From Tubulanus polymorphus (lineage: Eukaryota > Animalia > Nemertea), in assembly GCF_964204645.1 (NCBI RefSeq), contig NC_134030.1:2215355-2279354 (forward strand): a stretch of DNA of 64,000 bases, written 5' to 3'. Under the pieces are notes generated by a model. That model saw only the letters and a list, made by a program, of their open reading frames with translations, had not been told where the DNA came from and did no database searches. The position numbers were made by a program, and so were the translations under genes. Every line of letters begins with the position of its first letter. The stretch's first letter is position 1. This document shows positions 1 through 64,000 of the stretch, piece by piece.

Positions 1-582
1 CAGATTGGATGACATCAGATTCGCTTTTTTAAAACACGCAGAAAATGTGCGCGTATTGTTTTTTGAAACGTCATGCAATGCCATTTTTTCCATTGTTGAA
101 TATTTTGATAAACGCATTGAATTCATGCGGTATCGAATTACAATATTTCCTAGTAATTAACAGTTTCAAGTCCACAATGAGTAACAGTTATAACCTGTAA
201 ATTCATGCTCTTGGAATTTGTATCTTTTAGGATGAATTTCAAAAATATCTTAACACTAATGGTGGGACCGACTAGTGGCCTTTAACATTGATGCTTTATC
301 CGAGAAATACCTTTTCCGTTCTTCTCGACCTGGTTTTATAGACTAGTATTAACTTGAACTTTAAAATCTGGGGCTAACTGAATTAATTTTTTCAATTAAG
401 TAAATCCCCTCGGTTAAAATTGATATAAAAATCTATAAAACCGAGCCCTGGAATTTTTCTAAATCCGACCTGTCATTGAGAATGGCTCGTAGAATTGAGT
501 AAAACATCAGCATAGTTTTTGTAATTGTGGGTTTTATCTTCAATTTTCACGTGATGTATTTCTAATACAATGTTTTTTTCAG

Positions 583-2792
583 GGGGGAATTCGCGTATTC
601 GTCCAGCGATAAAATGGTTTATATTCGCAAGTTTTCGACAACAGGAACGAAGATGGTTTTATTGAATACACTTCAAGGACACGAAGGAGAGGTCACCTGC
701 GTATTGTGGAATAAAGTGAAAAGTAAATGGGTTACAGGGTCAGAAGATGGAACCATACGAATTTGGGTTTGTATTTTTTTCTAATGATTTTGATGAACTC
801 TGCCTTATTTGGTAGTGTGGAGTTTATTGAACTGGATTTATATTTTATAGGCCGGAGATGGTATGAATGAATGTGAAACTATTTTATCGACTCAAGGCGC
901 TGTTTGTAGCATGTGCGTTGATGAAATCAATGGAAGCGTAGTGGCCGGAATACAACAATATATCAGGTACAACTTACAACTTACAACTAACAACATACAA
1001 TGTACAATGTACAATCTTATTTTCTGCACTGATTATGAAGGTTTTTGACTGTTTTATTTTTACAATCTACAACATACAACATACAACATACAACTAACAA
1101 CATACAATGTACAATCTTATTTTCTCCACTGATTATGAAGGTTTTTGACTGTTTTATTTTTACAATCTACAACATACAACATACAACTAACAACATACAA
1201 TGTACAATCTTATTTTCTGCACTGATTATGAAGGTATTATTGATTACAGCTTACAACATACAACATACAACATACAACATACAACCTCTTCTGATATAGA
1301 ATTTCTTGGCTTCGTTATTGTGGGATTTCTCTCGACAACTTACATCATACAACTAACAATATCCAATGTAAAACCTTATTTACTGCGCATGTTTCATTTA
1401 TAATAGTAATAATGTTTGGGTTGATTAATTGTAGAGTTTATGATCCTGAACATCACAGACTCGTACAGACTAATATCGGACACACAGACGCCGTACGCAG
1501 CATCATGCATATACCCGAACGTAATCAATACGTATCGGCTTCGTGGGATAAATCGATCCGCATGTGGAATGCGTGGAAATTACCGCGTAAGAAAAAACGC
1601 CTCTCACAAGATAAAGGTATGGTGGCTGACTGTAACCCTCTTCCTTAGGTGGCGGTATAGACAGACAGACAGAAGTCAACTCTGGTTGTTGATATATGTA
1701 GAACTGATTTCATTGCAGAATAGTCAGACTTTTATAAGCCAAGCTGTGAATTGTACAGTCACAAATTGATATACTGAATTTGAATACATTTAATCCTGAA
1801 AACTTTGAATTACCAATGACATGAAAACTATTGTCAATTGAATAACAGGCTAGAGGATATGTTCATACTACCATGAGTTTGTGCTGTTGTACTTATACAT
1901 TATTAATATAAATCTAACATTGAAAACCACCGAACTAATATCAATTCCCGACAAAAGGTAAAAGTTCTGCGTTGTATGTTATAGAATTTGTTCTTTGTTT
2001 GCTTAAAGCGGTTTTCACTCAGACTAACGGTCTGTTTCTACTATACTGTAGCAGCTCTGAAAGAGAGTCCTGCTGCCCTGTTTCTTCCCAGGTGGCGCTA
2101 CCCGTGTATTTTTCTTGTAGTGCGTATTCATATTCGTATTCATATTGGCATAATACAGTGTCAATAGTAAGTCACTGTTCAAAATGACCCAATGGACATC
2201 AATAATGAGGCAGAGTTCATTTACATTAGCAACTCATCGGGACTGTGTTAATCCTTTTGCCTTTAAATATCAAACTGTGAATTAAAAAAATCAGTTACAA
2301 GATATGATGCTGAATTGGAACTATGAGATATCTCATAGTGGCAATGCTGGCTGAACTGGAACTATGAGATATCTCATAGTGGCAATGATGGCTGAATTGG
2401 AACTATGAGGTATCTCATAGTGGCAATGATGGCTGAACTGGAACTGCAAGTTAACTCATAGTTAGCGGCTAACATGTCAAGCTTGTACTCATTTATTTGG
2501 ACAGAATTTCTAGAATCTATTCCATGACAAAACCGCATGCTAGCATTAGTAGGATACGAAGGGTGATTGAATTCGATTTCATATGTTTTTTTCGATATTT
2601 CTTCGTGCAGGTAAAGACAACCGATCAATGTTACTAGCGACTACCGATACCGCGGATACAGCTGCTGCTGAAACGGTCCACGAAGGAGATGAGGAGGAGG
2701 CGCATGATGAGAACGACGATGAGTACGGTGTAGCGGATGATGAAAACAGTCAATATGACGACGCGAGTGAACCTGAATTAGAATCGCACTAA
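583..2792 (+). CDS. 3' part of a WD40-repeat protein gene with an acidic C-terminal tail (5' exons lie upstream of the window)
   Basis: Exons 583-766, 851-966, 1435-1616 and 2611-2792 have canonical AG/GT ends and matching phases. They encode WD repeats LQGHEGEVTCVLWN...WVTGSEDGTIRIW and IGHTDAVRSIMHI...YVSASWDKSIRMW, then a D/E-rich tail ending at TAA 2790-2792. Confidence 0.88.
968..1290. repeat. Compound intronic tandem repeat (ACAACAT runs within ~100-115 bp units)
   Basis: Three copies of acaactaacaacatacaatgtacaatcttatttt...gattatgaagg. Confidence 0.85.
2309..2445. repeat. 41-bp tandem repeat containing a 20-bp palindrome
   Basis: Units start at 2309, 2350, 2391 and 2432; core ACTATGAGATATCTCATAGT. 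Confidence 0.85.
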
Positions 2793-3189
2793 AACCGAAC
2801 ACAATAAGCCATATTATAACCATTGATGAAACACTCTTTAAGTCCATTGAATTGTAACAATAGTATAAAATATCGTACTTAGAATTAGAGTGAAGAGTCT
2901 GAAATGTTTCCTTGAGTAAAATAAATGAGCTCAAAGAAGCATTTCGGAATTTCTTTATTTCTAAGTGTGGTATTTTCTATATACAAGCCATAATTTTCTG
3001 CCAAATTTCACCTAATAATTTCATAATTGTATATGTATAATTACTGCTTCAATTTTTGTAAATAGTTATCTATTTGTAAGAGGCATATTTGAAGGTGCTG
3101 ATTAGACTTGATTTTTCCAGGGGCTTCGTTTATGGCAGCAACTTGTTGATAGAAACTGTGATAAATTCTTTATATTTCAAAGAAATTCT

Positions 3190-3378
3190 ATGAACTATTG
3201 ATAATATATCGTAACTATTGATGATATATCATAACTGTTGATAATATATCATAACTTTTGATGAATTATCATAACTATCGGTGATATTTCATAACTATTG
3301 ATGCTATATCATAACTATTGATAATATATAATAATTATTGATGATATATCATAACTATTGATGATATATCATAACTAC
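3190..3378. repeat. 20-bp minisatellite
   Basis: ataactattgatgatatatc, ~9 copies. Confidence 0.9.
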
Positions 3379-4024
3379 CCAAGACATTGTCATTATCATT
3401 TTTCTTACCCGTTTTCATGATTTATCTTCGAAATTGTTCAATGTGGAATGAATTGTTTGATCGGTTTGGAATTGAATCAGTAGTGATATTTCGTGTAGAT
3501 GTAGCTAAAGCATCTATCGAATAATAGTAATGGTAGTAATCATAGTATTAGGGTTCCGTCCATGAGGAAAACTTTCCAGACTCTGAAAAGGTGCAATTCG
3601 CACTATTCTATTTTATTCTATTCCTATTTTCATGTATAGTATGACCACAATTAGTTCCATTATTTATATAGGAGTGAATGTTGAATATATGTTCTTATGA
3701 CGTTACGATATATCAAATTAGTTTTTGTACATGATAATTTTTAAGAAGCTTCAAGTTTTAAAAAACGAGGGTAATATGTTCAAATTCTATATTTATGATT
3801 ACACCGGTAATAGATTTTTTATGTTTTCACATTTCTTTAAGTTGATTTATACATTATTTGAGTTGTTGATGATGCTGTTTTATATCATTATATATTTTGA
3901 ATTGCCAATAAACACGAATAAAGTTAATACATATTTGAACATTGATTGTTCTTAGACTTAGTTTTGAGTAGAACTGCATACTAGTACACATCATTGAGGA
4001 ATTTGAGCACAAGATGGATGGATC

Positions 4025-4380
4025 GCTAAATGACTGGGTATGGATGACCACATCACCGGAGTATGGATGACCACATAACTCAGTACGGATGACCACATCA
4101 CTGGGGTATGGATGACCACATCACTGGGGTGTGGATGACCACATCACTGGGTATGAATGACTACATCACTGGGTATGAATGACCACATCACTGGGGTGTG
4201 GATGACCTCATGACTGGGTATGGATGACCACATCACTGGGTATGGATGACCACAATACTGGGGTATGGATGACCACATGACTGGGAAAGGATGACCACAT
4301 CACTGGGTATAGATGACCACATGACTGGGTATGGATGACCATATGACTGGGGTATGGATGACCACATCACTGGGGGTGGA
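4025..4380. repeat. 22-23 bp minisatellite
   Basis: Repeats of ggatgaccacatcactggg(g)tat. Confidence 0.9.
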
Positions 4381-4387
4381 ATCCATA

Positions 4388-4902
4388 TTCCTCTATTCAG
4401 CATCAGGACCACTCTGAATCAGTGTCAGTAATTACTGGGTTCGAACCCGAGACACCCCTGTACATCCTCTATTCAGCATCAGGGTCACTCTGAATCAATG
4501 TCAGTAATTGATGGGTTCGAACTCGCAACACCCCCTGTACATCTTGTATTCAGCATCAGTACCACTCTGAATCAGTATCAGTAATTACCGGGTTCAGCGC
4601 CACTGATTTAGTGTGAGTAAATTATGCCGTACGGTGCTGCCGCTATGATCGACATTAGCGCATTTTGCATGAACTAACACCAACTGACTCTGGCAGTAGT
4701 CCCTCCTTGGTTGCCAGAGACGATTCACGTTAGTGTATGAAAAATCCGCTAATGTTGAGCATAGCGGCTGCACCAGACGGTGTAAGGTCACGTCTATTTC
4801 ACGAGTGCCAGTAATTACTGGGTTCGAACCCGGGACACCCTTCTTTTACATCTAATCAACATCATAGGACCTCTCTGAATCAGTATCAGTAATTACTGGG
4901 TC
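4388..4902. repeat. ~75-bp degenerate repeats with a B-box-like GGTTCGAACCC, interrupted by ~210 bp of unrelated DNA
   Basis: tattcagcatcag..cactctgaatcagtgtcagtaattactgggttcgaaccc recurs at ~4394, 4470 and 4548, and partially at 4809 and 4873. Confidence 0.7.
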
Positions 4903-7900
4903 ATATAACTATCGTAGAGGGATGACTCAATGTTGTCTTGTCTTTCTTATCCAGTTCCTATACGTGGTTTTCATCCTCTTTTGATTCATAGACACAAATT
5001 TAGAAAGATATTTTTTTATATAACAAGAATTTTATTCCCATATTTCTTATATTTATGTACAAAAAAACAATACGTGCAGATTAATTCTGACCTCGTTATT
5101 TACTTCAGATTAATTACGACTTTTTAAAGTTTCAATCAATTGTAGAAAAATGTATAATGAATTCTTGAATTTTAAGAAAATGGTTATAAAACGAATACAA
5201 GTAAATTGACATTTGTGATGTTTTTATGATTAACTTATCATACCGCGCGACTTATTTGCGATTCTTATTTTAGGAATATAACTTTGTCATCCCTGATATT
5301 TGCGTACGTACAACATCATCACAACAACATCATTTGATCGTAAATGGTACAAAATTACATCGTCATATCACAAAACATTACAACAATTCATGCAACAGAA
5401 TTTTTATTATCAAATACCGAACCTCGATCCGTTGACAAAGAAAAAAAAAAATAAAATAGAATATGAAAACAAAATTAATTTACTGGAAAAATATGAATGT
5501 GACCTTTTTCTAAGCTTAATTTCGGAACATAAAATCTTACGATAAAAACATCTCTTATTTTGTGAAAAAATATACATATATATAAAAAAAGCTTCATGAG
5601 CGAGGCACCAGGTGGCAGGAACACACCATAGAAAAAAAAAATTAATGTATTACGACAACAAAACACAAATTACAAGACGCCATTTACAGGATTAAATATG
5701 GCCCCAAATCAGCCACATTTGACTCCTGGACATTTTCTGTAATTACCTGAATAAACATGGAAAATTTAGACTCTGAAAACAGTGTTTTTGTACAATAATG
5801 AATCAGTGTGGCGTGGATTAAGCAGTCAGTTAACCGCGAGTCAAGGACTCAAATCTACGTAATGATTGTATAACAATCTCGAGTCCCTAACTCGCCAGTG
5901 CGCGTTTCATCCATTAATAGTAACCATGACGACTACCTCTATTTACACGAAATATAGCTACATCTATTCACAATACAAATCAGTGTCACAAATATACAAA
6001 ATATACAAAATCAATTCTAAGGGTTTGTGAGTGCGATGTATTCAAAATCGTACATTGGTCGTGCTTCAGTGAAACATCTACAACAACTGCTCTGGTAATC
6101 TATTTAGGTTTTTCTTCCACATTTTGATCTCAACATTGAATGATTACTTCAGTAAATGAAATACTGGTATTGGTGGTGACATGTTTCTTACTAAGCACCT
6201 TAAGAAGGTTTAAAGGAACTGTTAGGTAGAGTTTTCCACCGCCCCTCGGGCATGTACTTAACAAACAATGCCTGAATGAGCCTCGAACAGTTTAACTATG
6301 ATAAATACTAAATAAACAATGCATTTGATAAATGCCTGTACACGGAGATAATATATATTCAAGCTTACGATACCGTGAAGAGATATAGAAATTTAACTAG
6401 TTCTTATTGCGAGGTTCAATTAGGAAATACAATGGTCCCTGACACCAGTTACTCATTAAACGTTAAGCTTTAAATAATGATAAATAATGATAAACGAAAT
6501 GATTGCACACACAAAAATGTCATCAAGATTCTTTGTTCAGAAGTCTCTACAATAGATATTAAGGCAAATAGCATAAATACGTAATCGTACCTTTCTATAA
6601 AAACACATACATTGTATTGTATTTTGATACCAAATATGTGGCACGCTGGAAGTTCTCCATTTCAAAATAAAACGAATAAATAATACGCGTAATAAAAATA
6701 TGGAAATACTTGATCACGTCTGATGTGGTATATTTGGGTCGGAGAAGGCTGAGAAATATTTTGTTGTAAGTGGCTGGAAGATATTTGTAAAGCTTAATTC
6801 ATTTAAAAAATCTAGAAATGTCAAAGCTGAATGAATACGCATAAGATAACTATAAAGGCGGGTTGGGGAAGACATGGAATTCATGTGTGTGTATGACAGA
6901 AGACGCAGTATTGTAAAAATACACCTTCCATTTACGTAATATCAGGGATATATTCTTCGCTTATCTAAGTTATTTCTCAACGTAGCTCAATCCTTCCTTA
7001 CTCAGACATGGCCGACGAGATTTTGACTAACTTGGAAGAAAAAACAAAATCATTTTTCTGACTTTCTATCCTTTTACACGTACTTGGCTTACTGCGGACC
7101 AATACTGCTGGTCCCAGTGTATGCATCATTAGGCGAGGTTTACTGTAATCGATTTCTAGACAAACTAATGATATCCTAAGTACAGGATCCAGCTCCACTG
7201 TTCTTAGAATTTGACCCTAGCATTACAGCATTAGGAATGACTCTAGGATCTCATAGAACTGCATCCAGAGAGTATTTACTCAGGTTTCAAACTGCACAGA
7301 TAGATATAATAGATATTCATTCGATATTTACACGTCTTAAATTACATTATTATAAAATTCTCCTTTCGAAACAAAAGTAGCACCATCTATATTCCCCGCC
7401 CGTTCACTTGCCCAAGTAGGTGTATCAGCAATCGGAACTAAGTACATTGTATTGAATTGAATGGAACTCAAACTGATCACTTACGCCTCGAGTGAACTTC
7501 GGTGGTGGTCGCGTAACGCACTCTAGTTCAATTTCGCCGCAATCTTGGAACTAGATCCATGCTCAATCACTCCTGAGTTTGAACTATTTGCGGTCTTTGA
7601 TTTTCTACATCTTCACCAGGGCTTAATATCCAAATTTCCACAGCTGACTAAGGCAGAATTGAAAGCTCATGAAAACAGATAGTCGGTCCACGGTCCAAAA
7701 AATTACGGTAACAAATTATCAAGACCACATTCCTAAAATTCCAGAGCTTCAGACAAGAAACTTTAAAATTTCATAACTTTTCCACGTCTTGAAAAATGGT
7801 TACTAATTCCGTAAGTTTACTGGTATTTTCCGGGACTAGCACGAACGAACCGTGTGACTGACACATTGGAATGTTTCTGTCTCTGTCTATCTCGAATCCT

Positions 7901-7912
7901 GAGTTATTCACG

Positions 7913-10900
7913 TTACACGACCGTCGCCCGACTTTTATCCATTTGAGAATTTAACGTTTTTAAGTCGGGACCCGGCCGCGTGAAGTCAACGATCGCGTAT
8001 TCCGACGCGTCTAAATCGCCGAGAATCTGTTTCGGACGCCCGTTGTTGCCGGGGGTGATGAATGGATGATTGGCAGACGGCGAATTAGAAGATAACGACG
8101 GAATATCGAGATCCGCGTAAACCGTTCCGTCTGCTCCGATATCCTATATACATTCAACGAGAAAAATGAGAGTAATTTTACATCGAAAATAGAAGTTTAA
8201 TTGAAAATGAACTAGAAATGATTCTGAATTTGAGATTTTGAGAATATTTTGATATATTTGGGAGAATTTGAGCTCCTAAAGACTAATAACTACAGTCAAA
8301 TAGTTACGGAAGGCAGGTCTACAAAAATGAAGAGTAATTTGATATCAAAAATAGTACATTTGTCCAAAAACTATGAGTTATTCTGATTTTGAGAGTATTT
8401 TGATATTTTTCTTTATAGTAGAGTTCTTAAAAAGAGTAGAAACATCTCTTCAATAGTTCTGGAGTTCTGTCCTTGAGTTTAGGATACACACTTACCTCAG
8501 GTTTAGGCGAAGACATTCGAACATTTTGATAAGGATTTTCATCGTAAGAATCCGGTCCGAATCCCGGTCCGACCATCATCCCGACGTTCTGATACGGACT
8601 TTCATCCGGAATAACGTCCGGATTTGGTAATGGTTGATTCTCGTACATCGGCGATGAAGCTATGAAAAAAAAAATTTCGAAAAATTCAGAATCGCACGTG
8701 ATGAAATTTAACTTTTGTACGTTTAAGTCGAGAAATAGTTTACCTTTCCCTCGTTTCCGTGGAGACACTTTAGGCCGTGCACCTGAAAAATGTGATTAAT
8801 CGAATAAATATTTTCCTTATTTCGGGACTTGCAGAAATCAATAACACAATCTGAACGAAATATATTTGATCTTTATTTAGACTGCGCTGTTTGAATATCA
8901 TAAAAAAAAGCAAGTAGATTTTTAAATACGAATGAAATTAGCAAAATGTAGCGTTAAGTGATAAGAAAACTTGTAAATAATTACAATCAGGTTATTAAAT
9001 TCGATTTTTTCGTTTAGCTTTATAAGATTATTGTTATTCAACTAACATCATGGCTCAGTTTCATAATACATTCAGTCATAATTCAACTTCAGAAAATCAT
9101 TTTGCAAATTTGAGGCATCAATTGCTCCTAAGTTGGTTTAAACATTCTCATTCCACATCTGTGGGTTAAATCTGACCTACTTAGTCGATACATTGAACAT
9201 GAACTGATTTTACTCTAACTCACAACTGTGGAACTGGGAGTTATTCACCTAACCAACTTTTGAGCAAGCAGACCATGTATATGAAACCAACCAACAGAAA
9301 TCAGGAACCAATTGCAGTCATGGCTTAAGTCCAAAATTTGTCCTAAATCATAAAACTAGTCTTAATATTTTAGATTGACTTTAGAACTAAGTTGGTCTCA
9401 GACTAGTCTTAAGTTGTTAGATTGGCTATAGAACTAAGTTGGTCTCAGACTAGTCTTAAGTTGTTAGATTGGCTATAGAACTAAGTTGGTCTCAGACTAG
9501 TCTTAAGTTGTTAGATTGGCTATAGAACTAAGTTGGTCTCAGACTAGTCTTAAGTTGTTAGATTGGCTATAGAACTAAGTTGGTCTCAGACTGGTCTTAA
9601 GTTGTTAGATTGGCTATAGAACTAAGTTGGTCTCAGACTAATCTTAAGTTGTTAGATTGGCTATAGAACTAAGTTGGTCTCAGACTGGTCTTAAGTCTAA
9701 GTCATGACTATGCAACTGAACCCTGGATCTAACTTCAATGACAATTTTGAGCAGCAAAAAACCAAGAATTCTATCGAAATCATGTTGAATATTGAAAGTT
9801 GGGTAGTCATAATTATCATTATGATCATAATCATCGAAGTCATTGACAACAATTAATGAATTACCGAGTTCAAGAAGAGGAGTATTACCATCACTCGGTG
9901 AGTGATCGCCTGACGATGTATCGGTTGCTATGGGAGCGTATTTACTGGTTAACCTATAATATTAGAGATATTGAATGTCAAAATCATCGATTAGAGAGGA
10001 GAGAGACGAAGACAGAGAGATGAAGCATAGATAAAACTTACAGAGTCAGAGGTTAAAAGACCTGCTCAAATGTTGGTTAAAGATAACCAGCGGATAAATA
10101 CTATAGTTACAATGTACTTTCAATTGTCACTACGTCAACTATCACCAACATTTGAGCAACTGGCCACACAGTTTTGTGCAAAGTCTTACAACCAAGCTCA
10201 CGCATTAGGATCGGTTTTAATCTCTAACTCCGTAACTGAAACCGATCCCAAGTTTGAAATGAAAAGATGATGAAAATCGCGAAAAGACACTACCGAAAAA
10301 GTGCTTCTACTGTACATGCACATGTAATCCGATACATGTACATGCACATGTAATCCAATACATGTACATGTTTATATATAGTGCAGGTGCTGGGTGAATA
10401 TAGATAGAATAAGCCGCGATACTCGTATCCGCTATCCAGCTGCTTACCACCGTAGATGGAGCCACTGTATGATGACTCTCCGTATTCGGAATGAGTAGGA
10501 GTTGATTGTAAACCGGTATTGTGCATGCCGTCTGTAGGTGCTAATTCATGCGTTCCGACCATCGGACTTTTTATAAGACACAAAAACAATCAATAAACAT
10601 TCATTCACCCCATACATCGTAACACATACGTTTACACACAGTGTTTTTTCTACACGACAGGTTTTATCCAAAATCCGATCACGTTTCTCTGACACAAAAA
10701 TTCCCTGATTGAATTACAAGAAATCCTCAGCAGAGGCGAGGCTGTTCCTCGACTTTCCCTGATTCGGAGAGTGAGAATTCATGCAGGGATAAGAAGTCTG
10801 GAAATCCCTAATTGATCCCTGTCTGTAGGAAGCCTGTAAGTATCTAACTGAAGGAATCACTATTCAATAATCTGATGTGAGACTTAATAAGAGGAATCCT

Positions 10901-13900
10901 GATTCCTTCATTTCAAAATATTGGAACCCACCCCACAGCGCAACCTGCTCACCCTCAGACACGCAACATGACAATATTCATTCTTAATACATTCACGGTA
11001 TGATACAAGTGTTGCATGCAATTTGTATATTGTGCTCTTCGCCGACCTCGTCTAAATACTAGCGGCTGTTTTTCTAATTTGTGGAGCTTTAAAACGATAT
11101 TCAGAGAAAACTCTCCACAAAATACAGAAAAACAACCTAATTATTATACGTATATAGCATGCATGCATTATATATACAACTAAACACTGACAAAAAGCCT
11201 TAAAACCATCGCTGCTTCTGAAGACATCATTGCACACAGCAAGCTTAACACGAGGTATAAACAATGAATGAGTGGAGGACAGACATGTGTGCGATGAAAA
11301 TATCATGCATCAAAATGATAAACAACATTTTATAACAACTGTCGACGGAATTGAAATTAAACTTAATACGATATCCTTAAATTAATTCGATTTCATGTTA
11401 AACAATGATGAAATACTATATACCAATAATGAAAACCATTAAGTGGTTTTATGAAAACAAATCTGTGAAACAATGATCATCTGCTGATACTTACTTCGAG
11501 CAGTCGGCACCGGCTTTCTTCTTGTTTAAACGCTGACGACGCAAACAAACAACGGCTACGATTACGATAACCAGTATAACAACGATCGCCGCGACGACGC
11601 CGATTATTATATTCTGCATATCGGCCGCTTCTAGAAAATCAGACGAAAACGTGTAAAGATTGAGTTCAGTAGAATCAGGCTCGTAAGCCAGCCATGTCTT
11701 CAGAAGGGGGGGGGGGGGGTGGTTCATGAGAGTGGAACTTTGCATTAGTGCTTACGGAAGTCCAGGGTGCCTGGGAATACTTGCGCCGAAAAAATTAGAT
11801 GCAAAGAAAAGCAATTTCACAACTTCCAGCAAATTTTGGGTGAAAATTTTGCTTTTTTCTTATAATCTGACCTCAAATCAGGTAAGTTTGAAAGTATGCA
11901 CATATTTTGAATGAAAACGAATGAAAATTTGTTTCTTTTGAAATCGACGTTCAAAATTTCTTAAGTTTCCCCGTAAATACAAGCCTGAGAATCATTGATT
12001 GTTTTTTCGAATACTTACGAACGCTTTTATCGATGAGCGTCTCAGACGTAAAAACGGCCTTTTCCGAATCTAAAATCTGCAGGTAATAATTAAAACTCTT
12101 CGATTCGTCGACGGTGAACGTGGTTTTTTTCTGAGTTTTATCGAATTCGCTGATTCGATGATAATCACATCCAGAGTCGCGCGGAGCCGCGTCGTTGCAG
12201 TATTTTATACGTATATCTATAACATCACCGCTCACTCCTCCGTAGTTTATATCCTTCCAGCTGATCGTTACGCTCGGTCCCGATTTAGTCACCTTGATCT
12301 CTTTACTCTTCATCGTCGGAGCAGCTTCAGAAAAACAACAAGAAACTTGTCATAAAAATCTTCACGGCTTTGTTGTAATTTCTTTTCAAAGTTCTTACAA
12401 ATCAGAGAATCCAAAATTTTCAGATAATGGTATAAAATGAGGATCCAGGACCCAGTACTACAGTCATGGCTAAGATTAAAGACCAGTCTAAAGCCTGAGA
12501 CGACGCACGCGGCAAAACATTTGTTTCGCCGAAACAGAAAACACGTTTTTCACAAAACGTTTTTTGCTCGTTAAAAACGTTTTTAAGTTTGGCGTTTTTT
12601 GTTTTGCCTCCCCCGCACACGGCTTGACAAAAAACATCTTCACGAGGAAAAAACTTTTTTTTTTCGGTGCCATGTGTTGTGTGGGCTTTAGACCATGTTA
12701 GTTATATAGCCAATCTAACAACTCAGATTTTGTACTTAAACGACTGGGCCCCTGAATCTGAATATAAATCAAACCTACCTTTAGTGAAAGCGAAGAATTT
12801 ATCCGTGTAAGGACTCCAGTTTTGTGTAGGTTGTTTATTAATAGCTTGTATACGAAATCGGTACTGCGACGCCGGATCCAATCCCGTTACTTTGTACTTG
12901 ACGATCTTTTCAAATCCCGGATCGGGAATATTGCGAACTTGCTGCCATTTCGTCTGATCGAGTGTCTGATATTCGATGGTAAACGTTTGCGGCGATCCGC
13001 CCTGGAAACCGGCCTGCCATTGAATAGTAGCAGACGTAGAAGTCAGATCGAGGAGTGTTTGAAGTCGTGGTTTATCGGGAGGACCTGAAATATATCAGCA
13101 GAAATTCTTGTATGAATATTAGACACAAATGCATGAAAGACAGAAATCCCAGTTTCATCAATAGGAGACACCATCAGCTAGACAGGGAGAATGGAAAAAG
13201 TTAAGATTGAATAATTAAAAGGTCACTTGTCATTAGCAGACTCCTTCAAACAGCCAAACGATGTGAAAGGAATACTATCTCAGAGTGACTGCTTTTAAAA
13301 ATGTATACTGCTGGAAAAGTAGCTGATATCATTAATTGCTCATTGTTCTCAAGTGGCTACTAAGTAAAAGTAGATGTTTGAGCTCAAAAGTGCGAATAGA
13401 CATGTTCTTGGATTCAGCCTTTCAGTTGTTGTCCTCATTGAAAAAGTTCTGAGTTCAACTTTCACGAGAACCCAGGAGCCAGTTGCATAGTCATGACTTA
13501 AGTCCAAAAGTGGTCTTTGATCTTAAGACTGGTCATAAGTTGTTAGATTGGCCATAGAACTAAGTTGGTCTATGCAACCAGCCCCTGGGGCTGGTTCCCT
13601 AGTCAAGACTTAAGACCAAAAGTCATCTTAAATCTAAAGACTGGTCTTCAGTTGTTAGATTGGCTATAGAACTAAGTTTGTCATGACTATGCAACCGGCC
13701 CCCAGAATCTTACAATGAATGCCCCCTAAAGATGACGTACCCGGCGTTTTGAGTTCAACGTCGAACGATAAATCAGACACAATGTTTATCACGCTGCAGA
13801 CGTACGTCCCGAAATCAGACGTTTTAATCGACTGGAACTTCAGTTTACAGACGTTCGCGTTATTCTGATTACTGATTACAGCGTTTGACGGTAATCCCGC

Positions 13901-16900
13901 GTTGTTATCCTTTCTACGACATGTACACGCCGTAATCCTCGGTTTAGCCACGAACACGAACGTAAATTCAAGGGCGCCACCTATCTTACCGGCGATTACG
14001 ACCTTACTCTGAGTTTTCTGTAATTTTGGACCGTCTGAAAAACGACAAACAAGAAGAATATACGATCAATTTCTGGATCCAGTTCCACATTTCTCGGTGT
14101 ATGCCGCACGTATCACACTATATTTTGTCTACCCTGCAGTGTTCATAAGTTACTGATACTTCATTACTTGACAGGTGTTGACATCTTTCAATAGAGATTT
14201 TAACAAATATGAGATGAATACACCTCACTGCAGGGTAGAGGCACTGAAACAATTTATTTTGACTTGACTTGAGTTAATTTCCAATGTTTTTTCTCAGAAA
14301 TAAGTCAAATTTCAATCTAGAACTGTAGAACTTAGTGATTGTGAGCAAATATGTGATCCATATTCAACTGACAGTTCACAGGTATAACTTACAATTAACG
14401 TCCAAATTGAAAACGGAACTAATTGTTGTTCCTCCTGAATTGGTAACCTTGCACACGTATCCTCCAGAATGTTCAGGTTTAACTCGGTTTAACACGTAGG
14501 TGGCGCTATTCGCACCGACGGCGATTGTTTTACCGGGTTCGTGTTTCTCCCACTGATAGACGAGACCGTTCATCGGGAAACCGTTCGACGCCTCGCATTT
14601 CAACGTGACGACGTCGTTCTCGGTGACCGGACTCCCGGGAGTCGACTTCACAGAAACATCCACCGGTGGATCTGCAAAAAAACAAACCAAAAATCATTCT
14701 ATTATAAATTGAGTTTTATGAGTTTTCGGTTCATGAAGTTTTAACACTCAGAATTTAACATATTCATTTGATTTGAGTGACACAACTGTAGAGCTTCATC
14801 CTCACAAATGCAAGGCTAAGAAAACAAATTTTCCAATTCATGCAAAGCGCATGTTTATGAGGTAAAAAGCGATGTAAAGAAGTTAGTTTCACACGTGACA
14901 AGCGAGCTACCATGTCAGTAGATTAGCTATTAGTTATAGTTATTGTGTAAGAACACCTTAAACCAAATACAAGACTTTAAGTTCAAACTTTTTACTTTAC
15001 ACAGATAGATTATGCCTTAACAATACCGATGAACTCAACAAAAAAGGAATTAGATTATCTTATTACGGCAATCAATATTTTTTTGTGAAGGTATTAAATA
15101 AATGATGCCTAAATCCTAAAAAATATGCGTTAAATCCGATGAATCGAATTATTTGATGATTACGGATAAAAATATATCAACATTTGTCGTGAAATATGAT
15201 AATTTATAAAAACTTACAGTAAACATTCAAAGTGATTGATTTTTCCTTGTATTTATTATTATTCTGATATTTAACGACACAAGTATAGATGGCGCGATGA
15301 TCGGCTCGGGTCGCGTTGAAATTGATGGTATGCGTCGCCACTTTGCCGCTGTGCGCGCCGATGGTTTCCGTCTCGACGCCCGTAGTGATGATCTCTGATT
15401 GGTTAGTCGGTAAACGTCGACGATACCACGTGATTGTGCTCGTCGGATTACTGCTGTCCGTCATACAGGTCAGTGATTTACGTTGTCCGATCGGGATCGC
15501 CGTGTGCGGAGTATGCGTTAAATGGACGTTTAACGGAGGAACTAAAAACATGAACAGATGAATTCTATTTTAACCCTTTCAGCGCTGATTCAGTTTTAGA
15601 ACCGATGCTGGAGATAATTTGAAAATTTCATTCCTTGATTTCTATTTGCAAGAATATCCAGAATTTTGAGATTACAGAAATAAATGGTTCTCAAAATTTA
15701 TGAAAAGAGATTAGAATTTTTTCAACAATTAGAAAATATCTCAGACAGGATGGTGCCACTTTTCACCCATTTACCAACTGCCCGCATTTTCCTGATTTTC
15801 ATCTAGCACTCTCAGAATCTTCCGAGTTTTCAAGGTCAGCGGCGCCACCCTATCTAAGCGGAAATCTTAATTCACAAATTCTACTCACACAAAACATTAA
15901 GCGTTAAAGATCGTTGATATCCGAGGTTTGTATTATTATACTTGGCTCTGCAGGTATAGGTGGCGCGATTGTCTTGTTCTCGTAGATCGACTACGACGGT
16001 ACTAGTCGTCACTATCCCGCCGTTCGCTCCCTCTCCGCTAGTTTTACTCGCAGTAACGCGACTCGTCTGCGTTGATCCCTCCTCCGTACGATCCCACACG
16101 ATATCCGTCGCCGGGTTACTCGACGTCGATTGACAGGTGATTGTTTTTTTCGTGTCCGCCGTGTCCGTCGGCTGGTCGGGCGTTTTTGACATGATGATAT
16201 CGGTCGGCATGACTACACAATATAAACAATAACAATATGCACACGGCGGTTTCATGCGACCACGGCAACGATTTTGAATGAGATAAAATCATGCGGAAAA
16301 ACACGATCGCCAGAAGCAGAAAAACAAACTGCAAATCATTTTAAAATGCTCTTTTAAAGACGACATTCATTTGACTAATTTCATGGTAAGAGACTCAAAT
16401 ATGGAACTTTGTTAAATGAGAGTCCAACAACATGAAACATTGAAGATTGAATCTTATCTTTTCCAAACAGTTTGTACTTGAATACTTAAGTAATACATAG
16501 ATCAGAGGTTAGAATTTAGGATCTATTGATTTAGTAAGTTACAGGATGATGACATAAGGTTATAAAATGTGAAACGGAGATAGATAGAGCCTTTCTAATG
16601 CCTATCTATACATTACTGTAGAGAGGGAGGTATTGTATGTATGTATATCAGTAGGGTGTATTCAAACAGTTACAAGTACCATTATAAAGTAGTTATAAAA
16701 AATAGATAATTTGGCTGCGCGATATTCAAAGGAGGCTTAACCGCCATCAATACCCTTCAAAATGAGCTCTCTTACAATCGATCATTGAAGATTATATTTC
16801 CTGATACTTTTAAGAGAGTTTGAAAAGTTGCGTCTTGATTTTTGATGAATAAAGTTTGTTCTTAAATTTTGCTCATTTAGTGGCTTTTTAAACTAATTTC

Positions 16901-17438
16901 TATCTGATCAATATTTACGTCAATATTCATTAAAACGAGATTCCAATGCGTAACATCGCAAACAGATTTGAAAATGCAAAAATAATCGCAAAAAAATGCG
17001 GAAAAACTTACAATAAACGACGTAATCTTTGACTAATGAATCGATCTGATTCGTAATCCCGGCGCTCACCGCTGAACATTTCATTTTAGCTCCGTTATCT
17101 TCGACTTTAGCCGACTCGTCGTGAATGAGTTCGCCGTTCGCGACATCGCGCAATAAATCCCAAACTACCGAACCGCGACGCTGTTTAAACAACGACAGAC
17201 GCGGCGCCGGGTTACCGCCGATCGCGACGCAACGCCACCTAGCGGTCGAACCTACCGACACACCGGTGCCCGGTGGAGTCAATTCAATTCGATCGGGCGG
17301 ATCTGAAATATTGGAATAATAGTAAAAATTTAAGTTTGTAGGATGGCTTTATATAAGTCAAGAAGATACACAATTAATGAGGAATAAGGAATATACGAGA
17401 AAAATCAAACAATAATTCAGCCAAAAAATGAAAAGTTC

Positions 17439-17526
<88 letters not shown>

Positions 17527-20500
17527 ATATGAGCTCATATATATATATACATTTCTAATATTAAAGAACTTTGCATTTTTTGGCTGAATTATTGAGGAAT
17601 CTCTCTCGATTATATCGCTTTATATTTGTGGTTATAAGAGTAAAGACTTACAGTATATTTCTATAGTTAAAGGAGAACTCAACTGAGAACCGACTTTGTT
17701 TGAAGCTGTACACGTGTACGAAGCCGCATCCGTTTTCCGAATTGCCGTAAACGTCATAATATTCGTATTCCTCGAATCGGTCATAGTTCCCGTCACCATT
17801 TCACCGTCGGTTCGTTTCCACGAATAGTTTATAGGTGGCGACGCGTTGTTATACGCAGCGTCACACGTTAATGTAACCGTCGAAGTCTGTTTAATCGATA
17901 GTTTATTCGTTGATGTCGCCGGGCTGGTTGTAATCATCGGCACCGACGGAGGAACTAAAACATAAAATATATTTCAAACAAACTAAAAACGTGAAGTGTG
18001 GACGTTTCTGAAAGTGTGCTGATAAAATGTCTAATATCAGATGTTACTAGTTCATTTTCAATTGAAAATGTCTCAGATGAAGTACTGAACACATGTGAAG
18101 TGTGGACGATCAGTTTATGAGAGTTGAAACTGTGCAGATAAAATGTCTAATGTCTGGTGTTTGTAGTTCATTTTCAATTAGAAATGTCGCAGGTGAAGCA
18201 CTGAACACATGTGAAGTGTGGACGATCAGTTTATGAGAGTTGAAACTGTGCAGATAAAATGTCTAATGTCTGGTGTTTGTAGTTCATTTTCAATTAAAAA
18301 TGTCTCAGATGAAGTACTGAACACATGTGAAGTGTGGACGATCAGTTTATGAGAGTTGAAACTGTGCAGATAAAATGTCTAATGTCTGGTGTTTGTAGTT
18401 CATTTTCAATTAGAAATGTCGCAGGTGAAGCACTGAACACATGTGAAGTGTGGACGATCAGTTTATGAGAGTTGAAACTGTGCAGATAAAATGTCTAATG
18501 TCTGGTGTTTGTAGTTCATTTTCAATTAGAAATGTCGCAGGTGAAGCACTGAACACATGTGAAGTGTGGACGATCAGTTTCTGAAAGTGTGCTGATAAAA
18601 TGTCTAATGTCTGGTGTTTGTAGTTCATTTTCAATTAAAATGTCTCAGATGAAGCACTGAACACATGTGAAGTGTGGACGATCAGTTTTTGAAAGTGTGC
18701 TGATAAAATGTCTAATGTCTGGTGTTTGTAGTTCATTTTCAATTGAAAATGTCTCAGATGAAGTACTGAACACATGTGAAGTGTGGACGATCAGTTTATG
18801 AGAGTTGAAACTGTGCAGATAAAATGTCTAATGTCTGGTGTTTGTAGTTCATTTTCAATTAGAAATGTCGCAGGTGAAGCACTGAACACATGTGAAGTGT
18901 GGACGATCAGTTTATGAGAGTTGAAACTGTGCAGATAAAATGTCTAATGTCTGGTGTTTGTAGTTCATTTTCAATTAAAAATGTCTCAGATGAAGTACTG
19001 AACACATGTGAAGTGTGGACGATCAGTTTATGAGAGTTGAAACTGTGCAGATAAAATGTCTAATGTCTGGTGTTTGTAGTTCATTTTCAATTAGAAATGT
19101 CGCAGGTGAAGCACTGAACACATGTGAAGTGTGGACGATCAGTTTATGAGAGTTGAAACTGTGCAGATAAAATGTCTAATGTCTGGTGTTTGTAGTTCAT
19201 TTTCAATTAGAAATGTCGCAGGTGAAGCACTGAACACATGTGAAGTGTGGACGATCAGTTTCTGAAAGTGTGCTGATAAAATGTCTAATGTCTGGTGTTT
19301 GTAGTTCATTTTCAATTAAAATGTCTCAGATGAAGCACTGAACACATGTGAAGTGTGGACGATCAGTTTTTGAAAGTGTGCTGATAAAATGTCTAATATC
19401 TGGTGTTTGTAGTTCATTTTCAATTAGAAATGTCTCAGGTGAAGCACTGAACACATGTGAAGTGTGGACGATCAGTTTATGAGAGTTGAAACTGTGCAGA
19501 TAAAATGTCTAATGTCTGGTGTTTGTAGTTCATTTTCAATTAGAAATGTCGCAGGTGAAGCACTGAACACATGTGAAGTGTGGACGATCAGTTTCTGAAA
19601 GTGTGCTGATAAAATGTCTAATGTCTGGTGTTTGTAGTTCATTTTCAATTAAAATGTCTCAGATGAAGCACTGAACACATGTGAAGTGTGGACGATCAGT
19701 TTTTGAAAGTGAGCTGATAAAATGTCTAATATCTGGTGTTTGTAGTTCATTTTCAATTAGAAATGTCTCAGGTGAAGCACTGAACACATGTGAAGTGTGG
19801 ACGATCAGTTTTTGAAAGTGTGCTGATGAAATGTCTTATGTCTGGTGTTTGTAGTTCATTTTCAATTAAAAATGTCTCAGATGAAGTATGAACACAATAT
19901 GTGAAGTGTGGACGATCAGTTTCTGAAAGTGTACTGATAAAATGTCTAATATCTGGTGTTTGTAGTTCATTTTCAATTTGAAATTTCTCAGGTGAAATAC
20001 TGAACACCTGTGAAGTGTGGACGATCAGTTTTAGAAAGTGTGCTGATAAAATGTCTAATGTCAGGTGTTTGTAGTTCATTTTCAATTATAAGTGTCTCAG
20101 GTGAAGCACTGAACACATGTGAAGTGTGGACGATCAGTTTTAGAAAGTGTGCTGATAAAATGTCTAATGTCTGTAGTTTGTAGTTCATTTTCAATTAAAA
20201 ATGTCTCAGATGAAGCACTGAATACAATATGTGAAGTGTGGACGATCAGTTTCTGAAAGTGTGCTGATAAAATGTCTAATGTCTGGTGTTTGTAGTTCAT
20301 TTTCAATTATAAGTGTCTCAGGTGAAGCACTGAACACATGTGAAGTGTGGACGATCAGTTTTTGAAAGCGCGCTGATAAAATGTCTAATGTCAGGTGTTT
20401 GTAGTTCATTTTCAATTAAAAATGTTTCAAGTGAAATCCTGAACACATGGTGAATCATGGAAGAATGGTGATAAAACAACAAATATATCTGAAGGGTTCG

Positions 20501-21554
20501 GGCAGCGGATTGATACCAGTATTAGTCATGTGCAATTGATTTATGGGGTAGTTACAGTAAACGAGCAGAATTGAAACTCACCTAAAACCTTTACGCGAAT
20601 CTTATTTCCTCGATTCAAGAACGAACACGACCAATCGGTGCTGTCCTCTAGTGTCACCGCGCTGATCACTAGTTTATAAATGCCGAGGTTTTTTTGGCCG
20701 CAAACGACGGAATATCGCGGCCGGTTGAGCATCAGACCGCAATCTCGTGAAACGTCGGTCGTGGCGCGGATCCAAATGACGGGAAACTTGCATTCGGTTG
20801 ACGCTACAGCCGGAGTTACCGTACACGTGAGTGTGATACTAGATCCGATACCCGGTTCAGAGTTACTAACAACTCCTACTACTGACTGCGCCGGCACTAA
20901 ACAATCTACAATTAAAAATCATACATGAAAATATATTCCCGGAATGAGTGAAGAAATTCTGGTTTCAATAAACTTCGAATTTGTTAAAATTCTCAGTTTC
21001 CAGTTATGGGATAATTTACTCTTGACAATATTTGATGAGGCCCCGTAAATAGGCAAGTAAAGATCACTAGGAATCGCATTCAGATAATGGAGTTCACAGG
21101 TAAACTATGGAAAAACCTGGGTTAAAACAGGATTTCTGATCGGCTAATTATGACGCTATCCGAGCTACGCCCTGACGCGGAGGATGTGTGCAGACAGCTC
21201 ACTAGATGGCGTCACATCAATACATGTGTAATAGAACTATCGTCTTCATTTTCCGAAAACTAGGCAAATCTTGGCGATGACATATCGATCTTTTATGGCA
21301 TGATTTCTATTCATCATTCGAGGAATTTTCGATACTAGATTCAGGGGCGCCTATGATTCAATAATTCGGAAGTTTATTTAGAGCCGAGATCACATGACAG
21401 CTATTTACTGATTATTCCACATGATGAAGACAAGTGAATTCAACCCCTATCAGCGAATATTTTACTTACTGCATTCAATCTGTTGAACGGATAAAAATAG
21501 TAAAATAAAAAATCGTAAAATAATTTCCGTCATCGAATAGTTTGATGCCACCAT
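7913..21554 (-). CDS. Type I Ig-superfamily receptor: SP + 7 Ig + FN3 + FN3-like + TM + tyrosine-motif tail (nephrin/echinoid/sidestep-like architecture), ~1160-1170 aa
   Basis: Exons in transcript order: 21554-21470 (signal peptide MVASNYSMTEIILRFFILLFLSVQQIEC); 20896-20582, 17954-17652, 17302-17012, 16212-15889, 15541-15218, 14671-14393, 14034-13741 (Ig, all phase 1-1); 13084-12779 (FN3, WQAGFQGGSPQTFTIEY; absent from the ORF track); 12324-12019; 11630-11495 (TM IIIGVVAAIVVILVIVIVAVVCL-RRQR); 10566-10448 or 9953-9865; 8782-8744; 8659-8496; 8143-7913 (stop). Total 3516 or 3486 nt, both in frame. Confidence 0.9.
9300..9725. mobile_element. MITE with an internal 47-bp tandem array
   Basis: Inverted ends (ttgcagtcatggcttaag ... 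ctaagtcatgactatgcaa); gttgttagattggctatagaactaagttggtctcagactagtcttaa repeated ~6-7 times. Confidence 0.75.
9865..9953 (-). CDS. Alternative cytoplasmic cassette exon of the minus-strand receptor (LTSKYAPIATDTSSGDHSPSDGNTPLLEL)
   Basis: attatag acceptor and gtaatt donor; open only as a phase 2-to-1 exon, the same phases as exon 10448-10566. Confidence 0.6.
12443..12755. mobile_element. Inverted copy of the same MITE family interrupted by a second inverted-repeat element (~12490-12689)
   Basis: The host sequence gaccagtct..agacc..tagccaatctaacaact is split by an insert with imperfect termini aagcc...ggctt. Confidence 0.6.
13471..13705. mobile_element. Two abutting MITE copies, each with a single 47-bp unit
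   Basis: caggagccagttgcatagtcatgact...tatgcaaccagcccctg followed by gggctggtt...tcatgactatgcaaccggcccc. Confidence 0.72.
17410..17594. repeat. (TA)n microsatellite enclosed by a 37-bp inverted repeat
   Basis: caataattcagccaaaaaatgaaaagttctttaatat ... atattaaagaactttgcattttttggctgaattattg (1 mismatch). Confidence 0.85.
17990..20450. repeat. Intronic satellite with 108-116 bp monomers and a 681-bp higher-order repeat
   Basis: ~22 monomers with core gtgaagtgtggacgatcagttt...aaatgtctaatgtctggtgtttgtagttcattttcaatt; the variant pattern at 18061 recurs at 18742. Confidence 0.92.
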
Positions 21555-22349
21555 CTTTGCTAGTCTAACAACTGTCTCCTGAATCAGTGAGTCACACGAG
21601 GCAGCTCAAAGCTCGCACAAACTGAAAATTAGAATTTCAAAATTCAGAACCAGCGAAAAAGAAGCCAAAGGTAGGATTTGACAATAATAATAGCATTTTG
21701 TCAATCAATATTCACAGATCTAATCCAAATTGATTAAAACATCAAATATTCCTGATGCGCAGAGAATCATAAAATCCGTTAATCTTTTAATCCAATAATC
21801 CGTGACACCGGTTTGCAGTGCTATTACACTGTTGTGTCAGATATTGACAGGAGGGGACCGTATCCAAAACTGAAAACTTTTCACACTTGACAGTTTGACG
21901 CTCCTTACCGCAGAAAAATACTGCAGCAACTTTAATCAAATTTAGCGAAAAACCCGTGTAACATTTTCTTCATGACGTCAAATATATTTGTAAATCCATA
22001 AAACTGCGATTTAATCCAGAAAATTCATCTAAACCGCAGAGATCGATAGGTCGAGTAGAGAGAGAGAGAGGATCCGCCATAGACGACTCCACACTACTGA
22101 ATGATCTCCTCAACCCGCGCCAGGCAAAACTAACACGCTCAAAACACCGGACCCTGGCACGCGAGGTTTAATCCAACCCCGGCACGTGAGACTCGATCAT
22201 GCCTCGGCACGCGAGGTCTCGGTGACTAAGCGCCAGAGGGCGTCAACGTGTGTGTGTGTGTGTGGAGTCAAACAAAATGGCTGCCGAAATGCTTTAATTG
22301 GATATATCGGAGAAATTATAACAGTTTTTACGGATTTAAACGGATTAAA
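21555..22349. promoter_or_regulatory. Bidirectional promoter/5'UTR region between the two Ig genes
   Basis: Divergent start codons ~800 bp apart; CpG-rich; TGACGTCA (CRE) at 21973-21980; GGCACG(C/T)GAG at 22156, 22181 and 22206; YY1-like AAAATGGC near 22274 and 22347. Confidence 0.65.
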
Positions 22350-25092
22350 ATGGCGCCAGTATCATTTAAAACGATTCCATTGTTTTATCTAGTTGTTGTA
22401 AACATTATTCAAACGAGTGAGTATTCTATTAACTGTAGGAGTTTTTACTGTGAACGTATTTTGTTTACAAACAAATCAATATATTTCAATTCACGAATTG
22501 AATGAATGATTCGCGCGGCCGCCGGTTAAAAAACAACCTACGACAGACGGACCGGCCCTCCTCTCGCCGGTTGCTGAATATATACTGCCTATGTCGTAGC
22601 TGGTTTGGTTTGTTAACAGTAAACATATAGAGTGACAGTGTATGAGTCTTCATATATTCAGTTTTCTGTATTGTCACATAGAGACATAGAGTAGACAGAG
22701 TGTGGGGTGGTAGACGGTCCTCCTTATTACTGAGATTACGTATTTTACCGAGATGACATGAAATATAACATATTTATTCATAACTCATCTCGGTAAATTA
22801 CGTCATCTCGTTAATAAGGAGGACCCGTGGTAGAGCCCGTTCATTTACACTTGAAGCAAAGCAGAGTCTGTTCAATTGATTAGTAATAAATGATACTTAT
22901 ATGCATATTTGTTTGGGATGCTGTTATGGAAAGACAGAGACAGAGACAGAGATGTCATGATTGCAATTACAAATATAGGCCTAAAAATTGTATTGGAATA
23001 GTATCAAAAATATAGGCGCGGGCCTACACATCAATACATCATCCATGATCTAGGCAGCTTTAAAGACTATTAATAAGAATTAGCTGTTCAAGTTGTCGGA
23101 ATCCAGTTGACGAGACAACTGGCTTTAGTGTCATAATTGTTGGACTGTTTCTCCTTTTTTCCAGGTTATGGATTATCGACGAAAGCCAAAGTATTCCCGA
23201 AACAGGTTCAACTATTCCGCGATGAATCTGTAAACGTTAGTTGTCGACTGACGGATTTTCCTCCGAATACGCACCCGGTCTGGCGTATCGACAGTCAAAC
23301 CCAACCGATAAACTTCAACCACGATTGTATGGCGTACCCGATGAGTTCGTTCGGTTCGTTTCCGATCGAATCGTTATCGGTTACGTGTAGTCCGGGCGCT
23401 GATTTAAATGCCGGTGGCTCCCTCATGTGGTTGAATATGACGGTTAAAACTAAAGGACAGTGGTACAGTAATGGCCGACCGATGTTCTACTGCGCGTTAC
23501 TCGCTAATCCTGAAGGTGTTGATGTCACATTACTCGGTATGTGGTTCGTTTTTTAAACAATTAATTTACCAATATCCTAAGCTTACTTGAAGTCCCGGTC
23601 CTGGGGCAAGTTTGGTATTAACTTTAACCCGGGGTTAACTCAATTGAAAATGAATTTGGTTAGTTCAAAATAATACCAGCTTGAAAACCTGACCCAGAGC
23701 CCAGTTTCATAAAAAGGTTTAACTCTTAAATCGATTTAATTTCTTCATTCAGTTTATCCTAGGCTTTAATCATTTTTGTGAAACTGGGCCCAGGACCCAA
23801 TTCCATAGAGCTCCTTCAAAGTCCCTCTGAAATAATGGACCTATATGCTAAAGCTACTTGGAGTTGAGTCTTCTGTATTTTGCTCATTTGTGTAAGTGTT
23901 GCTCATTTGTGTAAATGTTGCTCATTTGTGTAAAAGTGTGTAAGTAATTTGAAGAAGGCAACATAATTCAGAAGAGTAGACTGAGACAGCTGCTGCTGCT
24001 GCAGCTGTCTGATTGTGCTCTTATTCTTTATACAAACTCAGCTGAATATCTTGATATTTGAAAGAATATAACTGAGCTGTTTCCAATTCATGAATGCGAA
24101 GAGAGCAAATCTTTTTCTCTTTAGTTGAACCAAAATTTGTAGCTTATTCAACCAATTTTGGTTACTACACATGATTGCGGAAACCCTTCACTCCGTTATA
24201 TTATATTATCCCTGCATTCAAGTTATCACCTGTTTTGGTAGAAGGGCCCTATAGTTCCACATTCATAAGGCTTTCTACAATTCCGATTGTTAACGATGAT
24301 TTTCTGATGATTTTGAGTTGTGTTTCAGATCGAGTAACGACTGGTCAACTCGTCTCTAAACCGATGGTCAGAAGCGATCAGACTCTAAAACCTGAGGTTC
24401 AAATTAAATTCACTTGCGACACGGGAACTAATAATAACGAATGTCAATATACGAGACCTACGATTCAATGGATAGTCGGGGTACGTTTAATTTCATCATT
24501 TTAGAAACGTATTTGGGTATGCACTGCACATTATCATTATCACTTGTCCACTGGGCTAGTGCAGTTTTATGTCTCCAAGTTTTCCCAATCGATACAACAA
24601 ATGGACTGCTTGTGTAGGGCAAGTAGATTTTTGAGGGAGCAAGTAAAATTTCAGGGCCGGTGGCTCTTATTCCTTAGATCAGACCCTGTGTTTGGGTATG
24701 CACTGCACAGTAGACTGTGCGTTTGCATCAAATCTCACAGGGTTTATGCAAATTCCAGAGCACTCGGAGAGACATGAATTGGGAGTAGGATCATTTTAAA
24801 CATTCTGTCACTTGAGGCATGCAATAATGAGCTCGGGCTACACTGTAGTTGCATTATCCTCAATACGTGGACTTGATTCAATTTCTAATTGGTTTACAGC
24901 AAAAAGAAATCACGGAAGGCGTAGTGAATAATCCTGTAGATTGCGGAGGAAATCCGCCGAAATACCGAACATCCAGCGATATAAACATCAGCGGTGACCA
25001 GTTCAACGGAGTTCAGGACGTAAAGTGCGTCGTTAAAATGAAGGATAGAATCGATGAATCGGCGACTAAAACTATTACAGTCAAATTTCCAG
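22350..25092 (+). CDS. 5' module of an Ig-domain surface protein: signal peptide + V-like Ig + second Ig; continues to a downstream exon
   Basis: Exons 22350-22416 (MAPVSFKTIPLFYLVVVNIIQT, gtgagt donor), 23165-23536 (VSC..PVW..MFYC), and 24329-24480 + 24900-25092 (FTC..IQW..VKC). Ends KFP-G|gtaaga in phase 1 with no stop. Confidence 0.82.
22715..22826. mobile_element. 112-bp MITE with ~40-bp TIRs and an 8-bp target-site duplication
   Basis: ggtcctccttatta...taataaggaggacc flanked by GTGGTAGA at 22707-22714 and 22827-22834. Confidence 0.82.
23695..23793. mobile_element. Short MITE of the abundant CCAGTT..AACTGG family
   Basis: Inverted termini gcccagtttca ... tgaaactgggc. Confidence 0.6.
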
Positions 25093-27184
25093 GTAAGAAT
25101 TTCAATCTGTGTTTCAGTGGAAGATGAGCCGTGTGAACCTGGTGTCAAATCTGTGAACTTGAAGACAAATAGTACAATGTTGGTTAAACTAGATTTTATT
25201 AGAAATTACAAGTTTTTGCCGCTAAGTGCAATGTTGCAAAAGCTCTAGATTTCTATCAAAATCAGTGAACACCTACACAGTACCTTTACCGGTAAAATCT
25301 ACCTGTATTTATATAGTACTGTGTCCTATTGGACTGAGAGACTCTCAACAAAGATTATACAACGATTCTTAGTGAATTGCGCACATCTTTAAAACGGTGA
25401 TTTCGATGCTTGTGTTTTGTGTGAAATGAAGTTTGAAGTTTGCTCCTGATTTAAGATACGTTTTGACTTGTTTTGGGTGTAATCGTGGTTTATGGTTGAT
25501 AGTAATCTGAGGTGTGGTTCAATAGGATTAGTATCAGTCACTGTTCACACAGGTTTAGATTAGAGATTAATGTTATAATATCTCGCAGTGACAGATATCA
25601 GCCCCGCCCCTTATACGCAATCACTGTGTAATAATTCACTGTTTAACATGCTTTCATTGTGGTTTATCAGTTATTACTCGATGACTCATCATAATCGCAT
25701 AGAAAATCATCTGGCCTAGCTGAAATTGTAAAATTTCTCGCTTAAACCACCATTGATAAAACACTATATCTGTGTTGTGACGATAATACAAAGCGAATTC
25801 CACAGTAATAACGAAAAACAAAGTCCGAAAATGTTTTCTAAGAGCTGGTAGTTTATTCAATGTTTCGACTTTATTCTCATAGTCATATTCAGGGAGGGCC
25901 GACTTAGAACATTGTAGAAACGTCGAATAAACTGCTAGCTCTTAGAAAACACCATATTTAAGATTAAGTGAGATAGGTTTACTAGTAGTAGGTTGTATAT
26001 TGGCCAAAACTGATGATCATGACTAATGCCAACAACTTCCTGGTTTTGATATAAACTGTTACATTTTAATTGTATGCTGAGATTTCTGTCCTATTTTAAT
26101 TAATTACTAATTTTGACCCGAAGTCAATAATAACATCATATAAAACAGCATCGACATTCCGGGACGTTTGACATTCCGGGACAGTTGTGATTGAGTTAAT
26201 TTGTAATATGTATCTGATTACACTCCGTTACTATTTTCGTGTTAGTCGCAAATTGCTTAATACAAAAAAAAAGTGAACTCAGTAATTTATATGAATGACT
26301 CTGTTATATATGTACGTGTATAGTGTAATAACAGGAACTCATGATTTCTATATTCTGTGAATTACTAGATGAACCTTCACCCTCCGTGATCTCACTGTAA
26401 TTTACTTCACGATCCTGACCCAGACAAACAATTACCCCTATATATAAATTTGTTTATTGACCATTTCATTTGTAACTGATCCTTAATACTAATACAGTAT
26501 GATTAATCCTGTTGCTTTGGTAACCACCCTCACAGGTTTGGGGCTCTGACTGTAGATCGTGGAAAAGTCTGGGAATTGGAATTTTTGGTATTTTGTGTTT
26601 CTGGTAACGAGTGGCACATGCATCCCTCACTGAGGAAGGATATCATATAAATTAATGAGGGATTCATGGAAATATCTTGGAATTTTGTATTCCTGTAATC
26701 TGTAAGAACCTTGGATAACATTTTAGAATGAATATTATATGCCTCTATTGAAGTGAGAAGGGTGGATACAGTTTTCTGTTGTTATATCGGAAGTTTTAGG
26801 AAGCAGATTAGGTTTTTTTAGATACTCTCGCAGGAAAACGTGATCTATCTTCATGAAATCAGTCTCTGTCGGTCGGTTATTAATAATAGATGATTAGAGA
26901 AATATATCGTATTCATCATTAATCTATGAAATACAGACCGGTCTCTAAATACTCACTCATTACAGAGAACAAAAACAGCACTGCACAATAACAGGCTACC
27001 AGGGCTGGAAATATATATAACAACATAAGACCAACACCATAAACAAATCCTTAATATAATATTTTTAACCTGGAAAAAATATATATGTTTGAAGCAGTGC
27101 AGCTTTATCTGAAAGCTGTGAGAAATTTTTTTTTATTCATAATTTTTACCGAGAAAATTCCACAAAATTCTCACCCAGGTCGCC

Positions 27185-27368
27185 ATTAACCCTAGCCCTA
27201 GGTCACCAGTTGCACTAACCCTAGCCCCACCGGGATTAGAACTTCGGTTCTCTAGCTTTCAAGGCCAGTGCTCTAACCACTGGGCCATATAACTCTGATG
27301 GTTATCACAGTTTAGAAGTTTGTCTTATGTCAGACCAGTGTACAGTGACCAATTAGGCGTGATGATCT
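27185..27368 (-). mobile_element. Dispersed repeat containing a tRNA-derived segment and AACCCT(A) motifs, copy 1
   Basis: Reverse strand reads tggcccagtggttagagcac...gttctaatcccgg (A/B-box-like); similar to the copies at 43662 and 53990. Confidence 0.6.
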
Positions 27369-27615
27369 ATTCATTCCCTGATTACAGGCCTTTTATGAAT
27401 TTTCAATTGCATTTCTATATTCTAAACTAACTATATTACAACCAACAAGGTTGTCTTTAAGACTAAAAGCTGGAATCTAGAAACTATATTCTATATAGAT
27501 ATATATTTGAGTTGATATTTTAGAAATTTGAAATACAGTGTTTCCAAGCGTGAAGATTTGATAATACAATCAACGATAATCTTTACAAACTATGATGTCC
27601 TGTGAGTCCTACTAG

Positions 27616-27765
<150 letters not shown>

Positions 27766-29156
27766 AAAGTACTGTATCAGCAACTCATCTCAGGAAGTGG
27801 TCTCATATAAAATACACAGGTTTCCATGGTAATCTATATTAAAACCTGAGGTTACCTTTAATGGGGGCGGCAGATCAAACACTTTATGTCAAAAATGATC
27901 GATCAGTTTTTGAGATATTTAATGAAGATGTTTGAAGATGATGTGTACGTTAAACATGAACTGATTAATTGTTTGATGGTGTTAATTGATGGGGTTTGAT
28001 TATCAGTTTCATTACAGCAGTCTGATATAGCACACAGTGGCCTGACAGGCCTAAAGTAGTCTTGATACAACTAAACAGTGGCCGGGCAGCAGTCTCAAGT
28101 CTGATACAGTAGTCTTGTAATGGCCTGATAGGCCTACAGTAATCTGATACAGTAGTTTGTAGTCTGATTCTGTAGTCTGAAACAGTAGGTTTCTATTGTG
28201 GGATGCAGAGGTTTCTAGTCTCAGTCACAGATCATTGTAGCTATTGTTATAATGTCACACGCATCACCGCGCGCTCTCCGCGCTCTCTCTCTCCTCGTCA
28301 AACCCCTGCTTCTATTTATAACTGATCTATCTATTGATCCGTAGTCAGGCTGTAATCGTATTATCCCTACCCGGGTTGGACACAGCTTGCGCGTTGTCTT
28401 GAGGTTTCTTTCTATTAAATCATTGTCTAGTGGCTGTTCGCGTATATCGATTTTATACACTAAAAATTATCCATAATTTCATCATCATCTACAGACACAG
28501 AGACGTATATAGATTATTCATTTGACGTCTGTTCTTGTTGTTGTATAATATATTGCTATTAATATATTCCATTTATTCATTTAGAATAGGTAAATAAACC
28601 TGTCTCATTTGTATATAATTATATTCCACTCAAAGCTGCTGATGTTCTGCTGCGGTTTAATTTGAAAAGCAACAAAAATGGACAGCATCCAGTTTCACAG
28701 TAATGAATTAAGAGTTTCATTTTCGATGAGTCAAATCAGAACGGGGTCGGTCCGGGATGGATCCAGTTTCACTGTTAGTTGAAGAGTTAACTCTTCGTTT
28801 AAAATAAGTTCATTTTCAATTTTCCTGCGTCAAATCTTTACTTTCAACTGTGGAACTGGGTCCTGAAATTTAGTAACGATCTAGCAGTGTAACTAAGACT
28901 AGGATGGCGTACTATGTACGCGGTCACTTACTCCTCTAATGCTGATACTGTATGACATTCTCATCGGGTAAAATTGATGTTTCGTTTTATTATGATTTAT
29001 AGCTCTGACGACGATCAGAACTTGGATAATCTATCATCGATTTGTTTTTCGATTTATTGATAGCTCGTTTGATGCGTCTTTTACAAACAGTTGATGTTCG
29101 ATATAAGCAAAACATTTGATACGTGTCCGTGTACTAGTCAAATCCCTACACTAACG

Positions 29157-29815
29157 AGGAACCTCTTGATAAGAAACAGCCCTCACTGAGGATATATTAT
29201 AATTTAATCAGGGAATTTGAATTTTTGGTGTGTTGTCCTCCTGCTAGTGACGAGTGACACAAGGAACCTCTTGATAAGAAACAGCCCTCACTGAGGATAT
29301 CTTATAATTTAATCAGGGAATTTGAATTTTTGGTGTGTTGTCCTCCTGCTAGTGACGAGTGACACAAGGAACCTCTTGATAAGAAACAACCCTCACTGAG
29401 GATATCTTATAATTTAATCAGGGAATTTGAATTTTTGGTGTGTTGTCCTCCTGCTAGTGACGAGTGACACAAGGAACCTCTTGATAAGAAACAACCCTCA
29501 CTGAGGATATCTTATAATTTAATCAGGGAATTTGAATTTTTGGTGTGTTGTCCTCCTGCTAGTGACGAGTGACACAAGGAACCTCTTGATAAGAAACAGC
29601 CCTCACTGAGGATATCTTATAATTTAATCAGGGAATTTGAATTTTTAATGTGTTGTCCTCCTGCTAGTGACGAGTGACACAAGGAACCTCTTGATAAGAA
29701 ACAGCCCTCACTGAGGATATCTTAGAGTTTAATCAGGGAATTTGAATTTTTGGTGTCTCGTTTGTCTTGCTGGTGATGAGCGACACAAGGAACCTCTTGA
29801 TAAGAAACAGGATAT
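29157..29815. repeat. 105-bp tandem array (~6.3 copies) with dispersed monomer relatives near 26570-26680 and 41835-41940
   Basis: aggaacctcttgataagaaacagccctcactgaggatatc... repeats with a 105-bp period. Confidence 0.92.
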
Positions 29816-30944
29816 CTTGTAATTCAAACGGGGAATTTTTGGTCAAGGGTCGGGGAATTTTGGATTCTCTGATCTGTTAGGTCCATGTGTATATGTATAG
29901 ATGGGATTTCATATCATCACAACACAAAGAATTGTAGGGGCCTGTGTTGAAAGCCTTGTTTTCTGTTTCTAGTTTCAATAATGCGAACCTGTTAAAGGAA
30001 TTTATGATTAGCCTTCGTTATGTTTGACATGGTCGAATGCCTTAACTGTAAAAACAGATAACGATAGTCTCGTAAATTCAGGTTTTACAATTTCTATTTG
30101 TTCTGGGCTCGACGATTGAAAATGCTGGCATAATATACCGCATTCGACATGGCAACTTATGATATCGTAGTAAAATTTCTATTTGGTCTGTCTGGGCTTG
30201 TTGTTAGCTTTAAAAAACTCCTATATCAAGATCAACATAGCAACTTGAGATAGAGTTATATTTGTAAAGGAAGGTTTGTTTGACCAAAACGTGCTCACCT
30301 GAGGGGCCATTTTGGACGCACATGTGCGTTTATTCAGTCTAAAACTGCGGGACGTATTCAAACCTAGGAACGGGAACATATGTCCACTGTGGTCGTTATA
30401 GCGATATGTATATGACTGTATGAGATCATAGATCTACGGACAATGAACAGGTTTTAGAGTATTTACAATGTAAAATAATGCTTTCAAACATCTGTCGCCG
30501 CAGTCAGTTCCATTCGTCGTCTCGTGTACATTCTCGAACAGAAAGAGATCGATTGTTTTCAACGCTCGTTGTTCATGTAACATCCCTTTATTAGGAATTC
30601 GGGATCAGCTATTACACGTCCTCTAGAATAAGCCACGGTTTCTAATGCTTCTTTAAAAGCTGTTACACGAGGCTTTTGTCATTTTGAGAAGCGGCATTAT
30701 ACCCCTGTAGTGGCTTCTCATTGAGCAGAGCTTCATTTTTCTGATAAAATCAGTTTTGTTTTTTCATGGTTGATAGTAGCGGTTATGATCTATTGGGAGA
30801 TTAAGCCCAGTATTTCTACGCGGTATGCTGAACATTCAGTTCAGTTTCTCCTCACTATTTTCTCTGTCAATTATGATGTATAGATACTGATTGTCCTAAC
30901 ACTACATTATCTCTATCAGTGAGTTCAGTGATATTTACGGCATC

Positions 30945-31078
30945 CAGATTCTGCAGTGTACAGTAATGTGCACCTCAATCATTCCTGCTCAGATTCTGTA
31001 GTGTACAGTAATGTGCACCTCAATCATTCCTGCTCAGATTCTGTAGTGTACAGTAATGTGCACCTCTATCATTCCTGG
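30945..31078. repeat. 45-bp tandem repeat, 3 copies
   Basis: cagattctgtagtgtacagtaatgtgcacctcaatcattcctgct. Confidence 0.9.
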
Positions 31079-33649
31079 TTCACTTTACATATCAGGATCT
31101 ATTGATCTCAGTAATTTTAATCGTGTTCAGTTGTTACATTATTCCAGTGAATATTGAGACTTGTTTTATATATTTCAAGTATCGACAGCTGTTATGATAT
31201 ACAGACCTCATTGGTCCATTCCGTTTCACTGTGCGCTTGCTATGAATTATTTTCTATGGTTGAATATATTGAGGACTGGAAATTGATGGCTTTTCCCAAT
31301 TCTCTCATTGATGTTGCTGATGTCGCTGCTGATGCTGCTGCCATGGATGCAGATTTTTTCAACGTTAATAGCACGGCTTCATTTGCTTACAATCAGTACT
31401 GCTTCTGATTAGGTTTTGAGGAATGATATAATCATTTACTACTAGTGGTGGTTGTTGAGGTTGATAGGAGTAAAACCTATTTGATGTCAATATACTACGA
31501 CCGAACGACCTATTCATTAAACGACCTGGAATTTTAGAGTAATTATTTCGTCGACAATTAACGATAGTGAATTTGAATGAGTAAATTAATGGTATATTTA
31601 CGAGTAATAGTTTGGGTATGGAGAGATAGAGCTATATGCAGCGTGTGTTTAACCCTCCTGGGTGCAGGACTCAGTAATATATCACATCATTCACAGGCTC
31701 GCTCTATGAATACTTCATCTCAACCTCTCCCTACCTTAAAGTATTACGGAGGTAGAGATATTGTGTAGTCATGTTTTCAGTATCAGTCCAATTACATAGC
31801 TCCTCATACAAGGAAACAACTTTCTCGACTATAGCTGAGAGAAACGTTTTTGACTAGTGATATAGTGTCATGTTTTCAGTATCAGTCCAATTTACGATGG
31901 ATTTAACTCATGGAAATATTTTTTACTCTTTTTTTCATTCCTAGTGTGGGATCGTATATTTTAGATATTTAGAACACAGACTCAAAAGTATTCATCATCA
32001 ACGGTTCCAGGTACTCAGTTTACAGATATACTCACTCTGATTACTGAACCCTTGCAGTGAGTGCTACAGCCTGAACCTGATTAGTAATAACGTGTACTGT
32101 GATCAGGTCATCAACTGTTTCTAATAAGATTATGTTTTGTCTTTGAGCTCCTGAAATTCTGTTCAATTCAAATGAACAATGAGAAACATATGTTAAGAGG
32201 ACATGACCCACGACACGGCGACACCCGGGACGACACCCGGGACAGACAGCTGGGTTCTTTCTCATTTGAAGTTCATGAAGAATCTATTTTTGTTCTTTCA
32301 ATTTGCTAATTCAGAATATTCACTGGTCCTCTTAGAATCGCGTGAGATCTTGATTCGGAACCAGTTGAAAACATCTCTGTTAAGATGACTTACTATAGTT
32401 CGTTCTTAATGTTTTAAGCCGTCAGTCAGATATAAACCTAGACCTCTGCCCATGTTGAAACCATGATGTAAAATCCCATGATGGGATTAACTCTTGAGAT
32501 ATTTCTTTAGCCCAGGAAAAAGTTTGGAATAAACTACAGATAACTCGAGGCTAATTTTTGGGTCCTATTTTCATTTCAATTATGGGATTTACATTACGAG
32601 CCTGATCTTCTTGTAGTCGGTTTGTTCATGGAAGCTTAAACAGAGTCGATGGTTTGTTGGAACCATTGTATGGTCAGTTATTGTGTTCATTAGTGTCGCT
32701 GATTATAAAATGAGTCATCAGGTATTTTGCTGCTGTTGGGAATAGATAAAAAATGAGCAAATCACCAGTAGCAGCAGCAGCAGCGTGTCTAGTTGGAGAG
32801 TAGTGAACTGTAGCTGTGTAGGTTTGGTAAATGGTTGATTGGATTAATGGATTTCATGTTAATTCAGTCATGTCTTTGTAGCTGAATTAACGTCATCATT
32901 ATCTACAGTTTTTACCTCATATATAACATGTGTAGTCGCTTGCAGTCAAACTGTATTTCCATATTTGGGCAACGTATATTGCCTAGATTGTTTGAGCTCC
33001 TTAGAAAGATATCGAGCGATAAACTCTACTAGTGTTTTCAACTCATGTCACAAAACCTAAAGCTCATCTCATAATACAACTGATGTGACTGATATCTGGT
33101 GCAAGGTCCAGTACCTTTCTGTTTTTGCATAGAGTCGCACGCTACCCTTGTGGATTTCCCCGAGCTGTCGATGGGTAGAATACTGTTAGTTTTAGTAACA
33201 CTCTGAGCCCAGTTTCATAAAAAGGTGGAATTCTTAAATCTATTTATTTTCTTCAAATTGAATTCAGTTTATCTGAACGTGATATAACAATATAACAGTT
33301 CATGAATGTTTTTAAACTGTACACTTAATCTGTAGCCCTGATAGCCGTAGGGGGGTATGAATTCAGATGAAGTACTGTGACTGTCTCTCGTCAGTTAAAC
33401 GGTTCAAATATTGACGGATAACTCTGATATGTTGAATTGTAAATATACAGGAATTCATCTGTTTCATGTAATTTAATATTTCTGTAATTGATTTAGTTTG
33501 AATTCTGACTCCGGGCGGAATGTGTGTCAAACACATGTTTGTTTGTTTGTTTGTCATAGGTTTCATAGTTTTAGTTATTTCATTGAATTCAATGATGAAT
33601 GAAATGACTGGGAAAGAGTTTGTGGGTATTTGTATTCAAAATATGATAT

Positions 33650-33845
33650 GCTAAGTGTAAGTCATCATTTTGATAAGTCGTCACATTACTGAAGTCATCT
33701 CTATTCATCTCATTCTAATTCAATTTACTAAGCGTAAGTCATCATTTGGATAAGTCGTCACATTATTGAAGTCATTTCTATTTTTGAGTCTCAATTTGTA
33801 CATTCTAATTCAATTTACTAAGTGTAAGTCGTCAGTTGGGTAAGT
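33650..33845. repeat. Internally repeated dispersed element, with relatives at ~45010-45210 (inverted) and ~50340-50410
   Basis: Shared taagtcatcatttggataagtcg and tctatttttgagtc motifs. Confidence 0.6.
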
Positions 33846-36800
33846 GGTCTTTAAGCTAAGGTATCAGGACCTTAGTATCCTGGTCAATCTATACTTTTAC
33901 TGTTCAGGGTTCCCGGACTAACAAGTCATCAGCATCTCAACACCGAGAACATTTGCTGAACATTCAAAGAAAGTGCTGTAAATTCCTGCTCTTTACGTTC
34001 AGACTCTCGGAGATGAAGGGAATTTTTTCTAACCACTGTAGGGTGAAAGTTGTTACAGGGATAAGCAACAATGTTTTACTCCTCAAGTGTTACTCACTGA
34101 TTACTATCAGCTTATGTTAAGGGGTAATTTTTACCTGGTGAAAATGTTGTTATACATTCACTGATGCTGGTATCGGGTTCGATGTTAAACGAGTTAAACT
34201 GGAAACCAATTTGTTTAAATATCGCTTTGATTTCAGTTTAGTTTGATCGGATCTAATAACAGATACAGACTACTAACTACTACCGTTATTAGAACACACC
34301 TCCTTTGTTTGCACTGTCTGGAATTTAAGGAATTAGCCCACGGGTTGAATTAATCAGACATGTATTCATTTACTGCAGTAAAGATATTTCCTGTGTAAGG
34401 GTATTTATTCCTGTATGAGGTGTGTATTTGTAAGATATTAGTAATGTCAAGTGTTTAGTAAACTTTGACATTATGAAAGTGCTGCTACTGTACAGGGTTC
34501 ACACTGAGTCTCAGAATTGCTTGTACAAAGTGCTTAGTTTTTAGACAATAGTAATGCCTTTAAATAGTGCCTACTTTTCACAAGAATTAAGTGTTTACAA
34601 AGTGCTTTCTTTTGACTTATGGGATCCCAAATTATTTTTTGGTCAAGTATGCGTTATGTATTAGGATGAGGCGACAATTTTGCCTAACTTTTTCTATGAT
34701 AAGTGCTAATTTTTGCCTCAACTTCACTACTCAGATGAACCGTGCTGTATGTCAGCGTCAGGAGGACTGTAACAGTACATTACTGTACGGGTCATTTATT
34801 CATGAGTTATTTGTATGAATATGAATAAAAGCCATTGTTTGTTGTGCACCTGTTTCCACTGATTACTAAAGGCATTTTACACTCATTACTATGAAATGTA
34901 ATGCAATGTATTAACACATATTTACTGATTGCTAATTAGCATTATTCAGATGGATGAAAATATGAAGGTGTGAGCTGTGAAATAATGTATGTTCAGATTG
35001 TTGGATGAGAGGGGCACTAGATCTTGAAGATATCTCCCCGAGAACCATACAATAAGGGGAGATGGGCCGCCTTGAATACCTATAGCTCGGGCATACTTTA
35101 ATTTAGGTGTATAGTTTCTAATCAGGGTTTTAGGCTATTAGTGGGTAATTGAATTGAAAATGCTTGTTGAGTTTTTCGCGCAGGACCCAGTTCCATGGTA
35201 AGAGTTAACTCTGAATTGAAATTATCTCATTTTCAGTAGGTTAACTCATAGTCCAGTATCTATACTCTACAGTCAACTGAACGAAGGGTACTAGAAAGTC
35301 TAGGACCGTTTGCGAGTTTGAATACAGCACGGATCTGAGTCTTCAAACACCACATCCTGCTCGCTATAAAAACACTGTTGATTAAGACTGATTTTACCCA
35401 TGAGATTCAGAGAGAGGGAGAGAGAAACATGATTTATTCGTTCTCTTGAGCAACAGATTATAACGACAGCAGAGAAGAAAAGAAAGAAACCCATCTTCTC
35501 TTTCTTTATCGCGACAGCAAATTAATGCAAAAACCGTCATAAAACAAATTAATTTGTGTCGTTTCTTTTTATTCCTGACATTAGAAATATTAATGCATTA
35601 ATTCAACCAACAATAACGATGTATTTGAAAGTATCTGTCGTACAGACAAACTCAGTTTACTATTCAACAATGATTCTATTTCTGACATTAGAAATATTAA
35701 TGCGTCTTTATGAACAATTGGACTCTCTTTAAAGTATCCTTTATTGAAACTCTTTTAGTTATAGTCTGATAAGTTATCATATTAATGAAGTCAGTGTTTG
35801 AGTGTTGCCAACATAATGAATTCTATATTTATGCACTCATAGTCATAAACCACTGCTCCTTATTGTCCCTTATTTGAACCAGATGTTGATATCAGAAGCA
35901 GAGATAATTTCAGCCAGTTATCACTAGTTTTATATGATATATTTACCTATTAAGCGATAACATTGTTGTTTTTATTGGGGAACATTTAACTGTTCACATC
36001 AGGCTTACCCTCATTATATATGTCCAAGAATCATATGCGAAATTTCTCAAACAAATTAACAAAATATCCTTGTTTGATGGACAAAGAATTGCCCTTAGTA
36101 ATGTACTGGTTTCTCCTAAAACCCACTGGAGTCTGTCGGTCCTCGGAGTAATGGAGCACAGGAAAGCTCAATCTTAGTTGAAACTGGTATTATCCTATTT
36201 TCTCTTGACCAATTTGGATCCTTTTTGTCAGCAATATAAATGTGTAATATAGTCATTCTGCAGTCAGTATTGTGTTTCAGATCCGCCTCCCTCTTTAAGC
36301 CATTTATTCGGTTTTATCATTATAGTTTTCACTCAATGATATAAATCTCTGAACGCAAATTACAACGATGAATGTCAAGGATACTGATTTTTTTCAGAGT
36401 TAATTATCGACCGGGGGTTTCGAAGTGTATACGCAATCAATCTCTCGAAAAAAAGTATCTCGTTATAATGAGATGATAATAACTGTTTGGAATGATAAAT
36501 ATGACTAGACCACGCGGTATATAGAACGTACAGGAAACCGAATACTTTTAATACAGGAAATATGATCAACATTTCAATGAAACATTCCTTAATAATTCCG
36601 AGAATCAACGATAGGTTTATTGACCCTATACGGTATTGAAGTGGAAGCTCGTTTAAACATCATTATCAACTCCAAGTTTAAGACTATTTCAATGTCATAT
36701 AACATTTTCTTAGCTCGAATACGAAATCATCTTTATATATTTTAGGTCTTGTAAATCTCACAATATTTATTTGGAAACACTCTTTATTTCCCCGGACCCA

Positions 36801-39517
36801 GTTCCATAGTTGTGGATACAGCTTAATAAAGGTTGTTTTTGATAGATTTTCTGGTCACAGTCTGAAGTATCGTTAAATTCCAAGAACGAATGACATCAGG
36901 TCTATTGACCCTACTTTACGATACTAGTGTTAGAAACTGATTTAGTAGTTTATCGATCACACTGTAGATGTCAGCACGCGTTAATGTCACCGGTCAGCAT
37001 AATAAAGACTGACTAATTCCGCAATCACTCGGTAGATGGCAGCACGTACTGAAGTCTACGCGATACAGCGGTTTACGAGTTTATAGCCAGTTAGTTTTGC
37101 CTGGCACGATTAATAGTAGTAACTGTGCTCGAGACAAGCGCGTACAGGAATGTGTGCGTGAACTTTGAATGATTGTTTGTGACAGTGAATTCTAACAGAA
37201 ATCTTCGTCGTCTGTTGTTGTTTTGTGTGATTTATAACCGCTTTTATAAAACACTTGTCGCCGAATGATAAATGAAAATATTTCGGCCGTTTATTTTTTC
37301 ATTCAACGAAAATTCGTTGGCGCAATGAAATTGTTTTGTTCGGTTTTTTCGATGATAAATGATTTTTTAATCAACGCGCGCGCGGCCCCCGGGCCACGGG
37401 CCACGCTGCTAACAATATATATTTCTTTGAACCGCAAACATTTTCTTACGACATTAAATATGAATTTGTCTTTTTGACGACATTCTGAGTTAATTCTCAT
37501 TATGGAAATTCGATAAAGATATATCGAGCAAACAGTTCCACAATTCTGGCCCAAGTTGGTTCCACATTCCACAGTTAATGGACCCAGTTCCACAGTTTTG
37601 GATCCAGTTCTACACTTGCGAGTTAAGATTTGACTCAACTTTTTTTGCAACTGGGTCCTGAATTTTTATTGCCAACTTATGTTACTATATCTGATGCTTG
37701 ACGGAACCTTTGGAAGAAAATAATTGTTAATAATATTCTTGATTACTTAGAAGAATTAACTCTAACAATTTTTTCAATCCGCCTTCGAGATTTTAATGAG
37801 TTTGTCAAAAAAGGAACAAGATAATATTTCCACTGAGACTGTGACCGTTACTGAGGAGGAGTTAAGGTATTTGCTAAATTTAGTATGTTCTCGCAGATTA
37901 TGTATAATTTTCTAGTTGTCGGACAAAAATAATATTTGCTTCATCATACGTTAATATGTGGGTTAGATGCAGAAATCAAGGCAGACATATCCAGTTTACT
38001 TGACATATTTGTATCAACCAGAAAAATGATTCCTACAGAAAAAAGAACAATAATATGAAAATAACTTTCATAAGTAATTAATTCCTAGTTTGTGTCTGTG
38101 TAAACTCTGTTACATCGGGAATCAGTTTATGTCTGGTGATTGCACCAAAAACCTCTGCCTTCATGTATACATTGATTATCATTGATAATAATGAAAACAC
38201 CAGTGAATACGAACAACATCGAAGTCTATCATCTTTCTCTCTCTGATCTCTAAACACTTATTAGTTTAGTTTCCCAGCTTTTCATGTTGATGATATCCCC
38301 AAATCCCTAAACGAAGAGATTCCCTAGAGCCATAAAAATTGTTTTATAGAGCTTCGGTCCGACTGGACGGTAAAAACTTGTTGAACATTTCAGAAATTAA
38401 TTGCACTCCATCGTCTGTGTTTCGGTCCCCCCTTTCTCCCTTTGTGAATTCACTGGAATCACCTCTAATTACTGGTGATATTCATCAAAAAGAAAAAAAA
38501 ATGTTTGATATTTTGGCACGAAATCCCAAATCCCTGATGTAGACCGAGAGAGTCTGATATTTTGCCAGGCATTGTTTTTGATAAAACACTTAGAGAAGGG
38601 AACTGGAGTCTGTTATCAATGTATGATAAATCCTTCCTCTATTATCCCAAATATTGTGAGGTTACTGTGTGTGAAAACATAGACTACATTCATGTAATAC
38701 CACAGATATCTGAGTCGAGTGATTTGATACAAACATTACTTATCCTCATGCAGGTGATAAGCCTAGGATTATCAGTTGAATAGATAATCTGAAATGTGGG
38801 ATATTTATTCTCAAAACCGTTTGTTGTTGTGAGAGATCCATTCACATTTTACACAGAGTATTTAAAACGCTTTTATCCTTATAGGAATGATTAAAAACAA
38901 GGTTTCAATAAAAGATATTTCTTTCTGAAAATATAACAATAGCCAGGTAGAGAAATGAGAATTACACATCTCCAGGGTAAGGGTAAAGGTGGCAAAGGGA
39001 AGCAAGTAAACTTTAGTATGAAAGTTAACTCTATTCGCAGATATTGAGAGAAATATTTGTTTGTCTCTTGTTTCTCGGCTGTTGGTGGGAAATTAATGAC
39101 TTTGATACCCGGTATTTCATGAGTGTGATCTCTGTCAATGTCGAATTGTAGTTAAACCTTTTTTATTGTCGACTTGACACAAATTCTATCGAGCACTTAC
39201 TCTCGTTTTACCAACTGCTCTGTCATGTTACGTACTTGCTAGTTTTTTCTACGGCTGCCCGGGAAATTTTGAAACATGCTTCACGGTCACGAGTATTTAC
39301 ATTGTTTTATGATTACGGCGCGTTCTAGTATCAGATTAAAACAAGTGGACAATTCAAGATTCATTAAAATGTGGTAAACTAATAACTCTTTGCTGATCGA
39401 TGCTCGATTCTTGGATCGGGTTTATAAGTTCTCAAGTTTTACCTTGAAGTAATCATTTTATGGTTGTAATTTAAGAGTGTAATTTAAACTGTGGAGCTGG
39501 GTCTGATCTGTAAGAAC

Positions 39518-39633
39518 CCTGGACCCAGTTCCACAGTTGTGAGTTAGAGTTATCTCTGAGTTAAAATTAGTTCATTTTCAATGAGTTAACTCAGGGTCAA
39601 ATCTTAACCACGAACTGTGGAACTGAACCCTGA
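39518..39633. mobile_element. MITE of the CCAGTTCCACAG..CTGTGGAACTG family (relatives near 28760, 35180, 37580, 46880, 52910)
   Basis: Inverted termini acccagttccacagtt ... aactgtggaactgaacc. Confidence 0.72.
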
Positions 39634-40271
39634 TGGTTTAGCCAATGGTCAGTGAAATAGAAATGTGTTTAAACTTAAGTGTTTGTATGTTCCACTTTGG
39701 AATGATAATAGAACATATATACCTAGAATTAACCAAAATTATACTTAATCACCCAATAAACAAATTAATAGTCTTAATTCTGGAGAATTAAATTTAAAAT
39801 GTTGTCTTTTCTAAAAGTAATATAAAGATCTTATCATAAATTTTTGAAAGGAGCTTTAATAAAATTCAATGCAATATTTCCAGTTCATAGACTTTTTGTG
39901 GCGACATTTTCTGGTTTTATATACGGTGACCCTCGGGTGGCCCCCCCTCAATTAGACGTATATTGACACAGGTTTACTACCTGTAGATGTGTTTGGTCAT
40001 TATGATTCTACTAATGGAGCATTCACTGTTTAACGTGTTCAAACTGGATGAATTAATAATATGACATTGTTCATTTGACGTGGTCAGTGGATGAACTCTA
40101 AAATGGAGTTTCTCATTATTCTGGGCACAATTGTAGGAACTAATAGCTTAGAGAGCCATTTGTAAGATAAACAGTACCGATATAGGAGGAGTCTATAGTA
40201 ATTGGGATATTGTCTGAAAGTGATGCAGACACTTCCTTGAAATTTGACTTTTTCTTGAAAACTTCTTATAT

Positions 40272-40755
40272 TCAGGAATGACTTATCTGTAGGGACCCTG
40301 TACATCCAGGAATGACTGATCTGCAGGGACCCTGTACATCCAGGAATGACTGATCTGCAGGGACCCTGTACATCCAGGAATGACTGATCTGTAGGGACCC
40401 TGTACATCCAGGAATGACTGATCTGCAGGGACCCTGTACATCCAGGAATGACTGATCTGTAGGGACCATGTCCTTACATCCAGGAATGACTGATCTGCAG
40501 GGACCCTGTATATCCAGGAATGACTGATCTGCAGGGACCCTGTATATCCAGGATTGACTGATCTGTAGGTACCATGTCCTTACATCCAGGAATGACTGAT
40601 CTGCAGGGACCCTGTATATCCAGGAATGACTGATCTGCAGGGACCCTGTATATCCAGGATTGACTGATCTGTAGGTACCATGTCCTTACATCCAGGAATG
40701 ACTGATCTGTAGGGGCCCTGTATATCCAGGAATGACTGATCTGTAGGGACCCTGT
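40272..40755. repeat. 34-bp minisatellite with longer variants
   Basis: Repeats of ccaggaatgactgatctg(c/t)agggaccctgta(c/t)at. Confidence 0.92.
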
Positions 40756-43661
40756 GTAAAATTGTTCAGACAACTTCATATTCTATCAGTTTATAAAGAC
40801 AGCTCTCTCTCTGTCTATCTGTTGGTTTATATAGAGCTGAATATGTGTGAATTATTTACTTTTGAATATCTTAGAATTTGACGAGATCCACTTGAAAACT
40901 TGTACGTTAATATCAAGTACACTTCACTCTGCCATTTCACGGCTTCAGAAATCGGACCTCGGACTTTTACTAACGATAAGAATTTTTATTATGAGTTAAT
41001 TAAATAAAGTCCTACCTTCGTAACCTATTTCTACTGTTAATAGTCGCACACCTCGATCCAGTAAGCGTAAACACTTATGGCAGAGTTTGAAAAATATCTC
41101 TAAAACAAGTTTTTTTATAAATCGGAATTTTTTCCGGAATCGATACCCAATCAGTAGTGACGACTGAAACGCGGGTGCGCGGGTACCGCGGGTATCGGGA
41201 TCAGCTGACATACGACTCACAACTCGGGTGTCCTAATATTTACATGTAAATCAGAAGTGATTTCTACGATGTTTATTTTAACACAATCACCTTCAATGTC
41301 ACGTCTTTCTATAGACTTTAACTATTCTAACTATAATAGTGTATTATACGTGATAATTATATATTCTATAGGAAGATTTTAATTTCAATCAACGTTTTAC
41401 AAGCGGATCTAATTACAGTTTGACAGGTTTCTGTGAATTCATTCGTTTCCGTCACCGGTCCGTTAAATCTGTTCATTTCTCGATTAACTTGTTAAATCAC
41501 TTGTATAAAGCGATGTCAAACTCGGAAGAGAAATTCCAGATCTTCGAGATATTATTTCAAATTCGAGATAATCAAAAGAAGTGTGTTAGGAAGTTTTGGA
41601 CTGATCTTAGATAGCTTTGTCTCGATCTGAAGAACACCTTATTGAAAGTTTCTATTTTGGTTCAATCTGAATAAAGATCTGGCGTTTGTTGGGTAAATAA
41701 ATGGAGGAGCAAATACAGTTTACGGTCAAATTGAATTCATATATAGGTTTTCCTCTGATAACTGAAGTGTGACTATAAAGATCAGGAAAAATCTGCGAAG
41801 TCTGGCTCTTTTCTTAATAATCGAAGAAAGTTGGGGAATTTTAATTTTTGGAGTCTCGTTCTTGCTGGTGACGAACCTCTTAATAAGAAACAGCCTTTAT
41901 TGGGGATATCTTATAATTTAATCAGCAGATTTTTGGTCAAGCGTCGTGGAAAATATCATGGAATTTAGGATTTTGAGGCGAAATTATAATATTTGGCTGA
42001 GTTTCAACTTGACTCGACGTGTTTACAAACTTCATTTTGTGAAAGTTGATTTTTTTACAACTCGTTCAAACTTGGTATTTATTGGCACGAGAATGTCGCG
42101 TGTGTGTTTGCGTTTATAGAAAGAACACTTCTTTTCAATATTAATTCCTATTGACACAATCTACACAAGTAAAAACCGACTGGAACCCGTTTTACGCTGT
42201 TGTGATATTTATAGACGCCGGTTTGACAAATATAAAAACTGTTTTGTCGTTTTGTCGTGAATTCACCGAACACACTTCCCCTCATTGATTACCTACAGTA
42301 ATTTGAGATATCTTTTTTCCCCGAATAAAATAGCACTTAAAAGGATCAATATTTTGTCAGTTCTCAGTAAATATGTTATCTTCTGCATTTTCTTTATCAA
42401 AACATTTTATTTATATCGATTTCTTGGTATCACTTTTTGGCAGTTTTAACACTTATTCCAACTTAGTGTTTGTAATAATAATGAAAAAATCTGAAAGCAT
42501 TTTAATTAGTGTTGAAACAGTTTAGATAAAGTTCATTTATTTGTTGTTTTTTTTAATAAGAGAAATATTGAAAATGTTTTTCTTCATTATTGACAACTTT
42601 AAGTTCATCATAAAGTTCTATGATTTTCTTTTGTGCTATTTCAACACTAAAAACGGAACAGTTGTAGAAAGAAGCCATGTTCATAACATGGTGTAGAATT
42701 AAACAAGAAATTAGTCACTGTGAAGGTTTAACTGATTTTATTAGAAATTACAAGCTTTCATAACTATATTTCACTGCTGTTTACAGTATCTTCATCAGGG
42801 AATTAATGAGTAACAACACGTTATTCCAACTCGATTATGTTTACTATTATGAAATAATTCTATAACCTTGCAAGTTTAATAGACATGGCATTTTGTCACT
42901 AACTGCGAAATAAAAGTGATTTTGGACCGAGTTCAAAATGCGATTAATTAGTAAAAATTCCCCGGTTAAATCACTAGTTTTATTAAGCGCGGTACAGCAG
43001 GGGTTTAACATCAGGGGAAAGTGTGTGGAATTCTATTCAGAAAGTCGCGTGCGGAAGCCCCCTGCGAACGGAAGCCCCCCGCGAGCGTCAACCCTCTATT
43101 CATTCTTCACAAAAAACATTCTTACAGAAAAATATAATACTTAATTTTTCGCTGGGTGAATTCCGACTATAAATACAATACTCTGTCTGAAACGGTCTGA
43201 AAAGTTCAATGGCGCGTTTATTTTTATTGTCGTTTTTTTTTTCGAATGCAATCGTAGATTAATTGGTAGGATTATTGTCACACTGGTTCATACTGATAAT
43301 AACAGTGATAAACACTTAAAACTGACTTCAAATATCCGACGAATGTTATTGTTCAAATCTACGTGGTAATTTCTGCTTAATCCTGAGTCCTTCACTCCAT
43401 GTGTCTGTCGTGTCTTAAACTGTTTTGCCTCTAATTATTGCTGTGCTCTGACAATTTTGGGTGATACTAAGAATTTGTGACAACAAAAAACCATGTTAAC
43501 CTCGCCCGGGCTTATAAGGCTCCTGTTTACGAGGAAGACTCCATTTAACGTTTTATTAGCTTGATGTGTAAGATAAAAAGTTGTATAATTAATAAACAAC
43601 CTCAAAAATTTCAAATTTTCTTGTATCTTGAAGGACCAAAACTCGTCTAAACACAGCTTAA

Positions 43662-43856
43662 TAACCCTTAACCCTTGGGTTAATCCTCATTACATAACTC
43701 TAGCCCCCAGCGGGATTTGAACCTGGACCTCTTATTTTCAAATCCTTTGCCCTAACCACTAGACCATCCGTGCTTTGATAATTATCAAGGTCTCGAAGTT
43801 TGTCCAGTCAGTGTTGGTGACCAGTTGGCTGTGGTGACCAGTCAGCTGTGGTAACT
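43662..43856 (-). mobile_element. tRNA-bearing dispersed repeat, copy 2
   Basis: Reverse strand reads tggtctagtggttagggc...ggttcaaatcccgc; flanked by aaccct motifs and ggtgaccagt repeats. Confidence 0.6.
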
Positions 43857-46310
43857 AGGGCTCTATTCACTAACAATACGCTAAATGTATAGGAAACTAG
43901 TGTGTTGAAGGTTGAACCAAAAATATTCTAAACTAATGCAAAAACTGCTGCAATGTCGCTTCATAATTACAGAGGTCATTCATGAGTAATTTCTGGAAAT
44001 TGATGTTTAGTGTTTATAGTTTATAGTGTGAGGTAGTAATATATAGTGACTTGTAGTCGGTTCACTTCAGTTAGAGAGAGACTTCAGCAGCAGAGTCACA
44101 TAGAAACAATAACTATCACCTCATAAAACACCCTGTATATATAGCAGTTTGAACCCAGTCGCGATACAACAACAAGCGCATGCTCCCATCTCTGGTGCCC
44201 TTTTCAAAAACAATAGCAATTTTTCTTGAGTGCCTGGAAGTTGCATTGAAATGCACTGACATTTCCAAGATTTTCCAGAACCCAATTTTGGCTTCTGCAT
44301 AGACACTTGTACCATTTTCATTACTTTTTTTGCTCCCATCGAAGTCTGCCCCTTGAATTCACCCCTGAAGCCTAGTACACACACACTCCAGTTAGAATAA
44401 AGTCAAATAAATGTTTTTTTTATATAATTGATATTAGTGGGAGAAATGCTTTTAGAAATCAAGTAAAGACTCGACTGATATCCATATAGTTCAATACAAT
44501 AAAACATTCAATGTCAAGATGTGTTCATTCACATATCAGAAAATGTTACCGGTATTTGAACGAATGCATTTGTTATTTTAAATAAAATCAGTCTTTATGA
44601 CATAGATTCATTACTAACTATTCAAGCCAAAATTTGTCTACTGATAAATCAAATTCTACAAGAAATAAACCTGAACATATTTCCTATATTTTATATCTCC
44701 TCTTACCATCATTGACATTCATCCATTGTCACTTTCCTATTTCTCAATAGTTTCTACTTGAAATGTCTGGCAATTTCGTATCCGATAAACTTCCATCTCG
44801 TCAGTGTATACATATGACATATGTAATGTCAAATATTGGTTCATATATGAAAATACTTGAGACCAGAGAAATCTACGTAACATTGAGTTGATTATTTGAC
44901 TAAACCATGGACTCTTAAGACTCTTAGAGTCCATGACTAAACTACGGGTGAAACATGTCAATAAATACAGTGGAAGTTGCCTTGAGTCTTTGTATAAGGG
45001 ATGATCATCATTTTGATGACTTACCCAAATGACTTACACTTAGTAGATTGACTGTTATCCAAAAGACTTAGTAAGTTGAGTTAGAAATACAATTGGAGAC
45101 TCAAAAATAGAAACGACTTTAGTAATGTGATGATTTACCCTAATGATGTCTTCTTACGCTTAGTAAATTGAATTAGAAATACAAATTAGGACTCAAAAAC
45201 GGCGATGACTTCGGTGAGCTTGACTGTATGAATGCTATGCCGAATGTAGGAATAACTGTATAATTTTAGGATACATTCCTGAATGATAATTAAACCGTTC
45301 CGTAATTAGAGATAGATATGAATGAGTGTCCTTTACATTCAGGTCAGAGATCACATGCGTTTTACTAGACTATACTATATATACCTCTATTGACATACAG
45401 TAAAATCTAGTAAATCATCTGAGTTTGAAACTGGAACACATCATAAAAATCTGAAATTGTTGTTTGGATATAAAGGCTAAAAATTGTGCGATGTTTTTGT
45501 TAAAATCGTCACGATTTTGATGTTATCTGTAAAGTTTTAGCGTAAAATCTCACATTAGGAGTGAAAAATAGAGTCCGGAATGTTTTAGTGAGCTAGAAGT
45601 TTATTCTACCAGCTAGGAAACATTTCAGACTCTTATTTTTCATTCTGATTGTGGTACTCTAGTTTACACCGCAGACTCCACGGTGTTTCCTTTCATTGCG
45701 ATACATTCATATTTCTGAGGAGAATGATTCATCTGAGGATTGGTTTTGAGACGATGAATGCGGTTTTTACCATCATCATCATCGTTTATGAATTGAAAAA
45801 TTCCGATATATTTTTACTCATCTCTCAGTCCTCACACTGTACACAACCCACACCTACACAACTATCACCTATCTCTACACTGTAAACTGATGTTTCATAG
45901 TAACATTGATTGTTAGGAGGGAATTTTTAAGTAAGGCATTTGTTTTTGAAGTGCTCTTGAAATTGAACACATGGTTAGTTTAATTATCGGATCGTATCTC
46001 TCGAGCACAGGTGGCTCATATCACATACCGTTTTCACATGTGGATATGGCCCCTCGTTTAATTGTGTAGATAGTAGCGGAACTTTCTGAATAGGGCGGGT
46101 AATGATTATAGTTGTAGTTTATAACTGAAGGTGGCGGCACCTCATAGATCGCTAGTCGTCCGTGTAGTGATGACTTCTTTTTCTTTTGTTTTATCTTGTT
46201 TTACGTTCGGAACTTGTTTCCCGAGACGAACCTGATCGGATTGTTCGTATGACCTCACATCCTGACCACGGCTGCTGAAATGTTGTCCACTGACACAGTG
46301 TAAGCAGCAG

Positions 46311-46408
46311 CAGGACTCGAACCCGCTTGTCCCTGAGCACTGATAGTGAATGCTACAGCTGGACTAGAACCCGCTTGTCCCTGAGCACTGATAGTGAATG
46401 CTACAGCA
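46311..46408. repeat. 48-bp tandem duplication
   Basis: Two copies of ggact(c/a)gaacccgcttgtccctgagcactgatagtgaatgctacagc. Confidence 0.8.
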
Positions 46409-47400
46409 TCACTCCTCACACCACTGTCTGAGTTACTGAGGCAGCTTTCTGAAAAATTTGTCTGATTTCTGAAAACTCTTTGATGCCTTCTGGCAATTTC
46501 ATCCTCTTCATAGAAAATTTGTTTGCAGTTGCAAACCTTTGTGACTTGATATGATTTTATTTTTGTAAATAAAAGTTTTAAGAAATGGATGAATACCTCT
46601 TGTGGGACAGACGTGTTTGAGGTGGTTAACTATCTAGATGTTTGTAATCAGTAATCCCGAATGTTGGCAGAAAATCGAAGGGTTGATATTGAATCGAAGG
46701 TCGATTTTATAGAATTATTTTGCCTAAATTTTTGCATGTTGCTTTTATATGATATATCAGATGCTTTTAAAATGCTAATCGGTTTCTTATTTTATTTTTC
46801 CATCTACAGAAGCAAAGACTGGTGCAGGTATAGTCCGCTTTTTATAATTATCTAAATGTTGTGTCTCGTTAAAACCGAGGATTGAGTTCCACAGTTTCCT
46901 GGTTAAAGTTGAATCTATCAAAGTTAAAATCAGTTGATTTCCAATGTTTTTTTAACTCTATAGATTCAAATAAAACTGTAGAACTTGCTCCAGAATAATA
47001 TTCTAGATTTTACTAATATCCATTCTCATTTTCCTATTTTCAAACTCGATGTATGATAAATTGATTATTTTTCCCCACTTTTGTTAAGTTGGCTGGCAGC
47101 AATCTCTTTATTTTCAGTATTTCAATCCAATGCTTTCCCTTCATGTATAACCTCCACCTGAAACTCAGTTTCACAGTCTGTGGCTAGTTCGACTCTAATT
47201 ACAAAGATTAATTTATTTTTTAATGTTCGAGTCAAATTCTAACTCACAAAACTGTTGAACTGAGTCGACATGTTTTAATGTTTGTTTTATTTACACATTT
47301 TTATATTTATTTATATCAATGAATGTGTATATAGTATATACGACTTGTGACTTCAAAATTTTGATTTCTGTTTTGTTAAAAATGTATTGTTTGTCCATGT

Positions 47401-47660
47401 ATTCCACAGTTCAGAATCCAGTTCCACAGTTCTGGATCCAGTTCCACAGTTCTGGATCCAGTTCCGCAGTTCTGGATCCAGTTCCACAGTTCTGGATCCA
47501 GTTCCACAGTTCTGGATCCAGTTCCACAGTTCTGGATCCAGTTCCACAATTCTGGATCCAGTTCTGCTGTTCTAAGTAGAGATTTGACTTTTGAGTTAAA
47601 ATATTGAAAATGAACTAATCTCAACAAGAGTCAAACCAACAGCTCTGGAACTGGATCCGG
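47401..47660. mobile_element. MITE whose left terminus is amplified into a 20-bp minisatellite
   Basis: gttccacagttctggatcca ~8 times, then the MITE body ending ctggaactggatcc. Confidence 0.8.
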
Positions 47661-49190
47661 AAACATGAATTATTTGCAAGCAAGTGGATACAGCGAACAG
47701 TTTCAAACAAAAATCTATATTTGAATATTTGAAAATGTTTTCCGCTGTTTAATTTGTGTTTATCACGAAATATTGAAATCCGTTTCAAACATTTTTTTCG
47801 GTTTCGTTTTTAAAGAAAACAACAAAAACGACACGAATAGTAAAACTGTACATGAGAAACCACAAACTGGCGCCAGTACTAATAAAGGTAACGCGTGAAA
47901 GATTCATTAGAGACAAATTGAAATTGAAGGTGGTTTGTTGTGTTGCAGTTACCTCTTTTGCTTCTTTCCTTGATGAAGTCTATAACTACGGTTTTAGTTA
48001 TAGACGATTCAAGTGTTTTAGCCGGCTGTCAATCATTTCTTTAAATCCCGCCACCTTTTTTATTTAAAACTGAAACCTTAAAACTATTTCAAATAACTGA
48101 TGATGTAGAATCCCACGATAAGATAGAAAAACGAGTTTGAAATGTTTCCTGATCGGCTAAAAATGGTTGATTCAACGTTTCAATTTCATCCTCATAGCAA
48201 TTAGAGTGGTCTCTTAGGATACAAGATCCTCTATTTAAACAGTATCCCGCCGCGTCATATTTGGTTTGCCAGTTTGTCAGTTTGCCTTTGATTTATGTTT
48301 TTAATCAAGAAAACGCCGGAAAGAATTAGATCAAACATTTTCCAATGGTGAAATCTATGAAAATTAGTTCCCTCGCGATACTGCAGAAATCAAGCCGTGA
48401 ATAGCCTTGAAGGAATACCTTGTTTTCCTTTCTTTTTGTGGAACCTTCTATATCATCATAACAACATGGACTCAGAGAATTGGTTAACCCAGGCCAGGGT
48501 TACCCCGGTCCTGGGTTACCCTGGTCCTGGGGCTGGATTATCCCACCCCTGGTTTGGTATTTTAATGATTGACAGTATTTTTACGCAGTTAGTAGTTTAA
48601 CACATTGATAAACTCCTCGGTTTTCGAGCCGGTGTCTGATTCGACGTAGTTCAAACGAATCATTCAGATATTTTTTTCAGGTTTTGGGTTTAGTTTTTTT
48701 TTCAGTTATAAACCGTTGTTGTTTTAAGTGTTGTACGTTTACTGTTTTATTAGTCAGTAGTTAGATAGTGTTTACAGTATTCATGTGTTTTCATATTCAA
48801 TTAATCCCTGGTTCATTCAAGTTTCATGTAAACCAGCGATACAACCACGTAATCTTTCAATCCTTTCGTTTCATTTTCGATGCGGGATTACGACTTTTGT
48901 CGAATACTTTTCTTTTATTGCTTTAGTAGAGAAAATATATCGGTATTATTGGTGGGCTTGTGTAATCAAATTCAGGTCGTTAAAGTTTATTATCACGAGG
49001 CTAGATTCGATGATTTGTATAGAATAATAGCGTATAGGTGAATAGGTCAAGTCTAGAGTCCTTCTCATTGCTATAACTGGTTCCGAAACTAGTTGATTGA
49101 ACCATGGACTCTTGAACGCAGCGCGTCGTCTATTGCATACAGGCAGTAGGAAGAAGCAGCTGTTGTGTGTGTGGTGTGTGTATATCCAAT

Positions 49191-50916
49191 ATGTCGATGA
49201 TGGGATTCACACGGTTTTCATTCCGCTCGTCCGCGATGCTTCTAAATTCTCTACTCGTAGCCGCCGTGTTCGCGACCGTTCTCGCTCAGGATGATGGTAT
49301 GAATTTTATACGGCGTCGATTTCGTGTTAATTAAGGGACGAATTAGATTTGAATTTCTAGACGGATTTATAGGATTTATATATCTGTGCGAGTGTGATGA
49401 TCACATGGGACTAAAGTAGTAGTTAGTCTACGGATTATGCAGTCCACCATGTATATGTGTAGCCTATGCTTGAATGTAGATTTTGTTAGCGATATTCAGT
49501 TATTCCGGATGGAGTGGACGGAGTCGTTAGTGTATGGAATGATGAATCAAATCGTTGGACGATAAAGACTGCTTCACACGTGTGTGCGTGTTTAAATTGT
49601 GTGAAATAATGAGGGCATGTGGGAGGGAGAGGAGGGAGGGAGGGGGGAGGGAGGGGGAGGAGATCATTAACCGTATCACTAAAACCAAAAATACATTAAG
49701 ATAGACGTAAATCCTCTTTATGTATTTTTGCTAAAACCTAACATCATTTCATAGAATGAATTTTCATTCTAAGTCTGAGATGAAATATGTTTTTTGGACG
49801 ATGGTCGAGAGTTTAGTTTCAATAGTCTTTTTCCATATTTCATATTAGATCTAGTTATCAAAATCTCGTTAGAACAATAGATTTATATCACGTCAATCAT
49901 GGGTCATCGTTTCAGTTGGGTTTATATTCTCTTTGAGGCACACATTGCACACTGTAACATGCTGATGTATATATATATGTATTGAATTTGGCTGATGGGA
50001 TTTAGAGTTTGATTGAATGAATTTGGTTGTGGGTCGCACACAAATTACTGATCGTCCGGTTCTGGCGGTGTATTGGAACAGCTCTAATCTAATTACATTG
50101 ATTTATATATCGAATTCTAATCAAAGAGGTTACGATAACCTCTCTCAGTGACCTCTTCACGAGGCTGTTGGAGGTCGGTCGTAATTGCCTCGCCGGTGCT
50201 AATTGCTTCCATAATCAAAAACCTAATTGACAAAAGGTACCAAGAGATTTTCAGATACGATACCATAAAACTCATTTAAAAGTAATCAAAATATACTTAA
50301 GTCGTTAAGTGTTAATAATGACTTAATTGATGAAGTCGTTTAAGTCATCTCTATTTTTGAGTCCCAATTTGCAATTCAATTAGATAAGCATAAGTCGTAA
50401 TTTGGATAAGTTGCCAATATATCGACCATCCCCTACTCTTACTAGGATGACTTGGATGAGTTTGGCTGTAAGGATTAATAATTTCGCTCCTATTTTCTGA
50501 ATTCGTTAACATCGAAAAACTCTTGGTAGCTCCGTAGAATTGACTGACTCGGTTGCAAAGTTTACGTGAACGTCCGGAATATTTTTGAAAAGAAAATTCA
50601 TGATAATTTATGTAAATTTATGAAAATATATGTAAATTTCGCAACCAGTCTTTAGACGAATCAATCCTAACCTCATTGGACACTAACCCCGGCTTTTTTC
50701 TGCCTCTTGTTATTTGTAGGTACCGGTGGAAGTTCTTCACCTCACAACCAGGCGGCGCCACTAACGAGCCCCGAGATCGCCGGTATCGCGATCGGTGCCG
50801 CGGCCGCCGTCGCGCTCTTACTCATCGGGTTAGTCATCTTCTTACGTAACAAACGCGTTCAAAACGAAAATAACGGACAAAAGGAGGCGCTGGCCGAAAA
50901 AGCGCAGGACGTGTGA
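49191..50916 (+). CDS. Two-exon 100-aa single-pass membrane micro-protein (signal peptide, ~22-aa ectodomain, TM, short tail)
   Basis: Exon 49191-49296 MSMMGFTRFSFRSSAMLLNSLLVAAVFATVLAQDD-G|gtatga (phase 1). Exon 50720-50916 follows tttgtag and encodes GTGGSSSPHNQAAPLTSPE-IAGIAIGAAAAVALLLIGLVIFL-RNKR...AQDV*. Total 303 nt in frame. Confidence 0.78.
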
Positions 50917-51699
50917 AAGAAGAACATCGACGCGAAAACAAAAATCCCGACCAACTTTTTACAAACGATTAAAAAAAAACACCTTGCGTTAATTTACACG
51001 TTTTAAAACACGTAGAATATTCGTGATGATCTGAGAAAAAATCTTGATACCGAAATGTGGAATTTCGTCGCTGTAAATCGCGACGGCGTTAATTTAGAAA
51101 TGTTCTCATCGCTCGGACGATGAATACTGCGAGATCGATATTTTACGAGATTGTTTTATCTCTGTTTTCATTCCATTTTTTAAAAATGAAGACGACAAGA
51201 AACTCTCGGATGGTAACGAACGACGGAGACTTATTTTAAAACGCGCGAAGAAGGATTCGGTCGTCTCTAGCGTTCAGTCAGATATGTACTCTTATTAATC
51301 AGTGGTCGTCTGTTAAAGGGGGTTTAAATGCGACGAGGCCCGCGATCAGTGATCATCGAACCCCCCGTTTTAAGTTTTGATTTTGTATACAACGCAAATA
51401 TGTAAATAAATCTTTCTTGAGAAATTTTACACAAAGATTGATCGAGTATCTTCGTCATCAAATGTTTATTCTTACGTTTTCGATCAGCATTTTGGTTTAG
51501 AGGAGAATTCTCTACTGATCCGCCTTCAGTCTCTATCTCTCTCGTTAGACGCACCTCTGATTAATATATCTAATTAATAATTAACGTTATCTAATTAATC
51601 TTGATTGTTTAATTATCAAGCTTTTGCAAGTGGAGAAACAGTGTTAGTCTGTCCCGGGATGATAGAGGTTTTAAGTTAGAGAAGACTACACTCAAGTCA

Positions 51700-51897
51700 G
51701 AAACAACAGTTTAACTCAGAGATAACTGTTTAACTCAGAGATAACTGTTTAACCCAGAGATAACTGTTTAACTCAGAGATAACTGTTTGACTCAGAGATA
51801 ACTGTTTAACTCAGAGATAACTGTTTAACTCAGAGATAACTGTTAAACTCAGAAACAACAGTATAACTTAGAAAAAACAGTTTAATTGAGAGATAAC
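51700..51897. repeat. 19-bp minisatellite
   Basis: taactcagagataactgtt, ~10 copies. Confidence 0.9.
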
Positions 51898-53989
51898 TCG
51901 GAAGATAATCTGAATAATCATCACAAGTTTTCACGGTGAAAAGAGATCCAACTTGGGCAGAATCTACTTAACTGCTTAGCTCAGATATCGCTTGCAAGTT
52001 AAGACAAATTTTGTCCTAAAAGACCTCACCCGGGATTTACTAACACTGCTTTAAGACACAGGCCAGGTTACGCACTTAACAAGGTAAACCTCATGAATCA
52101 ATGATTAATCTTTGCTTTCATTCTTAATTCATAATTCTTTAATCGAATCTAATTCCCCCTTGCATTCGAAAAAAATAAGAATTGATTCAAGTTCTCTGTG
52201 GAAAGGAGTCGTGGAAAAGTATCCGTTTTTAAGCGAATGATAAGGATTTGAAGAGGTTTATCTCATTGGCTGCTGATCTGAGGAATGTTCACACTATTTA
52301 ACACCAGATTTCAAACAGTAGTAAACTCTACTTTACTCGGTGGTATAGTATTAGTAATGTATTTTCTCATACACCACAACATCTAGAATATAATCTTTGC
52401 ACTCTATATAAAATGAGGCATGTTTATTATTATATAGATGGAATAATGAGGTTTCTGAATGTACAATTACAAGTTATTACCAATGGGATATAGTCGGTGT
52501 ACCGAGAGTTAGGAGGAGTTCTTACTTGGTAAAAGTCGCTGAATTTTACTCAAAATCTTTTCCCTTTAAAGCAATTGATGCTAACGCCACCGAGTGACGT
52601 ACAGTTTACTGTCTACTGCAAGTTCTATGATATTCTCTTGATCTTCATGCTCTGCTTTAGAGATGATTGTAATCGACACATTCACTGACAGTAGCAACTG
52701 TCATTAAACTCAGAATTATTAGGAAGAAATGAATTTCGTTCATTGATTGAAATTAATATATATATATATATATATATTTTAGGCGTTGATGTTTTAGTGT
52801 TTTAGTATCGAGACCGGATTTCAATGGCTGCATTTGAAGAATCTGAGAATTTTATTCGAAGTTATTGAGTCTCAGTAAATCTCATGAATCTAGTGAATCA
52901 GTCATCTGGATCTGGTTCCACAGTTGTGAGTTAATTTCAGTTAGAATTAGTCTGTTTTCAATAAGTTGAATGTTTACCCACAACCGTCGAACTGGTTGCA
53001 GAATCGTACGGTCTCAGTGTCTTGTAGTTTTCAATGTTTTGTCGGTTTAGATTTTGGGATTTTGCAATTATTTTACCGCCTATTATTTGTTCATTTAAAA
53101 ATGCATTTTCTATTTTAACGAAAAAATATGAAAGTTTCTTTAACGCGATGTAAATACGTTATCTTTAAAAGAAAACTAGAAAATTCTAGAATTGCTTTAT
53201 CAATTTTTCAAATGAAAAAACTTGATTAATATTTCTATAAGATTGATAATAAAAGATTTGATTTTCAGTTAACTCGTAATATTTGAATATTTGAAATTAA
53301 CTGTCGTCATATTCAACGCAAAAACAATCGCAAACAGATCCAAAATATGCGGTCACAAGACTTCGTACTTAGCGTTAGAATGGGGTACGGTGATGCCGCC
53401 TATCCCACCAGATGGCGTAACGAGACTCGGTCTTATGTTGTCAACGTTAGTTCATTATCGAAATCAACTTTGAACGCATCAGCGTTGAAATTCCCCCATT
53501 CAATTCCAAAGTCGTCTCTAGCATAGGATAGAATAATTTCATCAATTTGGCTACTGTATTTAGAAATCTGTGGTTCCCGGTTTTTGTAGACAGGGTTTTT
53601 ATGGGGTTCCAATCAAAATTGGGATAATGTTATTAGCGTAGAAATATTACCCCCAGTCTTTAGTCTTATTATTAAAATGAAGAATCAGTTTTTTTCTGAT
53701 GAGAGTACTTGGTTAGCTCAATGTAGTTTGTAAGTTTCGTTTGCTCAGCTCAGTTGAAGTCATCCACGCGGCGAACCATGACATGGTCTGTATGTGTATT
53801 TTGCGTAGGTTTTCACTATGGAATCTGTGAGGAATTATCGACCATCCAAGCCGGACTTGTAGCCAGGTTTCAGGGCCAAAAAAGCACATATTTACGGCAA
53901 TTTTCATGGGTAAAAAATTGAAAGACTTGTGATTAGGTATCGGAAAAAGATTTATGCTTTCAATTCTTTACCCATGAAACTTGCTTCAT

Positions 53990-54165
53990 AACCCTAACCC
54001 TAATGTCAGTCCCTCCCGGGATTTGATCCTGGGTCTCTCTCTTTGGAAGCCAGTGTGCTAACCACTAGACCATTGAGCTCTAGTGAAATAAGTTGTTAGT
54101 AAGTTTGTCTGGTCAGTGTTGATGACCATTAATCCATGGTGACCAGTCAGGTGTGTCGACTGATT
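53990..54165 (-). mobile_element. tRNA-bearing dispersed repeat, copy 3
   Basis: aaccctaaccctaa next to reverse-strand tggtctagtggttagcacactggcttccaaag...ggatcaaatcccgg. Confidence 0.6.
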
Positions 54166-55360
54166 GTCCTACTCACTAACATGCTTCAACTACGAGACTT
54201 TCCAATGAGGCTCATTACCAAATAAATCCATTATTCAATGGATCTTTTTAATGAGGTAGAACAATTTTAAAATGTTTTAGCTGATCAGAAACAAGGTTAT
54301 TAGGGGTTTTAGGGTGATGTTAAAATGACGGAATCCTGCATGGCTACAACCAACAAAGTTCCATTTATTTAAGAAATGTATAAATTATTTATTTTTTGTG
54401 CGTGTAGCAGCATTCCTAGTTCGATTGTGTGTGATAATTTTGAAATGAACCCTCAGTATTATTAAAAGCTCGCTTGCCGCAGTCTGCAATATCTATTTCA
54501 CTTGCTTGGCTCGTGTTAGCGCGTTCTCACGAGAATTCAAAAAATTATTTTACATGATTCATCTGGTTTAGGCTGTCATGATTTCTAGGAATATCATTAT
54601 AAGAACATTAGGGTAGAGATTATAATAGACAAATAGCAGTCGTAAAGCTGAAAGTAGAAACAGAAATTCACAGAATCATTAGAAGAATAACAACATTTAT
54701 GCTTCTAAGGTTGCGGGCAATAGACTTCATCTGGATTGATGGAAGTTTTCTACCCAAACCCTAAATATGTTGTTTTACTTCTAGTGATTGTGGGTTTTGC
54801 TTCTGACAGCATTAAGGTAATTTAGAAATACGAATTTTTAACATTTCTAATAAAAGCCTTTTTCCTAAAACGCTTGTCAACACTAAGAATGAAAAAATCT
54901 TTTTATCAGATTCGATTACCATGACTACTGTATGACGCGGGTTGTCATGGTAATGACTGTTTTTGTAAATACACGTATAGCCCTCTATATTCTGATGTCT
55001 GTAAATTGTTCGAAAAAAGATATTAACTTAAAAAATAAGAAATCGCTTTAAAAAAAAAAATATTTGTGGCTTGAGAAATGATGAAAGAAATGAATGGGAA
55101 TAAATTTTATATAAAATTTGTGCAGATATTAATTTATAAACGCTTTGAATTTTAGTGAATGTATAGTTGTAATAGTTCGGTGCTGATTGATGTAAATCGA
55201 TGTAGTCCCATGCTGATATGTATCCAATACATCATTAAACATGTATTTTAGTTGTTGTGATGTAAATATAATGTCATACCCCTCCGCGCTCGCAGCATTA
55301 GCATGTGTTAGGGTCATGATCTCCGTGTTGATATTTTATGTGATGGAGTTGCACAACAAA

Positions 55361-55404
55361 ACAGAGCAATGATCAAAACATAACAGTTTTGATCATTGCT
55401 CTGT
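55361..55404. repeat. Perfect 19-bp inverted repeat (hairpin)
   Basis: acagagcaatgatcaaaac-ataaca-gttttgatcattgctctgt. Confidence 0.85.
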
Positions 55405-57118
55405 ATCACTTGTTGGTCACCTGTTGGTTAACTAAGCAACTGAAGCGTTAGGGCTGCAATTGCTGATTTGGTTAGAGTCAACCATTGGATAGCAGACACA
55501 GTGAGAATTGAAAGTTTGTTATCACTTATATCCACTGGTTAACTCCAACCAGCTTTTGAGTAACTGGCTCCAGATTTGTAAATCACATCAAATACTTGAG
55601 CACCTAAGAATCGATGTCAGTTTCATTCATATATAAGCTTTCCTCTCTGTCTTGAATTGTGCCATATAAATGTGGAAGAACTAATAAACAAGTTTGTATG
55701 CAATATTAATGTATTATATTGATGTATTTTATTTACCAGATACCTAGTAAACCATTTGGGTTCAGAAAAAAGCACATTGATTCACAAGATTTTGTCATAA
55801 AAGAAGAAAATAACTGATTGATAAGTTATATTTTGCCATCTTTTAGGGTTTCTCAAAATTCCAAAAGCTCGATTAGACTTAAGCAAACAGTGGTATTATT
55901 ATTGTTAATTTGTGAATGCGAGTTAGATTTTAATAATACAATACCGCTGTTTAATCCTATAGTATATATGTATTGAAGTTATCATGAGATACACAACGAA
56001 CCCACAGATGTACACAGCTTGGGCTTAGCGCATATCCCGAATGAAATGTATTTAATATTACATCGTGTATTTATTTATGTTAAAATTATGCGAAGAGCAG
56101 CCCTAGAAATTAAAGCATTATAGCATTTTTGTTTGAAGACATGTTCATAGCTGCACAATATTAGACTATTGATGTATCTTGTCGTTAATGAATATTCACA
56201 TTTCAACTCAAGTCAACAAACATCCATTTCTAGCCATAATACATTTGTAAATACGTAAGAGTTAAAAACCCATCATTTCTCTCCCTCTCTCTCTATCAGT
56301 ATCTATTACTTCTAACGAGTCAAAATTCTGATCTTCCATCTTATTATTTAGAGTATGAATAATCTGAAAAATTCCAGTAAACCAGGATCAAAGTTTTTGA
56401 AGTTGTGACACAAATATGACTCTGTTATCAACTTCTGGACTCGGTTCAGAAATCAATAATCTAAAGCTCAGATATGTTTTGGAAACACAGATCACCTTTT
56501 AGTTAGACTGCATTAGTTGAAATTGATAAATTTTCCAATATTTCAATTCTGGAGTGAAATAATGACCAACAGCTGTGTGGATCTGATCGAGTATATTCAG
56601 TGAACTGCAGAGAATTCTATTCTGAATAAATGATGATCAGAATTTTAAAAGCTTTAGATTTGCAGCTCATTATTAATATTTACTTGCACTCTCTTATCAT
56701 TTTCATTCTGTGAAGCAAGCATGTCTGCCCCTCATATCTGCCCCTCATATCTACCCCTCATTCTGTCATCGTTTGTTTTACGTTAAATTTACCTGTCATT
56801 ATTGTGAACAAAATATTAAAGTAATTTTAAGTAAAATAAAGATAAAAAATCTGATGTAATCGATTACTTTTATTTCGTCGATTTTCTCGACTGTGCATGA
56901 TGAATATATTAGGTAGAAGTGAATGCATTCTCTACTCTGGACTACTCTGGACCATAGCAGAGGATCACTGATGTTGCTGAGAACAGAACAAACAGAAGAT
57001 ATGGAGCTACAGAGATGTCATCGACCAGAGGAATCTTGAGCAACAGACAGAATTCAAAATCAATCCCTCATATCTTATAAATTGCTAACAAGATTTTATT
57101 TTTTCAATTTATTTCTAG

Positions 57119-57244
57119 TTGACGGTTTGAGTAATATGAAGTTGATCGCGATTATTATTGGAACGGCTGCCGGTGTTGCTATAGTGACTTCGATTATTGT
57201 CGCCATCGTTTTACATTTGAGAAAACAAAAACTATCTTCTACAA
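57119..57244 (+). CDS. Transmembrane exon, symmetric phase 1-1 (VDGLSNMKLIAIIIGTAAGVAIVTSIIVAIVLHLRKQKLSST)
   Basis: Pyrimidine-rich acceptor ...tttatttctag; ~24-residue hydrophobic helix followed by RKQK; donor A|gtaggt in phase with the serpin exon. Confidence 0.78.
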
Positions 57245-57319
57245 GTAGGTATTTTATATTTGTGCGGGTCCTGTACAGTTGGAGTCCTTTATGATGCTAC
57301 CGTTTGGATCGATAACAAA

Positions 57320-57452
57320 CAGGGGCCGGTTGCTCAAAAGTTGGTTAGAGTTAACCAGTGGAGAGTTGATATGGTGACAATTGAAATTTCATTGTTACTA
57401 TGGTATTTAAAGGCCGGTTATTTTTAACCGATTTTTTAGCAACTGGCCCCTG
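57320..57452. mobile_element. MITE in the intron between the TM and serpin exons
   Basis: Inverted termini caggggccggttgct ... agcaactggcccctg. Confidence 0.75.
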
Positions 57453-57962
57453 GATGTTATAACAAATTTGGCATTATGTAAGAATGGTAATTTCATTGAA
57501 TTTGTATTGAGTAAGATTGGGAAAAAGTGTTCTCTGAAAAGTGTTAGCGTTGAGTGAGAAGTGGCATTGAAAAGGATGTCTTTATGACGGACTTCGATGA
57601 CAGTTCATTGTAAAAGTGCCCTGGACTTAATCTTCCCAATAACAGAAGTAATAGTGATAAGATGCTAGTATTAGGATGCCTTTTGTTTCCCAGCCGAGAG
57701 GCTAAAGGTTCAGAAACCTACAGGGTAGGAGGTCCTGGCACAGAGATTGAGATGAAGATGATTGTATATTATATAGTTTATAGCTTCGTAACCATTTCCA
57801 AAATTGTCAGTTAAAACTAACTCTAAATCTATAGAAATAAACCTAGAACTGTGGAATTGGAGTGTTGAAGAGTATTAAATTCTTGAGAGCTGGGGCTATC
57901 TTTATTTTGATATGTTGCACTGTTTTAGAATTGATTTTGACTCTCCCTCTCTCTTTCCACAG

Positions 57963-59281
57963 ATGACTTGTGCATGTCGCAGAAAGGCAAAAAGATGCGT
58001 AAAGCTTACGTTTCCGAAATGGAAACTCCGCAAGAGCAGACGGCATCGGTGGAAGAAGCGTATTTCCACGACATCGTCTCCGCGACAACTTTATTCGCTG
58101 AACGATTATATTCTCGAATAGCGATGATAAACACGGATTCGATGATTCTATTTTCGCCGTTTGCTGTCATGAACATGATGTCGGCGATATCGACCGGAGC
58201 TCGCAACGCGACCGCCGACGAGCTGGAGAAAACCATCCGAATAAACGCCGTCAAAAATCTCGATTTGAAATTCGAATCGTTGAATCGTCTGATCAACCGA
58301 AATCCGAACAATCGTAACTACACGTATAAACTAGCACAGGGAATGTTCGTCGCCGCGACGACCGAATTAACGCCGGCGTTTAAATCGTCCGCTCAACGGA
58401 ATTATCGTATATACGTGCGTTCGGTCGATTACCGAGACGGCAACCGACACGACGTACGACACGAGGTGAACGAATGGTGTCGTAACGCGGCCGGTATCGA
58501 TAACGTCGTCGATGTGGATGATATCCACGCGGATGTATCGATGTTATTGATCACGGCGATGTACGTGCACGCGACGTTTCGTAAAACGGACGTCGATCGC
58601 GTCAGTACGATGCCGTTCTCGTTCCCGGACTCGGACGTGCCGACAGACGTCCACGCCACTCATCTCCTCGGTTCGTTTCTCGTCGGATTCGATCACGGTT
58701 TAAACTGTCAGGTGCTCGATATACCGTTAGATAACAGTCCGTTAACTCTGTGTATATTATTACCGGATAAATCTGAGAGTTTAAATGACGTTGAGCGTAG
58801 AATAATAAACGGAGAGATCTCCGATAAACTGAGCTCGGTCACTAATAATCTATCTTATCGTCAGTCCAGTATTTATATCCCCGATATCCACTTATCGTAC
58901 GCGATTGATTTAGAAACGTACCTGTCTGGTTTAGGACTGGTCGGTGCGCTGACCGACGAGGCCGATTTATCCGCGATGACCACCGTCGTAGATATGGGCG
59001 ACGACGAAGAGACCGGTAACCAAAGCAACCGTAACGATAATAATAATCTACGATTGTCTCATTATATTCATTCGTTGCATTTCGACGTTTGCGACAAGAA
59101 TACGAAACCTCAAGAGGAGCGTTTCGACGAGGACGACGTGGAATACGTGCTCGTTTATCGCGTAGATCGCCCGTTTATGTTCGTAGTTCGACATCCGATT
59201 ACCAAGGAGATCGTAATAATGGGACGATCTGGTGAACTCATTTCTAAAGATCGTATCGCTTACCATCAAACCACATTATAG
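57963..59281 (+). CDS. Serpin domain encoded by one terminal exon; divergent, probably non-inhibitory
   Basis: Serpin motifs ILFSPFAV, GARNATADEL, LLITAMY, CQVLDIP, LCILLPD, ADLSAM and VDRPFMFVVRH...IMGR. Preceded by the strong acceptor ctccctctctctttccacag, phase 1. Stop TAG ends at 59281. Confidence 0.92.
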
Positions 59282-60399
59282 GACGGTTCATTGGAATCGA
59301 TGGATTTATTTCCATAAACTTGGGCCTATTACTCAAAAGTTGGTTGATTTTCTGGGGTGGGTTTCGTAGATTTTGAAGAAAAATGTGAACACATTTTCAA
59401 TAATTGAACTCGGAGTTAAATCTTAAGTCGGAAATGTGGAAGTGGACCCAGATTGAGGATTTACCCCTAGGGATAACTCGGTCTATGAAACCGGGCCCTG
59501 GATAGATGAATCACCATAATAATCATTTGGGTAATGATCCGTCTGCAACATAGACTTAAACGGCCAATTTCACTGTATTCTGCTATGTTCACCGGTCTGT
59601 GGTCAGTCACTCAAAGGTTGGTGAGAGTTAACAGATGGATAGTTGAATGATGTTTTAATTTTCACAATGTCAACTATCTGCTGATTAACTCTAATCAAAT
59701 TTTGAGCAACTGCCGCTCCTAGTGTTTGAGCAAGTATTTAACAACTGTGTATCCTCAAATTCTGGGTTCACAGTTGTCCGCAAAGTTAGTTTAACTTTTG
59801 ATCTTGGATCATTTCATTTTCTCGGTTCATCAATTTGGTTTGTTCTAAATCGATTGAGGAGTTCTTGTTGATAACTGGGCCTTGTTGATGATTTTCACCA
59901 CATGGCCCACTCATTGATTAGATTGTATGTATTAGAAAACCATGCATCGGGCTATCAACGTTAGAATACAGCCAGTCGTGCATTAAGTAAAAATAAAATT
60001 CGGGTTTTGACTTATTTGTTAAATGATTGCTTGAAGAAACTTTAATTTGTCTCAAATGTCTTACATTTATTGTAAGGTAGTAATATATATGACATGTATA
60101 AACCATGTATAAGAGTATGTTATAGTATTTCTAAATGATTTAATTGACAATGACAATGTGTGCTGTACATAGAATCTTGGAAATTCACATTCCATTCATA
60201 ATTTACTAATTAATTTTTCGAAGATGTTTACTTATTCTAATTTAATTAAATTAATATATATATTTAATTGTACACGTTTTGGTCTAATAGAATATGATTA
60301 TTTATGATTTGTAATAAAATAACTATATTTCAAAAAATCGAAACGTATTTTAGTAATGTTTTTTTTCTTATCAGGGATCGGTATAAACAGAAATGTTTT

Positions 60400-60569
60400 C
60401 TTATTCGCGCCGAGTCCGTTTTATGCCAATAAATTGAGATTCAATTGAATTGAATAGCCGAATCCTTGTTTTACCCAAAAGCCGCGGCCTGATTTTAGAC
60501 TTGTAAAGGATTCCCCTGCTTAATGACGTAAATGGGAAATACCCGATATTGACAATTTTGACGTAAAAA
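60400..60569 (+). promoter_or_regulatory. UBE2Z proximal promoter/5'UTR
   Basis: Directly upstream of the ATG; two TGACGTAA CRE/ATF-like sites (~60524, ~60559) and AAAATGGC spanning the start codon. Confidence 0.45.
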
Positions 60570-62783
60570 ATGGCAGGGATTGAAATGGATTCGAACACGG
60601 ACGACGAGGCGGTTGCTGCTGCTGCTCATACGATGGATATGTTACTGACTACAGAAATGGGCGGTGGTAGTTTAAAAGTGTGGGATCCGTGTCACTCAAC
60701 AGACTGGGATAAAGAGAAACCAACTACTCAATGTATACTCCGAATAAAAAGGTTTGTCTCACTTTTCACTGACTCGAGCTCTCTCCGGGCTCTGCTCACT
60801 CGGCCGACAACGTCACTCGGTTTATATTCCTTACATTGTTGATAGATGATATGCAGAGCGGAAATAAATGTTTTTGGGAGGGGGTGTGAAAGTGCAATAA
60901 CAACGTCCATTGTCACTGATTTCATTTTCAATAAATAACTTAAAGTTTATGGACGCCCCCTTCGAAGAGATGTGACATCTCTTCCAAGGGGGGCGTCCAT
61001 ACCATGTGAAACTTCTTAATGTTTGTGTATGTTTACAAATAAAAACCCACAGTAGATTTGTAGAAAAATGTTATTTTCTAACAGTTTCGAAGTTAATTCT
61101 AAACCTCATCTTCAGAGGAACTAAAATAATACAATAAATGACAAATCTACTGTGGGTTTTTATTTGTTAACTATCCTGAGATTTATATCAGTTCACTGCA
61201 GTCATAGAGTATTTTTATTTGCAGAGATATAATGAGTATATACAATGAACCACCTCCAGGAATGTGTATCGTACCTCAGAAAGAAGATATCACTATGGTA
61301 AATATTGATCGAATTCAATTCGAATTCAATTATTTTCATTTTAATAAAAAACCGATGTATTTCTAATTAAAGGTTCATGCGTTGATCACGGGGCCGTTCG
61401 ATACGCCGTACGAAGGTGGCTTTTTCTATTTTATAATTCGCTGTCCGCCGGATTATCCAATCAGAGCTCCGCGTGTCAGACTCGTTACCACCGGCGACGG
61501 TCAGGTGCGATTCAACCCGAATTTATATAAAAATGGAAAAGTTTGTTTAAGCATTTTGGGGTAAGTTATTTGTCATTTTTAGTTCATTGAGTTTGAATGA
61601 GAATTACATTAAGAATCTAAAGTCAGGATCCAGTTTCAATGAGTCAAATCTCGAGTCAAATCCGACATTTAGATTTAGATGAATTGTAATAGAATGTTTG
61701 TAATAGAATGTTTTCTCGATAGAACATGGTCCGGTCCTGCGTGGAGTCCAGCACAATCACTATCCAGTGTATTAATATCGATACAGTCTTTACTTAATGA
61801 AAAACCTTACCATAACGAACCCGGATTTGAACAGGTCAGTCTCAGCCCTCACTACATACACCAGTAGTTATTGATTTCAAAATTTGAAAGTGATTTAAAT
61901 GTTTTTGCATTGTGTGTAAATTGTACATAACTTGATTGATAGGAAAGACGTTCTGGTGATGCTAAACGTTATAACGACATAATCTGTCACGAGACTCTTA
62001 GAGTTGGTGTATGTGACATGTTAGAAGGGAGAGTTTCTTGTCCTAAAGGATTACGGTAATCTATCTTATTGCTAGTATCAGATATTGGTGATGCTTTCGA
62101 GCCGATTTATTTCTAGTAGCCAATTTATTTTCATTTCATTGCAGCGAAGTGATGGAAAAATCATTCCCGGCTTACTACGAATATTACTCGTCATGTTGTC
62201 ACAAAAATTCCAAGCTCAACGGACAAACAATGCAGGTATAGTAGCCTCCTAGATAAATACAGATATCAAAATGTCCTAAATCCTGGTTATCTAAATATCA
62301 GAAAAACAACTGATATCCGAGTTTGATAATTGAGCGGAGTCTACTGTACCATCGAACTCAGATATTGCTCTCAAGTCAAAATATCAGACTTGAGCTGAAT
62401 CTACTGCATCATCAAAATCAGTCACAAGAGGCAAAAGATCCAACTTGTCCTCTCTGTAATCATATGATTGTAGCTGCTCTGCTACAATTTATATGAAAAT
62501 CTGTTTGAGATTATGATATTTCTATGGTTCGAATGTTAAAAATGAGGAATTTATGGGTTTTCCCCACTCTCACTTTCGCTTTCAGGATCCGTTCGGTGAA
62601 AAACGTGGAAAATTCATATTTGACAAACTTCTCGCGCGTCTGCAAAATATTAAAACGAAAATCGTTGTCGCGAGCGACGAAGACAATGAATCGGACGCGG
62701 ACAGCGATTTAGATTCGGATAACGGCAGCAATTCGGGAACGGACGCAAAAACTATAGAAACGACAACAATGGAAACGACGTGA
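60570..62783 (+). CDS. UBE2Z: Ubiquitin-conjugating enzyme E2 Z (USE1), 318 aa
   Basis: Exons 60570-60751, 61225-61297, 61373-61560, 61723-61834, 61943-62055, 62145-62235, 62586-62783 (957 nt). Diagnostic segments: [79 protein letters not shown]. Confidence 0.96.
60948..61001. repeat. Near-perfect 54-bp palindrome in UBE2Z intron 1
   Basis: tatggacgcccccttcgaagagatgt-g-acatctcttccaaggggggcgtccata. Confidence 0.85.
61036..61168. mobile_element. Inverted-repeat element (MITE-like) in UBE2Z intron 1
   Basis: acaaataaaaacccacagtagatttgt ... acaaatctactgtgggtttttatttgt. Confidence 0.7.
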
Positions 62784-63178
62784 TTTCAATCTGTAACGAG
62801 GAACGCGTTCGTGTTAACCCCGGTAAAAAAGGTCTTCTATAATTAAAACAGTCTCGAGATTCGAGTCAATTTAACCTGGAACACGCGTTATCATTATTAC
62901 ATGTAAGGTACATGTTTAACTGTAATTTCAGTTTTCATTCAAATAATCACCAGTGTTTTATTAGTACAACTGTCAAACTGTGCTCTTCACGCGGATTAAC
63001 GTTAATTATCGGCGACAAAATCATGAACATTTTCTACGTAACTCCGTTTGTTGTGATGACGACCCATCATCGTTGCTCCAACTGCGCCTGAATTCACTTC
63101 TGGCTCCGACTGCCCTGCAGAACATTCACTCGTTAGTCTGATTGGACTCTAATTGGCGCGATGGACCTGGCCTGTAAC

Positions 63179-63395
63179 TTGGTTTAGTACGGGTCAAATT
63201 ATAGCGCGTGAAATGCCAACTGATTCTGTAAGACGGAACTCACTTGCCACAGCACCCTGGAGAACATTCATCAGTGCTGTTAGATCTGAGTTGAGTCTAT
63301 TGGCTTGTGTCAAATTTGGTTTAGTACGGGTCAAATTATCGCGCGTGAAATGCCAACTGATTCTGCAAGTGAGACTCAACTCACTTGCCACAGCA
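63179..63395. repeat. Direct duplication with a 137-bp offset, downstream of the UBE2Z stop
   Basis: ttggtttagtacgggtcaaattat.gcgcgtgaaatgccaactgattctg...aactcacttgccacagca occurs at 63179 and 63316. Confidence 0.85.
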
Positions 63396-64000
63396 TCCTT
63401 TTCGATAGCATTTATAAGTAAGGAGTGAATGATGTATGCGAACACAGTCTCTTATTAAACACGGGCCAAACGTGACCCGTATAAAATAATCTGTATGTGT
63501 GTGTGTGTGTGTGATCGGGGCTTTTACTGTATAATCTATGCTTGGGTAAGTAATAAGTAATAGTCATTCTGTGTAATATAATATTATTATTATTATCGTG
63601 TATGAGGAATATATATCATATATAAATGTATTTTTAAACGGTGTATTATATAATTCTGATGAGAATTGATTAAAGTTTTGTTAAAGAGATCGATTTTTTT
63701 CAAGACTTTCTTCGACGACTTCGGAAACCATTCGTGAAATATGTAACTGTACTGATCGTTGGGGAGGAGAGGAACACTTCACTGTGAACAGCCCAGTCTG
63801 AATCAGTCTCAGATCTCTTACTGTTTAGGGATGCCCTGATATATGTTATTTTTATGAGATATCCTCAGTGGTGGCTGTTTCTTTTCGCACAGTTCCTTGT
63901 GCCACTTGTTAACAGCAACAAAAATTCCAGCAACATTTTTGCCAACCTCACCAGAGATAGTCGTCATCCAAATAATAACTCAAACTCAAAACTATCAAAC

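What the first reader, a model, noticed from the sequence alone, without database searches (positions are those of the whole stretch)
22350..59281. Predicted Ig-Ig-TM-serpin receptor (742 aa) across a 32-kb intron
Seen: the SP+Ig+Ig module ends in an open phase-1 donor (25092) with no convincing nearby terminal exon. The TM exon at 57119 has a phase-1 acceptor and no evident upstream partner of its own. Joining them gives a stop-free 2229-nt CDS. Known: teleost C1-inhibitor has two Ig domains fused to a serpin but is secreted with no TM between them. Inference: an Ig recognition ectodomain coupled to a cytoplasmic serpin would be a new receptor type. The long splice rests on phase compatibility only.
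Basis: inference. Interest (0 to 1): 0.88.

Follow-up and report, generated by a model that had tools for sequence, protein, structure and literature searches.

The report
Ig-Ig membrane protein with cytoplasmic serpin
A ribbon-worm gene appears to join an outward-facing two-Ig-domain receptor part, through a membrane anchor, to an inward-facing serpin domain, a combination found in no other protein searched here, but direct RNA proof of the two long splices is still missing.

Summary
The window is from Tubulanus polymorphus, a nemertean. NCBI RefSeq already holds almost the same model. These come from an 18-nt micro-exon at 46810-46827, which splits the "32-kb intron" into 21.7 kb and 10.3 kb.

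One run that behaves as RNA (X2) holds a contig joining the TM exon to the serpin exon (57244>57963, GT..AG). A paralogue on another contig has the same layout with short introns: Ig2-end exon, micro-exon, TM exon. The 50720 exon belongs to a small nested gene, LOC141907866, with its own signal-peptide exon.

The serpin is full-length, models as a native serpin, and is closest to intracellular clade B serpins. Polymorphisms suggest purifying selection (12 synonymous, 6 non-synonymous). Its hinge, DKNTKPQEE against ExGTEAAAA, argues against protease inhibition.

No protein with this architecture appeared among 1.84 billion representatives.

Still open: I saw no reads across 25092>46810>57119. 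Unspliced RNA crosses the 57119 acceptor, so a TM-serpin transcript with its own start is not excluded.

The scan also noted the TM-serpin half on this same window (s1-518605).

The parts
22350..22416 (+). Exon 1: start codon and signal peptide (MAPVSFKTIPLFYLVVVNIIQT), phase-1 donor
   Evidence: Read on the sequence. Identical to the N-terminus of RefSeq P0002.
23165..23536 (+). Exon 2: first Ig-like domain (C49...W...C132, plus an extra Cys pair conserved in the paralogues)
   Evidence: Pfam Ig_3 is weak, E 0.046. The ESM Atlas model resembles two-Ig adhesion molecules. Paralogues are about 31% and 27% identical.
24329..24480 (+). Exon 3: first half of the second Ig-like domain, ends in phase 0
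24900..25092 (+). Exon 4: second half of the second Ig-like domain, phase-1 donor CAG|GTAAGA
   Evidence: The paralogue's equivalent exon also ends in a phase-1 donor.
46810..46827 (+). 18-nt micro-exon (codes EAKTGA together with its neighbours), phase 1 to phase 1, preceded by a polypyrimidine tract and AG, followed by GT
   Evidence: The six residues are present in RefSeq P0001 and P0002. Unique pattern match, 0 expected by chance. Sequence read. The paralogue has a 27-nt micro-exon in the same place.
57119..57244 (+). TM exon: short outer stalk, 24-residue hydrophobic span, then HLRKQK (positive inside); phase 1 to phase 1
   Evidence: Hydropathy 2.54. In run X2, a contig of 454 nt (record 12) joins 57244 to 57963.
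57963..59281 (+). Single serpin exon: about 45-aa linker, full serpin domain, stop codon TAG
   Evidence: Pfam PF00079, E 2.2e-54, covering 2-366 of 370 profile positions. PDB nearest is SERPINB1, E 6.8e-30. AF2 pLDDT 82.5 and Foldseek TM 0.88-0.89 to 4ga7. 12 synonymous and 6 non-synonymous polymorphisms.
49191..49296 (+). Not part of the gene. Signal-peptide exon of the nested gene LOC141907866, lying in the second long intron.
   Evidence: Identical to P0003 residues 1-35.
50720..50916 (+). Not part of the gene. Stalk, TM and short-tail terminal exon of nested gene LOC141907866.
   Evidence: An internal donor after 50828 leads to 51192-51216 in isoform X2.

Best explanation
One gene, LOC141907865 of Tubulanus polymorphus, encodes a type I membrane protein of 748 aa. 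Its parts are a cleavable signal peptide, two Ig-like domains of the nectin/CADM/fasciclin-3 kind facing outward, a 6-residue stalk from an 18-nt micro-exon, one TM helix, and a complete clade-B-like serpin fold on the cytoplasmic side.

The gene most likely arose when an ordinary Ig-Ig-micro-exon-TM receptor gene acquired an intronless intracellular serpin as its tail exon. A paralogue still has the ordinary form.

The serpin hinge cannot be expected to insert into sheet A. I therefore think the domain works as a membrane-tethered binding or scaffold module. Its exposed acidic loop, RFDEDDVEYV, may serve as a docking or cleavable element rather than as a suicide protease inhibitor.

Shown: the exons, phases and domains, the TM-to-serpin splice, and constraint on the serpin. 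Inferred: the two long splices, the topology and the non-inhibitory role.

My confidence is about 0.75 for the architecture and about 0.65 for the non-inhibitory reading.
For: - RefSeq isoforms X1 (748 aa) and X2 (671 aa) both carry the Ig part, the micro-exon, the TM segment and the serpin. An 18-nt exon inside 32 kb, and two isoforms, are the kind of thing an annotation pipeline calls from transcript alignments. That is my knowledge of Gnomon, not checked here.
- The micro-exon has proper AG and GT flanks.
- In run X2, contig record 12 splices 57244 to 57963, while the intron between them has depth 2-3.5 against 64-104 on the exons.
- Record 12 begins at 57117, exactly the AG shared by the intron end and by both candidate upstream exons. 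A de Bruijn branch caused by a second, spliced path into the TM exon would look like this (inference).
- The paralogue on C10 has an Ig2-end exon with a phase-1 donor, a 27-nt micro-exon and a TM exon, all within 0.7 kb.
- No RefSeq product of 144-457 aa carries the Ig module, and none of 240-766 aa carries the serpin alone.
- Serpin fold.
- Hinge: D-K-N-T-K-P-Q-E-E against ExGTEAAAA (motif as given in PMC8233489).
- pN/pS is about 0.14.
- The nearest solved structures are cytosolic or nuclear clade B serpins.
Against: - I saw no read or contig across 25092>46810 or 46827>57119. The reads tool allowed one 6-kb stretch only.
- In X2 and X3, unspliced RNA crosses the 57119 acceptor (records 11 and 20). 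In X3 its depth equals that of the serpin exon.
- X2 covers 53466-57146 at depth 116-239, higher than the serpin exon. Part of the TM-serpin RNA could therefore start inside the intron.
- The Ig fold rests on weak Pfam scores, Cys/Trp motifs and an Atlas model. My own AF2 model of it failed (pLDDT 37).
- No orthologue is known, so the architecture has no cross-species support.
- The non-inhibitory reading rests on a sequence rule, not an assay.
Confidence: 0.62

Rival explanations
1. There are two transcription units. The TM-serpin mRNA starts at its own promoter in the intron just upstream of 57119 and is translated from ATG 57137 (MKLIAIII...). That gives a serpin of about 470 aa, anchored at its N-terminus and facing the cytoplasm. 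The Ig-fused form would be a minor read-through isoform, or only an annotation chain.
For: - Unspliced contigs cross the acceptor: X2 record 11 up to 57146, and X3 record 20 covering 57093-57243 at depth 13.9, against 5-13 on the serpin exon.
- X3 depth rises to about 10 from 56833 onward.
- The first in-frame ATG of an unspliced transcript is 57137, with A at position -3.
- The positive charges lie after the TM span, so the serpin would still be cytoplasmic.
Against: - No RefSeq product of 240-766 aa consists of TM plus serpin alone; the only cluster holds the two Ig-containing isoforms.
- The contig break at 57117 points to a second, spliced entry into the exon.
- The exon is phase 1 to phase 1, with a strong polypyrimidine acceptor and an outer stalk, like the paralogue's internal TM exon.
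- No CpG-rich segment lies at 53.6-57.9 kb, unlike at the two known gene starts in this stretch.
- Several upstream ATGs with short ORFs lie at 56897-57015.
Confidence: 0.22
2. The architecture is real, but the serpin is an active inhibitor. It would be a clade-B-like guard held at the inner face of the membrane, trapping cytosolic proteases that cut after acidic residues (caspase- or granzyme-like), as SERPINB9 and CrmA do.
For: - The nearest relatives are the intracellular inhibitors SERPINB1 and SERPINB9.
- By my count, the loop length measured against alpha-1-antitrypsin is within one residue of canonical.
- The loop is acidic (DEDDVE), which recalls serpins with Asp or Glu at P1 (my knowledge).
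- The native-state fold is predicted with high confidence.
Against: - P15 is Asn instead of Gly, P12 is Pro, P11 is Gln, P10 and P9 are Glu, and P8 is Arg. The rule quoted in PMC8233489 requires small residues at P12-P9.
- All but two of the 17 aligned relatives (P0009, P0051) keep an unbroken A/G/S/V run at P12-P9; most read GTEAAAA.
Confidence: 0.18
3. The fused model is an annotation artefact. The Ig module would end locally, for example as a secreted form by read-through of the 25092 donor, or would use the nested gene's 50720 exon. No Ig-serpin protein would be made.
For: - 50720 is phase-compatible with both 25092 and 46827.
- I saw no junction reads for the long introns.
- The older RNA-like run X5 holds nothing of the locus.
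Against: - The 50720 exon has its own signal-peptide exon and its own RefSeq gene.
- No RefSeq protein of 144-457 aa contains the Ig module.
- An 18-nt micro-exon is very unlikely to be placed without spliced reads (inference).
- The paralogue's layout predicts exactly a micro-exon followed by a TM exon.
Confidence: 0.1

Closest known systems
Clade B (ov-) intracellular serpins: SERPINB1/leukocyte elastase inhibitor, MENT, maspin, PAI-2, ovalbumin
   Same: They are the best sequence and fold matches: 4ga7 at E 6.8e-30 and TM 0.88-0.89. The serpin part has no signal peptide of its own and is predicted to be cytosolic. It also keeps the conserved C-terminal DRPFMFVVRH block.
   Different: Those proteins are soluble, single-domain proteins. 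This one is tethered by an N-terminal TM helix to an Ig ectodomain. It is only 22-25% identical to them, carries an insert of about 17 aa rich in acidic residues and Asn before strand 5A, and has a non-consensus hinge.
Teleost C1 inhibitor (two Ig-like domains N-terminal to a serpin).
   Same: Two Ig-like domains and a serpin in one polypeptide, in the same order.
   Different: C1 inhibitor is secreted, has no TM segment, and is an active clade G inhibitor. Here a TM helix puts the two parts on opposite sides of the membrane, and the serpin is clade-B-like. This is an independent fusion, not homology of architecture.
Two- and three-Ig adhesion molecules (IgSF5, CADM1/2, nectins, fasciclin-3)
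   Same: The ESM Atlas model of residues 24-262 aligns with them over about 200 residues at TM 0.59-0.69. They are also type I membrane proteins.
   Different: There is no significant sequence similarity: the Pfam Ig hits are below cut-off. Their cytoplasmic tails are short motifs, not a 440-aa globular fold.
Bacterial membrane-anchored serpin fusions found among the hits (zf-HC2 anti-sigma-like N-terminus, hydrophobic span, then serpin: P0135; sigma-70 r2/r4 plus serpin: P0152)
   Same: A serpin joined through a hydrophobic span to a signalling-type domain on the other side.
   Different: They are prokaryotic. The serpin is presumably outside the cell with the partner domain inside, so the topology is reversed. 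They have no Ig domains, and their serpins score as canonical Pfam matches.

Membership tests
Serpin superfamily (PF00079) | Full-length match to the serpin profile | tested here: met
   E 2.2e-54, 185 bits, profile positions 2-366 of 370.
Serpin superfamily (PF00079) | Native serpin fold (three sheets, about nine helices, exposed reactive-centre loop) | tested here: met
   AF2 with an 18-sequence alignment gave pLDDT 82.5 and pTM 0.83. Foldseek's top hits are native-state serpins, TM 0.83-0.90 by target.
Inhibitory serpins | Hinge motif P17-P9 ExGTEAAAA (x = E/K/R), with small residues at P12-P9 | tested here: not met
   The aligned hinge reads D-K-N-T-K-P-Q-E-E. The motif is as quoted in PMC8233489.
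Inhibitory serpins | Covalent complex with a target protease, and the stressed-to-relaxed transition | not testable with these tools
   Needs recombinant protein.
Immunoglobulin superfamily ectodomain | Significant match to an Ig profile | tested here: inconclusive
   The best match is Ig_3 at E 0.046 and 14.7 bits, below the cut-off of 30. Nothing was found for the two halves of the second domain.
Immunoglobulin superfamily ectodomain | Two beta-sandwich domains with the Cys...Trp...Cys core | tested here: met
   C49/W61/C132 and C176/W192/C240 in P0002. Atlas features score 0.90-0.93 and its structure search gives TM 0.59-0.69 to two-Ig CAMs. My own single-sequence AF2 model was too poor to use.
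Type I single-pass membrane protein | N-terminal signal peptide, one TM span, more positive charge on the C-terminal flank | tested here: met
   The only strong hydrophobic span is residues 277-295, hydropathy 2.54. It is followed by HLRKQK. The N-terminal h-region is TIPLFYLVVVNII. No dedicated signal-peptide predictor was available.
Teleost C1-inhibitor-type Ig-serpin | Secreted protein with Ig domains directly continuous with the serpin | tested here: not met
   A TM helix and a basic stop-transfer sequence lie between them.

The most novel reading that the evidence does not exclude
The protein could be a new kind of signalling receptor. Ligand binding or clustering of the Ig ectodomain would control a membrane-tethered cytoplasmic serpin fold acting as a conformational switch or protease trap. 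For example, a caspase-like enzyme might cut it at the acidic DEDD/VE loop. This would couple cell-surface recognition directly to the control or sensing of intracellular proteolysis.
Probability: 0.12. Interest if true: 0.85.

Novelty: new variant of a known kind. Interest (0 to 1): 0.6.

Why it matters
To my knowledge, serpins are described as soluble proteins, either secreted or cytosolic/nuclear. My phrase searches of the paper library found no natural transmembrane serpin.

A serpin fold used as the cytoplasmic tail of an Ig-type surface protein would be a new way of using this metastable fold. It would also be a clear example of a lineage-specific domain fusion by exon capture. It gives serpin biochemists a natural test case: what does a tethered, probably non-inhibitory serpin bind at the inner face of a membrane?

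The gene model already sits in RefSeq as 'uncharacterized'. What is new is recognising and checking the architecture, not the sequence. The finding is limited to one species so far.

Tried and rejected
- AF2 on the Ig module alone, without an alignment: pLDDT 37, unusable.
- Looking up the genomic context of P0002 in the public assemblies: no record was returned, because the window's own genome is left out.
- RNA evidence from the older run X5: it holds nothing of the stretch. This is not proof of silence.
- Homologues of the Ig module of similar length: none.
- Orthologues with the same architecture: none in the top 150 of 7890 serpin hits. The long hits are tandem serpins or bacterial fusions.
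- Joining the Ig module to 50720: rejected as the main form, because that exon has its own signal-peptide exon and its own RefSeq gene. It stays phase-compatible, so a minor isoform is not excluded.
- The bacterial promoter/terminator scan does not apply to an animal genome and is ignored.
- Rfam and tRNA scans found nothing that explains the transcript upstream of the TM exon.
- Paper searches for membrane-anchored, transmembrane or tethered serpins and for teleost C1-inhibitor Ig domains found nothing relevant.
- I built and searched no joined exon model of my own. The only full-length sequence used is the database protein P0002, which the tools returned.
Full report
**Source**

The serpin exon is 100% identical to an NCBI protein of Tubulanus polymorphus, a palaeonemertean ribbon worm. 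The window is G000:C6:2215355-2279354 of a 268-Mb assembly.

**Checking the observation**

I read every exon end on the sequence:
- Exon 1, 22350-22416: ATG, signal peptide, phase-1 donor.
- Exon 2, 23165-23536.
- Exon 3, 24329-24480, ending in phase 0.
- Exon 4, 24900-25092, donor CAG|GTAAGA, phase 1.
- TM exon, 57119-57244, phase 1 on both sides.
- Serpin exon, 57963-59281, ending in TAG.

The lengths add up to 2229 nt. The four split codons are AGT, GAT, GTT and AAT.

A hydropathy scan of the + strand found no other coding-like TM exon between 25093 and 57119 except the one at 50720.

**An independent model already exists**

The serpin search returned XP_074653713.1 (671 aa, isoform X2). 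Its cluster also holds XP_074653712.1, "uncharacterized protein LOC141907865 isoform X1", of 748 aa.

A degenerate pattern for those residues with AG and GT flanks matches once in the window, at 46808-46829, with 0 expected by chance. A good polypyrimidine tract precedes it.

The "32-kb intron" is therefore two introns, of 21.7 kb and 10.3 kb, around an 18-nt micro-exon at 46810-46827. tblastn puts P0002 on exactly the exons above.

From what I know of NCBI's pipeline, an 18-nt exon and alternative isoforms are called from transcript alignments. I could not read the record's evidence line.

I built and searched no joined model of my own. The only full-length sequence I used is this database protein.

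**RNA evidence obtained here**

Four runs of one study hold the serpin exon. None is recorded as RNA. I laid X1, X2, X3 and X5 on 53450-59400.

- X1 is flat, at depth about 38 with introns included, so it is DNA.
- X2 behaves as RNA. A 454-nt contig (record 12, depth 64) joins 57244 to 57963 across GT..AG. The intron between them has depth 2-3.5. The serpin exon has depth 64-104. The TM exon and the serpin exon are thus in one mRNA.
- Record 12 starts at 57117, the AG of the acceptor. Record 11, the unspliced path from the intron, ends at 57146, exactly 30 nt further on.
- In a 31-mer graph, that pattern is what a second path entering the exon would give, if that path's last two letters are also AG. 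Both the micro-exon (...GCAG) and exon 4 (...CCAG) fit. This is inference, and it cannot tell the two apart.

I saw no reads across the long junctions.

**What argues the other way**

- X2 covers 53466-57146 continuously at mean depths of 116, 206 and 239, higher than the serpin exon.
- Record 11 in X2 and record 20 in X3 (57093-57243, depth 13.9) cross the acceptor unspliced.
- Record 12 has a mean depth of only 64. The abundant upstream RNA therefore cannot continue into the TM exon at full level. It probably ends before the exon: an AATAAA lies at about 56846.
- I cannot say what this upstream RNA is. Some TM-serpin RNA may start inside the intron.
- Such a transcript would be translated from ATG 57137. 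It would still give a membrane-anchored serpin facing the cytoplasm.
- RefSeq has no such product: no protein of 240-766 aa carries the serpin other than the two Ig-containing isoforms.

**The 50720 exon**

At 49191-49296 lies a signal-peptide exon (MSMMGFTRFSFRSSAMLLNSLLVAAVFATVLAQDD) with a phase-1 donor. It sits in a CpG-rich patch.

RefSeq protein P0003, "LOC141907866 isoform X2" (79 aa), is this exon plus the start of the 50720 exon. It then uses an internal donor after 50828 to reach an exon at 51192-51216.

The 50720 exon therefore belongs to a small single-pass membrane protein gene nested in the second long intron. No protein of 144-457 aa in the 5.8-billion-sequence collection carries the Ig module. 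A short Ig-Ig-TM isoform is therefore not annotated.

**Support from a paralogue**

The Ig module has two weak paralogues in the genome: C10:630354-630752 (about 31% identity) and C6:2676823 (about 27%).

In the C10 copy, the exon equivalent to exon 4 ends ...QITFQFFGS with a phase-1 donor. A 27-nt micro-exon (phase 1 to 1) follows after about 0.5 kb. A TM exon (phase 1 to 1) follows 60 nt later.

The family layout is therefore Ig2 end, micro-exon, TM exon. This is exactly what RefSeq joins across the long introns here. I regard this as the best independent argument that the micro-exon and the TM exon belong to the Ig gene.

**The domains**

*Serpin*
- Pfam PF00079, E 2.2e-54, nearly full length.
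- The nearest solved structures are intracellular clade B serpins: SERPINB1 at 6.8e-30, then MENT, maspin, PAI-2, ovalbumin and SERPINB9.
- An AF2 model from an 18-sequence alignment has pLDDT 82.5 and pTM 0.83. Its low-confidence stretches are the linker, an insert, the reactive loop and the C-terminal tail.
- Foldseek's best match is 4ga7, TM 0.88-0.89 by target.

*Hinge*
- The hinge aligns as D-K-N-T-K-P-Q-E-E. Most of the 17 aligned relatives read EEGTEAAAA or close to it.
- PMC8233489 gives ExGTEAAAA (P17-P9) as the mark of inhibitory serpins.
- With Pro at P12 and Glu at P10 and P9, loop insertion is unlikely. I read the domain as non-inhibitory.

*Constraint*
- The polymorphisms listed between the reference and the X2/X3 contigs in the exon are 12 synonymous and 6 non-synonymous, over 294 and 1020 sites. 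That gives a ratio of about 0.14.
- The exon is therefore under purifying selection. The caveat is that the list was truncated by the tool.

*Ig part*
- Pfam scores are below cut-off.
- Both domains have the Cys...Trp...Cys core.
- The paralogues share an extra Cys pair and a W-x-N-x-G-x-P motif.
- The ESM Atlas model of residues 24-262 aligns with IgSF5, CADM, nectin and fasciclin-3 families at TM 0.59-0.69.

*Topology*
- One strong hydrophobic span, residues 277-295, is followed by HLRKQK.
- With an N-terminal signal peptide, this puts the serpin in the cytoplasm.

**Comparison and novelty**

HMMER of P0002 against 1.84 billion representatives found 7890 serpins. Nothing scored better than E 3.5e-38 at 23% identity apart from the protein itself. 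Every listed best-scoring stretch lies in the serpin part of the query (residues 309-748).

The long hits are tandem serpins or bacterial fusions: zf-HC2 plus a hydrophobic span plus serpin, and sigma-70 plus serpin.

Phrase searches of the paper library found no natural transmembrane serpin.

I class this as a new variant of a known kind: two known folds in an architecture not described so far, seen in one species.

**Verdict**

The mechanism (a tethered, non-inhibitory serpin module behind an adhesion-type ectodomain) is inference. The main open point is direct proof of the junctions 25092>46810>57119, and how much serpin mRNA instead starts inside the intron.

Noticed in passing
window 49191-49296, 50720-50916, 51192-51216 (+): A small nested gene, RefSeq LOC141907866, lies inside the second long intron. 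It consists of a signal-peptide exon and a stalk/TM/short-tail exon. An alternative internal donor after 50828 leads to a 7-codon terminal exon (79-aa isoform P0003).
   Followed up: yes
window 53466-57146: RNA-like run X2 covers this 'intronic' stretch continuously at mean depth 116-239, higher than the serpin exon (64-104). DNA run X1 shows it is single-copy. It could be a very long 3' UTR of the nested gene, a non-coding RNA, or a long 5' exon. The strand and the ends are unknown.
   Followed up: partly
window 57320-57410: A short element with inverted ends (CAGGGGCC...GGCCCCTG) lies in the TM-serpin intron. Its word depth is about 30,000 in DNA run X1, against 38 around it, so it is a very high-copy MITE/SINE-like repeat. 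Similar ends occur near 23580-23800 and 59320-59500.
   Followed up: no
window 27222-27294 (-): A tRNA-like sequence (Rfam tRNA, 38 bits) that ARAGORN calls Ser(TGA), at only 73 nt. That is short for a serine tRNA, so it may be a tRNA-derived repeat or a pseudogene. A long (CTG)n run lies next to it at 27602-27832.
   Followed up: no
window 8427-20897 (-): A multi-exon gene lies head-to-head with the Ig-serpin gene. It has at least seven Ig-like exons (for example 20541-20897, Pfam ig E 7e-5), an exon at 11951-12313 that looks FN3-like by eye (not searched), and a Tyr-rich tail exon at 8427-8768. It resembles a nephrin/Kirre-like adhesion molecule.
   Followed up: partly
L012 5948-6674 (-) = G000:C10:626347-627073: About 2 kb downstream of the paralogue's TM exon lie two exons that look like the halves of an SH2 domain (weak Pfam SH2_1, E 0.0017; motif FNELIDLVQHYRSNPL). 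If they are spliced to the TM exon, that paralogue would be an Ig-Ig-TM-SH2 protein. This receptor family may repeatedly carry globular cytoplasmic domains.
   Followed up: partly
proteins P0009, P0043, P0135, P0152 (hits): Two serpin hits end in a C-terminal hydrophobic tail, which suggests a GPI or tail anchor. Two bacterial hits fuse a serpin to anti-sigma (zf-HC2) or sigma-70 domains. These are other, unrelated ways of attaching a serpin to a membrane or to a signalling domain.
   Followed up: partly
window 47319-47627 and L012 8820-9240: The same tandem repeat family (unit about 59 nt, containing CAGTTCCACAGTTGTGTGGGTT) occurs in introns of both Ig paralogues. It produces long spurious ORFs on both strands.
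   Followed up: no

What the first reader, a model, noticed from the sequence alone, without database searches (positions are those of the whole stretch)
57119..59281. Membrane-anchored serpin: a TM exon spliced in frame to a serpin predicted to face the cytoplasm
Seen: the serpin ORF has no signal peptide of its own and begins after a strong phase-1 acceptor (57963). About 720 bp upstream lies a TM exon whose donor (ACA A|gtaggt) joins it in frame, giving ...IVAIVLHL-RKQKLSST-NDLCMSQKGKKMRK...serpin. Known: basic residues C-terminal to a TM helix place that side in the cytosol (positive-inside rule), and animal serpins are normally soluble. Inference: the serpin fold is the intracellular domain of a single-pass membrane protein. 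I do not recognise this architecture from any described family.
Basis: partly seen in the sequence, partly recalled or inferred. Interest (0 to 1): 0.9.

Follow-up and report, generated by a model that had tools for sequence, protein, structure and literature searches.

The report
Membrane receptor with a cytoplasmic serpin tail
A ribbon-worm gene splices a signal peptide, two Ig-like domains and one membrane-spanning helix onto a complete serpin fold that has lost its inhibitor hinge, so the serpin should hang inside the cell from a surface receptor, an arrangement I could not find described anywhere.

Summary
The ORF at 57968-59281 is a full serpin (Pfam PF00079, E 2e-54; AlphaFold2 pLDDT 88.9; best fold match human SERPINB1). 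The predicted 57244/57963 splice is seen directly. One contig of an RNA-like public run joins exactly these two positions across a 718-nt GT..AG intron, and intron depth there is 5-100 times lower than exon depth.

NCBI's automatic models for Tubulanus polymorphus (XP_074653712.1 and XP_074653713.1) contain the same junction. They add a signal-peptide exon, three exons for two weakly Ig-like domains, and an 18-nt micro-exon. Seven GT-AG exons reproduce the 748-aa protein exactly. Signal peptide plus a single TM helix followed by a basic cluster predicts a type I protein with the serpin in the cytosol.

The serpin resembles intracellular clade-B serpins. Its hinge (D-K-N-T-K-P-Q-E-E against consensus E-E-G-T-E-A-A-A-A) and 30 of 65 conserved columns are changed, so it is probably non-inhibitory. 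Polymorphisms suggest purifying selection (pN/pS about 0.19).

No orthologue and no comparable architecture turned up in 1.8 billion representative proteins or in the literature searched. Still open: single-molecule linkage of the Ig exons to the TM exon, a possible alternative serpin-less TM exon at 50720-50916, an abundant unexplained RNA upstream, and all protein-level evidence. The scan had already noted the whole-gene model on this window (s1-518614).

The parts
22350..22416 (+). Exon 1: start codon and signal peptide (aa 1-22 of isoform X1), ends in phase 1
   Evidence: Exact match to P0005; joined exons translate to P0005 exactly; GT donor
23165..23536 (+). Exon 2: first Ig-like domain (aa 23-146), phase 1-1; isoform X2 starts at an internal Met here
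   Evidence: tblastn 100%; sub-threshold Pfam Ig_3 E 0.03-0.05; Cys49...Trp...Tyr-x-Cys132 pattern
24329..24480 (+). Exon 3: first half of second Ig-like domain (aa 147-197)
24900..25092 (+). Exon 4: second half of second Ig-like domain (aa 198-261), ends in phase 1
   Evidence: sub-threshold Pfam C1-set E 0.0016
46810..46827 (+). 18-nt micro-exon (EAKTGA), phase 1-1, ends ...GCAG
   Evidence: Only match in the window to the back-translated pattern, 0 expected by chance; polypyrimidine-AG acceptor and GT donor; needed to reproduce P0005
57119..57244 (+). TM exon: stalk, 26-residue hydrophobic helix, RKQK stop-transfer cluster; phase 1-1; contains an in-frame ATG at 57136
   Evidence: spliced contig in X2
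57245..57962 (+). 718-nt GT..AG intron removed in run X2; holds a high-copy repeat at about 57317-57410
   Evidence: (joint table, depth table)
57963..59281 (+). Terminal coding exon: about 40-aa flexible linker plus complete serpin domain and stop codon; internal ATG at 57974
   Evidence: Pfam E 2e-54; AF2 pLDDT 88.9; Foldseek SERPINB1 TM 0.86-0.88; 12 synonymous versus 8 non-synonymous polymorphisms
59093..59143 (+). Hinge and reactive-centre-loop region (residues 374-390 of the 435-aa exon product): D-K-N-T-K-P-Q-E-E then an acidic F-D-E-D-D-V-E stretch
   Evidence: Alignment to 90 serpins and to MENT
50720..50916 (+). Candidate alternative terminal exon (unverified): phase-1 acceptor, stalk, second TM helix, 23-aa tail and stop. 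It would give a serpin-less Ig-Ig-TM isoform
   Evidence: ORF and sequence; CpG-rich like the gene's exons; no read or annotation evidence (blank)

Best explanation
This is one gene of the nemertean Tubulanus polymorphus, about 37 kb long with seven coding exons. Its mRNA encodes a type I single-pass membrane protein made of a signal peptide, two weakly Ig-like extracellular domains, a short stalk, one TM helix, a basic flexible linker of about 40 aa and a complete serpin fold in the cytosol. The serpin exon looks like a formerly independent, intronless, signal-peptide-less (clade-B-like) serpin gene. It appears to have been captured as a 3' terminal exon through an acceptor 11 nt upstream of its old start codon. 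It has since evolved fast and lost the hinge needed for the serpin suicide-inhibitor mechanism. It most likely works as a membrane-tethered binding or scaffold module, or as a tethered protease substrate or decoy via its acidic loop, rather than as an inhibitor. Shown: the serpin fold, the exon structure and the TM-to-serpin splice. Inferred: linkage to the Ig exons in the same molecule, the topology, the capture origin, the non-inhibitory status and any function.
For: The exact splice 57244/57963 appears in an RNA-like run with a depleted intron. NCBI models P0001 and P0005 carry the junction, and seven GT-AG exons translate exactly to P0005. The model includes an 18-nt micro-exon with good splice signals, which I take to need read support rather than ab initio prediction. 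The spliced X2 contig begins at 57117, two bases before the exon. That is exactly where a k-mer graph would branch if a spliced form ending ...GCAG meets the unspliced ...tctag. No other protein-coding gene is evident in the 32 kb between the Ig exons and the TM exon. Exon 4 ends in phase 1 without a stop, so the ectodomain needs a downstream partner. All exons share an unusual CpG excess (observed/expected 1.6-2.1, against 0.47 in the intron). The four other serpins of this genome are single-exon, lack signal peptides and have canonical hinges. The hinge is changed at P17, P15, P13, P12 (Pro), P11, P10 and P8, the breach Trp is Phe, and 30 of 65 conserved columns deviate. The terminal branch is 4.8 against a median of 1.2. 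pN/pS is about 0.19, binomial p 3e-4.
Against: No single read or contig links the Ig exons or the micro-exon to the TM exon, so the link rests on the NCBI model and on an indirect graph argument. X2 is not recorded as RNA. X2 also holds an unspliced contig running from at least 54552 through the acceptor to 57146, at 2-4 times the depth of the serpin exon. Another transcript therefore overlaps or abuts the TM exon, and an internal start at ATG 57136 is possible. A second intact TM-plus-stop exon at 50720-50916 could be the usual 3' end of the Ig gene. One X3 contig carries a 1-nt deletion at 58044 that would remove the serpin from the frame. No orthologue exists in the databases searched, so there is no cross-species conservation of the architecture. 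The Ig assignment is sub-threshold and the ectodomain model failed. There is no protein-level evidence at all.
Confidence: 0.68

Rival explanations
1. The TM exon and serpin exon form a transcription unit of their own, started from an internal promoter upstream of 57119 and translated from the ATG at 57136. The product is a short N-terminally signal-anchored protein, like a cytochrome P450 anchor, with the serpin in the cytosol and no ectodomain. On this reading the NCBI Ig-TM-serpin models are read-through (conjoined) transcripts.
For: X2 contig 55837-57146 runs unspliced across the acceptor and overlaps the spliced contig by 30 nt. The ATG at 57136 is the first in-frame ATG after a stop, has A at -3 and directly precedes the helix. 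An intact alternative TM-plus-stop exon at 50720-50916 could be the true end of the Ig gene. AATAAA near 56843 could end that upstream transcript.
Against: The spliced contig starts at 57117, as expected for a second, spliced entry into the exon. The micro-exon in the NCBI model implies read support for the long-range splice. Phase-1 symmetry runs through exon 4, the micro-exon, the TM exon and the serpin exon. A very long 5' leader would carry upstream ATGs.
Confidence: 0.17
2. The spliced RNA is a by-product. The functional product, if any, is an ordinary soluble intracellular serpin translated from the ATG at 57974, or the serpin is a decaying relic dragged into a neighbour's transcript.
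For: The ATG lies 11 nt after the acceptor, and all paralogues are stand-alone intronless serpins. X3 and X4 contigs run unspliced across 57963. There is a very long branch, a degenerate hinge and a possible frameshift allele at 58044.
Against: In X2 the last 500 nt of the intron have depth 0.75-13 against 46-104 in the exon. That leaves little room for a promoter just upstream, and the exon is reached by splicing. X3 and X4 may simply be DNA. The 437-codon frame is intact in an AT-rich genome, pN/pS is about 0.19 and the fold model is confident, all of which argue against decay.
Confidence: 0.1
3. The hydrophobic segment acts as a signal peptide or type II anchor, so the serpin faces the lumen or outside, as in ordinary secreted or surface serpins.
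For: Most animal serpins with an N-terminal hydrophobic segment are secreted. Several spiralian serpins among the hits have a signal peptide plus a C-terminal hydrophobic anchor and should face outward. The serpin part has four N-x-S/T sequons.
Against: The segment is 26 residues long and lacks a small-x-small cleavage site. It is followed by eight Arg/Lys in 25 residues and preceded by only two. In isoform X1 it lies 270 residues behind a separate signal peptide, which forces it to act as a stop-transfer. The serpin has an odd number of Cys, and its nearest relatives are cytosolic.
Confidence: 0.05

Closest known systems
Clade-B (ov-serpin) intracellular serpins: SERPINB1/leukocyte elastase inhibitor, MENT, maspin, PAI-2, ovalbumin
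   Same: These are the best sequence and fold matches (4ga7 E 7e-30, TM 0.86-0.88; MENT; maspin). Like them it has no signal peptide of its own and sits in the cytosol. Like maspin and ovalbumin, its hinge is incompatible with loop insertion.
   Different: Those proteins are soluble single-domain proteins. This one is the C-terminal domain of a signal-peptide/Ig/TM protein. Identity is only 22-25%, and it sits on a branch four times the median length.
Fish C1 inhibitor (SERPING1) with two N-terminal Ig-like domains
   Same: Domain order is Ig-Ig-serpin. The protein-atlas feature search returned these clusters as nearest architectures, and they are described in PMC4476131.
   Different: Fish C1 inhibitor is secreted with no TM helix, so Ig domains and serpin are on the same (outside) side. 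It is an active inhibitor of a different clade (G, multi-intron gene). The resemblance is convergent, not homologous.
Predicted spiralian serpins with signal peptide and C-terminal hydrophobic (GPI or TM-like) tail, e.g. Owenia fusiformis CAH1782229.1
   Same: They are serpins predicted to be membrane-attached in lophotrochozoans.
   Different: The anchor is at the C-terminus behind a signal peptide, so the serpin faces outward. Their hinges are canonical inhibitory ones. No extra domains are present.
Bacterial zf-HC2 anti-sigma-like protein with TM helix and C-terminal serpin (hit P0133)
   Same: It is a single-pass membrane protein with a serpin C-terminal to the helix.
   Different: It is prokaryotic. 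By the usual anti-sigma layout (my own knowledge) the zinc finger is cytoplasmic and the serpin extracytoplasmic, which is the opposite side. It is unrelated in origin.

Membership tests
Serpin superfamily (PF00079) | Sequence match to the family profile above the curated threshold over nearly its full length | tested here: met
   185.5 bits against cut-off 27, profile positions 2-366 of 370
Serpin superfamily (PF00079) | Complete native serpin fold | tested here: met
   AF2 with a 91-sequence alignment: pLDDT 88.9, pTM 0.88. Foldseek target-normalised TM 0.84-0.89 to native serpin structures
Serpin superfamily (PF00079) | Conserved C-terminal s4B/s5B motif (F-x-A-D-H/R-P-F-L/M-F) | tested here: met
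   Y-R-V-D-R-P-F-M-F aligned to the consensus
Inhibitory serpins | Hinge consensus P17 Glu, P15 Gly, P14 Thr/Ser, P12-P9 small residues (Ala/Gly/Ser) that allow loop insertion into sheet A | tested here: not met
   P17 Asp, P15 Asn, P13 Lys, P12 Pro, P11 Gln, P10 Glu, P9 Glu, P8 Arg. These columns are 84-100% conserved in 90 aligned serpins and canonical in the four paralogues
Inhibitory serpins | Covalent SDS-stable complex with a target protease and a stressed-to-relaxed transition | not testable with these tools
   Needs biochemistry
Clade-B / ov-serpin type intracellular serpins | No cleavable N-terminal signal peptide on the serpin itself; nearest relatives intracellular | tested here: met
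   The exon product begins with a polar, basic linker. The top solved matches are SERPINB1, MENT, maspin, PAI-2, ovalbumin and SERPINB9
Clade-B / ov-serpin type intracellular serpins | Phylogenetic grouping with clade B | tested here: inconclusive
   In the quick ML tree of 39 serpins the query sits on a 4.8-long branch at an unresolved position
Type I single-pass membrane protein | N-terminal cleavable signal peptide | tested here: inconclusive
   Isoform X1 begins with a basic n-region, a 13-residue hydrophobic core and a small-residue c-region, on its own phase-1 exon. No dedicated predictor was available. Isoform X2 lacks it
Type I single-pass membrane protein | One hydrophobic helix of about 20 or more residues with more basic residues on the C-terminal flank | tested here: met
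   Hydropathy 2.54, the only such segment apart from the signal peptide. Helix in the AF2 model at pLDDT 77-84. RKQK and KGKKMRK follow it
Type I single-pass membrane protein | Experimentally determined orientation | not testable with these tools
   Needs tagged expression, glycosylation mapping or protease protection
Immunoglobulin superfamily ectodomain | Ig-domain profile match above threshold or an Ig fold | tested here: inconclusive
   Only sub-threshold hits: C1-set E 0.0016 (19.2 bits against 21) and Ig_3 E 0.03. Cys...Trp...Tyr/Val-x-Cys spacing and phase-1 domain exons fit. Single-sequence AF2 was poor, pLDDT 41, all-beta

The most novel reading that the evidence does not exclude
A surface receptor whose intracellular effector domain is a serpin fold. 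Ligand binding by the Ig ectodomain would control, or be read out by, a membrane-tethered serpin module. That module would bind or be cleaved by cytosolic proteases through its acidic loop (F-D-E-D-D-V-E, caspase or granzyme-like taste). An alternative serpin-less tail exon at 50720-50916 would give a switchable pair of isoforms. This would be a new class of receptor tail and a new use of the serpin fold.
Probability: 0.2. Interest if true: 0.8.

Novelty: new variant of a known kind. Interest (0 to 1): 0.6.

Why it matters
Serpins are among the best-studied protein folds. They are known as soluble proteins (secreted, cytosolic or nuclear), a few of which associate peripherally with membranes. 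A serpin fold genetically fused behind a transmembrane helix as the cytoplasmic domain of an Ig-type receptor would be a new context for the fold. It would also be a clean natural example of exon capture: an intronless gene turned into a terminal exon, followed by rapid divergence and loss of the inhibitory hinge. It gives an experimentally tractable question, namely what a tethered non-inhibitory serpin does under the membrane. Its weight is limited because it is so far a single-species gene model without orthologues, and it is supported only at transcript level.

Tried and rejected
- **Exact look-up of P0001 on public contigs:** nothing on record.
- **Word-based homologue searches:** the stretch spanning Ig end, micro-exon, TM and serpin start (P0005:225-400) and the ectodomain (P0005:1-267) both came back blank. 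So I found no independent transcript-derived fragments, no annotated short isoform and no ectodomain orthologues.
- **Exhaustive phmmer of the serpin:** no relative closer than 22-29% identity. Hits with internal hydrophobic segments turned out to be merged tandem serpins whose second signal peptide sits mid-protein, so they are not analogues.
- **Literature searches** for transmembrane, membrane-anchored or membrane-bound serpins and related term sets: nothing relevant.
- **Rfam on 46000-60500:** no family, so the abundant upstream RNA is not a known structured RNA.
- **Upstream region 54800-57100:** single-copy apart from one small repeat, and it holds no ORF of 70 aa or more.
- **Single-sequence AF2 of residues 1-330:** too poor to use.
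- **The two TM exons compared:** BLASTP found nothing. A Smith-Waterman score of 52 beat all but 1 of 2000 segment-wise shuffles. That is too weak to claim duplication, and there is no DNA similarity.
- **Neither TM exon has a paralogue in the genome**.
- **The ectodomain paralogue on contig C10 (L010):** I scanned about 20 kb downstream for a TM exon without a clear result.
- **ML tree:** did not place the serpin because of long-branch problems.
- **Horizontally acquired or viral serpin:** rejected, because all exons of the gene share the same CpG-rich composition.
- **Retrocopy explanation for the joint:** rejected, because the genome holds one copy only and the DNA-like run lacks the joint.
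Full report
**What is at the coordinates.**
- The window comes from the nemertean Tubulanus polymorphus. That name is on the only near-identical database protein.
- The ORF at 57968-59281 on the plus strand matches the Pfam serpin profile at E 2.2e-54 over positions 2-366 of 370.
- About 720 nt upstream lies an exon-like stretch, 57119-57244. It encodes a 26-residue hydrophobic segment followed by RKQK.
- That stretch is bounded by a ...tttctag acceptor and an ACA A|gtaggt donor.
- The serpin exon starts behind ...ctctttccacag at 57963.

**Is the junction used?** I found runs holding the stretch and laid four of them on 54800-59700.
- Run X1 has flat depth (37-40), including the intron, and no relevant joint. 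It behaves like genomic DNA.
- Run X2 behaves like RNA. Depth is 46-104 over the serpin exon but 13.5, 3.8 and 0.75 in the three bins of the intron.
- One X2 contig (record 11, 454 nt, depth 64) lies on 57117-57244 and continues at 57963-58288. The tool lists this as 'skips 718, GT..AG'.
- No joint from the alternative donor at 57248 was listed.
- X2 is not on record as RNA, so 'RNA' is my inference from the depth profile.
- X3 and X4 are patchy and include contigs that run unspliced across 57963. They may be DNA.

**The whole gene.**
- The near-identical database proteins are two NCBI automatic models. P0001 is XP_074653713.1, 'leukocyte elastase inhibitor-like isoform X2', 671 aa. P0005 is XP_074653712.1, isoform X1, 748 aa.
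- tblastn mapping, a pattern search for six unmapped residues and a script check give seven coding exons: 22350-22416, 23165-23536, 24329-24480, 24900-25092, 46810-46827, 57119-57244 and 57963-59281.
- All seven have GT-AG borders, and their joined translation equals P0005 exactly. I did that join only inside a script, to test equality with the stored database protein. All searches used stored proteins or single exons by reference.
- Exon 1 encodes a typical signal peptide.
- Exon 2 and exons 3+4 encode two modules of about 120 aa with Cys...Trp...x-Cys spacing. They carry three N-glycosylation sequons and eight Cys.
- The Pfam Ig matches for these modules are only sub-threshold: C1-set E 0.0016 and Ig_3 E 0.03.
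- The 18-nt micro-exon has a strong acceptor and a GT donor.
- From exon 4 onward every junction is phase 1.

**How firmly are the Ig exons linked to the TM exon?** There is no direct proof. Three indirect points favour the link.
- An 18-nt exon is unlikely to be in an automatic model without spliced-read support. This is my inference.
- The spliced X2 contig begins at 57117, two bases before the exon. The micro-exon ends ...GCAG and the intron ends ...tctag. A k-mer graph would merge the spliced and unspliced paths precisely from that AG onward. A polymorphism at 57147 could produce the same break, but none was listed.
- No other protein-coding gene is evident in the 32 kb between exon 4 and the TM exon, and exon 4 ends in phase 1 without a stop.

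Three observations count against a simple picture.
- X2 holds contigs covering at least 54552-57146 without interruption at depth 206-239. That is 2-4 times the serpin exon, and they run through the acceptor.
- That region is single-copy, CpG-poor, has no ORF and matches no Rfam family. An AATAAA lies near 56843.
- At 50720-50916 there is an intact phase-1 exon-like ORF with a strong acceptor and the gene's CpG-rich composition. It encodes a stalk, a second TM helix, a 23-aa tail and a stop.

This exon could be an alternative, or the ancestral, 3' end giving a serpin-less Ig-Ig-TM protein, with the abundant RNA as its long 3' UTR. I did not build or search that joined hypothetical isoform. No read or annotation evidence for it was obtained (one search was blank).

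**Topology.**
- With the X1 signal peptide, the single TM helix must act as a stop-transfer. The helix has hydropathy 2.54 and is a helix in the AF2 model at pLDDT 77-84.
- The C-terminal flank carries eight Arg/Lys in 25 residues, against two in the N-terminal flank.
- This is the textbook type I layout (positive-inside rule, established knowledge) and puts the serpin in the cytosol.
- If translation started at the in-frame ATG at 57136, the same long helix plus basic cluster would be an N-out/C-in signal anchor. The serpin would again be cytosolic.
- The serpin's ancestry fits. Its nearest solved relatives are SERPINB1, MENT, maspin, PAI-2, ovalbumin and SERPINB9 (fold search).
- The four other serpins in this genome are single-exon, start directly with the serpin core without a signal peptide, and have canonical hinges.
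- A lumenal or extracellular serpin is therefore the least likely reading. No experiment supports either side.

**State of the serpin domain.**
- AlphaFold2 with a 91-sequence alignment gives a confident complete native serpin (pLDDT 88.9, pTM 0.88).
- The first 25 residues after the splice are low-confidence. Together with the juxtamembrane stretch they form a tether of about 40 aa.
- Against 90 aligned serpins the domain deviates at 30 of 65 columns that are at least 80% conserved.
- The hinge is the clearest case: P17 Glu to Asp, P15 Gly to Asn, P13 Glu to Lys, P12 Ala to Pro, P11 Ala to Gln, P10 Ala to Glu, P8 Thr to Arg. P9 is Glu.
- The breach Trp is Phe. The loop is five residues shorter than in MENT.
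- Small residues at P12-P9 are required for loop insertion in inhibitory serpins (established knowledge). I therefore predict that the domain is non-inhibitory, like maspin or ovalbumin.
- The loop is strikingly acidic (F-D-E-D-D-V-E). This may be a relic of, or a bait for, Asp/Glu-specific proteases. That is speculation.
- In a quick ML tree the domain sits on a branch of 4.8 changes per site against a median of 1.2, and its position is unresolved.

**Is it decaying?**
- Twenty differences between the reference and contigs of the other runs fall in the serpin exon: 12 synonymous and 8 non-synonymous. The exon has 294 synonymous and 1020 non-synonymous sites. That gives pN/pS of about 0.19, one-sided binomial p 3e-4.
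- Together with an intact 437-codon frame in a 35% GC context and a confident fold model, this argues for a constrained coding sequence.
- One X3 contig carries a 1-nt deletion at 58044. It would shift the frame to a stop at 58119-58121 and leave a serpin-less TM protein. I could not check whether this is a real allele.

**Origin (inferred).**
- The acceptor lies 11 nt upstream of an ATG (57974) that would start a stand-alone, signal-peptide-less serpin.
- All paralogues are intronless.
- The likely history is capture of a downstream intronless serpin gene as a new terminal exon of an Ig-TM gene, followed by fast divergence.
- Similarity between the two TM exons is marginal: score 52 against 30 +/- 5 in segment shuffles, nothing by BLASTP and nothing at DNA level.
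- Copies of a high-copy repeat flank the serpin exon. I draw no conclusion from that.

**Comparison with what is known.**
- The exhaustive search of 1.84 billion representatives found 8754 serpins, but none closer than 22-29% identity apart from the gene's own model.
- Among the 150 best hits, internal hydrophobic segments belong to merged tandem serpins.
- Six hits, one named Owenia fusiformis, have a signal peptide plus a C-terminal hydrophobic tail and should face outward.
- One bacterial protein combines a zf-HC2 anti-sigma motif, a TM helix and a serpin.
- The atlas feature search pointed to Ig-plus-serpin clusters named C1 inhibitor. Fish C1 inhibitor is documented as secreted with two N-terminal Ig-like domains (PMC4476131) and has no TM helix.
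- Full-text searches for transmembrane, membrane-anchored or membrane-bound serpins found nothing pertinent.
- Within these limits, a serpin as the cytoplasmic domain of a single-pass receptor is undescribed. The limits are that only the 150 best hits were visible, the literature library is open-access only, and there was no InterPro architecture query.
- The sequence itself is already in NCBI as an unreviewed automatic model.
- The scan had already noted the whole-gene model on this same window (s1-518614, 742 aa, without the micro-exon). My reconstruction agrees and adds the micro-exon (748 aa).

**Verdict.**
- It is a member of the serpin superfamily by sequence and fold. It fails the inhibitory-hinge test. 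I file it as a new architectural variant.
- Interest is moderate to high. It is unusual and testable, but it is a single-species gene model and it lacks full-length transcript evidence, protein evidence and any known function.

Noticed in passing
window 50720-50916 (+): Intact phase-1 exon-like ORF inside the long intron. It has a strong acceptor, CpG-rich sequence, a stalk, a second TM helix, a 23-aa tail and a stop. It would give a serpin-less Ig-Ig-TM isoform. It is not in the protein database and no reads were laid on it.
   Followed up: partly
window about 54552-57146: RNA-like run X2 covers this CpG-poor, ORF-free, single-copy stretch continuously at depth 206-239, which is 2-4 times the serpin exon, and runs through the TM-exon acceptor. 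AATAAA lies near 56843. It could be a long 3' UTR of the alternative isoform, a non-coding RNA or a 5' leader. The strand is unknown.
   Followed up: partly
window 58043-58049: Three different states appear in runs said to be from one sample. X2 has 58043 G>T. X3 has a 1-nt deletion at 58044 plus 58049 G>A. X4 equals the reference. The deletion would shift the frame to a stop at 58119-58121 and remove the serpin.
   Followed up: partly
window 57317-57410, 59316-59480, 59594-59710: Copies of a very high-copy short repeat (depth up to 37,000 in the DNA-like run) flank the serpin exon in direct and inverted orientation. They cause spurious joints such as 57357/59447 in X1.
   Followed up: partly
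window 55450-55585: A short palindromic repeat of about 110-130 nt has dozens of copies on both strands across the genome at 72-79% identity. It looks like a MITE-like element.
   Followed up: no
window 11900-21000 (-): A series of minus-strand ORFs with Ig-like and FN3-like patterns (e.g. 15204-15551, 15881-16255, 16920-17282, 20541-20897, 11951-12313). They look like a large IgSF gene lying head-to-head with the serpin-tailed gene.
   Followed up: no
L002 and L003 (G000:C4:19747109-19754689), L004, L005: The four other serpins of this genome are single-exon, lack signal peptides and have canonical inhibitory hinges. L002 and L003 are a recent tandem pair.
   Followed up: partly
L010 (G000:C10:630354-630752): This is the only paralogue of the ectodomain (32% identity). 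Here Ig1 and the start of Ig2 lie in one exon. No serpin is on that contig, and no clear TM exon was found within about 20 kb downstream.
   Followed up: partly
hits P0011, P0027, P0043, P0047, P0111, P0115: These serpins have a signal peptide and a C-terminal hydrophobic tail (GPI or TM-like). One is from the annelid Owenia fusiformis. They look like a possible group of outward-facing, membrane-attached spiralian serpins.
   Followed up: partly
all coding exons of the gene (e.g. window 57963-59281): CpG observed/expected is 1.6-2.1 in the exons, against 0.47 in the intron and 0.97 for the window. CpG density alone marks exons in this genome.
   Followed up: partly
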